Counted from the first letter of the whole stretch, positions 1-60,459 are shown. The stretch is DNA of 60,459 nucleotides, filler included, from 3 parts of 3 records of this genome joined end to end with filler, not necessarily neighbours in it; one strand, 5' to 3'. Numbers and translations: made by a program. Notes: generated by a model from the sequence alone, not told the origin.

Positions 1-436
1 GTTTCCGGAAATTGTCGATTTCTATCTGCCGCCGGAGGGCTGCTCCTATCGCATGGCGGTGGTCACGATTAAAAAGCAATATCCGGGACACGCCAAGCGC
101 GTGATGTTTGGTGTTTGGTCGTTCCTGCGCCAGTTTATGTACACTAAGTTTGTCATCGTCTGCGACGACGATGTCAACGCCCGCGACTGGAACGATGTGA
201 TTTGGGCGATCACCACCCGCATGGATCCACAGCGCGATACGGTGATGGTTGAGCATACACCGATCGACTATCTGGACTTCGCCTCGCCGGTCTCTGGCCT
301 CGGCTCGAAAATGGGCATGGACGCCACGAATAAATGGCAGGGCGAAACTGACAGGGAGTGGGGTCGACCGATTGTTAAAGACCCCGACGTGGTGAAGAAA
401 GTCGACGATATTTGGTCGGAGCTGGGCCTGGAATGA
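1..436 (+). CDS. ubiD: 4-hydroxy-3-polyprenylbenzoate decarboxylase UbiD, C-terminal part (5' truncated)
   Basis: Frame open from base 2: [55 protein letters not shown], typical of the UbiD C-terminus. Confidence 0.95.
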
Positions 437-1584
437 GTAGCGTCGGGGCGCAGCTGCCGCCTCTGTCGCTGTATATTCATATTCCCTGGTGTGTGCGGAA
501 GTGCCCCTACTGCGACTTTAACTCCCACGCCCAGCGCGGCGACCTGCCGGAGGCGGCATACATTGCCGCCATGCTCGAAGACCTCGACCAAGACCTCGAC
601 TACATTCAGGGCCGTGAGTTGGCCTCTGTCTTTATCGGCGGCGGTACGCCCAGCCTGTTCTCGGCCAGCGCGTATGCGCAACTCTTTGAGGGCCTGCGCC
701 AGCGCCTGAGGTTTTCCCGCGATATTGAAATTACCCTTGAAGCGAACCCCGGCACGCTCGAGCAAGGTCGCTTTGCCGCCTACCGCGAGCTGGGTATCAA
801 CCGCCTCTCAATTGGGGTGCAAAGTTTTGATGCCCAGCAGCTGGAAAAGCTCGGCCGCATTCACAGCGCCGGCGACGCCTTGGCGGCCATTGCCAGCGCG
901 CGCGACGCGGGTTACGACAACTTCAATATTGATCTGATGCACGGGCTAAGTGGCCAGACTGAAGCCGATGCACTCAATGATCTGCGCATCGCGATCGACA
1001 GCGGCGCGCCACATATCAGCTGGTATCAGCTCACCATCGAGGCGAATACAGAATTCTACAAGCGCCCGCCCGAGCTACCCCAGGAGAGTGCATTAATGGC
1101 CATGCAGCGAGCGGGCTTTGCACTGCTGTCAGCCGCTGGCCTGACGCGCTATGAAGTGTCGGCCTTCGCCCGCGACGGTCGCCGCGCTCGCCACAATCTA
1201 AACTACTGGCGCTTTGGCGACTATTTGGCGCTGGGCGCTGGTGCTCACGGCAAAGTGACTTTGGCTAGCGGCGTGCTACGCTACCAAAAAACCCGCAAGC
1301 CAGAGGACTATTTGAGCCGCTCTCCGTCGCGAACCAGTCAATCGCAAGGCGTTATCGATACGGACTTGCCCTTTGAATTTATGATGAATGCACTGCGCCT
1401 GCGCGGGGGTGTTGAGAGCGCGCTTTACTCACAGCGAACCGGCCTGCCTCTTGCGACTATTGCGCCGACCCTCGAGCGCCTGCAGGCTCGCGGCCTGTTA
1501 ATTGACGATCCTCAGCGTATCGCCTGTAGCGAGCGCGGCTTCGCCTTTATCGATAGCATCCTCAGTGAATTCCTTGAGGGCTAG
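433..1584 (+). CDS. hemW: Radical SAM heme chaperone HemW (HemN-like)
   Basis: [20 protein letters not shown] (CxxxCxxC), [21 protein letters not shown] at 433 overlaps the ubiD stop (ATGA). Confidence 0.92.
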
Positions 1585-1794
1585 TCGGTCATCTACACAG
1601 TCAATTTTCGTCGGAAATCGCCTTTCCCGGTAAATAGGAAACCATGACGGCTTGGTGCGATGTCGCTGAGTGTTCGCTGGGGGCGAGTGCCGGTTTTTGC
1701 TGACAGCGGGCGACGGCTGATGCAATATTAGCGTCGAGTGTTTTGTTTATGGGGTGTCAACACTCCGCGACTACGCCCTTTCAGAAGGAGACTT

Positions 1795-2973
1795 ATGGCG
1801 AATACCAACGGTTCATTTATCGTTAATTTCTTTAAACAAGAGTCCTCCGGCGGATTGCTACTCATGTTTTCTGCCTTGTTGGCGATCATCTTTGCCAACA
1901 CAGCCCTCTCCCCCTATTACGAATTACTCCTTACCACACCCGTAGAAGTCCGCGTCGGCGCGCTGGAAATAGCCAAACCGCTGTTATTGTGGATTAACGA
2001 CGGCCTGATGGCTGTGTTCTTTTTCCTGGTGGGTTTGGAGTTAAAGCGCGAACTTGTTGAGGGCGAGTTGTCTGACCCCCGCAATATTATATTGCCGGGT
2101 ATCGGGGCCGTCGGTGGTATGGCGGTACCGGCGCTGTTTTATACCTATTTTAATGCTGGAAACCCTGTTGCCATGCAGGGCTGGGCGATCCCCGCCGCAA
2201 CAGACATTGCTTTCGCGCTGGGCGTCTTAAGCCTGCTGGGCTCACGGGTGCCGGTGAGCTTAAAGATCTTTCTAACCTCGCTGGCAATTTTTGATGATAT
2301 CGGGGCGATTGTTATCATCGCGGTGTTTTATACCGCCAATATTTCCATTGCGGCGCTGGTGATTGCCGCTAGCTGTATTCCCGCATTAATTGTTCTCAAT
2401 CGCCGCGGCGTGAGTGCCAACAGTCCATACATACTGCTTGGTACCATTATGTGGGTGGCTTTGTTGAAGTCGGGGGTGCACGCCACCCTGGCCGGGGTAG
2501 TGATGGCGATGTTCATTCCCCTGCGCAGTAACGACCCGGATAATCCATCACCATTAAAAAGTCTGGAGCACGACCTGCACTCGGTGGTGGCGTTTTTTGT
2601 GCTACCGGTGTTCGCCTTTGCCAATGCCGGTATCAATCTAAGCGGTGTGGGCGTTGAGCAATTGATGCACGGCGTGCCAATGGGTATTGCCGCAGGCTTA
2701 TTCCTGGGTAAGCAGATAGGCATATTTGGATTGTGCTACCTGGCCATAAAACTGCGTTTGGCCGAGATGCCCTCAGGTATGAATACCATGAGCTTGTACG
2801 GTACCGCAGCACTGTGTGGTATCGGCTTTACCATGAGTTTATTTATCGGGTCGCTCGCCTTCGAGGAGACCGGGGTAAACCAACTGTTTGACGAACGCTT
2901 GGGGATTATTGTCGGCTCGTTGATGTCCGGTGTGTTGGGTTATTTCCTACTGCGCCGTGCGCTACCTAAATAG
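1795..2973 (+). CDS. nhaA: Na+/H+ antiporter NhaA
   Basis: [48 protein letters not shown] motifs; AAGGAG precedes ATG at 1795. Confidence 0.96.
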
Positions 2974-3038
2974 TTTATTGTGAATAGTTATCGTGGCGTC
3001 GGGGCTTTCACCCCGCCCCATCGTTTAAGGAAAAAACC

Positions 3039-3524
3039 ATGAATTACTGCCCGCAGTGCGCCAGTCCTATGGGCGATGTTTTGGTGGACAACGAAATTCG
3101 CAGTGGCTGCCCGGACAGGGGCTGCGGCTACGTCCATTTCAACAACCCGGTGCCCGTTGTGGCGATGATTGTCGAAGTGGAAGGCGGCGTGGTGCTGGCA
3201 CACAATGTGGCATGGCCCAAAGCCTTCTACTCAATTATTACGGGCTTTCTTGAGGCGGGCGAAGACCCTTTGGAGTGTGCTCGCCGCGAAACCATGGAAG
3301 AGCTTAATCTACACGCCCTGGAAACTGATTTAGTGGGGGTTTACCCCTTCGCTCAGCAAAACCAGGTGATCATCGCCTACCATGTGAAAGCGGCCGGAGA
3401 AATTCGCCTGAATCACGAGTTGGACGACTATAAAATCATCCCTGTTGAACAGCTCAAAGGGTGGGATATGGGGACTGGTCTGGCGATCAATGACTGGCTG
3501 GCGCAGCAGCGTCGCGACGCTTGA
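3039..3524 (+). CDS. NUDIX hydrolase with N-terminal zinc ribbon (NudC-like)
   Basis: CPQC..CPDRGC zinc ribbon; Nudix box GFLEAGEDPLECARRETMEEL. Confidence 0.85.
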   Translation: MNYCPQCASPMGDVLVDNEIRSGCPDRGCGYVHFNNPVPVVAMIVEVEGGVVLAHNVAWPKAFYSIITGFLEAGEDPLECARRETMEELNLHALETDLVGVYPFAQQNQVIIAYHVKAAGEIRLNHELDDYKIIPVEQLKGWDMGTGLAINDWLAQQRRDA

Positions 3525-4613
3525 TTATTCCTCCTCGCTGGCAGTGCCGCGATCTTTCTCCGCTTCATTTTTTGCCAGCAGGCGAGCGGCTTCGAGCTCT
3601 TCCGTAAGTGCGCCGAGCTCGGCTTTCACCGCTTCCCGGGCCTCGCCTTCCAGGGGCTCTTCTTCGTTTTTCAACTGGGTTTTCAGTGCGTTAATTTTAT
3701 TTTCCAGTGCGGTAACGGCACTGCTCAATTCGGCTTTATTAAATAAAACCTCTTCGGCGTGACCATCGTTGTGAGTCTCTCGGTAATAGCGGCGCTTAAC
3801 CGGAATAATAGGCTCGTCGGCATTGAGTACGCGCTGGTTCATAAAGTTTGGCGAGACGATTTCGATACCGGCATCATGAAGTGCGTCGAGCATGCGTCCG
3901 CGTAGTTTGGAGCGCGTGCTAACCAGCAGAGAGGCTTCTTTCAGCCATCCACTGGCGCGGTAGAGCACCGAGAAATCGCCCAGTTCGCGAATTTGTACAA
4001 AGCCGTTTTCCAGCTCGGCTTTATTGAGGGCGCTTAAAAGCGCGGCCTCAATATCGCGGCGGTCAACGTCGTAACCCAGCGATACGTCCGCCGACACCAC
4101 GGTGCCAGAGGAGCGCACCACATTGTAGGGCTCCTGCACCAGCAACAGGTTGGGTACGGTGACCAACTCGCTGGTCTCGTTTTGGATTTCCACATGCAAT
4201 AAGCCGAGTTGGCTCACCCGCCCCAATTCATTGCGAAACTCTATGTAGTCGCCCGCTTTGAAGCTGTTGACGGTGCGCAGCATAAAACCCGCCATCAGGT
4301 TGCCCATAACCGAGGTTGACGACAGCGCGATTGCCGCAGAGGCGAGCAGACCGACCAGCGAAAACAGCTGTCCGCGTAATTCGTTGTCCATGGGTAAGGT
4401 GGCTATCAGCGCAACCAGGCCGAGCAGCCGAAACACCAGGCGCATGCCCTGCTCGCGGTAGCGGATGTCGGCGCCGTGCTCTTTCTGAACGCTGAAGAGC
4501 TTTCGGGTAATCAGCCAGCCAATGACGATCAGCAGCAGGGCAACAAGCGCTGGCACCCAGAGCCCAAGCCAGGTAGGTAAAATGCCCTGTGCTGCGTCTA
4601 TCGCCTGTTCCAT
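3525..4613 (-). CDS. MscS-family mechanosensitive channel protein
   Basis: Three N-terminal TM segments, GNLMAGFML..FKAGDYI..GRV..VTVPN pattern, C-terminal coiled coil. Confidence 0.85.
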   Translation of the reverse strand: MEQAIDAAQGILPTWLGLWVPALVALLLIVIGWLITRKLFSVQKEHGADIRYREQGMRLVFRLLGLVALIATLPMDNELRGQLFSLVGLLASAAIALSSTSVMGNLMAGFMLRTVNSFKAGDYIEFRNELGRVSQLGLLHVEIQNETSELVTVPNLLLVQEPYNVVRSSGTVVSADVSLGYDVDRRDIEAALLSALNKAELENGFVQIRELGDFSVLYRASGWLKEASLLVSTRSKLRGRMLDALHDAGIEIVSPNFMNQRVLNADEPIIPVKRRYYRETHNDGHAEEVLFNKAELSSAVTALENKINALKTQLKNEEEPLEGEAREAVKAELGALTEELEAARLLAKNEAEKDRGTASEEE

Positions 4614-4774
4614 ACGTTTTTGCCTTACCTTCGCCGAGTTTCCGAGCTTTGATGGTGCTCAGTGTAGTCTGCTCGCTGTGTCGCGGATAGTCCTGTGCAG
4701 GCATAGGGTGAGGGCCCGGCGCTGTGTTAAACTGGCTGGCTCAAATGGAGAGTCGATTTAACAAAGAGGTCAGC

Positions 4775-6616
4775 ATGCCTGCATACCGTTCCAAAACCTC
4801 CACCGCCGGCCGCAATATGGCAGGTGCCCGAGCGCTGTGGCGCGCCACGGGTATGAAAGATGATGACTTTAATAAACCCATCATCGCTGTTGCCAACTCC
4901 TTTACCCAGTTTGTGCCGGGTCATGTCCACCTCAAGGACATGGGGCAATTGGTTGCCCGCGAAATTGAGAAAGCGGGTGGTGTGGCAAAAGAGTTCAATA
5001 CTATCGCCGTAGATGACGGTATTGCCATGGGCCACGACGGCATGCTGTATAGCCTGCCAAGCCGGGACATCATCGCCGACTCCGTTGAGTACATGGTCAA
5101 CGCTCACTGCGCCGATGCCATTGTCTGTATTTCCAACTGCGACAAGATTACTCCGGGAATGTTGATGGCAGCGATGCGTCTGAATATTCCGGTTATCTTT
5201 GTCTCTGGCGGCCCGATGGAGGCCGGAAAAACCAAGCTGTCGGAAAACAAACTGGATCTGGTTGATGCCATGGTGATCGCCGTGGATGAAAATGCGGACG
5301 ATGAGACCGTGGCGGAATATGAGCGCTCAGCTTGCCCAACTTGTGGCAGCTGTTCCGGGATGTTTACCGCGAACTCGATGAACTGCTTGACCGAAGCGCT
5401 GGGTCTGTCGCTGCCGGGTAACGGCTCGTTGCTGGCCACTCACGCCGACCGCGAGAAACTGTTTCTGGAAGCCGGCCGCCGAATTGTTGAGCTTGCCAAG
5501 CGCTACTACGAAGAAGACGACGACAGCGTACTGCCGCGCAATATTGCCAGTCGTGAGGCGTTCAATAATGCGATGGCACTCGATATTGCCATGGGCGGCT
5601 CAACGAACACGATTCTCCACCTGCTTGCCGCCGCTCAGGAAGCGGAGCTGGACTTTGGCATGAAGGACATCGACGAATTATCTCGCCGCGTGCCTCAGCT
5701 CTGTAAGGTTGCACCGAATACACCGCTCTACCATATGGAAGACGTGCACCGCGCTGGCGGTGTTATGGGTATTCTCGGTGAGTTGGCGCGCGCTGACCTG
5801 CTCAACACCGGCCTGCCTACCGTGCATGCCAGCAGTGTGGCCTCGGCCCTGCAAACCTGGGACATCATGGTGACCGACAACGACGCGGTGAAAACCTTTT
5901 ACAAGGCTGGCCCCGCAGGGATTCCGACGCAAACCGCCTTTAGCCAGGACACGCGCTGGTCGTCACTGGATGCCGACCGTGAAAATGGCTGCATTCGCTC
6001 GCTGGAGCACGCTTTCTCGGAAGAAGGTGGTTTGGCGGTGCTGCATGGCAACATCGCCGAGGACGGCTGTGTTGTAAAAACCTCGGGCGTGGATGAAAGC
6101 ATCCTGGTCTTTGAAGGCCCCGCACATATCTGCGAGAGCCAAGAAGATGCGGTTGATGACATCCTCAATGACCGTGTAAAAGCCGGTGACGTGGTGATTG
6201 TGCGCTATGAAGGCCCCAAAGGTGGCCCGGGTATGCAAGAGATGTTGTATCCCACCAGCTACATCAAGTCGAAAGGCTTGGGCAAGGCCTGTGCGCTGCT
6301 GACCGATGGCCGTTTCTCGGGCGGTACATCTGGCTTGTCGATCGGCCACGCCTCACCAGAGGCCGCAGCGGGCGGCGCCATTGGTTTGGTAGAGCAGGGC
6401 GATATCATTCGCATTGATATTCCCGCGCGCACCATTAATGTGCTGCTCGATGATGCTGAATTGGCTAAGCGCCGCAAGGCGATGGATGCCAAAGGCAGCG
6501 AGGCCTGGAAGCCACTAAAAGAGCGTCCGCGCAAGGTTTCTGCAGCGCTCAAAGCCTATGCCAAAATGGCAACCAGTGCAGATAAAGGCGCTGTAAGGGA
6601 CATCAGTCAGCTGTAA
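4775..6616 (+). CDS. ilvD: Dihydroxy-acid dehydratase
   Basis: [73 protein letters not shown] before ATG 4775. Confidence 0.98.
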
Positions 6617-6698
6617 TGCACGCTGCGCCGCTGGAGCACACAGGGCTTCGGCGGCGCGCTAGCTTGCATGGCCAGCGGTGACACCAAGGAATGAGTGT

Positions 6699-7331
6699 AT
6701 GGCGCAAGATTGGCGCCGGCTGGGATATATCGCCGGTATTGTAATTCCTCTTTGGCTGCTAGTTGGGGTGATGCTCGCCGCATCGTTCTACCCTGGCTAT
6801 AGCCATCGCCACCAGGCGCTGAGTGAATTGGGCGCGACTGGGGCGCCGACCGATGTGCTGTCACCACTGATCAATAATTTCCCGTTGGGCGGGCTGTTTC
6901 TACTGTTCGCCTATGCGGTTTTCAAAACCTTCCCTCACTCCTGGTTGGCAAAGTTTAGCGCCGTGCTCATAGGCGTACATGGCGTGGCCAGTATCGGAGC
7001 TGGCCTGTTTTCCTGCGACATGGGTTGTAACCCGCCGTCTCCTTCTGTTGAGCAGCAGCTGCACAATCTTTTTGGGGCGGTGATGTTTTTGAGTTTACTG
7101 ATAGCGAGCGCACTGTGGGGTAGCCTCAGCTGGCGCGTGCTGCAGTGTCGCTGGCTGGCGGTGCTATCAGCCGCTTGCTGCGCATTGGCAATTCTGACCT
7201 TGTGGCCCATGGCTGCAGCCATCGAGTCAGGGGAAAACTTTGGCGTATACCAGCGCCTTAACTACGGCGTGTCGGTACTTTGGTTGAGCGCGCTGGCGGG
7301 TCAGCTTTATTGGCTGCAGGGCCGTCGATAA
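6699..7331 (+). CDS. DUF998-like membrane protein
   Basis: YPGYSHRHQALSELGA motif, multiple TM helices, HNLFG, GVYQR; start at ATG 6699 after AAGGA. Confidence 0.75.
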   Translation: MAQDWRRLGYIAGIVIPLWLLVGVMLAASFYPGYSHRHQALSELGATGAPTDVLSPLINNFPLGGLFLLFAYAVFKTFPHSWLAKFSAVLIGVHGVASIGAGLFSCDMGCNPPSPSVEQQLHNLFGAVMFLSLLIASALWGSLSWRVLQCRWLAVLSAACCALAILTLWPMAAAIESGENFGVYQRLNYGVSVLWLSALAGQLYWLQGRR

Positions 7332-7365
7332 GGTCGGCGATGAACACTTAAAGGGATCATAGATT

Positions 7366-7923
7366 ATGGAAGAATCCTCGTCGCTAGAGCAGGAGTCAGC
7401 GGCCAATCAAGGTGCAGAATTCCCCGGTTACTTTGCGGTATCAACGACAAAGTTCATTGTCATGTCGGCGTGCACGCTGGGGCTGTATGAGGTGTTTTGG
7501 TTTTATAAAAACTGGCAGCGCGTGAAAGGAAAAACCGGCGCACAGATGATGCCATTTTGGCGAGCCGTGTTCGCGCCGCTGTGGGCCTATGTATTGTTTG
7601 ATCATTTGCGCGACCAGCTTAAAGAACTGCACATAGCAAGCACGCTTGTCGCCGGCGCGTGGGCGCTACTCTATCTTGCCTTTCAGGTGCTGTCGCAATT
7701 TGAAGCGCCAGTGGGCCTGTTGGCGATACTGTCTTTTAGTGCCCTGCTGCCGGCAAATGCCGCGATGAGCCGGATCAACGCTGTTCAGCAGCCCCCTGTG
7801 GAGCTGAATGACAAAATACAGGGTTGGAATTGGCTGGCAGTGGCGCTCGGTGGCGTGTTTTATTTGATGTTGGCGCTGGCGTTGCTCGGGCCGGGTGACA
7901 TGGCGCCGGCCCAGCGAATTTAA
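7366..7923 (+). CDS. Hypothetical membrane protein
   Basis: TLGLYEVFWFYKNW motif, about 4 TM segments, fits between co-oriented genes. Confidence 0.7.
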   Translation: MEESSSLEQESAANQGAEFPGYFAVSTTKFIVMSACTLGLYEVFWFYKNWQRVKGKTGAQMMPFWRAVFAPLWAYVLFDHLRDQLKELHIASTLVAGAWALLYLAFQVLSQFEAPVGLLAILSFSALLPANAAMSRINAVQQPPVELNDKIQGWNWLAVALGGVFYLMLALALLGPGDMAPAQRI

Positions 7924-7957
7924 CAGGGCAGAGTGCCGAGTTAGGGAGAATAATTAT

Positions 7958-8707
7958 ATGCAAAGACATAAGGGCAGTGTTGCGCTGGTTACCGGCGCGG
8001 CGTCGGGTATCGGGCGCGCTACAGCGATTCGGCTGGCGCAAGAGGGCGCAAGCGTTATGCTCTGCGATGTGAATATGAGCGGTCTAGAGGAAACGCTCAG
8101 CCTGATGCCGCCCTCTGCCAGAGTGCAGTGCCAGGAGCTGGACGTGACCAACATCGACAGCTGCCAGCAAGCAGTCGCCCAGTGCATGATCGATTTCGGG
8201 CGGCTGGATGTGCTGTGCAATATTGCCGGCATATCGCTGTGTCGCAACCTTGCTGACATTACCGCAGAGGAATGGCAGCGGATCGTTGCGATCAATCTAA
8301 ACGGGGTGTTTTACATGTGCCAGGCAGCAATGCCCCACTTGGTGGAGACCCGGGGGAACATCGTTAATATGGCGTCGACGGCGGGCCTGGACGGCTTGGC
8401 CTACAACGCGGGCTACTGCGCAACCAAAGGCGCGGTAGTGATGTTAAGCAAGTCGCTGGCAATGGAGTTCTCGGGCAAGGGCGTACGCGTGAATGCCGTC
8501 TGTCCCGGCGCGGTGGAAACGCCGCTGAGTGCGAAATTTGAAATGCCGGAAGGGGCCGACCCCGCGCTTATGGGGCGCATGTTCCCCCTGTTGGAAATGA
8601 GTCAGCCCGAGGAAATTGCCGCCGCCGTGGCCTATCTGGCATCGCAGGAGGCGCGCTTTGTTACCGGTGTCGCGTTCGCCATTGATGGCGGCCAGACAGC
8701 CGGCTAA
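7958..8707 (+). CDS. Short-chain dehydrogenase/reductase (SDR)
   Basis: TGAASGIG, NIAG, YCATK (YxxxK), RVNAVCPG; GGGAG RBS before ATG 7958. Confidence 0.93.
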   Translation: MQRHKGSVALVTGAASGIGRATAIRLAQEGASVMLCDVNMSGLEETLSLMPPSARVQCQELDVTNIDSCQQAVAQCMIDFGRLDVLCNIAGISLCRNLADITAEEWQRIVAINLNGVFYMCQAAMPHLVETRGNIVNMASTAGLDGLAYNAGYCATKGAVVMLSKSLAMEFSGKGVRVNAVCPGAVETPLSAKFEMPEGADPALMGRMFPLLEMSQPEEIAAAVAYLASQEARFVTGVAFAIDGGQTAG

Positions 8708-8783
8708 TGTACAGATATTGAAAATAGTGCAATACTGAAAGTCGCTAAGCATCGCATCAATAACTATAAAAGCGAGATCGACT

Positions 8784-11063
8784 ATGCACAAAGCCTTGTC
8801 TGGCGCACTCACGGCGAGTGCGCTAATGGTTACCCCCCTGCCCGGCGCTGCCGAATCTGAGCCCGCCAAGCAACTCAAGCTGGAAGAAGTGATCGTGACC
8901 GCGCAGAAGCGCGCGGAGTCTTTGTCGGATGTGCCGGTTTCAGTAACCGCACTGGACGGTGACAAGCTTAAAAAAGCCGGCATTGAAAACCTGAGCGACC
9001 TTTCCGATTACACGCCGAATTTTAAATTGGTGGAAGGCGGCTTAATTCCCAATGTGTATATGCGCGGCGTGGGCTCCGGTTCAAACCAGGGCTTTGAGCT
9101 GTCGGTGGGCATATTCTCGGATGGCGTGCACTTGGGGCGCCCCCACCAAACTCGTGGCGCCTTCATGGATTTAGAGCGAGTGGAGGTGCTGCGCGGCCCG
9201 CAGTCTATCCTGTTCGGCAAAAATGCGATTGCCGGTGCACTGAGTTTGATTGCCGCCAAGCCCGGCGACGAGCTGGAGGCGAACTTTAGCGCGCTGCGTG
9301 GTGGCCCGGATGGCCAGCGGGAAATCTCTGCAATGTTGTCGATGCCGCTCAGCGATACCTTTGGCATTCGTGCGGCGGTGAGAACGCGAGACGAAGATGG
9401 TTATATGACCAATGAAAATCCCGCTGTCGATCGCGATGAACCGGGCGTCGAGGAATTCTCAGGCCGTATCACCTTTGGTTGGCTGCCCAGCGATGACATC
9501 ACGACCAGCCTGAAGCTTGAAAAAACCAATCGCAAGCAGGATGGTCGTCAGTTTGAAATTACGCACGAGAGCGCACTGACAGGTTGTAGCGGTGAAAATG
9601 TCACCTTGGACGGCATTAAAAATACCGACGCCGAAGAGTACGCCGAAATCGATAATTACAATGCCACACTCAACGTTGATATCGATTTTGAGAAGGGAAC
9701 GTTTAGCTCGGTAACCGCGGCGACCGGCTTCGAATCAGAAGACTTGTTTGACGGCGATTCCAGCAGTTTTGATACCGTGCCGCTGTTGGGTATTGAAGAG
9801 TACGACCAACGCAGCCAGGAGTTCCGTTTTACCTCTCCAGGTGGAGAGTTTATCGACTACATTGTCGGCGCCTTCTATCAGGAGGGCGAGATGACCTTCT
9901 ACGAGTCTACGCCCTTGAAGGTGCGCAATGGCGCACTGGCAGATGCGGGCCGCAATCCGGTGGGCTGCCTGATCAATACACAGACCAACGTGGCTGCGGA
10001 CCTTGAGAAAGACTTCTACATGGACAGCGAGGCGTGGTCGACCTTTGCTCAGGTAACCTTCAACTGGACGGACTCTTTGAGAACGACGCTGGGCCTGCGT
10101 TACGTGAACGAGAAAAAAACCGGCTTCCGTGAATTATTCCTCTATCAGTCGGGGACGAAAAATCCCGTTGATCCGGTGACTGCGACCGTACTGGGTGCGC
10201 TGAACATTGAGGAGCATGAGATCGAGGGTGACCGCGAGGTGGGTGTCACCCTGCCGTCGATCAATGTTCAGTGGGATCTCAATGAAGACATTATGACCTA
10301 CGCCACCGTTACCCGCGGGGCGAAGTCAGGCAGTTTTGACGCGCGCAACAACAATGCCAAAGATGGGCCGGGCGGTGGTGGCGAGAACTTTGAATTTGAA
10401 GACGAAGTGGCCGATGCCATAGAAGTAGGCAGTAAAATGCAGCTGGCTGATGGCGCGGCGGAACTGAATATTGCCGTGTATCACGTTGAGTACGAAGACA
10501 TGCAGGTCAGTGTCTTTGATGGCGTAGCCGGTTTTGTGGTGTCCAATGCAGGTAGTGCATTGACGAAAGGTGTAGAGCTGGATGGGCGCTGGCTAATGAG
10601 TGAATGGTTTATGCTCAGCGGCTCGCTTGCCTACTTGGATTTTGAGTGGCTCGAATACAAAGAGGGGCCTTGTGTGGCCACTGCCGACGAGGATATATGC
10701 GACCTCAGCGGCAAAGAAAATCAACAGACGCCGGAGTGGACGGCCACGCTATCGGGTACGGTGAGTATTCCCATGCCAGCCGATTTAATGCTCGACTTCA
10801 CCGCTGACGCCTCATTTAAAGATACCCATTTTACCTCGGGTGACCTCGACCCTCGCGGCATTCAGGGAGCCTACACCAAGTTCAATGCGCGCTTGGCGCT
10901 CGGCGACAGCAATGGCGACTGGTCCCTGGCCTTGGTGGGTAAGAATATTACCGACGAGCTGACGATTGGTATTGGCTCGCCCACGGTGTTGGATGTTGGC
11001 GGGTATCGCGGCACCCTGGAGCCACGCCGATCTTATTATCTAGAGGGCCGCGTGCAGTTCTAG
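8784..11063 (+). CDS. TonB-dependent receptor
   Basis: Signal peptide, LEEVIVTAQKR TonB-box region, ERVEVLRGPQSILFGKNAIAG plug motif, C-terminal Phe. Confidence 0.95.
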   Translation: MHKALSGALTASALMVTPLPGAAESEPAKQLKLEEVIVTAQKRAESLSDVPVSVTALDGDKLKKAGIENLSDLSDYTPNFKLVEGGLIPNVYMRGVGSGSNQGFELSVGIFSDGVHLGRPHQTRGAFMDLERVEVLRGPQSILFGKNAIAGALSLIAAKPGDELEANFSALRGGPDGQREISAMLSMPLSDTFGIRAAVRTRDEDGYMTNENPAVDRDEPGVEEFSGRITFGWLPSDDITTSLKLEKTNRKQDGRQFEITHESALTGCSGENVTLDGIKNTDAEEYAEIDNYNATLNVDIDFEKGTFSSVTAATGFESEDLFDGDSSSFDTVPLLGIEEYDQRSQEFRFTSPGGEFIDYIVGAFYQEGEMTFYESTPLKVRNGALADAGRNPVGCLINTQTNVAADLEKDFYMDSEAWSTFAQVTFNWTDSLRTTLGLRYVNEKKTGFRELFLYQSGTKNPVDPVTATVLGALNIEEHEIEGDREVGVTLPSINVQWDLNEDIMTYATVTRGAKSGSFDARNNNAKDGPGGGGENFEFEDEVADAIEVGSKMQLADGAAELNIAVYHVEYEDMQVSVFDGVAGFVVSNAGSALTKGVELDGRWLMSEWFMLSGSLAYLDFEWLEYKEGPCVATADEDICDLSGKENQQTPEWTATLSGTVSIPMPADLMLDFTADASFKDTHFTSGDLDPRGIQGAYTKFNARLALGDSNGDWSLALVGKNITDELTIGIGSPTVLDVGGYRGTLEPRRSYYLEGRVQF

Positions 11064-11110
11064 GGGCTGTTAACGCCCCCATACCGCAGAGATTTGCGCT
11101 TCCTCCATTT

Positions 11111-11148
11111 GCGCCGGTGCCTTACCGAGGTTCACGGCGCTTTTTTTT
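11111..11148 (+). terminator. Probable intrinsic terminator after the TonB receptor gene
   Basis: GCGCCG..GGCGC interrupted stem followed by T8. Confidence 0.6.
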
Positions 11149-11195
11149 CTGTGCTACCTTAAGTTACTCAACAGCTTGTTTATCAGGGATTTTTT

Positions 11196-11354
11196 ATGGA
11201 TATCATCCGCATCATCTTTGCCATTTTGCTGCCGCCCCTCGGTGTATTCCTGCAGGTGGGCATTGGCAAACACTTCTGGATTAACATCATCCTTACGCTG
11301 TTCGGCTACCTTCCCGGCATTATCCACGCGGTTTATATCATTGCCAAAAAATGA
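11196..11354 (+). CDS. yqaE: YqaE/Pmp3-family small membrane protein (52 aa; absent from the ORF track)
   Basis: Hand translation MDIIRIIFAILLPPLGVFLQVGIGKHFWINIILTLFGYLPGIIHAVYIIAKK; the LPPLGV and GYLPGIIHA motifs are typical of Pmp3; stop overlaps the next ATG. Confidence 0.92.
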   Translation: MDIIRIIFAILLPPLGVFLQVGIGKHFWINIILTLFGYLPGIIHAVYIIAKK

Positions 11355-11734
11355 CGGATGACAACATCGCACTGCGGGTGCGTCGCAGCCGTCAGTGGGC
11401 GACGCTACTCGACGGCGCTTGGGGAATTCCGTTTACCCGTTGGCGTATCGGTATTGACCCTTTGCTGGGTCTACTTCCTGTGGCCGGTGACGTGGTCGGG
11501 GCGCTGCTCGGCTTGGGCATTGTCTGGCAGGCCCACAAAGCATCGGCGCCGCGGGCACTGAAGGTAAAAATGCTTGGCAATATCGCCCTGGACTTTGCCC
11601 TGGGCGCGGTACCGATCGTCGGTGACATTGCCGACATAGCCTTTCGTAAAAATGATCGCAATGCCAAGCTGCTTGAAGACTGGGCAAATCAGTTGGACCA
11701 CAGAGCCGAAGCGCGTACGACGTCGCGCCACTAA
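11351..11734 (+). CDS. DUF4112-family membrane protein
   Basis: LDGAWGIPFTRWRIGIDPLLGLLPVAGD..GAVPIVGDIADIAFRKN. Confidence 0.85.
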   Translation: MTDDNIALRVRRSRQWATLLDGAWGIPFTRWRIGIDPLLGLLPVAGDVVGALLGLGIVWQAHKASAPRALKVKMLGNIALDFALGAVPIVGDIADIAFRKNDRNAKLLEDWANQLDHRAEARTTSRH

Positions 11735-11754
11735 AAAAGCCCCGATACCGGGGC
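11733..11754 (-). terminator. Intrinsic terminator for ahpF
   Basis: GCCCCG-ATAC-CGGGGC hairpin with an A6 tract on the + strand (U tract on the - strand), just past the ahpF stop. Confidence 0.6.
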
Positions 11755-11784
11755 AAGCATGGGGTGTCGCACAGGGTGGGAGAA

Positions 11785-12364
11785 TCAGGCAGCTTGGTGT
11801 TGGTCGCCGTCGGCTTGCGTATCGCTTACCGATTGGCGAATCAAGTAGTCGAATGCACCGAGAGCGGCGTTGGCACCGTCCCCCATGGCAATAACAATCT
11901 GCTTGTATGGGGTGGTGGTTGCGTCGCCAGCCGCGAACACGCCGGGCATTGAGGTCTCGCCACGGTCGCCAGTGATCACTTCGCCGCGTTCGCTGAGCGC
12001 AACGCTGTCCTGCAGGAATTCCGTGTTGGGCACTAAACCGATCTGAACAAAAATGCCCGACAGTGCAAGCTCGCGCGAGGCGCCGGAATTGCGGTCGGTA
12101 TATCGAAGGCCGGTTACACGCTCGCCATCGCCGAGTACCTCGGTGGTTTGTGCGTTCAGGATAAAATCGATATTCGCCATGGAGTTGGCTTTGCGCTGCA
12201 GCACCTCGTCGGCGCGCAGGGTAGTGTCAAACTCCAACACCGTGACATGCTCGACAATGCCAGCCAGGTCAATGGCTGCTTCAACGCCGGAGTTGCCACC
12301 ACCGATTACGGCTACCGACTTACCCTTGAACAAGGGGCCATCGCAGTGCGGGCAGTAGGCCACA
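11785..12364 (-). CDS. ahpF: Alkyl hydroperoxide reductase subunit F, C-terminal part (5' truncated at contig end)
   Basis: [45 protein letters not shown]. Confidence 0.93.
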
Positions 12365-12464
12365 NNNNNNNNNNNNNNNNNNNNNNNNNNNNNNNNNNNN
12401 NNNNNNNNTTAATTAATTAANNNNNNNNNNNNNNNNNNNNNNNNNNNNNNNNNNNNNNNNNNNN
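12365..12464. other. Artificial contig-joining spacer
   Basis: 44 N + TTAATTAATTAA (stops in all frames) + 44 N. Confidence 0.99.
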
Positions 12465-12514
12465 GTTACACACCGTTTCATCGATTGTGATAATCCGGTA
12501 TGAAGATCGTTGTC

Positions 12515-12535
12515 AGGCTGCGCGTGGCGCAGCCT
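12515..12535 (-). terminator. Perfect hairpin downstream of yhcB/zapG
   Basis: AGGCTGCGC-GTG-GCGCAGCCT, 9-bp stem 11 bp past the stop; no clear U tract. Confidence 0.4.
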
Positions 12536-12546
12536 CTGATTTCGAA

Positions 12547-12984
12547 TCAAGCCGGGCGCTTCTCGCCCTTGTCCAGGCCGTAGTCCTCGGCAAGCGTGCC
12601 TTTGGCCTCAGGGTCGGCCTTGGGTGCATAATCCCTGGGTGGTTCTGAAGGCTCGCCATCACTGCCATGCTCCAGTCTGCCTTTGGATTTCTGGTCCAGC
12701 TCTTCCATCCAGTCTTCGTCATTGCACAGACGGTTGGCGCCGCGAGCCATATGCTGGTTCACATCCCGGTAGGCGTCGTTGAACCGGCGCAACAAGTGCG
12801 CGGATTCCATAAAGTGTTCGTTCACCTGGGCCTGATAGCGCGTAAACTCGCTGCGCAGCTCTTCAATCTGCTGCTCCGCCCGGCGCTGCCGCAACGTTGC
12901 TCCCTGGCCGGAACGGCCAACCAGAATCCCGATGACAATGCCAACTACCAACGCGGCAACTGCCGCCAGAATCAGGTTTGTCAT
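12547..12984 (-). CDS. zapG: YhcB/ZapG (DUF1043) family protein
   Basis: N-terminal TM, coiled coil YQAQVNEHFMESAHLL..YRDVNQHMA, PPRDYA motif; divergent from zapE. Confidence 0.88.
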   Translation of the reverse strand: MTNLILAAVAALVVGIVIGILVGRSGQGATLRQRRAEQQIEELRSEFTRYQAQVNEHFMESAHLLRRFNDAYRDVNQHMARGANRLCNDEDWMEELDQKSKGRLEHGSDGEPSEPPRDYAPKADPEAKGTLAEDYGLDKGEKRPA

Positions 12985-13184
12985 ATGAAAATCGTCCTTA
13001 TATTGCCTGGAAGTGAGCCAATCCCCGTAAACGGAGTATAACGCCCCAAACCGATTGAGCCCATGCTGAAACACTGAGCCAATCGTCGTATTGCCCCGAG
13101 AGCCGCCCGGCGTGGCGAAAAAACGCGAAATAGGCGACAATACCGCGCCGATTTTTCACTCGACTCAACTATTCAGGAAGCCTG

Positions 13185-14318
13185 ATGACTGCAGCTACGT
13201 CCTCCGATACCGTTGCGAACCTGACCCCTTGGGAGCGTTACCAAAAGGATCTTGAACGCCCGGATTTTCACAAGGACCCCGCCCAGGTAGATGCAGTCCA
13301 ACGCCTGCAGGCACTGTACGATAAATTGGTGGCTGCTGAAAACGAGCGCAACAAAGGGTTGGCCAAACTGCGCCGCAAACTCAAGAAGGGCCGGGAAGAG
13401 CCGGTTAAAGGCCTGTATTTCTGGGGCGGCGTTGGCCGGGGTAAAACCTATCTGATGGACACCTTTTTTGAGTCGCTGCCATTCGAGCGCAAGATGCGGG
13501 TGCACTTCCACCGTTTTATGCAGCGCGTTCACAACGAATTGAAGGCTTTGAAAGGGGAGAAAAACCCCCTTGAGATGGTGGCTAAAAAGTTTGCGGACGA
13601 GACCCGTGTCATCTGTTTCGACGAGTTCTTTGTTTCCGATATTGGCGATGCCATGATCCTTGCCACGCTGATGGATGGGCTTTTTGGTCGTGGTGTTACT
13701 TTGGTGTGTACGTCCAATATCGTCCCCGATGGCCTTTATAAAGATGGCCTCCAGCGCGCGCGGTTCCTGCCTGCCATTGAGCTGGTAAAGAAGTACACCG
13801 ATGTGGTGAATGTGGATGGCGGCGTGGACTATCGCCTGCGTACCCTGGAGCAGGCAGAGCTTTATCACTGTCCGCTGGATGATGAGGCGGATATCAGCTT
13901 GCGGAACAGTTTCGACGCCCTGGCCGTCGAAGCGGCGAAGCACAGTAAAACCATGGAAATCAACGGTCGCAAGATTCCGGCCCAGGCCCACGCAGACGAT
14001 GTGGTCTGGTTTAACTTCAAAGACGTGTGTGACGGCCCCCGGAGCCAGAACGATTACATCGAAATGGCGCGCCAGTTCCACGCCATTATCGTCAGCAATG
14101 TACCGGTGCTTGGCGGCGACAAGGACGACCAGGCGCGCCGTTTTATCAACATGATCGATGAGTTCTACGACCGCAACGTCAAGGTCATTATCTCCGCTGC
14201 AGCGCCCATCACCGAGCTCTATTCGGGCGGGCGCCTGAGCTTTGAATTCGAGCGCACGGAATCCCGGTTGCTGGAGATGCAATCCCAAGAGTATCTCGAA
14301 GCGCCCCACAAACCATAA
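13185..14318 (+). CDS. zapE: Cell division ATPase ZapE (AFG1 family)
   Basis: GLYFWGGVGRGKTYLMD, HFHRFM, CFDEFFV, RRFINMIDEFYD, RTESRLLEMQ. Confidence 0.95.
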   Translation: MTAATSSDTVANLTPWERYQKDLERPDFHKDPAQVDAVQRLQALYDKLVAAENERNKGLAKLRRKLKKGREEPVKGLYFWGGVGRGKTYLMDTFFESLPFERKMRVHFHRFMQRVHNELKALKGEKNPLEMVAKKFADETRVICFDEFFVSDIGDAMILATLMDGLFGRGVTLVCTSNIVPDGLYKDGLQRARFLPAIELVKKYTDVVNVDGGVDYRLRTLEQAELYHCPLDDEADISLRNSFDALAVEAAKHSKTMEINGRKIPAQAHADDVVWFNFKDVCDGPRSQNDYIEMARQFHAIIVSNVPVLGGDKDDQARRFINMIDEFYDRNVKVIISAAAPITELYSGGRLSFEFERTESRLLEMQSQEYLEAPHKP

Positions 14319-14353
14319 CCAGAATCATAAAGAACCAACAGAGAGGTCACAGC

Positions 14354-15538
14354 ATGAGTCAGGACAACGTTGTCATCGTGAGCGGTGTTCGCACCCCCAT
14401 GGGTGGTTTTATGGGTAGTCTTGCCCCGGTTTCCGCGCCGGAACTGGGCGCAATTGCCATCGCTGAGGCGGTGAAACGCGCCGGCCTGCAGTCTGCCGAT
14501 ATTCAGGAAGTCATTATGGGTAACGTGCTGCCGGCTGGCCTGAAACAGGGGCCCGCTCGCCAGGCCATGCGCAAGGCGGGACTGCCAGACAGTACTGGCG
14601 CCACCACCATTAACAAACTTTGTGGCTCCGGCATGAAAGCCACCATGTTTGCCCATGACCTGATCAAAGCCGGCTCAAACGACATTATGGTAGCCGGTGG
14701 TATGGAGAGTATGTCCAACGCGCCTCACATTTTGCTGGGCGCCCGCCAGGGCTACCGCATGGGGCCTGGGCAGGCGCCCCAGGACCATATGTTCCTGGAT
14801 GGCCTCGAAGACGCCGAGACTGGCCGTTTGATGGGATCTTTCGCCCAGGAAATGGCGGACAAGAAAGGCTATACCCGGGAAGAAATGGACGACTACGCGA
14901 TTTCCTCCCTGAATCGTGCCAAGAAAGCGATTGAAGAAGGCCTGCTCAAAGAAGAGATCATCCCCGTTACCGTCAAGACCCGTAAGGGAGAGGTGGTAGT
15001 AGAGGATGATGAGCAGCCCCACAACGCCAACATTGAGAAGATTCCGACACTGCGCCCGGCGTTTGCCAAAGACGGTACCGTGACTGCGGCAAACGCGTCT
15101 TCCATTTCTGACGGCTCCTCAGCACTGGTGCTGATGCGTGAATCCGAAGCCGAAAAACGTGGCCTCAAGCCCCTGGCGCGGATCGTTGCCCATAGCACTC
15201 AGTCCCAGCATCCCAGCGAGTTCACCTGTGCGCCAGTGGGCGCGATCCAGACACTTTTCCAGAAAACCGGCTGGACCAAGGACGATGTTGACCTTTACGA
15301 GATCAACGAAGCTTTCGCCATGGTGGCCATGATGCCTATCAAAGAGCTGGGCCTGGATCCGGACAAGGTGAATATTCACGGTGGCGCCTGTGCCCAGGGG
15401 CATCCGGTTGGGTCTACCGGTTCCCGTCTTCTGGTTACCCTGATGCATGCCCTCAAGCGCTATGGCAAAAAGAAGGGTGTTGCCGCGCTCTGCATCGGTG
15501 GTGGTGAAGCCACCGCAATGGCGATCGAAATGCTGTAA
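14354..15538 (+). CDS. Acetyl-CoA C-acyltransferase (thiolase)
   Basis: NKLCGSGM, NEAFA, GHPVGSTG, LCIGGGEA thiolase motifs. Confidence 0.95.
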   Translation: MSQDNVVIVSGVRTPMGGFMGSLAPVSAPELGAIAIAEAVKRAGLQSADIQEVIMGNVLPAGLKQGPARQAMRKAGLPDSTGATTINKLCGSGMKATMFAHDLIKAGSNDIMVAGGMESMSNAPHILLGARQGYRMGPGQAPQDHMFLDGLEDAETGRLMGSFAQEMADKKGYTREEMDDYAISSLNRAKKAIEEGLLKEEIIPVTVKTRKGEVVVEDDEQPHNANIEKIPTLRPAFAKDGTVTAANASSISDGSSALVLMRESEAEKRGLKPLARIVAHSTQSQHPSEFTCAPVGAIQTLFQKTGWTKDDVDLYEINEAFAMVAMMPIKELGLDPDKVNIHGGACAQGHPVGSTGSRLLVTLMHALKRYGKKKGVAALCIGGGEATAMAIEML

Positions 15539-15756
15539 GACGACAGGTGGTTGCACTCCTGAATCTTGTCTATAGTGAGGGAGTGCGAGCCCCGGCTGAA
15601 CAGAGAGTGACAGCAAAATCATACTTTTGACTGATCAAAGCCCCCGAAAGGCTTAGCTATAGTGCAATCATCACGGCACTGTGTGTACAGCCGTCAGGAC
15701 ACCTAACACCAGAACAATCGAGCAGCGACTCAGAACAACAACGGAGTAGCCTTCCA

Positions 15757-17610
15757 ATGACAAGAAAAACTCAACCGTGGCAGCGTTGGACAAAGTTACC
15801 ACTTGCCGTAGCCATAGCCGCCGGTGTGTCCGGCCAGGCAGCAGCATACTCGTTCTACATGGGTGATGTTGAGGCTCAGTTCAATACCACCCTTAGTGCC
15901 GGTGCAGGCTGGCGTGTCCAAGACCCGGACAAGCGACTGATCGCGCAAGGTAACCTGGGTCCCGAGTACGCTCCCGGTGGATCACTTGCAAACATTGGCG
16001 CCTCAACCAACAACTACGACGATGGCAACCTGAACTTTGAAAAAGGTGATACCTACTCCAAAGTTGTTAAGGGCAACAGTGAATTGTTTCTTAACTACAA
16101 TGTCGACAGCGACATGCTGACTCGGGTTGGTGGCTTGATTCGTGGGCGCTACTGGTACGACTTCGAGCTAAAAGACGAAATGCGTGCGGTCGACCCTGTG
16201 GGTCAGCGTCGGGAGTTGAATCGTGAAGCAAAAGACAACGCTTCCGGTGGCGAGTTGTTGGATGCCTACGTTTTCTCTGACTGGTATTTCGGGAATGTTC
16301 CCGTAAGCTTACGCTACGGGAAACAGGTTGTAAGCTGGGGGGAGAGCACCTTTATTCCGGGTGGTATCAACGTGATCAACCCGGTGGATATTCCTGCGTT
16401 CCGGGCTCCGGGTTCGGAGTTGAAGGATGCCTTGCTGCCTGTTGAAATGTTCTATATGTCTGCTGGTGTTACCGAAAACTTAACCATCGAGACATTTGTT
16501 CAGGCTGACTGGGAGCCAGTTCGCCCTGATGATTGTGGAACCTTCTTCTCTACCAATGATTTTGCGCCTGATGGTTGTGGCCCTGTATTACTGGCCGGTC
16601 AGTTGCCTGACTCTCAGGCTCTTTCCCAGGGATTCATTGCCCCCCGTCTCGGCGATAAAGAAGCGGATTCCAAAGATCAATTCGGCGTGGCGCTGCGTTG
16701 GTATGTTCCTGAGCTCAATGACTCAGAATTGGGTTTCTACTACATCAAGTACAACAGCCGTCTCCCGTATGTGAGTGGAACCATCAAGGATACAGGCGAG
16801 CAGTTCCCGTCTTACTTTATTGAATATCCGGAGAATATCGACCTTTACGGCATCAGTATCAACACGACAACACCTGGTGGGTGGTCTTTAGGTGCAGAAT
16901 ACAGCTACCGAGACGGCGTGCCCATTCAATGGAATGCTTTCGAGCTTATCTACGGCGGCCTTCAATTGAGAAATCCAGTCGATGGGAGCGTCGTCAGCTT
17001 GTTAGAGAAACAGCGGCTTAAGGAGAATGGCGGCACCATTGCTCCTGGGTCTGAAGTATCTGGCAACGATCGTTTTGGCGTGTCTCAGGCTCAGTTTACG
17101 CTGGTCAAGTTCTTTGATCAGGTTATGGGGGCCAGCCGCCTTTCATTGATCACAGAATTTGGTGCAACCTACGTACACGACTTGCCGGATTATGACGAAG
17201 CGCGTTACGGCCGTTCAGGTACTTTTGGCATTGGTCCGATTCCTAGCGCCGGTGGTGTGGATGCTTGTGAACTGGGTGTCAATATCAATGCCAAGTATTG
17301 TGAAAATGATGGTTATACAACTGATTTCTCCTGGGGCTATCGCGCGCGACTGGTTTGGGACTATCCCAACGTATTCGCAGGCATAAATCTGTCGCCTCAG
17401 CTGGCCTGGAGCCATGACGTAGAGGGCTATTCCCCGCAGCCGGGTGGTGCCTTCAACGAGGGAAGTAAAGCGCTTGGTCTGTCTGTTCAGGCGGTGTATC
17501 AGAACAAGATCACAGGTAACATCGGCTATACGAACTTTTTCGGTGGCAAACCGTACAACGAGTTGACCGACCGTGATTTCGTGAGTGCAAGCGTTTCCTA
17601 CTCATTCTGA
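15757..17610 (+). CDS. DUF1302-family outer membrane protein
   Basis: Signal peptide, DDGNLNF, GKQVVSWGES, CGTFFSTND, DRDFVSASVSYSF terminus. Confidence 0.85.
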   Translation: MTRKTQPWQRWTKLPLAVAIAAGVSGQAAAYSFYMGDVEAQFNTTLSAGAGWRVQDPDKRLIAQGNLGPEYAPGGSLANIGASTNNYDDGNLNFEKGDTYSKVVKGNSELFLNYNVDSDMLTRVGGLIRGRYWYDFELKDEMRAVDPVGQRRELNREAKDNASGGELLDAYVFSDWYFGNVPVSLRYGKQVVSWGESTFIPGGINVINPVDIPAFRAPGSELKDALLPVEMFYMSAGVTENLTIETFVQADWEPVRPDDCGTFFSTNDFAPDGCGPVLLAGQLPDSQALSQGFIAPRLGDKEADSKDQFGVALRWYVPELNDSELGFYYIKYNSRLPYVSGTIKDTGEQFPSYFIEYPENIDLYGISINTTTPGGWSLGAEYSYRDGVPIQWNAFELIYGGLQLRNPVDGSVVSLLEKQRLKENGGTIAPGSEVSGNDRFGVSQAQFTLVKFFDQVMGASRLSLITEFGATYVHDLPDYDEARYGRSGTFGIGPIPSAGGVDACELGVNINAKYCENDGYTTDFSWGYRARLVWDYPNVFAGINLSPQLAWSHDVEGYSPQPGGAFNEGSKALGLSVQAVYQNKITGNIGYTNFFGGKPYNELTDRDFVSASVSYSF

Positions 17611-17643
17611 ACCGGACCGAATTCGTTCAACGAGGTACTTTAG

Positions 17644-19005
17644 ATGAAACTAAACAAGAAACTACTGGCCACTGGTGTATTGGCTGCAAGTCTCTTTACC
17701 GGTCAGGCCTGGGGCGCGGTTTCTGCGGGAGAGGCGGCTAAACTGGGGGATACTCTGACCCCGATGGGTGCTGAGAAAGCCGGTAATGGCGGAGCGATCC
17801 CAGCGTGGACAGGCGGTCTAACAACTCCGCCGGCCGGCTACAAGGGTGACGGCATTTACGTGAATCCGTTCCCTGACGAACAGCCGGAGTTTGTGATTGA
17901 TCAGAGTAACGTCGATCAGTATGCAGATAAGCTTTCTCCTGGCCAGGTGGCGATGATTCGCCAGTACGCGGACTACACAATTCCGGTGTATCCTACGCAC
18001 CGAACAGCGGCCTACCCGAAAGAAGTGATGGATGAGACCGTTGAAAACGCTACCAAGGTGGAGTTGATTCAGAACGGTAACGGGCTTGGCAGTTACGAGA
18101 GCGCAACGCCGTTCCCGATTCCCCAGAATGGCCTGGAAGCTATCTGGAACCACATCACCCGGTATCGCGGTGGTTCGGTGCAGCGAAACGTAGGTCAGGT
18201 TACGCCGACGGCCGGCGGCGACTACTCGGTGGTCAAGTTCCAGGACGAGCTGACATGGCGAACTTACCTGAGCGATTATCAGCCGGGTGAAGATGACAAC
18301 GTTCTGTTCTACTTCAAGCAGGCTATTACTGCGCCAGCGCGTCTGGCGGGTAACGTACTGCTGGTACATGAAACGATTGATCAGGTGAAAGAGCCGCGCC
18401 GGGCCTGGATTTACAACGCCGGTCAGCGTCGAGTTCGTCGAGCGCCGCAGGTTGCCTACGATGGTCCGGGTACTGCGGCTGATGGCATGCGTACCTCTGA
18501 CAATTTCGACATGTACAACGGTGCTCCTGATCGTTATAACTGGGAACTGCTCGGCAAAAAGGAAATGTACATTCCGTATAACTCCTACAAGCTGGTGGAT
18601 CGCGGCCTGAGCTATGATGAAATCATCAAGGCCGGACACATCAATCAGGATCTGACCCGTTACGAGCTGCACCGTGTGTGGCACGTGCGTGCAACCCTGA
18701 AGGACGGTGAGCGGCATGTATACGCCCAGCGTGACTTTTACATTGACGAGGATTCCTGGCAGGCAGCGGTTATAGACCATTACGATGGCCGTGGTGAACT
18801 GTGGCGTGTTGCTGAAGCCCACGCCATGCAGTTCTATGATCGGGACGTGCCCTGGTACGCCATCGAGGTGCTGTACGATCTGCTTTCTGGTCGCTACCTT
18901 GCTCTTGGTCTGACCAACGAGGAAAATGAGCCATACACCTTTGGTGTGGAGCGTCAGTCGCGGGACTACACGCCGGCAGCTCTGCGTCGCGCTGGAACCC
19001 GTTAA
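17644..19005 (+). CDS. DUF1329-family periplasmic protein
   Basis: LTPMGAEKAGN..IPAWTGG, AWIYNAGQRRVRRAP, RYELHRVW, YIDEDSWQ. Confidence 0.88.
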   Translation: MKLNKKLLATGVLAASLFTGQAWGAVSAGEAAKLGDTLTPMGAEKAGNGGAIPAWTGGLTTPPAGYKGDGIYVNPFPDEQPEFVIDQSNVDQYADKLSPGQVAMIRQYADYTIPVYPTHRTAAYPKEVMDETVENATKVELIQNGNGLGSYESATPFPIPQNGLEAIWNHITRYRGGSVQRNVGQVTPTAGGDYSVVKFQDELTWRTYLSDYQPGEDDNVLFYFKQAITAPARLAGNVLLVHETIDQVKEPRRAWIYNAGQRRVRRAPQVAYDGPGTAADGMRTSDNFDMYNGAPDRYNWELLGKKEMYIPYNSYKLVDRGLSYDEIIKAGHINQDLTRYELHRVWHVRATLKDGERHVYAQRDFYIDEDSWQAAVIDHYDGRGELWRVAEAHAMQFYDRDVPWYAIEVLYDLLSGRYLALGLTNEENEPYTFGVERQSRDYTPAALRRAGTR

Positions 19006-19027
19006 TAGCTGTGAATTAAGCTTTTAG

Positions 19028-19058
19028 AAAAAACGAGCCCTCATGGGCTCGTTTTTTT
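19028..19058 (+). terminator. Intrinsic (bidirectional-type) terminator
   Basis: AAAAAACGAGCCC-TCAT-GGGCTCGTTTTTTT. Confidence 0.9.
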
Positions 19059-19184
19059 GTCCCCTGATTTCCCCCGTGACGTTAAAAAATCGCCTCTAAC
19101 CTCCTTTTTTTCCGTCAATTTTTTGCAGCAGACACCTGCTTTAGTTTAACCTCTCTCTAAAGACTCATACTAAAGGCGTACCCC

Positions 19185-21950
19185 ATGCAGGGCGCCAAGT
19201 CGTTTTCGGCTAAAGCAAATCTCTTATTTTCCGGTTCAGGCGTTCGTCTGGCCAGGCTTCAAACGGGGCAGTGCGTGAAATCCTTTAAAGAAGGCTGTGC
19301 AGCCAATGATGAGTTCCAAAGCGCGAACAGTACTCTACAGAGTGGTGAGCTGGTGCGGGATCTTATGGAGCACCGGCTGCGGGTTCCACCTCTACCAGAC
19401 GAAACCTTGGCAAGGCCGAGCCTGGATCGAATAATCTTCCAGGCCTTGCGGCCGGGTAAACTGCTCCTTTTGGAAGCACCGGGAGGCTATGGCAAAACCC
19501 ACGCGTTGGTTAGTGCGCTTGCCAATACACCAAGTGTGAATGTTCGTTGGATAGCCCTCAATGCCGGGGACAACGCTCCCTCCCGTTTTCTTTCAATACT
19601 GGCGATGGCGTTGGGGCTGGCGGAGGTGCTGCCGCCAAATGGCGGAACCTTCGAAGACCATTTGACTATGCTTTTGGTCAATCGAGCCCGGCAGGTCCGG
19701 GAAACCAGTGAAGTACTGGTTCTGGATAATGCCCATTATCTTAGCAACCCGGCGGTCAGTGGTTTGTTACATCAGCTGGTCACCCATCTGCCTTCGGGTC
19801 TTTCAGTTGCCGTGGCTTCTCGGCTTCCAATGCCATTTTCGAGTCACACACTGGAATTGAATGGCAACTACACGAGGTTGGAGGCGGGTACTCTGGAGTT
19901 TTCGCGGTCTGAAACCTTCGAGTTTTTTGCGAAAGCCCGTTCCGACAGCCTGATTACCAGTGTCGCGATTGACCATTTATTCGAGCTGACTGAAGGTTGG
20001 CCAACGCCACTAGCATTATATCGCCGAGAGCTGAATCAAGGTGGCGAGCGTAGGGCGGTGCATGAAACCCCCTCGGTAGAGCGTTTTCTCAAGGACTGTA
20101 TTGCTGCCCAGTTGGGTTCCGCCCAATTGAAATCAATGCGGGTTATTGCCGAACTGGACAGCTGTTCGGATGAGTTGTTTTTCGCTATTGAACCCTCAGT
20201 GTCGGATTCAGGAATGCCTCCTTCACAGGCTGCCGACCGTGGGTTGCCTTTGAAGGCAGTCCCTGGCCGTGGTCGATGGTATCGCCTGAATCCATTGTTA
20301 CAGGCCTGGCTACAGGCCCCGGTGATGGGGGGCTACGTTACACGCATGTTGATAGCCAGCCGATGGTTCGAGCAACACCAGCAGTTCCCGGAGGCACTGA
20401 AGTATGCAGTCCTTGCTGGTGATAACGATGAAGTCGTGCGTATTGCCTCAGAGAGTACAGAGGCACTGTTACTGGGGCAGGATACCGCCTCTTTGTTGAC
20501 CCTGAGAAAAAATCTCCCGGCAGAGTTACTGGAACGAAGCGCCCGGTTGCGTGTTGTATACGGCTGGGTACATGCCATTGGTGGTCAGTTCCAACAGGCA
20601 AAACAGCTTCTTGATGGTTTCAATGACCGGGACCGGAAAGAACATGAAGCTCGTATCTACGCCCTGAAAGCGTTTATCTTGCGCGGCGAGGGGTTTGCGC
20701 AGCCAGCGTTGGCTATGGCGGACAAGGCGCTGGCAAAGGGTGGTATGTCCACCCAGGCACAGCTGGTGACTCAAATTGTCCGTTCCAGTGCGCTTTGTGC
20801 GGCCGGGTGTTTTCAGGAAGCACGGGATGCCAACCGCATCGCCTCCAAGCTGGCCCGTGAAGCCGGCGATTCCGGGTCCGAGGCGCTGGCAGTTTATGCC
20901 CACGCCCGTATTGAATTGGGCAAAGGGGCACTGCGCCATGCAGAGCAACTGTTACGAACCGGACTGGATACGGCCATGCAGGAACTCAGCAGGCCGGCAC
21001 GCATCGGGGAAACCCGACTGCAGCTGAACCTGGTCCTGGTACTATGGCACCAGGGGCGTCTGACGGAAGCCGATCGGCTGTTGGTCAACTGTGCCCGTCA
21101 TGCCGAGCAAACGCGAGATCTCGGGTTATTACTGGCCATGGCGTTGAGAGTGCTGATGTGTCGTGCCCAGAACCGGATGGATGATGCCTTTGTCTGGATT
21201 GGCCGGGCAGAGCGTACCATGCATACCTGGCAGGTAGATGAGAGCCTGTATGTTCCCGTGCTGGAAGCGTTGAAGGCTAGCTGTTGGCTGGCTCAAGGGC
21301 AGCAGGATAGTGCGACGCAGGCTATCTCCAAGCTGGAGCCATATCGCAACAGTGGCTGTGTGCCAGAGCTCTTTCCGATGATGCCAGGCTTGCTTGATTG
21401 CCTTCAGGTAAGAGTTGATATGGCCAACGGCGACCTGGTGAGAGCCCGTGAACATCTGGATGCCGTCTCAGGAAAGTACGACGGCAGCATGCCTTGGGGA
21501 TTGCAGTTGCATGCGGGGTTGCTGGATGCGGTCCTACTGGAAGCTGAAAAGGGCCTGCCCGCGGCTCGAAAGAGGCTGGAGAGCATTGTGGCCCAGGCAA
21601 GCCGTGAGCATTTCATCAGCCCATTCCCGGAGTTGATGAAAGAGCTGAGTCCGCTGATGGAGAAATGCTACCGGCATCTCGAAAACAACTCCTTTACTGC
21701 AGCGCTTGGGGAGCTATTCAATTGTGAGTCAGCTGCGACGGCAGGAGACCATCTGGTTGAGCCTATCAGCGAGCGGGAACAGGGGGTGCTTCAACTGATT
21801 GCCCAAGGCCTTTCAAACCAGGAAATTGCCGACGAGTTGCACATTTCCCTGCATACCGTTAAAACCCATGCTCGACGAATAAACGCCAAGCTAGATGTTA
21901 AATCACGAACTCAGGCAATCGTCCGCGCCAGGGAACTGGGACTGCTATAA
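19185..21950 (+). CDS. MalT-like (LAL) LuxR transcriptional regulator; start uncertain (ATG 19365 is an alternative)
   Basis: Walker [24 protein letters not shown]-like middle, C-terminal Lux[31 protein letters not shown]. Confidence 0.9.
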
Positions 21951-21977
21951 TACCGCTGCCCCCTCAATGGCTATCCG

Positions 21978-22877
21978 TTAGCCATTCTCTGCCAACAGTG
22001 CTTCAATCCGCTGGTCTTTTTCAGACCAGATCTCACTTACCCATCGCTGAAAGTCGACTCTGACCTCACGGTTGTTTTCGTAATCCATTCCAAGAAAACG
22101 CTCTGGCACTTCCCGGGTGCGAATATCAATCACGATCTTGCGCACCCGTCCGCACAGGTAGTCCCATATCCCCGGTCGGCCACCAGGATACACGATAGTG
22201 ACATCCAGCATTGTATGTATCATCTCGCCCATGGCGCCAAACACGAAGGCAGTGCCGCCCGCTCTGGGTTTCAACAGGTGTTTGTAGGGAGAGTTCTGGC
22301 GCTGGTGTTTTTCCGGTGTGAAGCGGGTGCCTTCCATGAAATTGAAAATGGTCACTGGAGTGTACCGGAACTTCTCACAGGCGGCCTGCGTCGCGGCAAT
22401 GTCCTTGCCTTTCAGTTCAGGCCGTTTGGCAATCTGTTCTTTGGTGTGTCTATGCATAAACGGGAAGTCTAGCGCCCACCAGGCAACTCCCAACAAAGGC
22501 ACCCAAATCAGCTGCTTTTTCAGGAAAAACTTCAACAACGGGATCTTGCTGTTCAGAACATACTGAATGGCGGGAATGTCCGCCCAGCTCTGGTGATTGC
22601 AGGTGACAAAATACCAGTGTTCCTTGCTGAGCTTCTCCGCTCCTCGCACATCCCATTCCACCCGGTGGAGTAGATTCATCAGGGTGTTGTTAAAGCCGAT
22701 CCAGTACCAGGCAATAGCGTTCAGCACGATGGTGCACGCTTTACGAAACGGCCGGACAGGAACAATCAGTTTGGCCAGCGCTACCAGCAGCAGTAGCGGA
22801 AGAAATACCAGGGTGTTGATCAGTATCAACAGCACTGCAAGAGCACCTTTTAGCGGTGCAGGCAAGAAATCAAGCAT
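21978..22877 (-). CDS. PlsC-family acyltransferase (YihG-like)
   Basis: NHQSWADI (HX4D), KFFLKKQL, FMEGTRF, LLKPRAGG. Confidence 0.9.
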   Translation of the reverse strand: MLDFLPAPLKGALAVLLILINTLVFLPLLLLVALAKLIVPVRPFRKACTIVLNAIAWYWIGFNNTLMNLLHRVEWDVRGAEKLSKEHWYFVTCNHQSWADIPAIQYVLNSKIPLLKFFLKKQLIWVPLLGVAWWALDFPFMHRHTKEQIAKRPELKGKDIAATQAACEKFRYTPVTIFNFMEGTRFTPEKHQRQNSPYKHLLKPRAGGTAFVFGAMGEMIHTMLDVTIVYPGGRPGIWDYLCGRVRKIVIDIRTREVPERFLGMDYENNREVRVDFQRWVSEIWSEKDQRIEALLAENG

Positions 22878-22908
22878 TAGAAAATCTCTGGTTTGTCAGG
22901 TTCGGGAA

Positions 22909-23841
22909 TCAGCCTTCGAATGGGGTCGCTTGGCCACCGGAACCACCGGGCAGGAGTGTTGTGTCCGGGATAGCCGATGCCAGGCGCTCAAACTGAGCAG
23001 GGGTCCGGTCACCCAGCAGGGTTCTGAACTCCTTGTCGTAGAACTCCAGGTTGTTGTAACGGATCATGGCGCGAATCTCTTTTATGTACTCTTCACCGCG
23101 TTCGGAATAGCCCAGCAGGCCCTCTGCAAGCTCCCATCCAGAAAGGGGTTTCCGGGCATTGCGATCAGCGAGCCGAATGTCCCGGACTGTTTGGTAGGTG
23201 GGGTGACGGTTAAGGTTCTGAATGTAGGAGCGCACGGAATAATAGGGCGAGGGGAATTTAGCCACTTCGTGGATGGCGCCTTCGATACGGCTAAGCGGAA
23301 CCAGGCCGCAGCCCCTGGAAAAGCACCATTGACCAAAAAGATTATTTCCCTCCCTGGCAAACCGAGAGGTACCCCAAGCGGATTCATTCGCAGCCTGAGC
23401 CAGGATCAGGGATGGCGGGATGACATCCAGTCTTTTCCGAAGCAGGGTAAACTGCTTGCTGGTTCCAGGCTCTGCGTCAATACGCAGGCGTTCACCCTGG
23501 CTGGTTAGCCATCGGAGCTCATCCTTGCTGAGTGTGGACTTGTCTTCGAGCGAAGCCAGGTATTCGCGTTCAAGCAGTATTCTCGAATTGGCAAGTACAA
23601 TCCGGGGGTACAGATAGGAAAAGAACGCAATTTTCTTTTCAGTGGTGTCCTGATAGGCCGAGAAATCCGGCAGATCCTCATTGGCCCACTTCGGAAGTGG
23701 GGGCAGGGAAGACAGGGTAACTTCTCCTTCCCCTTCTCCTGGCAGGGTGGTTTGACTGGCGGTAGGCGTGTAGATGGCGCCCGCGAACGCAAAAAACGCT
23801 AACGGTACCAGAAGCATCAGCGCCCTGTTAACTGCAGTCAT
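22909..23841 (-). CDS. Bax-like glucosaminidase-domain protein
   Basis: IPPSLILAQAANESAWGTSRFAREGNNLFGQWC, NLNRHPTY, YSERGEEY. Confidence 0.85.
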   Translation of the reverse strand: MTAVNRALMLLVPLAFFAFAGAIYTPTASQTTLPGEGEGEVTLSSLPPLPKWANEDLPDFSAYQDTTEKKIAFFSYLYPRIVLANSRILLEREYLASLEDKSTLSKDELRWLTSQGERLRIDAEPGTSKQFTLLRKRLDVIPPSLILAQAANESAWGTSRFAREGNNLFGQWCFSRGCGLVPLSRIEGAIHEVAKFPSPYYSVRSYIQNLNRHPTYQTVRDIRLADRNARKPLSGWELAEGLLGYSERGEEYIKEIRAMIRYNNLEFYDKEFRTLLGDRTPAQFERLASAIPDTTLLPGGSGGQATPFEG

Positions 23842-23919
23842 AAACCCCTCGTTGCTATCGATATGGCCTGAATTATAACAGGTTATACGAGGCTGTCCGT
23901 GCTACTGGTTTTACGGTGA

Positions 23920-26142
23920 TCAGGATTCCTCAACAAGCGTTGCGAGTAATAATCCGGTTCTCATTTCCGGGCCAGTACCATCATTGATCACCAGAAAGAT
24001 CTGGTCGCCTGCCTCAGTGTAGAAACCGTGTATGTCGTATTCTCCTGCACTCGTAATTGAAATTTGTCCTTCCGAGGTTGAAGTGAAGGCTGCGTCAAAC
24101 TGGATGGGTTGTCCTTTCGGGGCCACTACCTCGTTGTCTTCAATAATGTGCCTGACCCTCAAGGTCTCCCCATCGAAACTTGCCGAACCGCTCGTCAGAC
24201 TGAGGTGTGCATTATTTACATGATAGAGCCTGTTATCGTCCTGGGTTACACCCACAATCGTGCCCTGCACGCGATAGGTTCCTTCGGTTAGCTCTCCGGC
24301 TGTTAGTCTCTTCCCGGCTACCAAAAGTCCGCTACCCAGGGTGCTATCGTTTAAGTTGAAAGCCATTAAGTCCTGGTTCGGGGTCGAGGCGCCCAGGCCC
24401 AAATCGGGACTGCCAAAGTTCGGGTCGTTGAAATTGATTCTTTCGTCGACTTCGTTGCGGAACAACCCCAGCCTCCCCATGTGAGTATCACCAGAACTCA
24501 GACGGGAGCGCCGGTTGATCACATTCCAGGCATCATTGCTGGTATCCGATGTGGCTACGCCGCCGGAAGCATTGCGGGTCAGGGAGAACTGGGCCAGGTT
24601 GGCGGTGCCGTTCAGAATCTCATCGTTCGCTGCGCCAAATGTCCATTCGCCGTGCCCGGTCTCGAATGTCGCAGGCGCCTCATCGGCGAAACGGGTAGCG
24701 AAGTAAACCAGGTTGTAGGCCTGACCCGCCATGCCGGAAATCTGAAACTGCTCTGCGCGCTGCAGGTGCAGCTCGAACACGCTCTGGTAATGGTTTTCGA
24801 GTGTGCTCTGGCGTTTGAGCTTGCCGTTGTCATCCTCAAGAGCGATGGCCTTGCCACCGGTGAAATAGCTGGTCAGTACTCGGTCCGGCCCGCTTTGTTC
24901 GTCTACGGGCTCGGAAGTGAACGCATCCAGATAGTAGGGGTTTCTGGTCCAGCCGTTGATCAGGCTGCTGTTTTGTCTGGTGATGGTTTGATACAGCGCT
25001 CGCCCGGCAAGCAGGCGGGCCGGTGTTGTTGTGGTCAGCGTGGCTGCACCGGGGGCGCTGGAATGACTGTTTCTCTCCCAGGTTTCGGTTCCCCGCTCAA
25101 AGAATACCTGCTCTGGAATGCCCGAGTTTTCTTTTTCGAAGAACCCGTGTATCTGGGTTTGTCTGTCATAGGGAATATCAGTGGCCAGGGAGGTGATGTT
25201 CAGATTAAAGGCATCGAAGGAGGTGAGGGTCAGTGCCGGGTACAAAGATGCACCATTATCGGCGGTTAGCTGCTCCTCCTGAGCCAAGCGCACTCCCCAT
25301 TGGCCTGCCCCGGAAACTCTGGATTCCCGGAAGGTCTGGCCTAGCTCAAGGGTGAAAAATACCGAATTGTAATCCGCTGCGCTGGCCGAGATGCTGTCTG
25401 AGGAGTTCTGGCCCAGTAAAGCATACCCGGCCATGTCCTCGACATAGCTGGCGAAATCCGCCCGGGCTGCCAGAATTGAAGTCGCCTGAGTGATTTTGGT
25501 GTTTTCCGGGATCTCAATTTCGAAATCATGCACCTGATCGGCCAAGGTGCCCCAAACATACTTATTGAGGCACGAAGCGTTGTCCACACAAGCCATCACT
25601 GTCTGAAAATCATTGGTGGAATACTGGTTCCAGAGCACCTGTGTTACCAGATAATGGGAGAAAGGGTTCACCTTTACATCCCGGTCTGCGTCGGCGGCCA
25701 GTGCTGTCATGGTGGCAGTTCCATAGCGAGCTTCGATGACTACGTCCGGGCCAATGGGAACGCCATTGTCGAAGGTCAGGATAAAATGACCGTCTGCGCC
25801 CTTATCGGTCGAGTAGCTGACATCATCAAACTTCTGTTCGCTGGTGTTGGTGCGGTACACCCGAACCTGATCAGGAATCACAAGGCGCAGATTCCGCCGT
25901 GTTTGCTCGCCTTCTGGTGCCAGATTGCCCGGTAGCTCCATGGTGACACGTACCTGATTTGGCTCCAGGCCTCTGGCATTGCTGGAATCACCAGTACTGC
26001 CGGAGCTGAAATCGTCCAGGGCATTCTGTGTGTTGCCAAACCGGTTGGGAATGTCTTTTACGCCATCAATGGCACTCTCTCCGCCGCCACAGGCGGAAAG
26101 CATCAGCGAATTAGCCAGAAATAACGGGAGTGTCAGTCTCAT
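23920..26142 (-). CDS. Large hypothetical lipoprotein (740 aa)
   Basis: Lipobox LSAC followed by GGG; long beta-rich ORF co-oriented with neighbours. Confidence 0.75.
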   Translation of the reverse strand: MRLTLPLFLANSLMLSACGGGESAIDGVKDIPNRFGNTQNALDDFSSGSTGDSSNARGLEPNQVRVTMELPGNLAPEGEQTRRNLRLVIPDQVRVYRTNTSEQKFDDVSYSTDKGADGHFILTFDNGVPIGPDVVIEARYGTATMTALAADADRDVKVNPFSHYLVTQVLWNQYSTNDFQTVMACVDNASCLNKYVWGTLADQVHDFEIEIPENTKITQATSILAARADFASYVEDMAGYALLGQNSSDSISASAADYNSVFFTLELGQTFRESRVSGAGQWGVRLAQEEQLTADNGASLYPALTLTSFDAFNLNITSLATDIPYDRQTQIHGFFEKENSGIPEQVFFERGTETWERNSHSSAPGAATLTTTTPARLLAGRALYQTITRQNSSLINGWTRNPYYLDAFTSEPVDEQSGPDRVLTSYFTGGKAIALEDDNGKLKRQSTLENHYQSVFELHLQRAEQFQISGMAGQAYNLVYFATRFADEAPATFETGHGEWTFGAANDEILNGTANLAQFSLTRNASGGVATSDTSNDAWNVINRRSRLSSGDTHMGRLGLFRNEVDERINFNDPNFGSPDLGLGASTPNQDLMAFNLNDSTLGSGLLVAGKRLTAGELTEGTYRVQGTIVGVTQDDNRLYHVNNAHLSLTSGSASFDGETLRVRHIIEDNEVVAPKGQPIQFDAAFTSTSEGQISITSAGEYDIHGFYTEAGDQIFLVINDGTGPEMRTGLLLATLVEES

Positions 26143-26264
26143 GAAAGTGCAGTCCGGTCAGGAGGTGTTGTTCGAACAGACTAGCAGCAAACGGCGAGGG
26201 CAGGCGTGAATAGCTGCACGAATCAGCCACCCGGCAATGGAGCCGGGTAGCCGATATGGAGAGG

Positions 26265-26825
26265 TTAGAAGAAGATTTTGATGCCTGCCATAACGCCTTC
26301 ATCCAGGTTCACATCCGGAGAGCCCGCAAAATCCAGCTCCGTGTTCAGGTACCGATAGCCGGCGAACACTTCTGCATTGCGGATAACCCGGTAGCTGCCC
26401 CGTAATTCCAGGCTGGTCATGTCATCGGAATCGCCGAAGGAAAGAATGCTCGGAGCGTAGTGCAGGCTACCGCCAAAGGACAGGCCCGGTACGTCTGGAA
26501 TGTTCATGGTTGCGAAACCGCCAAGGCCCACGGCACCGCCATCAACTTCGTCGTCTTCCCAACCGATGCCACGCATGCCAATGCCAGCAGTGGTTGGCAA
26601 GTTGCCTACTGCGGTTCGGCCCTGGGCGTGCAAGTCGACATTGATAATATGCCGGCTGCCTTCGTGGTAGGTGTATCCTGCACCCAGTTGCAGCTCTTCC
26701 TGGCTGCCGAAAAAGTTAACCTGGCCCTTAACCGAATCGTTGGTCAGGCTCAGATCCAGATCACTGGCCAAAACCGGAGCGGCGGCAAGAGAAAATGCCA
26801 GTGCTGAGATGCGGGTAATCTTCAT
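26265..26825 (-). CDS. YfaZ-family outer membrane beta-barrel protein
   Basis: Signal peptide MKITRISALAFSLAAAPVLA, YAPSILSFGD, GYRY, terminal Phe. Confidence 0.8.
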   Translation of the reverse strand: MKITRISALAFSLAAAPVLASDLDLSLTNDSVKGQVNFFGSQEELQLGAGYTYHEGSRHIINVDLHAQGRTAVGNLPTTAGIGMRGIGWEDDEVDGGAVGLGGFATMNIPDVPGLSFGGSLHYAPSILSFGDSDDMTSLELRGSYRVIRNAEVFAGYRYLNTELDFAGSPDVNLDEGVMAGIKIFF

Positions 26826-26967
26826 GTGTACACCTTTATTGCTGTCGTTGTGAACGCTTGGTCTGCGCAACTGCCAGAATAAACAGCCGTTTCAGCTTCA
26901 ATGGATGTTAAACATCTACTTGCGGCTTCACAACTTAAAAGCCCGTAAGTGGTTGGCAGCCCAGATC

Positions 26968-27156
26968 TCAGTGGCGGGTGAACTCGCCGCCCTGATCTAG
27001 ATCGTCGGGAGAAGCATTTTCTGCGGGCACTCGATACTCTTCATTTGCCCAGGCGCCCAGGTCGATTAGCTTGCAGCGCTCAGAGCAGAAGGGGCGCCAG
27101 GGATTGGTCTCGCTCCATTCCACGGATTTATGACAGGTAGGGCACTCTACATTCAT
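26968..27156 (-). CDS. yacG: DNA gyrase inhibitor YacG
   Basis: [25 protein letters not shown]. Confidence 0.95.
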
Positions 27157-27189
27157 GGCTTGATTCCGGGCAGGTGTATTGCGGCTTAC

Positions 27190-29544
27190 TCAGGATGTTG
27201 CTGAAGCTTTACAATATTGTTCCAGTACTGCCCGTAACATTTCAAGGTTGACAGGCTTGGCCACAAAGGAATCCATGCCCACCTCGCGGCAACGCTCCTC
27301 GTCTTCTTCCATGGCGCTGGCTGTCAGTGCCACAACCGGTACCCGGCTGCGACCATGATTGGATTCCCAGGCCCGGAGCTGGCGCGTCGCTTCATAACCA
27401 TCCATCCGTGGCATAACGCAGTCCATGAAAACGACGTCGAATTGGTGCCATTGCCAAAGCGCGGAGGCTGCCTGACCGTCGTTTGCTGTCAGTACTTCGC
27501 AGCCCAGCTTTTCCAGCAATCGCCGGGTGAGGGTGCGGTTTACGGGATTGTCTTCTACCAGCAGCACACGCATCCGGCTGCAAGAAATTTCGCGCTGGCG
27601 ACTTCCGGCATCGGCCATGGTCTTCAGAGAAAATCGGGTAAGAAACCGGCGTTCATGCTCGGCGTCGTGGGTAAACACCTGGTTCAGGATCGGAATCAGG
27701 TAGGATTCCCGAAGAGATTTGCTGAGGAACGCATCAGCGCCGGCCTGGCGAAAGTGCTCTGCATCCCCCCGTTGGGGATTGGAGGACAGTATCAGAAGCC
27801 GCAATTCCGCCCATTGCGGGTTGCTCCGAACCTGGCGGCAAAGCAAGTCTGCATCCATATCCGGCACGAAGCCATCAAGAATCATGGCGTCGTACGGTAT
27901 AGATGCATCGAAAGCCTGTCTTAGTGCAGCAAGTGCCTCACCCGCTGAACGGACAGCGTCAATATGGACGTCGTAGCGGGAAAGCATCTCCAGGGTAATC
28001 TTGCGGGAAAGCTCGTAGGAGTCGACAACCAGCACCCGGCGGCCCTTAACCTGGCGTGAATCCGGGCGTACCTTGGCCGAGCCATCAGTAGCCTCTCTCA
28101 GCGACAGTTCAATCCAGAAGGTAGATCCTTCTCCGGGCCGGCTTTCCAGGTCCATTGAGCCACCCATCAGGTCAACCAGTTGCCGGCAAATGGTAAGCCC
28201 AAGGCCGGCGCCTGGTAACTGACGCTGGAAACGCTGGCCAAGCTGTACGTAGGGCTCGTATACCAGAGGAATGTCCTCCGGATTGATGCCGACACCGGTA
28301 TCCTCAACGGCCAGCCGAAGGCGCACGATGCCTTCTTTTCGGCCAAGAACCTCAATGCTGATCAGCACATGGCCAGAATCTGTGAACTTGATGGCATTGG
28401 ACAACAGGTTCAGCAACACCTGGCGAATTCGTACCGGGTCGCCGGTCATAGCCCAGGGCAGGTTCTCATCTACGCGCATTTCCAGCGCGAGGCCTTTTTC
28501 TCTGGCTCGGGAACCAAGCATATGAATCAAATCATTCAGGGTTTCCCTCAGATCGAACGGAATCGCCTCAAGCTCGAGTTTACCCGCTTCCATACTGGAA
28601 ATGTCCAGCAGGTCGTTAATGATGGAAGACAGGCTCTCCGATGCATTTAGCAAGGTATTTACATACTCCCGCTGCTCCTGATCAAGTGGTGTGTCGGTAA
28701 GCAGATTGGCGTAACCGAGCACAGACTGGAGCGGAATGCGCAACTCGTGACTAACATTAGCCAGAAACTGGTTCTTGGCGTGATTTGCCCGAATGGCCTC
28801 GTCCCGCTCACCCTGAGTCTGAATCGTGGTCTGCCGTAGTGAGCGGGTATCTTCCAGAATCTGCAGCCGCATTTTGTTCAAGGCTTGTTCCAGCTCAGAC
28901 AGCTCGTCGGGCCGCGAGGGGCTGCGCCGGCGCAGCTTCAATGGTTCTACAAGCGCGTCGAGGTTCAGCTCCGCAGCGTAGTCTGCCATGGTTTCAAGGT
29001 GCCTTGATAACGCCAGTCGGACAATCAGCAAAAGCCCCAGAGTGCCCAGCATTACGACAATAGACTGAAAAAGGAGATTCAAAAGTGCGCGCTCGAGAAT
29101 GTCCTGATAAACCTGCTCAATCGATGAAACAATGGTGAGCTCCCCCACTCGTTGTGGGCGATCAAAACTGGAGCGGTTGAATTCGAGAGGAAAGGTCTGG
29201 GTAATCACCCGGCCTTCCGGGTAGGTGCCGGTGCTGAATTCTTCACCGGTGGTGGTGATTACCCGTGCGTAGCCAATAAAGGGCATGGAGCGCATATCAT
29301 CCAGGCTATTGGCCACCTCGCTGAAATTCATAACCCAAAGGTTTGAACTCATGCCCCCTGCCATAAGTTCGGCTGAGCGCTTTTGGCTATTTTCCAATTC
29401 CGATGTCTGGCGTTCGAATTCGCCAATCATCTGGACGCCCGTTGCCACCAGCGACAATATCAGGCTGTACAGCAGCACCCACACCAGCAGCCGCAGTGCC
29501 AGCGGGCGCAACCCCAAACGCTTGAAGAACTGGTTGGAAGGCAA
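27190..29544 (-). CDS. Hybrid sensor histidine kinase with two receiver domains
   Basis: Two TM, HAMP-like DELSEL, H-box FLANVSHELRIPL, N/G1/G2 boxes, two REC domains. Confidence 0.92.
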   Translation of the reverse strand: MPSNQFFKRLGLRPLALRLLVWVLLYSLILSLVATGVQMIGEFERQTSELENSQKRSAELMAGGMSSNLWVMNFSEVANSLDDMRSMPFIGYARVITTTGEEFSTGTYPEGRVITQTFPLEFNRSSFDRPQRVGELTIVSSIEQVYQDILERALLNLLFQSIVVMLGTLGLLLIVRLALSRHLETMADYAAELNLDALVEPLKLRRRSPSRPDELSELEQALNKMRLQILEDTRSLRQTTIQTQGERDEAIRANHAKNQFLANVSHELRIPLQSVLGYANLLTDTPLDQEQREYVNTLLNASESLSSIINDLLDISSMEAGKLELEAIPFDLRETLNDLIHMLGSRAREKGLALEMRVDENLPWAMTGDPVRIRQVLLNLLSNAIKFTDSGHVLISIEVLGRKEGIVRLRLAVEDTGVGINPEDIPLVYEPYVQLGQRFQRQLPGAGLGLTICRQLVDLMGGSMDLESRPGEGSTFWIELSLREATDGSAKVRPDSRQVKGRRVLVVDSYELSRKITLEMLSRYDVHIDAVRSAGEALAALRQAFDASIPYDAMILDGFVPDMDADLLCRQVRSNPQWAELRLLILSSNPQRGDAEHFRQAGADAFLSKSLRESYLIPILNQVFTHDAEHERRFLTRFSLKTMADAGSRQREISCSRMRVLLVEDNPVNRTLTRRLLEKLGCEVLTANDGQAASALWQWHQFDVVFMDCVMPRMDGYEATRQLRAWESNHGRSRVPVVALTASAMEEDEERCREVGMDSFVAKPVNLEMLRAVLEQYCKASATS

Positions 29545-29613
29545 GGCACAAGTTCCCTGTGTCGACTACAAATAGGTGCTCCTGCGATACCATTTGGAAC
29601 ACACGTTCGCATT

Positions 29614-30169
29614 TTAACAGACGGACAGTACTTCCACACGCTTGTTTGAACCTTCGTTCACAAACCGAAACCGAACATTTCGGTCATACAGATGGGCTCC
29701 GTAGATGCGTTGCTCCTCGCGCCCCCGGCGGAACGATGGTCGAGGATCGTAGCTGACAACATCCTCTACAAGAGCCCGGAAGTCTGGATAGTCGGCCTCG
29801 GGAAGTTGGCTAAGCTGCTCCAATGCTTCTGGAGAAAATAGCACTTCCAGCCTGTCGGTAGGCGCAGTGTCGGCCCAGCCCAGTTGCGCCTCCGGGACAG
29901 AATCTGAGAACGGGAGGTAAGGCTTGATGTCGAGAATCGGTGTGCCTTCGATCAAATCGTGATTACTGATTTTCAGAACCAGCTGACCATTCTTGCGCAC
30001 GAGCCCCTCATTCCTGACCACCGACAAGCCAAGACTGTTCGGGCGAAACGGCGACCGGCTGGCAAACACCCCGATTTTTTTATTGCCTCCAAGCCTCGGT
30101 GGTCTAACCACCGGGCGCCATTCTGCTCGCACTGCCTCGTGAAACTGAAAGGTAAGCCAGATGTGGCTT
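29614..30169 (-). CDS. tsaA: tRNA m6t6A37 methyltransferase TrmO/TsaA (5' truncated at contig end)
   Basis: VRPPRLGGNKKIGVFASRSPFRPNSLGLS, DLIEGTPILDIKPY, DPRP. Confidence 0.92.
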
Positions 30170-30269
30170 NNNNNNNNNNNNNNNNNNNNNNNNNNNNNNN
30201 NNNNNNNNNNNNNTTAATTAATTAANNNNNNNNNNNNNNNNNNNNNNNNNNNNNNNNNNNNNNNNNNNN
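30170..30269. other. Artificial contig-joining spacer
   Basis: 44 N + TTAATTAATTAA + 44 N. Confidence 0.99.
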
Positions 30270-31145
30270 CATCGCCTGGTATTTGGCGATGTGGTTGCCG
30301 ACGACTTCTTCCGGCTTCTTGAACGCCATGGCGAGCGTGGTCGAGTGCGCGCGTGCAGAAGGCGTGAAGCCGGTAATCTCGAAATTGTCCGCTTCCACGC
30401 GGTAGCGGCTTTCCGAGAACGCCTGCAGCACGCTGACGCCTTCCGCGCGAAGTGTCACCTTTTCCATCAGCTGTTCGCAGAAGGACGTGACCAGGCCGAT
30501 CAACTGGGCATCGGTTTCAATCGCGGCGGCGGCAATTTCCTGGTCCAGCTCCCAGAGAACACCATGAAGGGCGAGCTGGTCGTTGTCGAACAGGATTTCC
30601 TCGACGTCGCCGCACTGGACTTCGGTTTCACCGGTTTCGGCCGAGAGCCCCGACAGGAGGAAGTCCGTCATGTTGGCAAAGACGTGCAGCGCAATCATGG
30701 CCGTTGCCGACAGAAGATCCTGGAACCGCATCTTCTGCGACGCGTCCAGCATTCCGGCAAGATTGGCGCGCTTTAGCTCGGCAAGGCCGGTCTGGTCGGC
30801 AAACTGGTCGGACGTCACCTGGGCGACAGCCAGCGCCCGGCGCAGGGATCGAAGAACGCTCGCCTGAAGCGGGGTGGTCAATGCATCGTCGTCGCATTCC
30901 AGAATGCGGTTTGAAAGCTGCACGCCCTCGGGACGGGCCGTGGAGCGGGTGACGAGGCCGGGCGTCGTGGAGCGGAACCGCCGGCGGGCGCCAAGGCCGG
31001 GCGAACGGTCCTGTGCAACGGGCGTATCCGACTTCTTGGCGATCCGCGGGGTGTGGTCGAAGCCCTGGAGCATTGCTTCCGCAAAGGCGTATTTCTCGCG
31101 GATCTTGTCTTCTTTCAGTTCCATGAGGTCGTTGGAAAGGGTCAC
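30270..31145 (-). CDS. Hypothetical protein, probably the N-terminal part of an AAA-type ATPase (3' truncated)
   Basis: ORF runs into the spacer ending KKPEEVVGNHIAKYQAM, resembling the segment before an AAA domain; no Walker motif inside the contig, so the call is from recollection. Confidence 0.5.
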
Positions 31146-31154
31146 GCGAAAAAC

Positions 31155-32288
31155 CTATTTGTAACTGAGGATCTTGCCCGAAGGGCTGACGACATACTTG
31201 CGGATATTGGCAAAGCCCGGAGGGTTTCGCTCTTCCAGAATTTGATAAGGCCGTTGCGGCAGGATCAGCGACCGCTGCTGGTGCGTATGGCCTGCGACTT
31301 CCTGTGACGCCGGATTGTGTGCCGACAGCGGATCGAGTTGGTAGATCTGCCGCTCGACAGACGAAAAGAAGCCTGCGGATTCGAACTCGGAGCCAGAGGC
31401 GACCAGGGTTTCGGTTGTCCAGGCCAGGGCCCAGTCTTCTCCAGGACGACCGGTGGCTTCGGCAAGGACGTCGCGTAGCGGACCGGACTGTTGGGTAAAG
31501 GTGTGGCTGTACATCGGCCCCAGAAAGAACCGGCGCAGGCGCTTGGGATGCAGGTCATCGAAGTCGCGGTCGAAGCCGCGGGCGATGGTCACCAGCTTCA
31601 GGGACGCCGAGGATTGGGCGGTCAGATGGCTCTGGACGCGCGGCCAGCGGCGCTCGTCCTTGGCCAGAGGCCACTTGCCGCTGTCTTCCAGGTCGAGAAT
31701 GTAGATCAGCGGAATGTTCTGCTGACTGTCATAGACGGCCCAATGCACCCTGTAGAGGCGGCGGTTGTCGACGACGTTGCCCATCCAGGCCAGACGTGGA
31801 TCGTTCCGTGCCCAGAACAGGTCGCCCTTGGCGAGCTCTTCGTAATATTGCCGCTGCGAGGCGGCAAACTGCAGGTTGGTCGGCGAGGACTGTTCACGCA
31901 GGATATGGTTGACCATCTCCAGCTTGAGTTCGCGCATTGCCGGCAGTGACCGTAAATGCTTGTCGGCCTGCATGGCGTCGTTCGCCATCTGCAGCAGCTC
32001 CTGATAAATCGGGAAGCCGCTGTCCTGACGGTCGATGTTCAAAAGCGAGGGCAGCATGTCCGACACGCGGCCCGCCAGCAGATATTTGTAGGAAAGCGCC
32101 GTGAAGGTTCCCGACAGCGCTTCCAGGTACTCTTTCAGAACCGGTATTTCCGAGGCGAGCGCGGTGTTCTCGTTGATGACGCTTTCCGCCACCCCTTGCA
32201 AATGCGAGATGATCCGCTCGAACTTGGCGAAGTAGCGCCGTGTTTCATGCGCTTCTTCCAGAGTTCTGTGGTCCAGGGTCAGATCCAC
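31155..32288 (-). CDS. Conserved-looking hypothetical protein (377 aa)
   Basis: Long ORF tightly packed (9-11 bp gaps) between co-oriented genes; no recognisable motif. Confidence 0.7.
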   Translation of the reverse strand: MDLTLDHRTLEEAHETRRYFAKFERIISHLQGVAESVINENTALASEIPVLKEYLEALSGTFTALSYKYLLAGRVSDMLPSLLNIDRQDSGFPIYQELLQMANDAMQADKHLRSLPAMRELKLEMVNHILREQSSPTNLQFAASQRQYYEELAKGDLFWARNDPRLAWMGNVVDNRRLYRVHWAVYDSQQNIPLIYILDLEDSGKWPLAKDERRWPRVQSHLTAQSSASLKLVTIARGFDRDFDDLHPKRLRRFFLGPMYSHTFTQQSGPLRDVLAEATGRPGEDWALAWTTETLVASGSEFESAGFFSSVERQIYQLDPLSAHNPASQEVAGHTHQQRSLILPQRPYQILEERNPPGFANIRKYVVSPSGKILSYK

Positions 32289-32299
32289 GGTTCAGACCC

Positions 32300-33376
32300 T
32301 CAGGCCCCGTACGTGTTCTTGTCGTGCTTCTCGACGATCTGCTGGAACCGGCGCGCGAAACGCTCGTCCGACTTGGCCTTTTCCTCCAGCACCTTGCGGG
32401 CGAACACCATGTGGTCCTCATGGGCTTCCATCATGTCGGCCATGCGCTGGTTGGTTGCCGAGCCGATGGCGGCCATCGCTGACTGGGCTTCCTTGTCGGT
32501 GGCCACGCCGATCTCGTTGATCTTGTGGGCGATATCCTGCTGCTGAGCCGTCTTGAGGGATTTCACAAGCGCATCGTAAAGCACGACGCGCTGCTTTGTG
32601 TCCGTCTGCAGCTTGTTGATCAGCACCATCTGGGTAGCCGCCTGGTTCTGAAGGCTGTCGACCCAGGTCTTGCCCTTTTCGATGTAGCGTTCCAGCGTCT
32701 GGCTCTCGGCCAGCTTGACCTGCTCTTCCTGGGCCAGGCGGTTGTATTCGGCGTTCATCTCCGCCAACTGGCTCTCCAGCTTGGTGCGCTCGGAGGCATC
32801 GGTCTCCACGGAAATCTTGTTTTCCAGAGCAATCACATCCGGATCCATGGCCACAAGCTTGGCCTTGATTTCTTCCAGGGTGCCGACTGTCTGTTCGCGC
32901 TGGCTCAGCGTTTCGCTGAGGTTGGTTTCCACGCGCTTGGAATGTTCGTTCAGCGTGTTGAGCTGTTCCTGCAGCAGCTGTCCGATGACATTGGACTTGG
33001 TGATCAGGTCCTGAAGCTTGTCGTCGATGCTGGCGGAGCGCATGCGTTCCTGGCGGATGCTGTCGGAGCGCTGCTTGGAAAAGATGCCGATGAAGCTTTC
33101 CCATCCGGTCTTCGTGCGCATGGCATCGAAGTCCTTGGAGAAGGTCGCGGTGACATCGTCAAGACCCATGATGAGCTCGGCGATGTTGGCGCCCATGAGC
33201 TCGGTGTGCTTGTGAACATCGTCAAGGGACGCGTTCTCGATGTCGATGGAAATGTCCTGCCCGGTGTCCAGCTTGGACTTCGCGGTTTCGATCTTCGAGG
33301 TCAGCTCGTCGATCTTCTGCCTCGCGGCGGCAACTTCCTTTTTCGACTTTTCAATCTGAGCGCTGAAATCCGCCAT
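32300..33376 (-). CDS. Long coiled-coil protein with an amphipathic segment
   Basis: Heptad-rich E/K/Q/L composition, TGWESFIGIFSK segment; GGAAGG RBS. Confidence 0.75.
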   Translation of the reverse strand: MADFSAQIEKSKKEVAAARQKIDELTSKIETAKSKLDTGQDISIDIENASLDDVHKHTELMGANIAELIMGLDDVTATFSKDFDAMRTKTGWESFIGIFSKQRSDSIRQERMRSASIDDKLQDLITKSNVIGQLLQEQLNTLNEHSKRVETNLSETLSQREQTVGTLEEIKAKLVAMDPDVIALENKISVETDASERTKLESQLAEMNAEYNRLAQEEQVKLAESQTLERYIEKGKTWVDSLQNQAATQMVLINKLQTDTKQRVVLYDALVKSLKTAQQQDIAHKINEIGVATDKEAQSAMAAIGSATNQRMADMMEAHEDHMVFARKVLEEKAKSDERFARRFQQIVEKHDKNTYGA

Positions 33377-33512
33377 GGGCCCCTTCCGGATAAAATTTTT
33401 TCAAAGTGATTCTTATTTAGCAAGTCTTCTTGGAAATACAATTACAACGCGCTTGCCGAAACGTCATGGTTCCACATGCTTGCGGCGTGTTCCTGGGACG
33501 GCATGAAGCGGC

Positions 33513-34226
33513 TCAGTCTTGAAGACGGCCGGGAAAGCCGATGCTGGATGCCCGTTGTACCCGCAGCCAGAGTTGTCCGTCGAAGGCCTTCCGGTCGAGA
33601 AAATCCACACGAAGTCCGAGACTGGTGCACTCGGTGTCGATCCAGGACTTGCTGTGGCGAACGATCCCCGGTTCATCGGAAACATGGCTGGTGCCGACCC
33701 ATGCTGTGCCGTTGTAGTCCTCTTCCGGGGACCTCGCAGGGAGATAGGAAACGAGGAAAACCGCATTCTCGCTCGAGTTCTGGAGAAAACCCTCCAGCAT
33801 CGTGCGGATATGAGGCTTGCTGCAATGGGTCCAGATGGACCCCGCCAGAACCAAGTCGAACTTTTTTCCGAACACGGACAGGTCGAATTCGGCATTGTGG
33901 TCGAAACGCGGCTGTCTTTGTCGAAGGACCTGATCATCAAACAACAGATCAAGTCCCCAGCGCACCCTGTCGCGGTGCGGTTCGATACCACAGTAGTTTC
34001 GCTCTCCAAGAAAGGGAATCAGCCAGTAGGCGGTCCGCAGACAACCGCAGCAGATTTCCAGCAGGCTCGTTTCCGGCGACAAGCCTTCGCGCAGGAGCTC
34101 TGCGAACTGACGTCTGCCACCTTCATCGAAGGTCTGGGTCGGCACGCCAAGAAATCCGTGGTCGAGCGCCATCTTCTCGCCAAGGCGCTGGACGTTTGTC
34201 TTTTCCTGATCCGATGCTGTCTTCAT
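33513..34226 (-). CDS. Class I SAM-dependent methyltransferase; start uncertain
   Basis: Motif I-like LLEICCGCLR, YCGIE, FDLVLAGSIWTH. Confidence 0.75.
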   Translation of the reverse strand: MKTASDQEKTNVQRLGEKMALDHGFLGVPTQTFDEGGRRQFAELLREGLSPETSLLEICCGCLRTAYWLIPFLGERNYCGIEPHRDRVRWGLDLLFDDQVLRQRQPRFDHNAEFDLSVFGKKFDLVLAGSIWTHCSKPHIRTMLEGFLQNSSENAVFLVSYLPARSPEEDYNGTAWVGTSHVSDEPGIVRHSKSWIDTECTSLGLRVDFLDRKAFDGQLWLRVQRASSIGFPGRLQD

Positions 34227-34455
34227 TGCCTTGTCTGTCTGCCCGCAACACGTTCTGTGTGAAGGTGTCAGGTCTCGCGGTTCGTGGTGTTTGTCCTGTC
34301 GTAGCAGGACGGGAACGGGCATGTGGACTACCGCGAAACAGCACCTGCGGCAAAGGCGTATTTGAAAGCTTTTGACCTTTCACGCCGTCAACGGCTATGC
34401 CATTGTTCCGCAGACCTGATCTTCAAAAACAACAACAACAGCCCCGTCAAATCAC

Positions 34456-34968
34456 ATGAGCCAATCCGAAACGCCAGAAGAACGTTTTCCCGACGTGCTT
34501 TTTTACAATGCCTCACTCACGGAGGTGCAGGAAAACGTCACAATAGGACCCGGTACACGTGTCGGTTCCATGACGATAATTCACAAGAATGCAAGCATTG
34601 GTTCTGGAACTACTATCGGGTCGCATTGCAATATTTGCGAATGTGTCATTGGCGATAATGTTTCCATTCAGACCGGCTGCCATATTACACGTGGGGTTAC
34701 TGTTGAAGATGACGTCTTCATCGGCCCGCAAGTCGTAACGCTCAACGACAAGCTGAAAGGTGGGCCAATGGTCTATCCCTATATCGAGCGCGGAGCGAAG
34801 ATCGGTGGTGGCAGCCGCATTCTTCCAGGTGTTCGTGTCGGCGCAAATGCAGTTGTCGGTGCCGGCAGTGTTGTGACCAGAGACGTTCCTCCGGGTGCCC
34901 TCGTGGTTGGTAACCCGGCTCGTGTCAGATCCGACGGACAGGACAGGCAAGCTCAGAAATCTCCATGA
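34456..34968 (+). CDS. Hexapeptide-repeat sugar N-acyltransferase (WbpD/WlbB-like)
   Basis: IGPGTR/IGSGTT/IGDNVS repeats, VEDDVFIGPQV, GAGSVVTRDVPPGALVVGNPAR. Confidence 0.85.
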   Translation: MSQSETPEERFPDVLFYNASLTEVQENVTIGPGTRVGSMTIIHKNASIGSGTTIGSHCNICECVIGDNVSIQTGCHITRGVTVEDDVFIGPQVVTLNDKLKGGPMVYPYIERGAKIGGGSRILPGVRVGANAVVGAGSVVTRDVPPGALVVGNPARVRSDGQDRQAQKSP

Positions 34969-35807
34969 AGGACCTGATCCTGAACCTTGCACCCACGGGT
35001 ATGGTGCCGACCCGTGCCATGTCGTCGGCCGTGCCGCTGTCGCCGGACGAGATCATCGCCGACTGCCGCCTGTGTGCGGACCTTGGCGCGACGATCCTGC
35101 ACATTCATGCAAGAGACGAGGATGGCCGGCCAACATTCCGGAAAGACATATACGCGCGGATCATTGCAGGTATCCGGGAAACGCACCCGGATGTGATCAT
35201 CTGCGTGTCCCTCAGCGGTCGGAACTTCCCGGAGTTCGAACGACGTTCAGACCCCTTGCAGCTGACAGGGGACCTCAGGCCTGACATGGCCAGCCTCACG
35301 CTGTCCTCGCTGAATTTTGCCCGCACCGAAAGTATCAATGCACCGGATATGGTTGCCCGCCTTGCAAAGACCATGGAAGACCGCGGCATTCGTCCCGAGC
35401 TGGAGGTCTTTGATGCGGGCATGGTGAATTACGCCAGGTATCTTGCAGACCGCGGGATATTGAAGCCTCCCTTCTATTTCAACGTGCTGCTCGGAAATCT
35501 CAGCAGTGCACAGGTAACGCCCCTGCATCTGGCGGCGATCACGCAGGATCTGCCTCCAGAATCCGTCTGGTGTGCAGGCGGGATCGGCGAAAGCCAGCTT
35601 GCCGCCAACACGCTGGGGCTCTTGTTCGGAAACGGTGTGCGAACCGGTCTGGAGGATTTTCTGTGGCTTGACGCGGACAGAACGCAACCGGCTACGAACG
35701 AGAAACTGGTTAGCCGGGTAAGCGAGCTCTGTACGCTCCTTGGTAAGCGGTTTGCCTCTGCCTCGCAGGTTCGCGAAGCGCTTGGGATGACGCCTCATGC
35801 AGGCTGA
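34965..35807 (+). CDS. Beta-keto acid cleavage enzyme family (BKACE/DUF849, Kce-like)
   Basis: APTG..VPLSPDEI, GATILHIHARD metal motif, PDMASL, PELEVFD, VRTGLED; ATGA overlap with the upstream gene. Confidence 0.9.
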   Translation: MKDLILNLAPTGMVPTRAMSSAVPLSPDEIIADCRLCADLGATILHIHARDEDGRPTFRKDIYARIIAGIRETHPDVIICVSLSGRNFPEFERRSDPLQLTGDLRPDMASLTLSSLNFARTESINAPDMVARLAKTMEDRGIRPELEVFDAGMVNYARYLADRGILKPPFYFNVLLGNLSSAQVTPLHLAAITQDLPPESVWCAGGIGESQLAANTLGLLFGNGVRTGLEDFLWLDADRTQPATNEKLVSRVSELCTLLGKRFASASQVREALGMTPHAG

Positions 35808-37128
35808 CCGTCGTCCGCTCCGGATCCTGATGACCAACAACACGCTGGATCAACCAGCCGGGTCGGAGCTTTATCTCAGGGATCTGGCGCTGTCCCTCAT
35901 GCGGCGCGGGCACTTCCCGGTGGCTTACAGCCAGAGCCTTGGCCCGGTTGCCGACCGTCTCCGAGCGGCGACCATTCCTGTCGTTGACGACCTGCGGGAC
36001 CTGTCCGCGGTGCCCGATGTGATCCACGGGCAGCATCATCTGGAAACGATGACGGCCGCGCTTCGTTTTCCGCAAGTGCCGGTCACCTATACCTGTCACG
36101 GCTGGATTCCCTGGCAGGAATGGCCACCGGTCTTCCCGAACATCCTGCACTATGTCGCGGTTGATGACCTGTGCCGGGAACGTCTTCTGACCAGTGCGGG
36201 CGTACCGGCTGACCAGATCTCGGTTCTGCATAATTTTGTCGATCTCGACCGCTTCAGAAAGGTGCGGGACCTTCCGGACAAGCCGAAGTCCGCACTTGTC
36301 TTCAGCAATTCTGCGGCTCAGGTCCCGAAGGCGATACGTGACGCCTGCACCCGCATGGGCATCGAGCGCGTCGATATCGTTGGACAGAACTCCGGCCGCT
36401 CCGCCGCACATCCGGAGACCATCCTGGCGGACTATGACGTTGTCTTTGCAAAGGCGCGCGCTGCAATCGAGGCAATGGCATCCGGATGTGCCGTTGTCGT
36501 CATGGATTACGGTCAACTTGGCGGGCTTGTCAGTTCCTCCAATCTGCAAAGCATGCGCGGATTGAATTTCGGCATCCGAACCTTGCAGAACCAGCTTTTG
36601 CATCAGGACAAGATCGAGCGTGAACTGGAGCGTTACGACGCATCGGATGCGCGCGCGGTGACACAGTGGATCAGGGCGAACGCCGGCCTGGAAGCAGCCG
36701 TGGATCGATGGCTGGAAATCTACCACAGGACCATCGAACGCTGGAGTGATGTTGCCGGGACGCTGCACGATGGCGAGAGACTGACCTCCGCATCGCGCTA
36801 TGTCAGTCAGCTTGCACCGCGGGTGAAGGCAAAGGAACAGGTGGAACATTGCAAAAACCTCGCCGATGCAGACCTCAGGGCGGCGAAAGCTCAGTTGGAG
36901 CGGGATACGGCAGTCGCTGCCAACAATGATGCGCGACACAAGGCGAGGATCGCTGAACTGGAAAGAGAAGTGCAGGGCCTGAGGAGGGAATTGCAGGGTC
37001 GGAAGAGGGAACTGGAAAGACACAGATTTCCAGGATTGGCTGTCCGGATGGCCTGGCAGGGGTTTGAGAAGCAGGTTCTCAAGCGGTGCCGCCAGCAGAT
37101 AGCGTCCTTCAGGAAGCCGAAATCGTGA
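35797..37128 (+). CDS. GT-B (GT4-like) glycosyltransferase with C-terminal coiled coil
   Basis: LRILMTN..AGSELY..LA, PDVIHGQH, VLHNFVDLDRF, AIEAMASGCAVV. Confidence 0.8.
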   Translation: MQADRRPLRILMTNNTLDQPAGSELYLRDLALSLMRRGHFPVAYSQSLGPVADRLRAATIPVVDDLRDLSAVPDVIHGQHHLETMTAALRFPQVPVTYTCHGWIPWQEWPPVFPNILHYVAVDDLCRERLLTSAGVPADQISVLHNFVDLDRFRKVRDLPDKPKSALVFSNSAAQVPKAIRDACTRMGIERVDIVGQNSGRSAAHPETILADYDVVFAKARAAIEAMASGCAVVVMDYGQLGGLVSSSNLQSMRGLNFGIRTLQNQLLHQDKIERELERYDASDARAVTQWIRANAGLEAAVDRWLEIYHRTIERWSDVAGTLHDGERLTSASRYVSQLAPRVKAKEQVEHCKNLADADLRAAKAQLERDTAVAANNDARHKARIAELEREVQGLRRELQGRKRELERHRFPGLAVRMAWQGFEKQVLKRCRQQIASFRKPKS

Positions 37129-38042
37129 CCCTGCATCTTGCCGAAATTGTCTCCGAGGAACCATTGCGCGTGCTGCTGGTTGGCCTTGGCAAGATGGGCC
37201 AGCTTCATATGGAATGCCTGTCCAAAATGCCCGGCGTTTCTATTGTCGGTATCGTCGATGAAGACGAGGGCAAAGAGATTGCTGCAAACGGGATCCCGTT
37301 CGCGCGATCGATCGATGGTCTCGCCAACGACTTTGCAGCTGCCGTTATTGCGGTTCCTGTCGAAAGGCATGCCGAGGCTGCCGTTCCGTTGCTCGCACGC
37401 GGCATCGATTGCCTTGTCGAAAAACCTTTGTCGCTGTGCCCGGGAGAGATAGAAACGATGATTGCCGCGGCCCGCACCGGCGGCGCCAGGCTATCGGTCG
37501 CGCAGGTCGAACGTTTCAACCCGGCCATCGAAAGCACGATGGCCGCCTTGCGCAAGCGCTCAGGCAAGGTGCGTGTGCAACGGCTGTCCCGGATGCAAAG
37601 CGTTGCCGGCGGCCCGGACGTGATCGCCGACCTGATGGTGCATGATCTGGACTGGATCGTGAAACTCGAGGGAACAAGTGACTGCGAGATAACGGTGCTG
37701 GAGAGCCGCAGGACGGCAGGCTGCCTGGATTATGTCTGCTGCCGTCTCGGTTTTGGCGACAGATCCTATGAGCTGGCTGCGGTCCATGGAGCCAGCAAAC
37801 GGAAGCGCAGCCTTGACGTCTGGCTGGACGGAGATGAAACGCGCTGTTTCGACCTTCTTGCGTTGTCGCCAGACGGGCGGCCGGATCCGCTGACGCGGCA
37901 GGCCGAAGTTTTTGTCATGAGCAGAGCAGGTGACGCGGCTGAACTGGCGACAGCTGAAGAGGCGCTCGCTGTACTTCGACTGTCGGACGCAATCAGACGA
38001 TACACACTCGAGACCACAAGGCCACCGGGAGGTGCGGCGTGA
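37125..38042 (+). CDS. Gfo/Idh/MocA NAD-dependent sugar dehydrogenase (WbpB/GnnA-like)
   Basis: VGLGKMGQLH, LVEKPL, ERFNPA, DLMVHDLD; GTG 37125 overlaps the upstream TGA. Confidence 0.85.
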   Translation: MTLHLAEIVSEEPLRVLLVGLGKMGQLHMECLSKMPGVSIVGIVDEDEGKEIAANGIPFARSIDGLANDFAAAVIAVPVERHAEAAVPLLARGIDCLVEKPLSLCPGEIETMIAAARTGGARLSVAQVERFNPAIESTMAALRKRSGKVRVQRLSRMQSVAGGPDVIADLMVHDLDWIVKLEGTSDCEITVLESRRTAGCLDYVCCRLGFGDRSYELAAVHGASKRKRSLDVWLDGDETRCFDLLALSPDGRPDPLTRQAEVFVMSRAGDAAELATAEEALAVLRLSDAIRRYTLETTRPPGGAA

Positions 38043-39157
38043 AGGTGATTGTTCCCTTCGCCGATGTGGTTTCCGAATGGCAACCTGTCCGGGCCAAGGC
38101 TCTGGAAGGTATCGACAGGGTGTTCTCACATGGGCGTTTTGTCGGCGGTCCGGAAGTCGCCGAGCTGGAACAGAAACTTGTCGGGATAACTGGGGCAAGG
38201 TTTGCAGTCGCTTGTGCGTCGGGAACGACGGCCCTGCAAATGGCCATGATGGCTCTCGGCATTGGGCCGGGTGATGAAGTCATTGTTCCGGGCTTTACCT
38301 TTATCGCGCCGGCGGAAAGCGCTCTTGTGCTCGGTGCGGAGCCGGTATTGGTAGACGTCCTGCACCCGTCCGGCCTGCTTGATCCGGATGAACTGGAAAC
38401 AGCGATTTCCAGTCGCACCAAGGCCATCGTCGCGGTCTCGCTTTTTGGACTGCCTGCCAACTTCGAAGCCATCAATTCGATTGCCGCAAGGCACGGAGTT
38501 CCAGTGATCGAAGACGCTGCCCAGAGCCTGGGGGCGGGGCTGGAAGACAGGCGGAGCGGCAATCTGGCGGGGCTCGGATGCACCAGTTTTTTTCCGACGA
38601 AGGTGCTCGGTGGGGCTGGGGACGGCGGAGCGGTCTTCACCAATGATGAGGCGCTCGCCAGCGCGCTTCGCGAGATCCGTGACCATGGACAAGGCGGCAA
38701 GTACCATCACCTGCGGCTGGGGATGAACGGCAGGATGAGTTCGATCGCCGCCGCTGCCCTGCTGGCGCGGCTCGACCGGTTCAGCAAGGCGTTGGATCGC
38801 CGCCGCAATATCGGTGAGCTATACGACAGGCTCCTCGAACCACTCCGGGAGACTGGTCGTTTGGATTATGTCCGCAGTCCGGACATGGCAGGCAGTGCCC
38901 GTTCGCAATATGCCGTCGTTCTGGAGGATCGCGAAGCGCTTTCCAGAGGTTTACGCGAGGCAGGCATAGAAACGGCAGTTCATTATCCCGCTCCGCTGCA
39001 CGACCAGCCGGTTCTGCAGCATTGCCGCCGGTCTGGTCGCCTCGAAACTGCGTCCATGCTGGCAAGCAGGATCCTGTGTCTGCCCATACATCCGGGCCTG
39101 ACGGATGAACAGGTGAACTTCACCGTGGAACGCCTTGGCGTGCTCGTCCAAGCCTGA
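38039..39157 (+). CDS. DegT/DnrJ/EryC1/StrS PLP sugar aminotransferase (WbpE-like)
   Basis: SGTTAL, GDEVIVPGFTF, IEDAAQSLG, SFFPTKVLGGAGDGG with PLP lysine. Confidence 0.92.
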   Translation: MKVIVPFADVVSEWQPVRAKALEGIDRVFSHGRFVGGPEVAELEQKLVGITGARFAVACASGTTALQMAMMALGIGPGDEVIVPGFTFIAPAESALVLGAEPVLVDVLHPSGLLDPDELETAISSRTKAIVAVSLFGLPANFEAINSIAARHGVPVIEDAAQSLGAGLEDRRSGNLAGLGCTSFFPTKVLGGAGDGGAVFTNDEALASALREIRDHGQGGKYHHLRLGMNGRMSSIAAAALLARLDRFSKALDRRRNIGELYDRLLEPLRETGRLDYVRSPDMAGSARSQYAVVLEDREALSRGLREAGIETAVHYPAPLHDQPVLQHCRRSGRLETASMLASRILCLPIHPGLTDEQVNFTVERLGVLVQA

Positions 39158-39188
39158 ACACCCCACCCGTTCCCGAGGCTGATGTCGG

Positions 39189-41162
39189 TCAGGCCCCGGT
39201 AAAGTCCAGAAACCGGCGGCTGAACAATGGCCTTGCCTCGTGCCGTGCGATGAGAAGATCGCGCCAGGCAGCGGGATAATCGTCCACGGCCAGCATGTCT
39301 GTCGTTTCGTGGTCGATGCCGGTGGCAACTTCGAGCAAGGCGTCCAGATCGCTGAGATCGGGTTTTGGTAGCGTATTGCTGCGGCATGCCTGCCACATTT
39401 CAGCATAAAGATCTTCCAGTTTCGAAACCAGAAGCGGCGTGTCGAAGAGGAGGCAGTCGTCCCGGCTCTCGGTCAGGCGTTGACGAAGATCCCGCAGCGC
39501 TTGGCGGTCCTTGCCGAGGTCTGCTGCGCGCTTCACGTAATCTTCCGGCGTCGGACAGACGAGCTCCTGAAGACCGGCGGCGGTGACCAGGCTCGCACAG
39601 ACCCGTGCGGCGAAACATTTTCCGGCAATCGTGAGGACCGGCACGCCCATCCAGAGGGCATCAGAGGCGGTGGTATGGGCGCCATAGGGGGTGGTGTCGA
39701 GGAAGAGGTCGGCAAGCGGATAACGTGCCAGATGGTCGGGGTTGGCCATCTTCCCGGCAAAAACCAGCCTGTCCGGAGCAATGCCTGCCGCTTCGGCACA
39801 AGCCTTGAGACGCTGGTCGGTTTCCGTTCCGCCGGTCAGCAGCCAGAGAACGCTTCCCGGTACCTTCTTCAGGATGGCGAACCAGCGGTCCAGGCAGAAC
39901 CGCGTGATCTTGTGGCTGCCGTTGAAGCAGCAGAACACCGTGCCGTCTTCCGGCAGCCCGAAATCGGAGCGTTGCCAGATGCGTTCGGACACGACGCGCT
40001 TGCGATTGTTCGGCTGGTAGCAGGGCAGGCGCAGAACCTCTTCGGAATAATAGATCTCGTGGTCCTGCGGAATGATGATGTCGTCGGCGACGATATAGTG
40101 ATGGAACGGACTGGCTGTCGTGCCCGGAAAGCCGAGCCAGTTGACGATGACCGGAGCCGGACGCAGTGCGACCAGCCGCGTACGGCCTTCCCGGGTATAG
40201 CCGTTTACGTCGATCAGGATCTGGATGCCGTCTTCGGCGATCAACCGCGCGGCAGCTTCGTCGTCGATGCCGGAAATGGTGCGCCAGTTGTCGGTGGTTT
40301 CCCGGAAATTCCGGCTGAGCGGATCATCCGCTGTCGGGCCGCAATCATAGGCGAAGATCTCGACCTTGGACCGCTCATGCAGGCCGAACACTTCCGCCAT
40401 CAGGTGACCGACGGCATGTTCGCGAAGATCGGACGACAGGTAACCGATCCGCAGCGGGCCGTCGTGCTCCATGGCCTTTGGCCATGCCTTCATGGGGGCG
40501 GAGGGCGTTCCGACGTCCTGGCGGCTGTAGTCGGCGCAAAGGCCAAGCTGAAACAGCGGGTCGTCGCTGAAGGCCGCGGCCGACAGGGGCGACATGGCCC
40601 GCACCTGCTGTGAAGGCGTTACCCGTTCCAGCGGCTGCACCACCGGCCACTCGCACTGGCGCTGCCGAAGGGCAATAAAATGCTGCGCGACTTCCCGTTG
40701 GTGCGGGTCGAGTTCCAGGCTCTGGCACAGCATGCTTTCGGCTAGAACGTCCTGGTTGGCGGCTTCCAGCGTGCGGGCAATCTGGTTGAGGGCCGTCAGA
40801 CGAACGGAGAGCGAAGCCGGCGTCACCGCAAGGGTCTGTTCCAGCACTGTGTTCCACTGGCCAACCGCCGCGCCGATATCCCCCTGCTGTTCCAGAATAC
40901 GACCGAGGTTGATATGGGCCGCATGAAAGCTCGGATTGAGGTTCAACGCGCGCTCCAGGGTCTCGCGCGCAGCCGCCAGCTTGCCGGTTTCGGAAAACAG
41001 CACAGACTGGTTGAAAAGTACTGCATACAGCAGTGGGTCATCCGGGTTCTGTGCCACCCAGGTGCCATAGAGAACTTCCGCGGCACCAAAGGAGCCGTTG
41101 CCTTTCAGGGCCTCGGCCGCGCCGATGAGTTCAACGATCGACAGGCTGGTTTCATTTGCCAT
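39189..41162 (-). CDS. GT41 OGT/SPINDLY-like protein glycosyltransferase with N-terminal TPRs
   Basis: TPR-like helices, RIGYLSSDLREHAVGHL, ILIDVNGYT, RPAPVIVNWLGFPGT, FCCFN..KI, DLFLDTTPYGAHTTASDALWMGVPVLT. Confidence 0.9.
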   Translation of the reverse strand: MANETSLSIVELIGAAEALKGNGSFGAAEVLYGTWVAQNPDDPLLYAVLFNQSVLFSETGKLAAARETLERALNLNPSFHAAHINLGRILEQQGDIGAAVGQWNTVLEQTLAVTPASLSVRLTALNQIARTLEAANQDVLAESMLCQSLELDPHQREVAQHFIALRQRQCEWPVVQPLERVTPSQQVRAMSPLSAAAFSDDPLFQLGLCADYSRQDVGTPSAPMKAWPKAMEHDGPLRIGYLSSDLREHAVGHLMAEVFGLHERSKVEIFAYDCGPTADDPLSRNFRETTDNWRTISGIDDEAAARLIAEDGIQILIDVNGYTREGRTRLVALRPAPVIVNWLGFPGTTASPFHHYIVADDIIIPQDHEIYYSEEVLRLPCYQPNNRKRVVSERIWQRSDFGLPEDGTVFCCFNGSHKITRFCLDRWFAILKKVPGSVLWLLTGGTETDQRLKACAEAAGIAPDRLVFAGKMANPDHLARYPLADLFLDTTPYGAHTTASDALWMGVPVLTIAGKCFAARVCASLVTAAGLQELVCPTPEDYVKRAADLGKDRQALRDLRQRLTESRDDCLLFDTPLLVSKLEDLYAEMWQACRSNTLPKPDLSDLDALLEVATGIDHETTDMLAVDDYPAAWRDLLIARHEARPLFSRRFLDFTGA

Positions 41163-41211
41163 TCGTGGCGGTCCTGGGTGTGTCTGGTGAGTCGGAATGA
41201 TGGCGCAAAGA

Positions 41212-44200
41212 TCAGGAGACCGCTACAGCCATGGCGGCGATTTGCTCAGGTGTCATGGTCGCGATCTGTGTCTCTGTGAAGTGTCCGATCTGGTCAGCGT
41301 CGAGCGCTTCGATCGACTGCGGGCCGAGGGCAGCGATCGCCTGCGCGCTGAGCGAACGGATCTGGGTTCCGGTGAGGCCGGACAGCTGGGCGTAAGACAT
41401 GGCTCCGATGCGCTCCGGCGCCAGGGCACCCAGCTGCGTGACCGTCAGCGCCCCGACCTGGCGCGAGGTCAGTGCTCCGAACTGGGTGGACGACAGGATC
41501 GAGATTTCACTGCTGGTTAGGTTGGAAACCTGGTTTGCGCTGAGGGAGGCGATCTGGGATGGGGTCAAAGCTGTGAATTGCGCATTTGACAGGGCGCGCA
41601 ACTGCACACGCACGAGACCGGCAAGTTGTGACGCGCTCATTTCGGCGATTTCATCAGGTGACAGCCCCGCCAGCGCGCTGGTGGAAATGGATCCGACCTG
41701 CGCAGCGCTCAGGCCGCTGATCTGGGTCAGGGTAAGCGCTTCTATCTGGTTTTCCGAAAGTCCCGCAATCGTCGACGGCAAAAGGGCGCCGATCATGGTC
41801 GAGGTGAAGGCGGTGAACTGGTCTGCAGACAAGGCGCCAATCTGGGTTGCCGTCATGCCGGAGACCGCCTCTCTGGCAAGAGCGAGAAGTTGTGTTGTCG
41901 CCAGACCACCGATCTGGTCCGCGCTCAGACCGGAGATCGCCGACGCCGACAGATATTCCATCTGCGAGGTAGAGAGCGAGCTCAGTTGCGACAGCGTCAG
42001 GCCGGCAATGGCGGTGGCGGTCAGGGCCTCCAGTCCGGTCGAACCGAGGGCGCCAAGCTGACCTGAGTTGAACTGGGAGAGCTGCGCTGCCGTCAGTCCC
42101 TTGATGCCGCTGGCCGAAAGAGCCGTAATCTGCGCGGGCTTGAGCGCGGCCAACTGGTCGGTGGTCAGGGAGGCGATCTGCGCCCCGGTCAGGCCTCCGG
42201 CTGCGGCGGGCGTCAAAAGGCCGATGCGTGTGCTGGAAAGGGAGGCGATCTGGCCGGTGTTCAGTCCGCTGATCGCAGTGGCCGACAGTGCGCCGAATTG
42301 CGGATCGGTGAAGGTGGCAAGCGTCGTTGGGGAAAGCCCGGCAAGCGCTGCTCCGGACAATCCCTCGATCTGGCTGGTCGTCAGAGCTGTGAGTTGGTCT
42401 TCCGACAGTGCACTGATTTGTGCCGCACTCAGGCCGGCAACAGCATTTTGGGACAGGGCCGAAACCTGTCCTGTTGTCAGCGCGGCCAGTTGAGGGGCGG
42501 ACAGGGCACCGGCTGCCGAGCTGGAAAGGCCACCCATCTCGATCAGCGACAATTGAGAGACCCGCAGTGGCGTCAGTGTGCCGATCTGCGTTGCCGTCAA
42601 GGCTGCAGCCTGGGTGGCGGTCATGCTCGCCCATTGTCCGCCGGAGAAAGCTGCAAGGCTCGTTGCATCGAGTGCGGCAATCGTGGTTGTCGAAAGCCCG
42701 GCAACATGCTTTCCGCTGAACATGGCGAGCTGGCCGGCTGACAACCATGAGAATTGATCGGCCCCCAGACCGGACAGGCCGGAAGGTGTCAGCGCCGCAA
42801 CCTGACGTGTGCCAAGCGCTCCGATCTGATCCTGGGTGAGAGCGCCGACTTGCGCTGCCGACAGTCCCGCAATCTGTGTCGTTGCCAGTCCGGCTATCGT
42901 TGCGCTTTCAAGGGACGCGATCTGCGCTGGTTTGAGTGCAGCGAGTTGACCGGCGGTCAATGCGGAAAACTGCTCCGCGGACAATCTGGAAAGCACGGCA
43001 GTGCCGCTTCCTGTCAGGGCGCCGGGAGCAAGCGCGGCGACCTGATCCGGATCGAACCGGGAGATCTGTTCCGGCGAAAGGCTCGAGAGGACCGTGGACG
43101 AAAGTCCGCCGATACCGGCTGTCGACATTGCAGCGATCTGATTGCCGGTGAGGGCGGCGGCCTGCTCAGTTGTCAGGGCACCTGTCTGCCTTGCCGTGAG
43201 GGCCTTTACCTGATGCGTGCTGAGGCTGGCGATCGTGCCCGGCGCCAGGCTTGAAATGACGCTTGTGGAGAGGCCTGATATCTGCTCGGAGTTCAGCGAC
43301 AGCAGTTTGTCCGTGCCAAGCTGGTCTGCCTGGGTCGGGGTCAGACCGGCAAGGGCCTTCGAAGACAGGCCGGAGATCTGCTTGTCGGTAAGAGCGCCCA
43401 GTTGCCCGGCACTCATGGCGCCGAGACCTTCGGCGGAAAGCCGCTGCATCTGCGTTTTAGACAGGCTCTCGATCTGCGTGGTCGATAGCGCTCCGACCTG
43501 ATCGCCGTTCAGAAGGCCGATGGTGATTGCAGCGAGGCTGGATATCTGGCTGGTCGAGAGTGCGGAAACTGCTGCCGGAGCAAGGCCTTTCCAGGCTGCG
43601 GCTGAAAGCGCGTTCAGTTGTGTTGTCGACAGGGAGGCGGAGGTCGCCGGGCTCAGGCCTGCAGCAGCGTCTCCGGAAATGGCGCTGACCTGGGTGGTGG
43701 TCAGTCCGGCAATCTGGCTGGTCGTGAAAGCGCCGAACTGATCAGCCGACAGCGATCCGATCTGCGTTCTCGTGAGCGCGCTGATCTGTGATGTGGAGAG
43801 GGAGGTGGTCTGTGTGGCGGTTAGTCCGGTCAGCGCCGCGGTGCTCAGACTGCTGATCTGCGACCGTGACAGCGCCGCGATCTGCTCACTCGAAAAGGCT
43901 TCAAGGGCTTCATCGCCCAGGCCCGCAATTTGTGTGGTGTTCAGGGCTGCAAGCTGTTCGTTGGTGAGGGCGGCTGCCTGAGTGGCCTTGAGCGCGCCGA
44001 TCGTTCCGGCGCTGAGGCTTTTCACCTGTGTTGCCGACAGGGCGGATATCTGGCCGGTGCTGAAAGACTGGATCTGCGTGGTGGCGAGGCCCGCCATCGC
44101 CGTGCCGGTCAAGGCGGCCAGCTGGGCATCGCTCAAGGTTGCAATTGCGGTTCGGGTCAGGCCCTTGATCCCGGTGGCCGAAAGGGCTGCGGTTTGGGTG

Positions 44201-47200
44201 GTGGTCAGCGCTTCCACCTGTGCCGTTGTCAGGCGGGTCACCTGCGCCGCGTTGAAACTGGCGATCTGGGTTGCTGTCAGCGCCGCGATCTGACCCGGCA
44301 CCAGGGCTTCGAACTGGGTTGCATTCAAGGCCTTCAACTGAACCCCTGTCAGGCCGTTCAACTGGGCTGTTGTCAGGCCCGACACGTCGGAGGCGGAAAG
44401 ACCTGCGAGACCCGTTGCAGACAATGCGCCGATCTGCTTGTCGCTCAGTGCCAGGATCTGCTCGGGCGACAGCGCATCGACCTGATCGTCGGTCAGGCCT
44501 TTCATCTGTGTTGTTGTCAGGGAGCCGAGTTGTGTCGTCGTCAGGGCGGCGATGGTCTCTTCACGCAAACCGCCGATCGCGGCTGCCGTCAGTTCTCCAA
44601 ATTGCGCGTTCGACAGAGAGCCGAGTTTGGTCGCCGTCACCGCCGCCATCTGCGTCTGGGTCAGGGCACGCAATTGCACGGAGCTGAACTGGGCCAGCTG
44701 GTCCGCGGACAATGCGGCGATCTGGGTTGCGCCGAGAGATGCGGTCTGGGTGGCTGTCAGTCCGGCAATCTGGGTTTTCTCAAGCCCCGCAATAACGTCG
44801 CTGTTCAGGCCGGCAAGCCCGGACGTCGACAGCGAGCCTATCTGTTTGGCAGACAGCGCGGCCGCCTGGGTCGAAGAGAGCACTTCGGTCTGGGTGCCGT
44901 CGAGGGCGCCTAGTGCGGCAGATGCAAGGCTTGCCACCTGTGTTGTCGACAGGGACGCCATCTGGTCCCGGGTCAGGCCCTTGGCCTGATTGGCGACAAG
45001 GGATGTGATCTGCGTTGTCGTGAAGGCGTCGAATTGCGCCGTGCTCAACTGGCCGACGGCGGTGCTGGAAAGAGCTGAAACCTGTGTGTTGCTCAGCGCG
45101 GCAATCTGGTCCGGTGTCAGAGCGGCGATCTGGCCGGAGCCGAGAGACGAAATGCCGGCTGCCGAAAGGGCGTTCAGGCGCTCGCCCTGCAGGGCGGAAA
45201 CCTGAGCATCCGTCAGGCCGGCGGTGTTGCCGGCAAGGGCTGCAATCTGGGTCGTGGACAACGCCTGGAACTGATCGGACGACAGCGATGAAACCGCCGA
45301 TGCGGTCAGGCTTTTCACCTGTGCGCCGGTGAGAGCCGCCACTTGCGTTATCGACAGCGCTGCAAGCTGGTCCGTTCCAAGGGCGGCGATTGCCTGGCCC
45401 GAGAGACCGGCAATCTGGGTCGGGGCAAGCTGGCTGAGCTGGCTCGTCGAGAAGAACCCGATCTGGGAGCCGGTCAGGCCCGACAGGGCAGTGGCGGTCA
45501 GGCTTTCCAGCCTGTCCGGCGTCAGGGCCGCGATATGGCTTTCACTCAAACCGCGGATCTGCGCCGGGGCGAGATCGGCAAGTTGCGTGTTGCCGAGCGC
45601 CGTAAACTGCTCGGCACTCAGGCTTGCGAAGGCGGTTTCGGTCAGGCTCCGCAACTGGCTGGTCGACAGGTTCGACAGGAAGCTGCCCGACAGCGCTTCC
45701 ATCTGCTCCGGTCCGAGAGCGGCAATCGTGGTGGTGGAAAAGCCCTTGATGGCGGTGCTGTTGAAGGCGGCGATCTGGTCGCTGCTGAGCTGGCGGATTG
45801 TCGTGCCGTTCAGGGCTAGCGCCTGTGCATAGCCCATCGAGCCGATCTGCTCGGTGCTGAAAGTTCGGAGCTGTCCGGCGGAAAAGGCCCGCATCTGGGG
45901 AGCGGTCAGCGAGCGAACCTGCAGCGAACCGAGAGCGCCGATCTGGGTTTCATCCAGTGCGGCGATCATCGTGGTGCCGATGCCGCGCACCTGGTTGACG
46001 CTCAAGGCGCCGATCTGGTCGGTCGACAGGGCGTCGAACTGGGTCTCGTTGAACCCTGCGATCACGAAACTGGACAGGGCGCTCAGGCGTGTGCCGGTAA
46101 GAAGCGCGATCTGGGTTTCCTTCAGCGCCTTGCCCTGGGTTGCGGTGATTGCGTTCAGCTGGGTCTCTGTCAGCGCCTTGAACTGGTCTTCGGAAAACAG
46201 CGACAGGTCGCCGGCGGTCAGTCCCTGGAATTGTGTCGTGGTCAGACTGGCGATGCGGGTCTCGCTGAGGCCGGAAATGACCTCGTTGTTGAGCGAGGTG
46301 ATCTGCGTTGCCGAGAAAGACGCGAACTGGTCTGCAGTCAGTGAGGCGACCTGTTGAGCCCCGAGGGCAGCTACCGCCGTCCGGGTCAATTGGCCGATCT
46401 GGGAAAAGTTCAGCGCGCCGAGCTGGGTCTCGTTCAGGTAACGCGTCTGGGTCTGGGTAAGGCCCTGGATTTGGGCCTTGCTGAAATTTGCGATCTGGGG
46501 AGCCGTCAGCGCACCGATCTGCGTGGTCGTCATGGCGCCGATGGAGGTTCCGGAAAAAAACCTGATCTGCCCGGGGCTGAAGGTCTGGATCTGGTCCTCG
46601 GAGAAGGACTGAACCTGCCTGGTCGACAGCACGGAGACCTGCTGGGCCGTGAGCCCGGCTAGCTGGGAGGACGTCAGTGCGGATATTTCCGGCAGCGTCA
46701 GCCCTTTCACCTGGGTGGTCGACAGAGTGCCGATATGGGTGGCGGTCAGGGCACCGAACTGGGTCGTCGTCAGTGCGGCGATGCTCTGGCTGCTGAGGGC
46801 CCGGAACTGGGTGCTGGCGAGCGACAGCAGCGTGTCGACGCTGATCGCCTTCACCTGCGGCATCGTCAGGCTGCCCATGTGGGTGGTCGTCAGCTGGCCG
46901 GATTGTTCCGCCGTCATTGCCGCAACCTGGTCCACGGTCAGATTGCGGAATTGCGACACGCTCAGCATGCCAAGCTGGGTGCTGGCCATGCCGGAAAACT
47001 GTTCCAGGCTCAGTCCCGCCACTCTCGCGGGTGAAAGCGCCTTCACCTGCAGGCCGGTCAGTGCTGCAATATCGTCAGAGCCGAAATGCGAAAACTGGCT
47101 GTCGGAAAACCCGGCGAGGACGGATGTCGCAAAGCTCTTGACCTGACCGGGCGAAAACGCCTCGATCTGTGTTCCGGAAAGATCCTGGATCTGGGTGGCG

Positions 47201-47523
47201 GAAAGGGCGGCGATCTGGGGTGCCGTCAGCGCCTGCAACTCGCTCGCGGAAAAGGCGGCAAGGTCCTCTGCCGTCAGTTGCCGGATCTGGGTGGTGGTCA
47301 GCGCGCGGATATGGTCTGCGTCGTCCGAGCTGACTTCCTGGTAGGTGATCGCATCGTAACTGGCGAGCGTCTGGGACGAGGTGAGGGTGCTGGTTCCAGA
47401 TCCCGTCGTCGTTTGTCCGGAAGTTGTATCGGAAGATGGCTCCTCCGTGGCCGGAGACACCGACGTGCTTGCAGGTGAGACGTAGAAGGTTGCCGCGCTG
47501 GGCGTGGCGTTGATTGTCGTCAC
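41212..47523 (-). CDS. Giant Ser/Thr/Ala/Leu/Gln-rich octapeptide-repeat protein (2103 aa, no signal peptide)
   Basis: 6.3-kb stop-free frame; ~74-aa S/T-rich leader then continuous 8-aa repeats; GTG start lies ~45 bp downstream of a sigma-54 motif. Confidence 0.9.
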   Translation of the reverse strand: MTTINATPSAATFYVSPASTSVSPATEEPSSDTTSGQTTTGSGTSTLTSSQTLASYDAITYQEVSSDDADHIRALTTTQIRQLTAEDLAAFSASELQALTAPQIAALSATQIQDLSGTQIEAFSPGQVKSFATSVLAGFSDSQFSHFGSDDIAALTGLQVKALSPARVAGLSLEQFSGMASTQLGMLSVSQFRNLTVDQVAAMTAEQSGQLTTTHMGSLTMPQVKAISVDTLLSLASTQFRALSSQSIAALTTTQFGALTATHIGTLSTTQVKGLTLPEISALTSSQLAGLTAQQVSVLSTRQVQSFSEDQIQTFSPGQIRFFSGTSIGAMTTTQIGALTAPQIANFSKAQIQGLTQTQTRYLNETQLGALNFSQIGQLTRTAVAALGAQQVASLTADQFASFSATQITSLNNEVISGLSETRIASLTTTQFQGLTAGDLSLFSEDQFKALTETQLNAITATQGKALKETQIALLTGTRLSALSSFVIAGFNETQFDALSTDQIGALSVNQVRGIGTTMIAALDETQIGALGSLQVRSLTAPQMRAFSAGQLRTFSTEQIGSMGYAQALALNGTTIRQLSSDQIAAFNSTAIKGFSTTTIAALGPEQMEALSGSFLSNLSTSQLRSLTETAFASLSAEQFTALGNTQLADLAPAQIRGLSESHIAALTPDRLESLTATALSGLTGSQIGFFSTSQLSQLAPTQIAGLSGQAIAALGTDQLAALSITQVAALTGAQVKSLTASAVSSLSSDQFQALSTTQIAALAGNTAGLTDAQVSALQGERLNALSAAGISSLGSGQIAALTPDQIAALSNTQVSALSSTAVGQLSTAQFDAFTTTQITSLVANQAKGLTRDQMASLSTTQVASLASAALGALDGTQTEVLSSTQAAALSAKQIGSLSTSGLAGLNSDVIAGLEKTQIAGLTATQTASLGATQIAALSADQLAQFSSVQLRALTQTQMAAVTATKLGSLSNAQFGELTAAAIGGLREETIAALTTTQLGSLTTTQMKGLTDDQVDALSPEQILALSDKQIGALSATGLAGLSASDVSGLTTAQLNGLTGVQLKALNATQFEALVPGQIAALTATQIASFNAAQVTRLTTAQVEALTTTQTAALSATGIKGLTRTAIATLSDAQLAALTGTAMAGLATTQIQSFSTGQISALSATQVKSLSAGTIGALKATQAAALTNEQLAALNTTQIAGLGDEALEAFSSEQIAALSRSQISSLSTAALTGLTATQTTSLSTSQISALTRTQIGSLSADQFGAFTTSQIAGLTTTQVSAISGDAAAGLSPATSASLSTTQLNALSAAAWKGLAPAAVSALSTSQISSLAAITIGLLNGDQVGALSTTQIESLSKTQMQRLSAEGLGAMSAGQLGALTDKQISGLSSKALAGLTPTQADQLGTDKLLSLNSEQISGLSTSVISSLAPGTIASLSTHQVKALTARQTGALTTEQAAALTGNQIAAMSTAGIGGLSSTVLSSLSPEQISRFDPDQVAALAPGALTGSGTAVLSRLSAEQFSALTAGQLAALKPAQIASLESATIAGLATTQIAGLSAAQVGALTQDQIGALGTRQVAALTPSGLSGLGADQFSWLSAGQLAMFSGKHVAGLSTTTIAALDATSLAAFSGGQWASMTATQAAALTATQIGTLTPLRVSQLSLIEMGGLSSSAAGALSAPQLAALTTGQVSALSQNAVAGLSAAQISALSEDQLTALTTSQIEGLSGAALAGLSPTTLATFTDPQFGALSATAISGLNTGQIASLSSTRIGLLTPAAAGGLTGAQIASLTTDQLAALKPAQITALSASGIKGLTAAQLSQFNSGQLGALGSTGLEALTATAIAGLTLSQLSSLSTSQMEYLSASAISGLSADQIGGLATTQLLALAREAVSGMTATQIGALSADQFTAFTSTMIGALLPSTIAGLSENQIEALTLTQISGLSAAQVGSISTSALAGLSPDEIAEMSASQLAGLVRVQLRALSNAQFTALTPSQIASLSANQVSNLTSSEISILSSTQFGALTSRQVGALTVTQLGALAPERIGAMSYAQLSGLTGTQIRSLSAQAIAALGPQSIEALDADQIGHFTETQIATMTPEQIAAMAVAVS
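41230..47301 (-). repeat. About 250 degenerate 24-nt/8-aa tandem coding repeats, consensus L-[ST]-x-x-Q-[ILVF]-x-[AGS]
   Basis: e.g. LTTTQIRQ LTAEDLAA FSASELQA LTAPQIAA LSATQIQD LSGTQIEA; GATCTG recurs on the + strand at multiples of 24 nt; count estimated from length. Confidence 0.9.
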
Positions 47524-47567
47524 TTAAGGAGGTTCCAGAAAGCCCCATAGCGGGCCGAAGGCTGCTC

Positions 47568-47584
47568 AGCAACTTCCGTGCCAG
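47568..47584 (-). promoter_or_regulatory. Sigma-54 (-24/-12) promoter for the repeat protein-GT41 operon
   Basis: Minus strand reads CTGGCACGGAAGTTGCT, matching YTGGCACG-N4-TTGCW exactly. Confidence 0.85.
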
Positions 47585-47646
47585 TGCCTGTTTTTGCGAA
47601 AAACGCTGATTTCTCCTATTGAATGGATGCTGGCTGTTGGCTCCGT

Positions 47647-47805
47647 CGGACAAAATCTGCCGCTGTCCCCAGGCAAAATTCGCCCGGTGCTGGTGGTGCG
47701 CTCGGCAGGAAATGCCCTGGCGCGGCCATGCCATGGGCCGGCGTTGGCTGAGGAGGCTCCGAGCAAACGCTGCTTGATTGAGAAGCCGTCTGGCGGAATT
47801 GGCCG
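47647..47805. promoter_or_regulatory. Cluster of GGCA-N5-TGCC-like dyads, candidate enhancer-binding protein (FlbD ftr-like) sites
   Basis: GACA-AAATC-TGCC (47649), GGCA-AAATT-CGCC (47672), CTC-GGCA-GGAAA-TGCC (47701), GGCG-GAATT-GGCC (47792). Confidence 0.5.
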
Positions 47806-47849
47806 AGAGATTTTGATCCGCGGCAGCTTTGTGATGCTGCCGGGCATCT

Positions 47850-47866
47850 TTGGCACGGCGCGTGCT
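47850..47866 (+). promoter_or_regulatory. Second, divergent sigma-54-type promoter upstream of the epimerase
   Basis: TTGGCACGGCGCGTGCT, GG-N10-GC spacing, one mismatch to consensus, ~70 bp before ATG 47935. Confidence 0.6.
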
Positions 47867-47934
47867 AGGCGCGATTTAACGGCCGAGCGGGTAGGCGGCC
47901 GGGCTTTCGCAGCTACCCTGGAACACACCACAAC

Positions 47935-48894
47935 ATGTCCCTTCCCATTCTGATCACTGGAAGTGCCGGCCTTATCGGGTCCGCCCTTGTGGACACGCTG
48001 ACGGCGCTGGGCCGTCCTGTCCGCACGTTTGATATTGCCGATGCTGGGCAGGACAGCCGCAACGGCGCTGCGGTTGAAGACGCGGTGCGGGGCTGCGGCG
48101 GCGTAATTCACCTGGCAGCAGTGTCCCGGGTGCTTTGGGGTGAGCATAATCCCGTGCTGTGCCGGGACGTGAATGTCGGGGGAACCCGCAACGTTCTTGC
48201 AGCTGCTGCATGTAGCGGGAGCCGTCCCTGGGTTCTCTTCGGCAGCAGCCGGGAAGCTTATGGGCCGGTCACCCGATTTCCGGCTAATGAAGACACTGCA
48301 CGCTGCCCGATGAATGTCTACGGACGGTCAAAGCTGGCAGGCGAGAAGCTGGTGGAGGCAGCCCAGGAGGCCGGTGTCAAGGCTGCTATCCTGCGGTTTT
48401 CGAACGTCTATGGCCGGATTTCCGATCATGCGGACCGTGTTGTTCCCGCCTTCGCAAGAGCCGCCGCCGGAGGGCACAGATTGCAGGTCGAGGGCCGCAA
48501 TCATGTCTTCGACTTCAATTATCTGGATGATGTCGTTGACGGTATCCTGAAGATGGTCACTTTCATCGAGGCGGAACGGAAGGCGCCGCCGCCTGTGCAA
48601 TTCGTCTCCGGGGTCGGCACCAGCCTGACCGAACTTGCCGAAGCCAGCGTACGGCTTGCCGGAACGGCCGCCGAAATCCACCATGTCGGGCCGCGCAGCT
48701 TCGACGTCAACGGCTTCGTCGGATCGGGGGAACGCGCCCGGCAATTGCTTGGCTGGCAAACGAAGACAAGCATAGAGGAAGGGCTTGCGCATATGGTCCG
48801 GGCCTTTGCGGATGCAAATGGCAAGGCGCAGCTTGCAGAGCCTGCATGTGGCTTCAGTGCAGGTGCTACTGACCCCGGTCTGTCCGCTGTTTGA
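47935..48894 (+). CDS. NAD-dependent nucleotide-sugar epimerase/dehydratase
   Basis: ITGSAGLIG, VIHLAA, YGRSK (YxxxK), LRFSNVYG, DFNYLDDVV. Confidence 0.9.
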   Translation: MSLPILITGSAGLIGSALVDTLTALGRPVRTFDIADAGQDSRNGAAVEDAVRGCGGVIHLAAVSRVLWGEHNPVLCRDVNVGGTRNVLAAAACSGSRPWVLFGSSREAYGPVTRFPANEDTARCPMNVYGRSKLAGEKLVEAAQEAGVKAAILRFSNVYGRISDHADRVVPAFARAAAGGHRLQVEGRNHVFDFNYLDDVVDGILKMVTFIEAERKAPPPVQFVSGVGTSLTELAEASVRLAGTAAEIHHVGPRSFDVNGFVGSGERARQLLGWQTKTSIEEGLAHMVRAFADANGKAQLAEPACGFSAGATDPGLSAV

Positions 48895-49081
48895 TTGCTG
48901 TTTCTTGAGCTGGTGCCGGTTGAAACGACCGGCCTGGCTTGCCCTGTTGCCATGAATCGGATTAGCTGCAGGAAAGCGTGGCCAATGGTGCCGTCTTGCT
49001 ACTGCAACGCTTGCCCGCGATTTGCAATTGCCTGATATCCTTGGGGAAATTTCTTCCGTCAATCGCCGTAAAGCGGATTTT

Positions 49082-49097
49082 TGATTGACGTATGTCA
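49082..49097. promoter_or_regulatory. Degenerate LacI-type operator upstream of the regulator (autoregulation)
   Basis: TGATTGACGTATGTCA shares ACGTATGTCA with the perfect palindrome at 50398. Confidence 0.6.
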
Positions 49098-49237
49098 GAA
49101 TGCTGCGCGACATTGTCTCCCTGTCGGTCAGCGGGTGTCCGGTCGATCCCGCGGGGGCGCCCGGACGCTGATCGGCGTTGAAGTGGTGGATCATCTTGTC
49201 TGCGTTCACGAGAACGCGGGATGGTCCGGGAGACGTA

Positions 49238-50266
49238 ATGGTCAAGCCAACCGTACACGATATCGCCCGCGAGGCCGGGGTCAGCCTGTCGACCGTCGAC
49301 CGGGTCTTGAACGGGCGTGCGGATGTGCGCCCGAAGAACGCGGAGCGGGTGAAGGAAGCTGTTCGCAAGCTCGGCTATGTGCGCGATACCAATGCGGCCA
49401 ATCTCGCCAGGCAGCGCCAGTACAAATTCGTGTTCGTTCTTCCCGAAGGGCCCAATCATTTCGTCGAAACGCTGGTGGCCGCGGTCGAAGAAGCGTCCGG
49501 TGCGCAGGTGGCAGACCGGACAGACGTCAGCGTGTTGCTGGTCGACGCCGCCGATCCGCACGCGGTTGTCGACAAGCTGAAGACCCTGGACCTGTCCGAA
49601 CTGGACGGCGTTGCCATGATGGTTCCGGAAACACCGCAGGTGCGCGATGCCATCGCGCATATCAAGAGTGCAGGTGTTTATGTCGTCGCGCTGGTGTCTG
49701 ACCTGCCGAACTCGAAATGCCACTATTTTGCAGGTGTCGACAATTTCTCCGCCGGCAAGACCGCAGGGGCGCTGTTGGGCAAGTTCTTGCGCAACGAGAC
49801 CGGCAGCATCCTGGTGGTGACCAATTCCATGGTGGCGCGTGACAGTATCGAGCGCCGCTTCGGTCTGGACGAAGTGCTGTCGCGGGACTTTCCGCAACTG
49901 AAAACCCTGCCGACGATCGAATTCTACGACGATCCGGATCGGATCCATGAAACCCTTGACCACGCGCTCAAGGCACATCCGGAGCTGAAGGCGGTTTATT
50001 CCATGGGGTCGGGCAATGCGGCCATGCTGGATGCATTGCGTGAGCATGGCGTTGCCGGACGGTTTGTGGTGATCGCTCACGATCTGACGCCCGTAACGCG
50101 GCAGGCTCTTGCCGACGGCGAACTTGATGCCGTCATTGCCCAGAATGTCGGTCATCTCGTGCGCAGTGCCCTGCGGGTCTTGCGGGCCAAATGCGACGGC
50201 ACGGACATCTATGAGGCGCAGGAAAAGATCCGGATCGAGATCATCATGCGCGAAAACCTCTATTGA
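49238..50266 (+). CDS. LacI-family transcriptional regulator
   Basis: PTVHDIAREAGVSLSTVDRVLN HTH plus periplasmic-binding-fold sensor; GGGAG RBS. Confidence 0.93.
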   Translation: MVKPTVHDIAREAGVSLSTVDRVLNGRADVRPKNAERVKEAVRKLGYVRDTNAANLARQRQYKFVFVLPEGPNHFVETLVAAVEEASGAQVADRTDVSVLLVDAADPHAVVDKLKTLDLSELDGVAMMVPETPQVRDAIAHIKSAGVYVVALVSDLPNSKCHYFAGVDNFSAGKTAGALLGKFLRNETGSILVVTNSMVARDSIERRFGLDEVLSRDFPQLKTLPTIEFYDDPDRIHETLDHALKAHPELKAVYSMGSGNAAMLDALREHGVAGRFVVIAHDLTPVTRQALADGELDAVIAQNVGHLVRSALRVLRAKCDGTDIYEAQEKIRIEIIMRENLY

Positions 50267-50366
50267 GGCTGGCCGCTCCGGCCAAGAGTTCTGTCCCTTA
50301 AAAATAAGCAATATCAATATCATGCCCTGTGTTGTCGGCATGGTTCAGGTCTGATTGATCTCGAAA

Positions 50367-50413
50367 AGAAAGACGTATGTCAGTTTTTTGATTGACGTGA
50401 CATACGTATGTCA
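50367..50413. promoter_or_regulatory. Tandem LacI-type operators at the ABC operon promoter
   Basis: Perfect 16-bp palindrome TGACATACGTATGTCA (50398-50413) next to TTGACG; second copy ending ACGTATGTCA at 50373-50382. Confidence 0.75.
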
Positions 50414-50491
50414 GATAGCGTGAGCCTGCACTTGGAGGAGTGCTGCGGTCCGGCATGCGCCGGCGCGCGACCATTCGGGAGGACTTCACCC

Positions 50492-51811
50492 ATGAAAACT
50501 GCGAAACTTCTCGCGGCAACCGCCATTGTTGCGGTTAGCGGACTATCTGTTTCCAATGCGCAGGCCGATGAGCTGACGCTGTGCTGGGCGGCCTGGGATC
50601 CGGCCAACGCGCTGGTCGAGCTGTCGAAGGAATTTGAAGCCGAATACGGCCACACCATGAACTTCGAATTCGTGCCCTGGCCGAACTTCGCCGACCGCAT
50701 GCTGAACGAGCTGAACTCCGGCGGCAAACTGTGCGATCTGCTGATCGGCGACAGCCAATGGATCGGCGGCGGCGCGGAAAACGGCCATTACGTCAAGCTG
50801 AACGACTTCTTCGAGAAGGAAGGCATCAGCATGGACGATTTCGCTCCGGCGACCGTCTATGCCTATTCCACCTGGCCCAAGGGCGAGCCGAACTACTATG
50901 CGCTGCCGGCCATGGGCGATGCCAACGGCTGGTTCTATCGCAAGGACTGGTTCGAAATGCCGGACATTCAGGCTGCCTTCAAGGAGAAGCACGGCCGTGA
51001 CCTGGCTCCACCCAAGACGCAAGCTGAGCTTCTGGAAGTCGCACAGTTCTTCCAGGGACGCGAGATCGACGGTCAGACCCGGTACGGCGCGTCCATCTTC
51101 ACCGAGCGCGGCTCGGAAGGCATCACCATGGGCGCGACCAGCGCGCTTTATCCGTTCGGCTTCAAATACGAGATGACGCCGGGCAAATACGACATGGAAG
51201 GTGCGGTCAACTCGCCCGAAGCCGTGGCGGGCCTGGAGTTCTACAAGGAACTCTACAAGACCGGCACGCCCCCGGGCTACACCGACAGCTACATGGAACA
51301 GTCCCTCGATGCCTTCAAGTCGGGGCAGGTGGCCATGGCCATGAACTGGTTCGCCTTCTTCCCCGGCCTTTATGCCGACCCGGATGTGGGCGGCGACAAG
51401 ATCGGCTTCTTCGTCAATCCCGGCCAGAACCGGGAAGCCTCGACGCTCGGCGGGCAGGGTATCTCCGTGGTGGCCTATTCCGACAAGCAGGATGCGGCGC
51501 TTGAGTACATCAAGTGGTTCGCGCAGCCGAGCGTTCAGAAGAAATGGTGGGATCTTGGTGGCTATTCCTGCCATGTCAGCGTCCTCAGCGATCCGAGCTT
51601 CCCGGACAGTGCGCCGTTTGCGTCCGACTTCCTTCTGGCCATGGATAACGTGATGGATTTCTGGCAGGAGCCGGCTTACGCCGAACTGCTGCTGGCGATG
51701 CAAAAACGCCTTCATGACTATGTGGTTGCCGACCAGGGCACCGCACAGGAAGCGCTCGACAAGCTGATCGCCGACTGGACCGAAACCTTCGAGGACGAAG
51801 GCAAACTCTGA
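50492..51811 (+). CDS. Sugar/polyol ABC transporter substrate-binding protein
   Basis: Signal peptide MKTAKLLAATAIVAV..AQA, CUT1-type SBP features; GGGAGG RBS. Confidence 0.9.
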   Translation: MKTAKLLAATAIVAVSGLSVSNAQADELTLCWAAWDPANALVELSKEFEAEYGHTMNFEFVPWPNFADRMLNELNSGGKLCDLLIGDSQWIGGGAENGHYVKLNDFFEKEGISMDDFAPATVYAYSTWPKGEPNYYALPAMGDANGWFYRKDWFEMPDIQAAFKEKHGRDLAPPKTQAELLEVAQFFQGREIDGQTRYGASIFTERGSEGITMGATSALYPFGFKYEMTPGKYDMEGAVNSPEAVAGLEFYKELYKTGTPPGYTDSYMEQSLDAFKSGQVAMAMNWFAFFPGLYADPDVGGDKIGFFVNPGQNREASTLGGQGISVVAYSDKQDAALEYIKWFAQPSVQKKWWDLGGYSCHVSVLSDPSFPDSAPFASDFLLAMDNVMDFWQEPAYAELLLAMQKRLHDYVVADQGTAQEALDKLIADWTETFEDEGKL

Positions 51812-51823
51812 CGGCTCCAGGTG

Positions 51824-51856
51824 AACCCTGACGATGCCAATGCGCTTGTCAGGGTT
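51824..51856 (+). other. Intercistronic stem-loop after the SBP gene
   Basis: AACCCTGAC..GTCAGGGTT inverted repeat. Confidence 0.5.
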
Positions 51857-52012
51857 TGACCTGCCCTTGTCTCAGTGGATGGCCGGTCTTTTGGCGGCCA
51901 TATCCTGATCCTGCCTCTGCGGACGGCCCGCCTTCTGGCGGGCTGTCTCACCCTGAAAGACCGGCCGTCCCGGCCCGTGCTTTCCGGAACCGTTTCTCAA
52001 GAAGAGCGTCTC

Positions 52013-52960
52013 ATGTCCGACACCCCGATAGACCGAGTAGCAAAGGCAACGCCGCCCACCGTTGCCGCGAAAATCCGAGGGCTTTCCGACCGTACGATTG
52101 CCTGGCTTTTTGTCGCTCCGACAATTTTCCTGCTGCTTGCGGTCAATATCTTCCCGCTGATCTGGACGATCAATCTCAGTTTCACGAATTTCCGGGCCAA
52201 TCGGCCCAACCGCGATGTCGAATACATCGGCCTGCGCAATTACGAGCGCATCCTGACCGATGGCGACATCTGGCTGACCATGCAGGCGACCGCGCATTTC
52301 CTGTTCTGGACCATCGTCCTGCAGGTGCTGATCGGTTTCACCCTGGCCTGGCTGATCAACCGGAAATTCAAGGGCAACGATCTGTGGACCACCCTGATCG
52401 TGCTGCCGATGATGTTGTCGCCGGCCGTTGTCGGCAATTTCTGGACCTTTCTCTACCAGCCGCAGATCGGTCTCTTCAATTACGGTGTGTCCTTCTTCAC
52501 CGGGGTCGATCCGGCATCCTTCCAGATGATCGGCGACGTGGCGCTCGCGCCCTGGGCCATCGTGATCGTCGATACCTGGATGTGGACCCCCTTCGTGATG
52601 CTCATCTGTCTGGCAGGCCTGCGATCGATACCGGACTATATCTACGAGGCCGCGGAAATCGATCGGGCCAGCAAGTGGCGCCAGTTCTGGACGATCACTG
52701 TGCCCATGGTGCTGCCCTTCCTCATGCTGGCAGTCCTGTTCCGCGGCATCGAGAACTTCAAGATGTTCGATCTTGTGGTGCAGCTCACGGGCGGTGGCCC
52801 CGGCTCCGTGACCGAGCTCACCTCCATCAACCTGAAGCGTGAAGCCTTCGAGAAGTGGCGTACCGGCTATGCCTCCGCCTATGCGATCGTCCTGTTCGTG
52901 ACTGTCTTCGGCCTCGCCTCGATCTACGTCAAAGCCCTGAACAAGGTGAAGGAAAGATGA
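52013..52960 (+). CDS. Sugar ABC transporter permease
   Basis: EAA loop YEAAEIDRASKWRQFWTIT, six TM. Confidence 0.92.
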   Translation: MSDTPIDRVAKATPPTVAAKIRGLSDRTIAWLFVAPTIFLLLAVNIFPLIWTINLSFTNFRANRPNRDVEYIGLRNYERILTDGDIWLTMQATAHFLFWTIVLQVLIGFTLAWLINRKFKGNDLWTTLIVLPMMLSPAVVGNFWTFLYQPQIGLFNYGVSFFTGVDPASFQMIGDVALAPWAIVIVDTWMWTPFVMLICLAGLRSIPDYIYEAAEIDRASKWRQFWTITVPMVLPFLMLAVLFRGIENFKMFDLVVQLTGGGPGSVTELTSINLKREAFEKWRTGYASAYAIVLFVTVFGLASIYVKALNKVKER

Positions 52961-53898
52961 GCAGCTATTCCATCACAGAACCGTCTTCGCGGCAGAAGTG
53001 GGTGGCCGGGTCGCTGGTCATCGCCTACGCGGTCATCACCCTGCTGCCGCTGGTCTGGATCCTGACGACAGGGTTCAAGTCTCCGGTCGATGCCATCGCC
53101 TATCCTCCGAAGGTGCTCTTCGAGCCGTCTCTGGAAGGCTACGTCAACCTCTTCACCACCCGCACCCGCGTGTCGCCGGAACAGCTTCAGGCCCTGCCGC
53201 CGCCCGCTACTTGGTACGAGGAAATCGTTCGCAACCGCGACATGGTGATCGCGGGCCCCTCCCGCTACGGCGAAAGGTTCCTGAATTCGGTCATCATCGG
53301 ATTTGGCTCCACCTTCCTGTCGGTGTTCCTCGGAACGCTCGCCGCCTATGCCTTTTCAAGGTTCAAGGTGCCGCTGAAGGACGACCTGCTGTTCTTCATC
53401 CTGTCGACAAGAATGATGCCGCCGATCGCGGTCGCGATCCCGATCTTCCTGATGTTCCGCACCCTTGGGCTGTCGGATACGCACCTGGGCATGATCCTGC
53501 TCTATACGGCGGTCAATATCTCGCTTGCGGTCTGGCTGCTGAAGGGCTTCATCGACGAGATCCCGCGAGAATACGAGGAAGCGGCGCTGATCGACGGCTA
53601 CACCCGCTTCCAGGCGTTCTACAAGGTGGTGTTGCCGCAGGCGGCAACGGGCATCGCCTCGACGGCCATCTTCTGCCTTATCTTCTCTTGGAACGAATAT
53701 GCCTTCGCGGTGCTGCTGACCTCCGGCACGGCCCAGACGGCTCCCCCCTTCATTCCGACCATCATCGGCGTCGGCGGCCAGGACTGGCCGGCGGTCGCGG
53801 CAGGGGCAACCCTGTTCCTGGTGCCGGTCATGGTCTTCACCATCCTGCTTCGCAAACATCTCCTGCGCGGCATCACCTTCGGAGCGGTCCGCAAATGA
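52957..53898 (+). CDS. Sugar ABC transporter permease
   Basis: EEAALIDGYT EAA motif, FSWNEY; ATGA overlap. Confidence 0.92.
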   Translation: MSSYSITEPSSRQKWVAGSLVIAYAVITLLPLVWILTTGFKSPVDAIAYPPKVLFEPSLEGYVNLFTTRTRVSPEQLQALPPPATWYEEIVRNRDMVIAGPSRYGERFLNSVIIGFGSTFLSVFLGTLAAYAFSRFKVPLKDDLLFFILSTRMMPPIAVAIPIFLMFRTLGLSDTHLGMILLYTAVNISLAVWLLKGFIDEIPREYEEAALIDGYTRFQAFYKVVLPQAATGIASTAIFCLIFSWNEYAFAVLLTSGTAQTAPPFIPTIIGVGGQDWPAVAAGATLFLVPVMVFTILLRKHLLRGITFGAVRK

Positions 53899-54086
53899 TC
53901 AGCGATTTCATGAGCGGCCTCGTTCGCCTGCGCCGCGGGTCCTGGGAAATGCTCGCATCCCTTCTGATCGCCATTGGTGTGATCATGCTGATGCAGCCGG
54001 TCTTCCTGTGGGCCTACACCTATTCCTTCATCGTCACGCTGACCGGAACAGTCATGTTCATCATCGTCAGCCACTTTCCGGAGTGA
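53895..54086 (+). CDS. Small two-TM membrane protein (63 aa) inside the ABC operon
   Basis: MISDFMSGLVRLRRGSWEMLASLLIAIGVIMLMQPVFLWAYTYSFIVTLTGTVMFIIVSHFPE; ATGA overlap and fills the gap exactly. Confidence 0.75.
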   Translation: MISDFMSGLVRLRRGSWEMLASLLIAIGVIMLMQPVFLWAYTYSFIVTLTGTVMFIIVSHFPE

Positions 54087-54091
54087 CTGTC

Positions 54092-55189
54092 TTGGCAGAG
54101 ATCGTAATCAGAAACCTTCGGAAGGAATTCGGCGATTTCACTGCCGTGCAGTCGTCTTCCTTCAAGATCGAGGACGGTGAGTTCTTCATGCTGCTCGGCC
54201 CGTCCGGCTGCGGCAAGACCACCACCTTGCGCATGATTGCCGGGCTGGAGCTGCCGACGTCGGGCGAGATCTATATCGACGGCGAGGAGGTCGGCCAACG
54301 GCCTGCGAGCCAGCGCGATATCGCCTTCGTCTTCCAGATGTTCGCCCTCTACCCGCACATGAATGTGCGCAAGAACATCTCCTATCCGCTGGTCAGCCAG
54401 GGCATGCCGAAACATCAGGTTGCCGAGAAAGTGGCGGAAGTTGCCCGCATTCTCGGGATCGAGAAGATCCTCGACCGGCCGGTGGGCGGGCTTTCCGGCG
54501 GCGACCGCCAGCGCGTCGCGCTCGGCAGGGCCATCGTCCGGGATCCGAAAGCCTTCATGATGGACGAGCCGCTCGGTGCGCTCGATGCGGAGTTCCGCGA
54601 GCATATGGCCGAGGAGCTGCGGGCGCTGCATGACCGCATGGGCGCCACCACTGTCTATGTCACCCACGACCAGCTGGAAGCCATGCAGATGGGCGACAAG
54701 ATCGTGGTCATGAACCATGGCGTCATCGAGCAGTTCGGCACGCCGCAGGATATCTACGACAAGCCGGCAACCATGTTCGTTGCCGACTTCATCGGCTCGC
54801 CGCCGATGAACTTCCTGCGCTTTCACGGCGAGATCCATGCGGGCGCATCCAAGGTGATGATGCATCACGAGGAGCTGGACGTACCGCGGCTGATGGAACC
54901 CTTTGAAGGTGACATGGTCTTCGGCATCCGTCCGGAGCACATCAGGCTCAACGACAGCGGATCCTACCGGGGCGAGGTTCTGGCCGCCGAATATCTCGGC
55001 ACCACGCAGATCGTCACGTTGAAGACCGCCTCCGGTGAGCTGAAGGCCCGCATTCCCTCAGACCAGCCTGTTCGTGCTGGTGAATTTGTCGGCCTCGAAT
55101 TCAACGGGTCAACGGTGACGCTGTTCGACAATCAGTCGGGGCGGGCGCTGCGGTCGGAACTGAACGAGGGAGTGCTTGCTCATGGCTGA
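54092..55189 (+). CDS. Sugar ABC transporter ATP-binding protein
   Basis: GPSGCGKTT, LSGGDRQR, MMDEPL, YVTHDQ; TTG start after GGAG. Confidence 0.93.
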   Translation: MAEIVIRNLRKEFGDFTAVQSSSFKIEDGEFFMLLGPSGCGKTTTLRMIAGLELPTSGEIYIDGEEVGQRPASQRDIAFVFQMFALYPHMNVRKNISYPLVSQGMPKHQVAEKVAEVARILGIEKILDRPVGGLSGGDRQRVALGRAIVRDPKAFMMDEPLGALDAEFREHMAEELRALHDRMGATTVYVTHDQLEAMQMGDKIVVMNHGVIEQFGTPQDIYDKPATMFVADFIGSPPMNFLRFHGEIHAGASKVMMHHEELDVPRLMEPFEGDMVFGIRPEHIRLNDSGSYRGEVLAAEYLGTTQIVTLKTASGELKARIPSDQPVRAGEFVGLEFNGSTVTLFDNQSGRALRSELNEGVLAHG

Positions 55190-56177
55190 AGTCAGGCTCT
55201 CAGGCCTCACCAAGCGGTTCGGCCATACGCTCGCTGTCGATGAGGTAAGCATGAACATCCCCAATGGCGCCTTCGTGACGCTGCTGGGGCCGACAGGGGC
55301 CGGAAAGACCACCATCCTGCGTCTGATAGCAGGGCTGGAACAGCCGGACGCGGGCGACGTCGTCATCGCGGGGCGGTCGGTGGTTGGCGACACGCCGGCG
55401 CAGCGCAATGTCGCCATGGTGTTCCAGCAGTATTCGCTCTATCCGCACATGAGCGTGCGGGAGAACCTGGCATTTCCGCTTCGCTCGCCCTTGCTCAAGA
55501 CGCCTGCGGACGAGATCGACCGCAAGGTTGCCGAGGTGGCCGAAGTCTTGCGCATTTCGCACAAGCTTGCCAACAAGGCGACCAACCTTTCCGGCGGCGA
55601 AATGCAGCGGGTGTCCATCGGCAGGGCTCTGGTGCGCGATCCGTCCATCTATCTCATGGATGAACCGCTTTCCTCGCTTGATGCCAAGCTGCGTTCAGAC
55701 CTGCGCATCGAGTTGAAGCGCATCCAGGAAAGCCTGGGGGCGACGTTGCTTTACGTGACCCATGACCAGATCGAAGCCATGACCATGGCAACGCACGTCG
55801 GTGTTCTCGATCATGGCCGCCTGGTGCAATTCGGGTCGCCGCGCGAGATCTACGAGAACCCGGTCAATCTCTATGTCGCCGGGCGTCTCGGCCAGCCACG
55901 CATCAACGTGCTGCCGGCCGATCTTTTCGCCGGTGCGCCGAGCGGTGCCAAGACCATCGGTCTGCGCCCGGAGCATATCGCGCAAGGCGAAGGCAAGGTA
56001 TCGGAAGTTCGCCGTGTCGAACATCTGGGTGATCAGACCCGGCTGCATCTATCTCTGGATGGACATTCCGTCGTAACGCTGTCAGACAGCCACACCGCCC
56101 TGGAACCGGGCGACACTCTCGCCATTCAACCAAGAAATCCGCTTTTCTTCGACGCCAGCGGCGCTCGCATTTCCTGA
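55182..56177 (+). CDS. Second sugar ABC transporter ATP-binding protein
   Basis: GPTGAGKTT, LSGGEMQR, LMDEPL, YVTHDQ. Confidence 0.93.
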   Translation: MAEVRLSGLTKRFGHTLAVDEVSMNIPNGAFVTLLGPTGAGKTTILRLIAGLEQPDAGDVVIAGRSVVGDTPAQRNVAMVFQQYSLYPHMSVRENLAFPLRSPLLKTPADEIDRKVAEVAEVLRISHKLANKATNLSGGEMQRVSIGRALVRDPSIYLMDEPLSSLDAKLRSDLRIELKRIQESLGATLLYVTHDQIEAMTMATHVGVLDHGRLVQFGSPREIYENPVNLYVAGRLGQPRINVLPADLFAGAPSGAKTIGLRPEHIAQGEGKVSEVRRVEHLGDQTRLHLSLDGHSVVTLSDSHTALEPGDTLAIQPRNPLFFDASGARIS

Positions 56178-56188
56178 GGAGACGGGAC

Positions 56189-57835
56189 ATGAAGCAATTC
56201 ATCAATACCAAGGAAACGCTCGTCACCGAAGCGATTGACGGCATGCTGCGCACGGCCGGCGGACGGCTCGCCCGTCTCGACGGCTATCCGCATATCAAGG
56301 TGGTGGTGCGCACCGACTGGGACAAATCCAAGGTGGCGCTTGTCTCCGGTGGCGGCTCTGGTCATGAGCCGAGCCATGCAGGTTTCGTCGGCCAGGGCAT
56401 GCTCACGGCGGCCGTCTGCGGCGAGGTGTTTGCCTCGCCCTCCGTGGATGCGGTGCTGGCGGGCATTCTGGCCGTTACAGGCAAGGCCGGCTGCCTTCTG
56501 ATCGTCAAGAACTACACCGGCGACCGGCTGAATTTCGGTCTTGCGGCCGAGCGGGCCCGCTCCTTCGGACTGAAGGTCAACATGGTGATTGTCGATGACG
56601 ACGTTGCCCTGCCGGACCTGCCGCAGGCGCGCGGTGTCGCCGGTACGCTGTTCGTGCACAAGATCGCCGGAGCGCTCGCCGATCAGGGCGCGGGTCTGGA
56701 GACGATTACCGAGGCGGCGAAGAAAACCATCGGCGGTGCGATCTCGATCGGCATGTCGCTGGACACCTGCACGGTGCCTGGCTCGCCCAAGGAAGACCGG
56801 ATTGCCCATGGCAAGGCGGAACTCGGGCTTGGCATTCACGGCGAGGCGGGGATCGAGCAGGTTGATTATTCGAATGCCCGCGCCGCCATGGCCATGGTGG
56901 TGGACCGGCTTGCACCGAACCTCGCACCCGGACCTCATGTGGCGATCGTGAACAACCTGGGCAGCACGACACCTCTTGAAATGTCGGTGCTTCTGGAAGA
57001 GCTCACGGCCTCGCGCATCGGCAGCCAGATCCGCTGGGTCATCGGCCCCGCGGCGATGATGACCTCGCTCGACATGCATGGGTTCTCCGTGTCGCTGCTA
57101 CCGGTCGGCAAGACGGAAGAAGCCCTGCTGCAGGCGCCGGTCGCACCCTGGGCGTGGCCCGGCTGTCTTGCGCTTGGCGCGGTTTCGGTCCTGCCCCTGC
57201 CGGACGGCCTGACGCCGATCCAGCCGCTGCCGTCCAAGAACCCGGAGACGCGTAAGTTCATCGAACGGTGTTGCGACATCCTGATCGCGGCCGAGGACGA
57301 TCTCAATGCGCTTGATGCCAAATCGGGCGATGGCGACACCGGCAGCACGCTTGCCACCGCGGCCCGGGCGCTGGTGAAGGCACTCGACCGGTTGCCGCTG
57401 GCGGATCTCACTCAGCTTTATCGCGCAATCGGTCTGGAACTCAGCCAGACAATGGGCGGGTCTTCCGGTGTCCTGCTGGCGATCTTCTTTGCCGCTGCCG
57501 GCGATGCGTCCTCCAGCGGCCGTGGGGCCATTGGGGCGTTGAAGGCCGGTCTTGACCGGATCATGCAGGTGGGCGGCGCCCAGCCAGGTGACCGCACCAT
57601 GATCGACGCCCTGCTGCCGGCGCTGAATGCGCTGGAAAACGGTGTCGAGGCGGCTGCTGCCGAAGCCCGTCAGGGCGCGGACGCCACGTCGCGGATCACG
57701 CGGGCGCGCGCGGGCAGGGCATCCTATGTCTCGGAGGCGAGCCTCTCTGGTCACAATGATCCGGGCGCGGAGGCCGTCGCCCGGCTGTTCGAGCAACTGA
57801 CCCTCTCACCGGCCCTTACCTCCAAGTCCGCGTAG
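56189..57835 (+). CDS. dhaK: Fused DhaK-DhaL dihydroxyacetone/triose kinase family protein
   Basis: SGGGSGHEP, VKNYTGDRLNF, GLGIHGE, LDAKSGDGDTG, GDRTMIDAL, GRASY, DPGA. Confidence 0.9.
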   Translation: MKQFINTKETLVTEAIDGMLRTAGGRLARLDGYPHIKVVVRTDWDKSKVALVSGGGSGHEPSHAGFVGQGMLTAAVCGEVFASPSVDAVLAGILAVTGKAGCLLIVKNYTGDRLNFGLAAERARSFGLKVNMVIVDDDVALPDLPQARGVAGTLFVHKIAGALADQGAGLETITEAAKKTIGGAISIGMSLDTCTVPGSPKEDRIAHGKAELGLGIHGEAGIEQVDYSNARAAMAMVVDRLAPNLAPGPHVAIVNNLGSTTPLEMSVLLEELTASRIGSQIRWVIGPAAMMTSLDMHGFSVSLLPVGKTEEALLQAPVAPWAWPGCLALGAVSVLPLPDGLTPIQPLPSKNPETRKFIERCCDILIAAEDDLNALDAKSGDGDTGSTLATAARALVKALDRLPLADLTQLYRAIGLELSQTMGGSSGVLLAIFFAAAGDASSSGRGAIGALKAGLDRIMQVGGAQPGDRTMIDALLPALNALENGVEAAAAEARQGADATSRITRARAGRASYVSEASLSGHNDPGAEAVARLFEQLTLSPALTSKSA

Positions 57836-57846
57836 GCCGGCACCTG

Positions 57847-57883
57847 ACCGGCAGGCCGGGCTTCGAGCCCACGGCCTGCCGGT
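57847..57883 (+). terminator. GC-rich hairpin ending the ABC-kinase operon
   Basis: ACCGGCAGGCCGGGC-TTCGA-GCCCACGGCCTGCCGGT followed by GCTTT. Confidence 0.6.
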
Positions 57884-58302
57884 GCTTTCCCTGATTTTCC
57901 ATTCCATTGAACCAGCCCCTGGTCGAGTGTCCACGCCAATGGTGTTCCGGCGTTCGGATAACCGGCAAGGCCCGGGACATTGCGATCTCCGGCAGGCTTT
58001 CCACAAATTCCCGTTGGCTTGATGCTACCGCCTTGATGCCCTTGCGTTAGGTAAGGTGCCTGTCGTCATGCCGGCTGGCGGGTCTTCCTTTGCAGGAAGT
58101 GGCAGGGTTGATGGTAAAGACGTTTTCTGTCCATTCTTCTCACGGAAACCCTTGCCTTCGGGATTGATCCATCACAAACTCCGGCAAATTTTACGGGATC
58201 TTGTGATGCTTTTTGCGGCTGACCAGAATGTATAACTTTCCGATTGGTCGCCTGCATGCAAAGCTCAAGGCGAAGGGAGTGAACCAGGTCGCCAAATAGA
58301 GC

Positions 58303-58332
58303 TTGAAAAAAGTTATGTAATATAACTATTAT
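58303..58332 (+). promoter_or_regulatory. Candidate sigma-70 promoter with overlapping AT-rich operator for the TRAP operon
   Basis: TTGAAA..TATTAT flanking the dyad AGTTAT-GTAAT-ATAACT (58311-58327). Confidence 0.55.
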
Positions 58333-58399
58333 AGATCATCATCTGATCGGAGGGAGGAATCCGGTCAGGTTTTGAAGTTGATCGAACAGGGAGGAAACC

Positions 58400-59440
58400 A
58401 TGATCAACTTGCATAAGCAGTTTGCCAAACTGGCTGTGGCTGCGACTGTCTCCGCAATCGCACTTGGCGGGAGCATGTCGTCCACACTTGCGCAGGAAGT
58501 CACGCTGCGCCTGCACCAGTTCCTGCCGGCTCAGGCCAATGTACCCAAGAACGTTCTCGACCCCTGGGCCGACAAGATCGAAGCGGAATCCGGTGGGCGC
58601 ATCAAGATCGAGCGTTATCCGGCCATGCAGCTGGGCGGCAAGCCGCCGGAGCTGATCGATCAGGTGGTCGATGGTGTCGTTGATATCGTCTGGACCGTTG
58701 CCGGTTACACCCCGGGCCGCTTCCCGCGCGCAGAAGTGTTCGAGCTTCCGTTCACGATGACGGATGCGGAGACCATGTCCCGCGCCTACTGGAAGCTTGC
58801 CGAAGAAACGATGATGGATGAGGACTTCGCGCGCTTCAAGCCGCTGGCCCTCTGGGTTCATGGACCCGGTGTCATCCACTCCAGCAAGCCGATCGTCGCA
58901 CTGTCCGACCTGAACGGCGTCAAGCTGCGTGCACCGACCCGTGTCACCAACAAGCTGTTCTCCAATCTGGGCGCAACGCCGATCGGCATGCCGGTTCCGG
59001 CCATTCCGGAAGCGCTCAGCAAGGGTGTCGTCGATGCGACGGTTATTCCGTGGGAAGTCGTCGGCGCGCTGAAGGTGAACGAGCTGGTCAAGAACCACAC
59101 CGAGTTCCCGGGCAAGGCGCTCTACACCACGTCCTTCATCTTCGGGATGAATAAGGACAAGTACGACAGCCTGCCGGACGACCTGAAGGCCATCATCGAC
59201 GCAAACTCCGGTGAGGAATTCTCTGCCTTCGCCGGCAAGCAGATGCAGGCCGATGATGCCGGCCCGCGGGCCGCAGCCGTGGAGATGGGCAACAACATCA
59301 TCACGCTGACGGACGAGCAGGCTGCCGAGTGGGAAGCCGCCGCTCAGGGCACCATCGACGAGTGGTACGCCGAAATGGATGCCAAGGGCATCGACGGCAA
59401 GGCGCTGCAGGCCCGTGCCGAAGCGCTGATGGCCAACTGA
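58400..59440 (+). CDS. dctP: TRAP transporter substrate-binding protein
   Basis: Signal peptide, YPAMQLGG, YTPGRFP, DLNGVKLR, EALSKGVVD; GGGAGG RBS. Confidence 0.92.
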   Translation: MINLHKQFAKLAVAATVSAIALGGSMSSTLAQEVTLRLHQFLPAQANVPKNVLDPWADKIEAESGGRIKIERYPAMQLGGKPPELIDQVVDGVVDIVWTVAGYTPGRFPRAEVFELPFTMTDAETMSRAYWKLAEETMMDEDFARFKPLALWVHGPGVIHSSKPIVALSDLNGVKLRAPTRVTNKLFSNLGATPIGMPVPAIPEALSKGVVDATVIPWEVVGALKVNELVKNHTEFPGKALYTTSFIFGMNKDKYDSLPDDLKAIIDANSGEEFSAFAGKQMQADDAGPRAAAVEMGNNIITLTDEQAAEWEAAAQGTIDEWYAEMDAKGIDGKALQARAEALMAN

Positions 59441-59453
59441 CCGTCATGAAGCA

Positions 59454-59482
59454 GCCCTCCGGAACCAGGTGTTCCGGAGGGC
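59454..59482 (+). other. Intercistronic stem-loop between dctP and dctQ
   Basis: GCCCTCCGGAAC-CAGGT-GTTCCGGAGGGC perfect 12-bp stem. Confidence 0.65.
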
Positions 59483-59506
59483 ATCCTTCGACAGGATACA
59501 CGTAAA

Positions 59507-60094
59507 ATGCTGCTCACTCTGGTGGAGCGTCTCGCGCGCTTCATGGCGATCCTTGGCGGTCTGGTTCTGACAGCGCTGATCGGGCTGACCTGTGTCAGCG
59601 TGCTTGGTCGCGGGCTGAACACATTCGGTCATTCCGAATTTATGACCTCGCTGTCCGAAAGCGCCGCCAACGCGCTGATCGCGACCGGTGTCGGTCCGGT
59701 TTCCGGCGATTTCGAGCTGGTCGAGGCGGGGATCAGCTTCACCATTTTCGCCTTTCTGCCCATCTGCCAGCTTAAGCGGGGGCACGCCACCGTGGACGTC
59801 TTCGCCGGCAGTTTTCCGCGCTGGATGAACCGGTGGCTGGAAGTCGTGTGGGAGGTTCTCCTCAGCTTGCTGATCTTCCTGATCACCTGGCGGCTGTTCG
59901 TCGGCATGGAAGACAAGATGCGCTACAACGAAACCACCTTCCTGCTGCAGTTTCCGATCTGGTGGGCCTTCGCGCTCAGCTTTGTCGCCGCCGCTGTTGC
60001 CTCCGTCGTCGCGCTCTACTGCGCCGTCGCCAAGGTGCTTGAACTGATCACCGGCCGGCGTTTCACGCCCGATGCCGAGGGAGGGGTCCATTGA
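59507..60094 (+). CDS. dctQ: TRAP transporter small permease
   Basis: Four TM, GDFELVE, GHATVD motif, located after dctP. Confidence 0.88.
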   Translation: MLLTLVERLARFMAILGGLVLTALIGLTCVSVLGRGLNTFGHSEFMTSLSESAANALIATGVGPVSGDFELVEAGISFTIFAFLPICQLKRGHATVDVFAGSFPRWMNRWLEVVWEVLLSLLIFLITWRLFVGMEDKMRYNETTFLLQFPIWWAFALSFVAAAVASVVALYCAVAKVLELITGRRFTPDAEGGVH

Positions 60095-60459
60095 GCCTGC
60101 TTGAACTCGGCTATCTGTCGTTTCCCGTTCTTCTGCTGCTGATCTTCCTGCGGGCGCCGATCGGCCTTGCCATGATGATCTGCGGTCTGGGTGGTCTCTA
60201 TCTTGCGACCGGCAGTTCCAATATCATTCTCGCCAAGCTGAAGTCGGAAACCTATTCCACCTTCTCCAGCTACTCGCTCACGATCATTCCGATGTTCCTG
60301 CTGATGGGGCAGTTCGCGACCCACTCGGGCATGTCGTCGTCTCTCTTCAAGGCCGCCGAAAGCTGGCTCGGCCACCGCAAGGGCGGTGTTGCCATGGCTG
60401 CGGTCGGGGCCTGCGCGGGCTTTGGCGCCATCTGCGGATCGTCGCTGGCAACCGCCGCC
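60091..60459 (+). CDS. dctM: TRAP transporter large permease, N-terminal part (3' truncated; absent from the ORF track)
   Basis: TTG overlapping the dctQ stop; MSLLELGYLSFPVLLLLIFLRAPIGLAMM..IIPMFLLMG..GHRKGGVAMAAVGACAGFGAICGSSLATA. Confidence 0.9.
   Translation, partial: MSLLELGYLSFPVLLLLIFLRAPIGLAMMICGLGGLYLATGSSNIILAKLKSETYSTFSSYSLTIIPMFLLMGQFATHSGMSSSLFKAAESWLGHRKGGVAMAAVGACAGFGAICGSSLATAA

Follow-up and report, generated by a model that had tools for sequence, protein, structure and literature searches.

A giant octad-repeat protein and a TPR-GT41 glycosyltransferase encoded as a conserved pair beside a separable amino-sugar operon

The window analyzed here is a stretch of 60,459 nucleotides from a marine alphaproteobacterium (three parts of three records joined end to end with filler), and the gene cluster under study occupies positions 33,513 to 48,894. 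ORF calling combined with Pfam and NCBIfam searches located all nine genes of the cluster where the initial annotation had placed them:

33513-34322, minus strand: probable class I SAM-dependent methyltransferase (sub-threshold Methyltransf_12), divergent from the operon
34456-34968, plus strand: hexapeptide (left-handed beta-helix) N-acyltransferase (Hexapep), operon gene 1
34965-35807, plus strand: BKACE, beta-keto acid cleavage enzyme (PF05853)
35797-37128, plus strand: GT4-like GT-B glycosyltransferase (PF13439, N-terminal domain)
37086-38042, plus strand: Gfo/Idh/MocA oxidoreductase (PF01408)
38039-39157, plus strand: DegT/DnrJ/EryC1 PLP-dependent sugar aminotransferase (PF01041), last operon gene
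39189-41162, minus strand: TPR-GT41 glycosyltransferase (OGT/XcOGT-like), 657 aa (TPR and PF13844 Glyco_transf_41)
41212-47523, minus strand: ALTTAQ-repeat giant, 2103 aa (PF20080 ALTTAQ_rpt)
47935-48894, plus strand: extended-SDR nucleotide-sugar epimerase/dehydratase (PF01370), divergent from the giant

As reported earlier, the stop codon of the 2103-aa repeat gene is separated from the start of the TPR-GT41 gene by 49 nt. The five operon genes overlap their successors by 4, 11, 43, and 4 nt, and the DegT and GT41 genes are convergent, with 31 nt between them. The claimed lack of Wzx, Wzy, Wzm, Wzt, phosphoglycosyl transferase, and secretion families holds among the ORFs scanned at 30222-51811 (15 candidates of at least 193 aa; shorter ORFs and other listed ones, mostly overlapping or antisense frames, were left out). 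An alphaproteobacterial origin, as had been stated, is confirmed by GT4 proteins 95% identical to the one in the cluster, which are named Roseibium aggregatum in the sources; the dihydroxyacetone kinase of the window likewise has its nearest relatives on alphaproteobacterial replicons. The same 15-kb layout is bridged by contigs in three of four runs (X1, X17, and X18, each from another study) and is also present in G001, a near-twin of the window from which the sequence diverges left of position 30270.

The giant matches PF20080 in 24 stretches (Pfam; 711.9 bits, cut-off 26.4, E = 3.4e-220) and is built from ~74 N-terminal Ser/Thr/Pro-rich residues followed by ~253 octads with the consensus L-[T/S]-x-[T/A/D/S]-Q-[I/L/V/F]-x-[A/S/G]. 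The eight-residue periodicity is real and far above chance: the autocorrelation of hydrophobic positions reaches 0.81 at lag 8 and 0.77 at lag 48, and the register slips a single time across the ~253 octads. Ser and Thr account for 545 of the 2103 residues (26%), with a share of 31-69% at octad positions 2-4. AlphaFold2 modeling of 320 residues, using an alignment assembled from in-register repeat segments that may favor a periodic model, gave a pLDDT of 93.3 and one helix of 4-6 residues per octad. The best reading of this model is that the giant is a long mini-helix solenoid rod in which each octad would fold into a single very short helix. We interpret the motif h-S/T-x-x-Q-h as a helix N-cap combined with a hydrophobic staple, and position 2 of the octad may carry its Ser/Thr for structural capping rather than as sugar acceptors. 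ALTTAQ relatives, giants of 1,800-5,700 residues, are present in 24 of 401 sampled Pseudomonadota. In those parts of the literature that our search reached, we found no paper on the ALTTAQ family or on a GT41-ALTTAQ pairing, and no description of the function, fold, or location of PF20080 proteins.

The protein encoded next to the giant matches PF13844 in two stretches (Pfam; 274.1 bits, cut-off 25), and eight TPR families match residues ~48-152, a part that aligns to the TPRs of human OGT. Both catalytic lobes align to human OGT as well (E = 1e-89), and the alignment to XcOGT (PDB: 2jlb) covers residues 60-564 (E = 5e-84). The segments SSDLREHAVGHLM, FNGSHKI, and YGAHTTASD align to SSDFGNHPTSHLM, FNQLYKI, and CNGHTTGMD of human OGT, in which the His, Lys, and H-T-T motif are catalytic and UDP-binding residues; H249, K418, T497, and T498 of the GT41 protein are invariant among five orthologues. 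Judged by these alignments, the enzyme looks catalytically active. An identity as an HMW1C-type N-glycosyltransferase (NGT) was considered and rejected, since the NF049992 match covers just residues 333-380 and scores 23.2 bits (cut-off 1000).

The initial annotation had suggested a survey of gene neighborhoods for linkage between repeat-protein homologues and GT41, and the outcome of this survey was positive. An ALTTAQ gene is found at 36 of 39 close GT41 loci (i.e., loci with a full-length GT41 relative of at least 44% identity), upstream on the same strand at 34 of the 39 and within 300 nt at 31, compared with 2 of 41 distant loci (weaker or partial relatives). The giant-then-GT41 order at <300 nt spans several classes; ALTTAQ directly precedes GT41 in G057 (GT41 61% identical) and G459 (69%) and is also near GT41 in G071, G335, G195, and G111. 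There are departures from the pattern: G345 is PF20080-positive with no GT41 match, and two close GT41 relatives (L048 and L053) have no ALTTAQ match within the DNA available upstream of them, 2.9 and 1.9 kb, respectively. Conserved synteny strongly supports the view that the giant and its GT41 enzyme work as one unit, and the giant is presumed to be the glycosylation substrate; synteny is evidence of coupling and does not tell the direction of the reaction. It is also conceivable that the enzyme acts on other proteins (flagellins, or many cytoplasmic targets) and that the giant is co-inherited for another reason, such as a scaffolding or regulatory function toward the enzyme, and is itself unglycosylated. 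The OGT of eukaryotes acts on thousands of proteins, and in Caulobacter the flagellins are modified by glycosyltransferases that contain TPRs; genomes of family f61 have many GT41 paralogues, some of them away from any giant, and in G100 the ALTTAQ giant and GT41 are 138 kb apart. However, the fixed gene order and the spacing seen at the 31 loci resemble a substrate-enzyme operon, there is no flagellar gene in the window, and the giant, with its 26% Ser/Thr, looks suitable as an acceptor, which makes this explanation improbable.

The divergent SDR epimerase matches PF01370 (E = 6e-38), and among solved chains it is closest to 6wjb/6wj9 (E = 1e-27), followed by UDP-glucose 4-epimerases. The Roseibium-like G459 retains it (68% identity) next to the pair, at another site of the chromosome, and SDR genes are found downstream of GT41 at 8 of the 39 close loci; these comparisons make it the probable third gene of the pair's module. 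SDR or DegT genes together occur at 11 of 39 close loci versus 2 of the 41 distant loci. The genes next to the pair include three DegT genes, two SDR genes, a GT4/GT1 gene, and two methyltransferase genes in G335, a GDP-mannose dehydratase and a DegT gene in G195, and RmlA, RmlC, and an RmlB-like gene in G111, so a sugar cassette that varies between lineages does accompany the pair.

The products of the converging operon and of the methyltransferase gene beside it belong to recognizable families, and their matches to named enzymes are all under the curated cut-offs. The acyltransferase matches Hexapep (E = 2e-24) and the NeuD/PglB/VioB subfamily model (NCBIfam; 91 bits, under the cut-off of 160.8); its nearest solved chains are the WxcM-like 4mzu, the N-acetyltransferase 7s3u/7s43, QdtC (3fs8), and 3mqg, and with E values of 5e-28 to 4e-15 to solved 3-amino-sugar N-acetyltransferases, its nearest relatives suggest that it is of the 3-amino-sugar type. 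BKACE matches PF05853 over its full length (265 bits, E = 9.5e-79), under every NCBIfam equivalog cut-off, and may produce an unusual acyl-CoA that the acyltransferase uses as donor. The Gfo/Idh/MocA protein (PF01408, E = 1.7e-17) has as its best NCBIfam match the UDP-GlcNAc 3-dehydrogenase model NF040723, with 87 bits far under the cut-off of 450, and is a probable nucleotide-sugar 3-dehydrogenase. The DegT protein matches PF01041 (343 bits, E = 3e-102) and, below their cut-offs, the PseC, WecE, and LegC models. For the GT4 protein, PF13439 covers residues 22-152 only, and there is no sequence match to solved structures; its AlphaFold2 model (pLDDT 69.4) has two Rossmann-like halves and long helices at 298-439 (a coiled-coil-like C-terminal tail), with MshA, PglA, BshA, and PimA as best Foldseek matches (TM ~0.5). 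It has 2009 relatives at E <= 1e-10, one of them fused to a hexapeptide domain. The methyltransferase label given earlier to 33513-34322 stands as probable rather than firm: the Methyltransf_12 match is sub-threshold (E = 0.0024, 19 bits, cut-off 30), and a language-model comparison, with a likeness of 0.99 to clusters of class I SAM methyltransferases, points to a class I SAM-dependent methyltransferase.

The five-gene operon is separable from the pair's module. Among 72 genomes surveyed in the genus, the GT4 operon is found in five and GT41 in two, both only in G001. G026, G836, G862, and G031 have the operon without GT41 or ALTTAQ; BKACE is syntenic with the operon in all four, and a methyltransferase homologue (67% identical) is in the same relative place beside it in G026 and G836, i.e., the methyltransferase is inherited together with the operon. 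The pair is found without the operon in G057 and in G459, where pair and epimerase are present and there is no DNA-level match to the operon. Neither BKACE nor this GT4 is found within 10 kb of GT41 at any of 80 GT41 loci elsewhere, and the GT4 family is spread far wider than the giant-GT41 pair. The initial annotation had proposed a dedicated glycosylation system fed by the converging operon: the giant-GT41 pair survives as its unit (36 of 39 loci), whereas a general role of the operon as glycan supplier is not supported, given four genomes with the operon and no pair, pairs with no operon, and 0 of 80 loci. In our best reading, the sugar operon here serves the pair, if at all, as an accessory particular to this strain.

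The whole 15-kb island might nonetheless work as a single dedicated system, with GT41 priming the Ser/Thr of the giant and the acylated/methylated diamino sugar of the operon either added on top by GT4 or used directly by GT41. The tight packing of the genes, a layout that recurs in X1, X17, X18, and G001, the excess of SDR or DegT genes at close loci, the other sugar-modifying genes in G335, G195, and G111, and an operon that has no lipid-carrier or polymer-export partner among the ORFs scanned all speak for such an arrangement, and the 31-nt DegT-GT41 packing and the presence of sugar genes next to the pair in other lineages are as compatible with it as with separate modules. The occurrence of the operon alone in four genomes that all lack a GT41 match, of pair and epimerase alone in G459, the 80 loci with neither BKACE nor this GT4, and the breadth of the GT4 family leave it doubtful. 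A tentative but possible alternative is that the operon modifies an envelope glycan (lipopolysaccharide O-antigen or core, capsule, or glycolipid) whose assembly genes are elsewhere, and that it neighbors the pair by way of a shared variable region. A dehydrogenase, an aminotransferase, and an N-acyltransferase make up the 2,3-diamino-sugar route of O-antigen synthesis, which the operon trio resembles; 3mqg, near the acyltransferase, is named 'Lipopolysaccharides biosynthesis acetyltransferase', and the best fold matches of GT4 use small or lipid-linked acceptors. The operon is moreover patchy and mobile in the genus, and the region is variable, to judge by the divergence between the window and G001 to the left of 30270. 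Against this, no Wzx, Wzy, ABC exporter, or initiating transferase is found near the operon copies in G026 and G031.

The reading we prefer, with a probability of roughly 55%, is that two separable modules lie side by side, that GT41 glycosylates the giant, and that the operon is at most accessory. The first module would be a substrate-plus-enzyme cassette made up of the epimerase (47935-48894), the giant (41212-47523), and TPR-GT41 (39189-41162), in which a cytoplasmic OGT-type GT41 with a UDP-sugar donor O-glycosylates exposed Thr/Ser at octad positions 2-4, the SDR epimerase probably providing the donor epimer; the glycosylated giant would then most likely be exported to become a surface or extracellular fibre, with type I secretion in related loci. 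The second module (the methyltransferase, 33513-34322, and the operon, 34456-39157) would produce a 3-amino, N-acylated, possibly methylated hexosamine nucleotide by successive action of the 3-dehydrogenase, the aminotransferase, and the left-handed beta-helix N-acyltransferase, with acyl-CoA from BKACE, and its own GT4 would transfer the sugar to an acceptor. This second module appears to be a mobile cassette, found alone in other Roseibium-like genomes, that may or may not extend the giant's glycan here.

With regard to export, the earlier remark that the cluster has no secretion genes is true for this locus, but type I secretion genes adjoin the giant in related ones: T1SS ABC and HlyD genes do so in G335 and G071, and 4 of the 39 close GT41 loci have type I secretion genes (one of the four, L049, represents the same stretch of DNA as the locus in G071). 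In the window, no ABC transporter or membrane-fusion protein gene is found beside the substrate, no TpsB-like family is present among the ORFs scanned, and the best match in G001 to the ALTTAQ-linked T1SS ABC protein has 31% identity and is missing the N-terminal part. Neither a signal peptide (peak 19-residue hydropathy 1.45) nor a GGxGxD (RTX) motif is present in the 2103 residues of the giant. Its octad repeats reach the last few residues of the C-terminus, the end at which type I substrates carry an uncleaved secretion signal that follows no consensus. A cytoplasmic role is possible because no exporter, signal peptide, or RTX motif was found; our analysis suggests that the giant is probably exported as a rod.

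Like XcOGT (XCC0866; PDB: 2jlb, 2vsy, 2vsn) and human OGT, the enzyme has TPRs, here a short N-terminal stretch, followed by a GT41 catalytic domain with the His, Lys, and HTT positions conserved; unlike human OGT, it has no intervening domain. We know of no natural substrate of XcOGT, whereas the present enzyme has a specific neighboring gene as candidate substrate, and a pairing kept in many bacteria points to a natural target of the GT41 enzyme. Haemophilus HMW1/HMW1C likewise combines a very large protein with a dedicated cytoplasmic glycosyltransferase encoded beside it that acts at many sites before export, as is predicted here. HMW1C, however, is a GT41-related N-glycosyltransferase, of a kind whose model (NF049992) the enzyme here fails, and has an all-alpha domain where this GT41 has TPRs; in contrast to the sequon-rich HMW1, the giant has 12 N-x-S/T sequons among 36 Asn, against 545 Ser/Thr, and no gene for two-partner secretion is found among the ORFs scanned.

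The serine-rich repeat glycoproteins of Gram-positive bacteria with GtfA/GtfB follow the same logic, a dedicated cytoplasmic enzyme acting on Ser/Thr-rich repeats with strain-variable further sugars. They differ in that the primer is a GT4 enzyme (GtfA/B) rather than a GT41, in their accessory Sec genes (SecA2/SecY2) and Asp genes, which are absent here, in repeats that are disordered rather than, as predicted for the giant, rod-like, and in the Gram-positive rather than Gram-negative host. For the operon, the closest parallel is the UDP-2,3-diacetamido-2,3-dideoxy-sugar pathway of WbpB/WbpE/WbpD in Pseudomonas and WlbA/WlbC/WlbB in Bordetella. The same three classes (Gfo/Idh/MocA, DegT, and left-handed beta-helix N-acyltransferase) are in one operon here, with no 6-dehydrogenase or 2-epimerase in it and no O-antigen assembly genes nearby; BKACE and the divergent methyltransferase are extra, and their addition to the diamino-sugar trio suggests that the acyl group is not acetyl.

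The nine genes listed in the initial annotation were borne out, coordinates included, by an ORF table and family scans:

33513–34322, minus strand: probable methyltransferase, 269 aa, no family above threshold
34456–34968, plus strand: hexapeptide acyltransferase, 170 aa, family match
34965–35807, plus strand: BKACE, 280 aa, 265 bits
35797–37128, plus strand: GT4-like transferase, 443 aa, match to the GT4 N-terminal domain only
37086–38042, plus strand: Gfo/Idh/MocA protein, 318 aa, family match
38039–39157, plus strand: DegT, 372 aa, 343 bits
39189–41162, minus strand: TPR + GT41, 657 aa, 274 bits
41212–47523, minus strand: giant with the PF20080 (ALTTAQ) repeat, 2103 aa, 711.9 bits, 24 stretches
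47935–48894, plus strand: SDR epimerase/dehydratase, 319 aa, family match

The five plus-strand operon genes overlap by 4, 11, 43, and 4 nt. The gap between the convergent DegT and GT41 genes is 31 nt, and 49 nt separate the stop codon of the giant from the start of GT41. The 269-aa gene, with a sub-threshold match to Methyltransf_12 (E = 0.0024) and a likeness of 0.99 to methyltransferase clusters, probably encodes a class I SAM methyltransferase. Families for Wzx/Wzy, ABC polysaccharide exporters, initiating transferases, and secretion gave no match among the ORFs scanned between 30222 and 51811, and for these ORFs the claim that the cluster carries no polysaccharide-export, initiating-transferase, or secretion genes holds.

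The initial annotation had also proposed a gene-neighborhood survey, which we ran starting from the enzyme. An alignment scan with GT41 was applied to one genome per species, the best 80 loci were kept, and these were split by the enzyme alone into 39 close loci (≥90% coverage, ≥44% identity) and 41 others. Linkage of GT41 to the repeat giant was found: an ALTTAQ gene is present in 36 of the 39 close loci (in 34 it precedes GT41 on the same strand, and in 31 the last ALTTAQ match ends within 300 nt of GT41), as against 2 of the 41 others, both of which are split matches at ∼48% identity. Three close loci lack a giant; their upstream DNA extends for just 193 nt in one case and for 1.9 and 2.9 kb in the other two. 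The labels of the close loci place them among Caulobacterales, Hyphomicrobiales, Rhodospirillales, Acetobacteraceae, magnetotactic lineages, Desulfovibrio- and Geobacter-like bacteria, an acidobacterium, and a Bordetella-like MAG; close locus L049 and the locus in genome G071 discussed below are one and the same DNA. A locus search of genome contigs starting from the giant itself, with search patterns taken from its non-repeat stretches, yielded no confirmed relatives. As a side observation, many close loci in the series L042–L096 belong to stalked or prosthecate genera (Caulobacter, Asticcacaulis, Phenylobacterium, Hyphomonadaceae, Hyphomicrobium, and Ancalomicrobiaceae) and to magnetotactic bacteria, a pattern in which sampling bias is possible.

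PF20080 is rare, being present in 2 of 61 relatives and, across the phylum, in 24 of 401 genomes sampled. In G057, from the same order and another family, a 2965-aa giant is followed directly by a GT41 that is 61% identical to the one in the window, and then by unrelated housekeeping genes. In G459, a genome of the genus itself, a giant of 2182 aa sits with GT41 (69%) and the epimerase (68%) at a different chromosomal site, with a TetR gene on one side and a sugar-uptake operon on the other. When 10 further PF20080-positive genomes were searched, GT41 was present in nine, the search of G345 giving no match, and its distance to a giant is no more than ∼20 kb in four of them (G071, G335, G195, and G111); in G100 the two are 138 kb apart, and in four fragmented assemblies they are on separate contigs among the matches listed. 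Five genomes of the family f61 (G111, G147, G167, G195, and G207; 3–4.5 Mb) have many ALTTAQ giants, with open frames of up to 5,692 aa, and GT41 paralogues in tandem arrays of three or four, suggesting that the system has expanded greatly in this one lineage.

The operon has a different distribution. A DNA search of 41 genus genomes with the window's interval 33553–39100 gave matches only in G001 (the nearest genome), G026, and G031, plus a fragment in G033, and the same search found GT41 only in G001 and G459. At the protein level, GT4 is present in 5 of 72 genus genomes (G001, G026, G836, G862, and G031) and GT41 in two (G001 and G459). G026, G836, and G862, which we count as one lineage because their flanks are shared at 86%–90% identity, carry the methyltransferase and all five operon genes in synteny, where the neighbors are an MFS transporter gene and one of the phosphatase family. 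In G031 the copy is rearranged and includes an additional GT1. In G862 (L122, 12938–13212), the methyltransferase homologue matches residues 42–133 only, in two pieces, and may thus be broken, with all five genes of the adjacent operon intact. Across the class, 1 of 401 genomes sampled gave GT4; even so, a large protein collection contains 2009 relatives at E ≤ 1e-10 from many phyla. One of these, P0027 (599 aa, 52% identity), has hexapeptide-repeat domains fused to the GT4 domain, which ties the acyltransferase and GT4 functionally. The initial interpretation of a single dedicated system, in which GT41 and the amino-sugar genes decorate Ser/Thr of the giant, is partly supported: the conserved giant-GT41 pairing speaks for it, and as a general rule the operon, being separable, does not. 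GT4 and GT41 occur together in G001 alone, and a tblastn panel found neither BKACE nor this GT4 at any of the 80 GT41 loci. Judged by its distribution, the operon is a cassette separate from the pair; its genes, together with the methyltransferase, may still add to the giant's glycan in this strain, although the comparative data do not require it.

Residues 60–564 of the window GT41 align with Xanthomonas XcOGT (E = 5e-84), and both catalytic lobes of human OGT align with it as well (E = 1e-89). A His, a Lys, and an H-T-T motif serve catalysis or UDP binding in human OGT; the stretches around them are conserved in this alignment, and the positions are invariant among five orthologues. Identity as an HMW1C-type N-glycosyltransferase was excluded, with 23 bits against a cut-off of 1000. 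Bacterial OGT homologues have been crystallized, but no natural target in the cell is known to us.

The giant, ∼205 kDa when unmodified, consists of ∼74 N-terminal Ser/Thr/Pro-rich residues followed by a single array of ∼253 octads with the consensus L-[T/S]-x-[T/A/D/S]-Q-[I/L/V/F]-x-[A/S/G]. Correlation of hydrophobic positions reaches 0.81 at lag 8 and 0.77 at lag 48, and a sliding-register test detects one slip, of one residue, between approximately residues 746 and 800. Ser and Thr make up 545 of the 2103 residues, and there are 12 N-x-S/T sequons; neither a GGxGxD motif nor a hydrophobic stretch of the sort seen in signal peptides and membrane spans turned up in a scan of all 2103 residues. 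On our reading, the h-S/T-x-x-Q-h motif resembles a helix N-cap with a capping box and hydrophobic staple, and one short helix per octad would therefore be expected. An AlphaFold2 model of 320 residues, from outside the register slip, matched this expectation exactly, with 40 helices of 4–6 residues (mean pLDDT 93.3, pTM 0.83), although the input of 39 in-register segments from the window giant and six related giants may favor a periodic answer. Foldseek with the rod model returned TM scores of at most 0.34 (designed repeat proteins, mesothelin, and armadillo repeats at the top), and the top VIA-align hit among 48,161 chains had a Z of 7.7 at an rmsd of 11.7 Å, below the meaningful level for helical repeats. 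The high-confidence prediction for the giant is thus a rod whose helices each make one and a half turns; we found no clear solved counterpart for it, and it may represent a new structural class of bacterial fiber.

What accompanies the pair varies. In G335, two giants bracket a T1SS ABC transporter, HlyD, three DegT and two SDR genes, a large GT4/GT1, two methyltransferases, and GT41; in G071, an ABC transporter with a C39-like N terminus and HlyD directly precede the giant, and a hexapeptide acyltransferase and GT41 follow it. A GDP-mannose dehydratase and DegT adjoin four tandem GT41 genes and a giant in G195, and RmlA, RmlC, and an RmlB-like gene adjoin the pair in G111. When a tblastn panel of neighbor proteins was run over the 80 loci, SDR or DegT genes were found at 11 of the 39 close loci versus 2 of the 41 others, and T1SS ABC or HlyD genes (≥35% identity, at least half coverage) at 4 versus 2; in L042 and L074, an SDR gene begins ∼100 nt past GT41. 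These comparisons thus point to SDR as a frequent third member, to type I secretion as an occasional neighbor, and to sugar genes that vary by lineage.

In the window, the nearest solved chain to the SDR epimerase is 6wjb/6wj9, a UDP-GlcNAc 4-epimerase, and the epimerase, giant, and GT41 most likely constitute a substrate-enzyme cassette. An OGT-type GT41 in the cytoplasm would place a UDP-derived sugar, perhaps the product of the epimerase, on exposed Thr/Ser of the octads, and the rod would be exported afterward, as the neighboring genes in other genomes suggest. Alternatively, the giant may have a cytoplasmic role, which we keep in view because a search of G001 with the ALTTAQ-linked T1SS ABC transporter gave no clear orthologue, the best match being 31% identical and lacking the N-terminal part.

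For the operon, the solved chains nearest to the acyltransferase are 3-amino-sugar N-acetyltransferases (4mzu, 7s3u, QdtC 3fs8, and 3mqg), and for the Gfo/Idh/MocA protein the closest match, far below the cut-off, is UDP-GlcNAc 3-dehydrogenase. Dehydrogenase, DegT, and acyltransferase together mirror the arrangement of the established 2,3-diamino-sugar pathway. BKACE in a sugar pathway hints at an uncommon N-acyl group: it would supply a non-acetyl acyl-CoA, and a methyl group would come from the methyltransferase. The GT4 model, of moderate confidence (pLDDT 69.4), is a GT-B fold with a long helical tail; it resembles MshA, PglA, BshA, and PimA, a resemblance that does not indicate the acceptor.

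Taken jointly, these observations admit a tentative reading, to which we give a probability of roughly 0.3: bacterial OGT-type GT41 enzymes would have a dedicated natural substrate in giant rods built purely of eight-residue mini-helices, a fold without a clear solved counterpart, which would be sugar-coated in the cytoplasm, exported in part by type I secretion, and served by lineage-specific nucleotide-sugar cassettes as in flagellin glycosylation islands, here with a coiled-coil GT4 that would add a methylated diamino sugar whose N-acylation depends on BKACE. HMW1/HMW1C and the serine-rich repeat proteins with GtfA/B follow the same logic but differ in enzyme class, acceptor type, substrate fold, and secretion route; by analogy, a dedicated cytoplasmic glycosyltransferase with a giant substrate would be of a kind already known. 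What is specific to the window, on the gene comparisons, is the BKACE-containing amino-sugar operon adjoining the pair, with evidence that it is separable. We found no paper naming “ALTTAQ” and, in titles and the opening parts of abstracts, none on PF20080 as a protein family; listings and abstracts on GT41/OGT with repeat or secreted giant proteins yielded no description of the pairing. The finding matters because the conserved two-gene cassette names a concrete candidate for the natural substrate of bacterial OGT homologues, which thereby becomes experimentally testable, and because PF20080, catalogued yet unstudied, may hold a new fold.

The window GT4 is 95% identical to proteins named Roseibium aggregatum (Stappiaceae, Hyphomicrobiales, Alphaproteobacteria), and the window's dihydroxyacetone kinase is closest (∼70% identity) to those on Ruegeria, Ensifer, and Rhizobium replicons. 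Between 30270 and at least 57976, G001 matches the window at 98%–99% identity; left of 30270 the two differ. Three minus-strand ORFs without a family (30222–33376) form a 3.2-kb block whose left end is exactly where this identity begins, and the block is kept at 74%–89% in 18 further genomes of the 41 from the genus. To the left of the block are a hybrid histidine kinase (27190–29544) and a TrmO-like gene (29614–30132) that matches just the second half of its N-domain model; save for one short kinase motif, neither was found in the 41 genus genomes. The stretch is present in six RNA-labelled runs; the four examined contain contigs only, and since their records are 50–165 kb long, the runs probably contain DNA, and we make no claim of transcription. 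At 48962–50341, ORFs on opposite strands compete, a minus-strand ORF of 459 aa (GC3 0.65), with no match in the family scan and low language-model recognition, and a plus-strand ORF of 362 aa (49178–50266; GC3 0.73). Finally, a DUF1302/DUF1329 outer-membrane pair followed by a 921-aa LuxR/MalT-type regulator, unrelated to the glycosylation finding, occupies 15757–21950.
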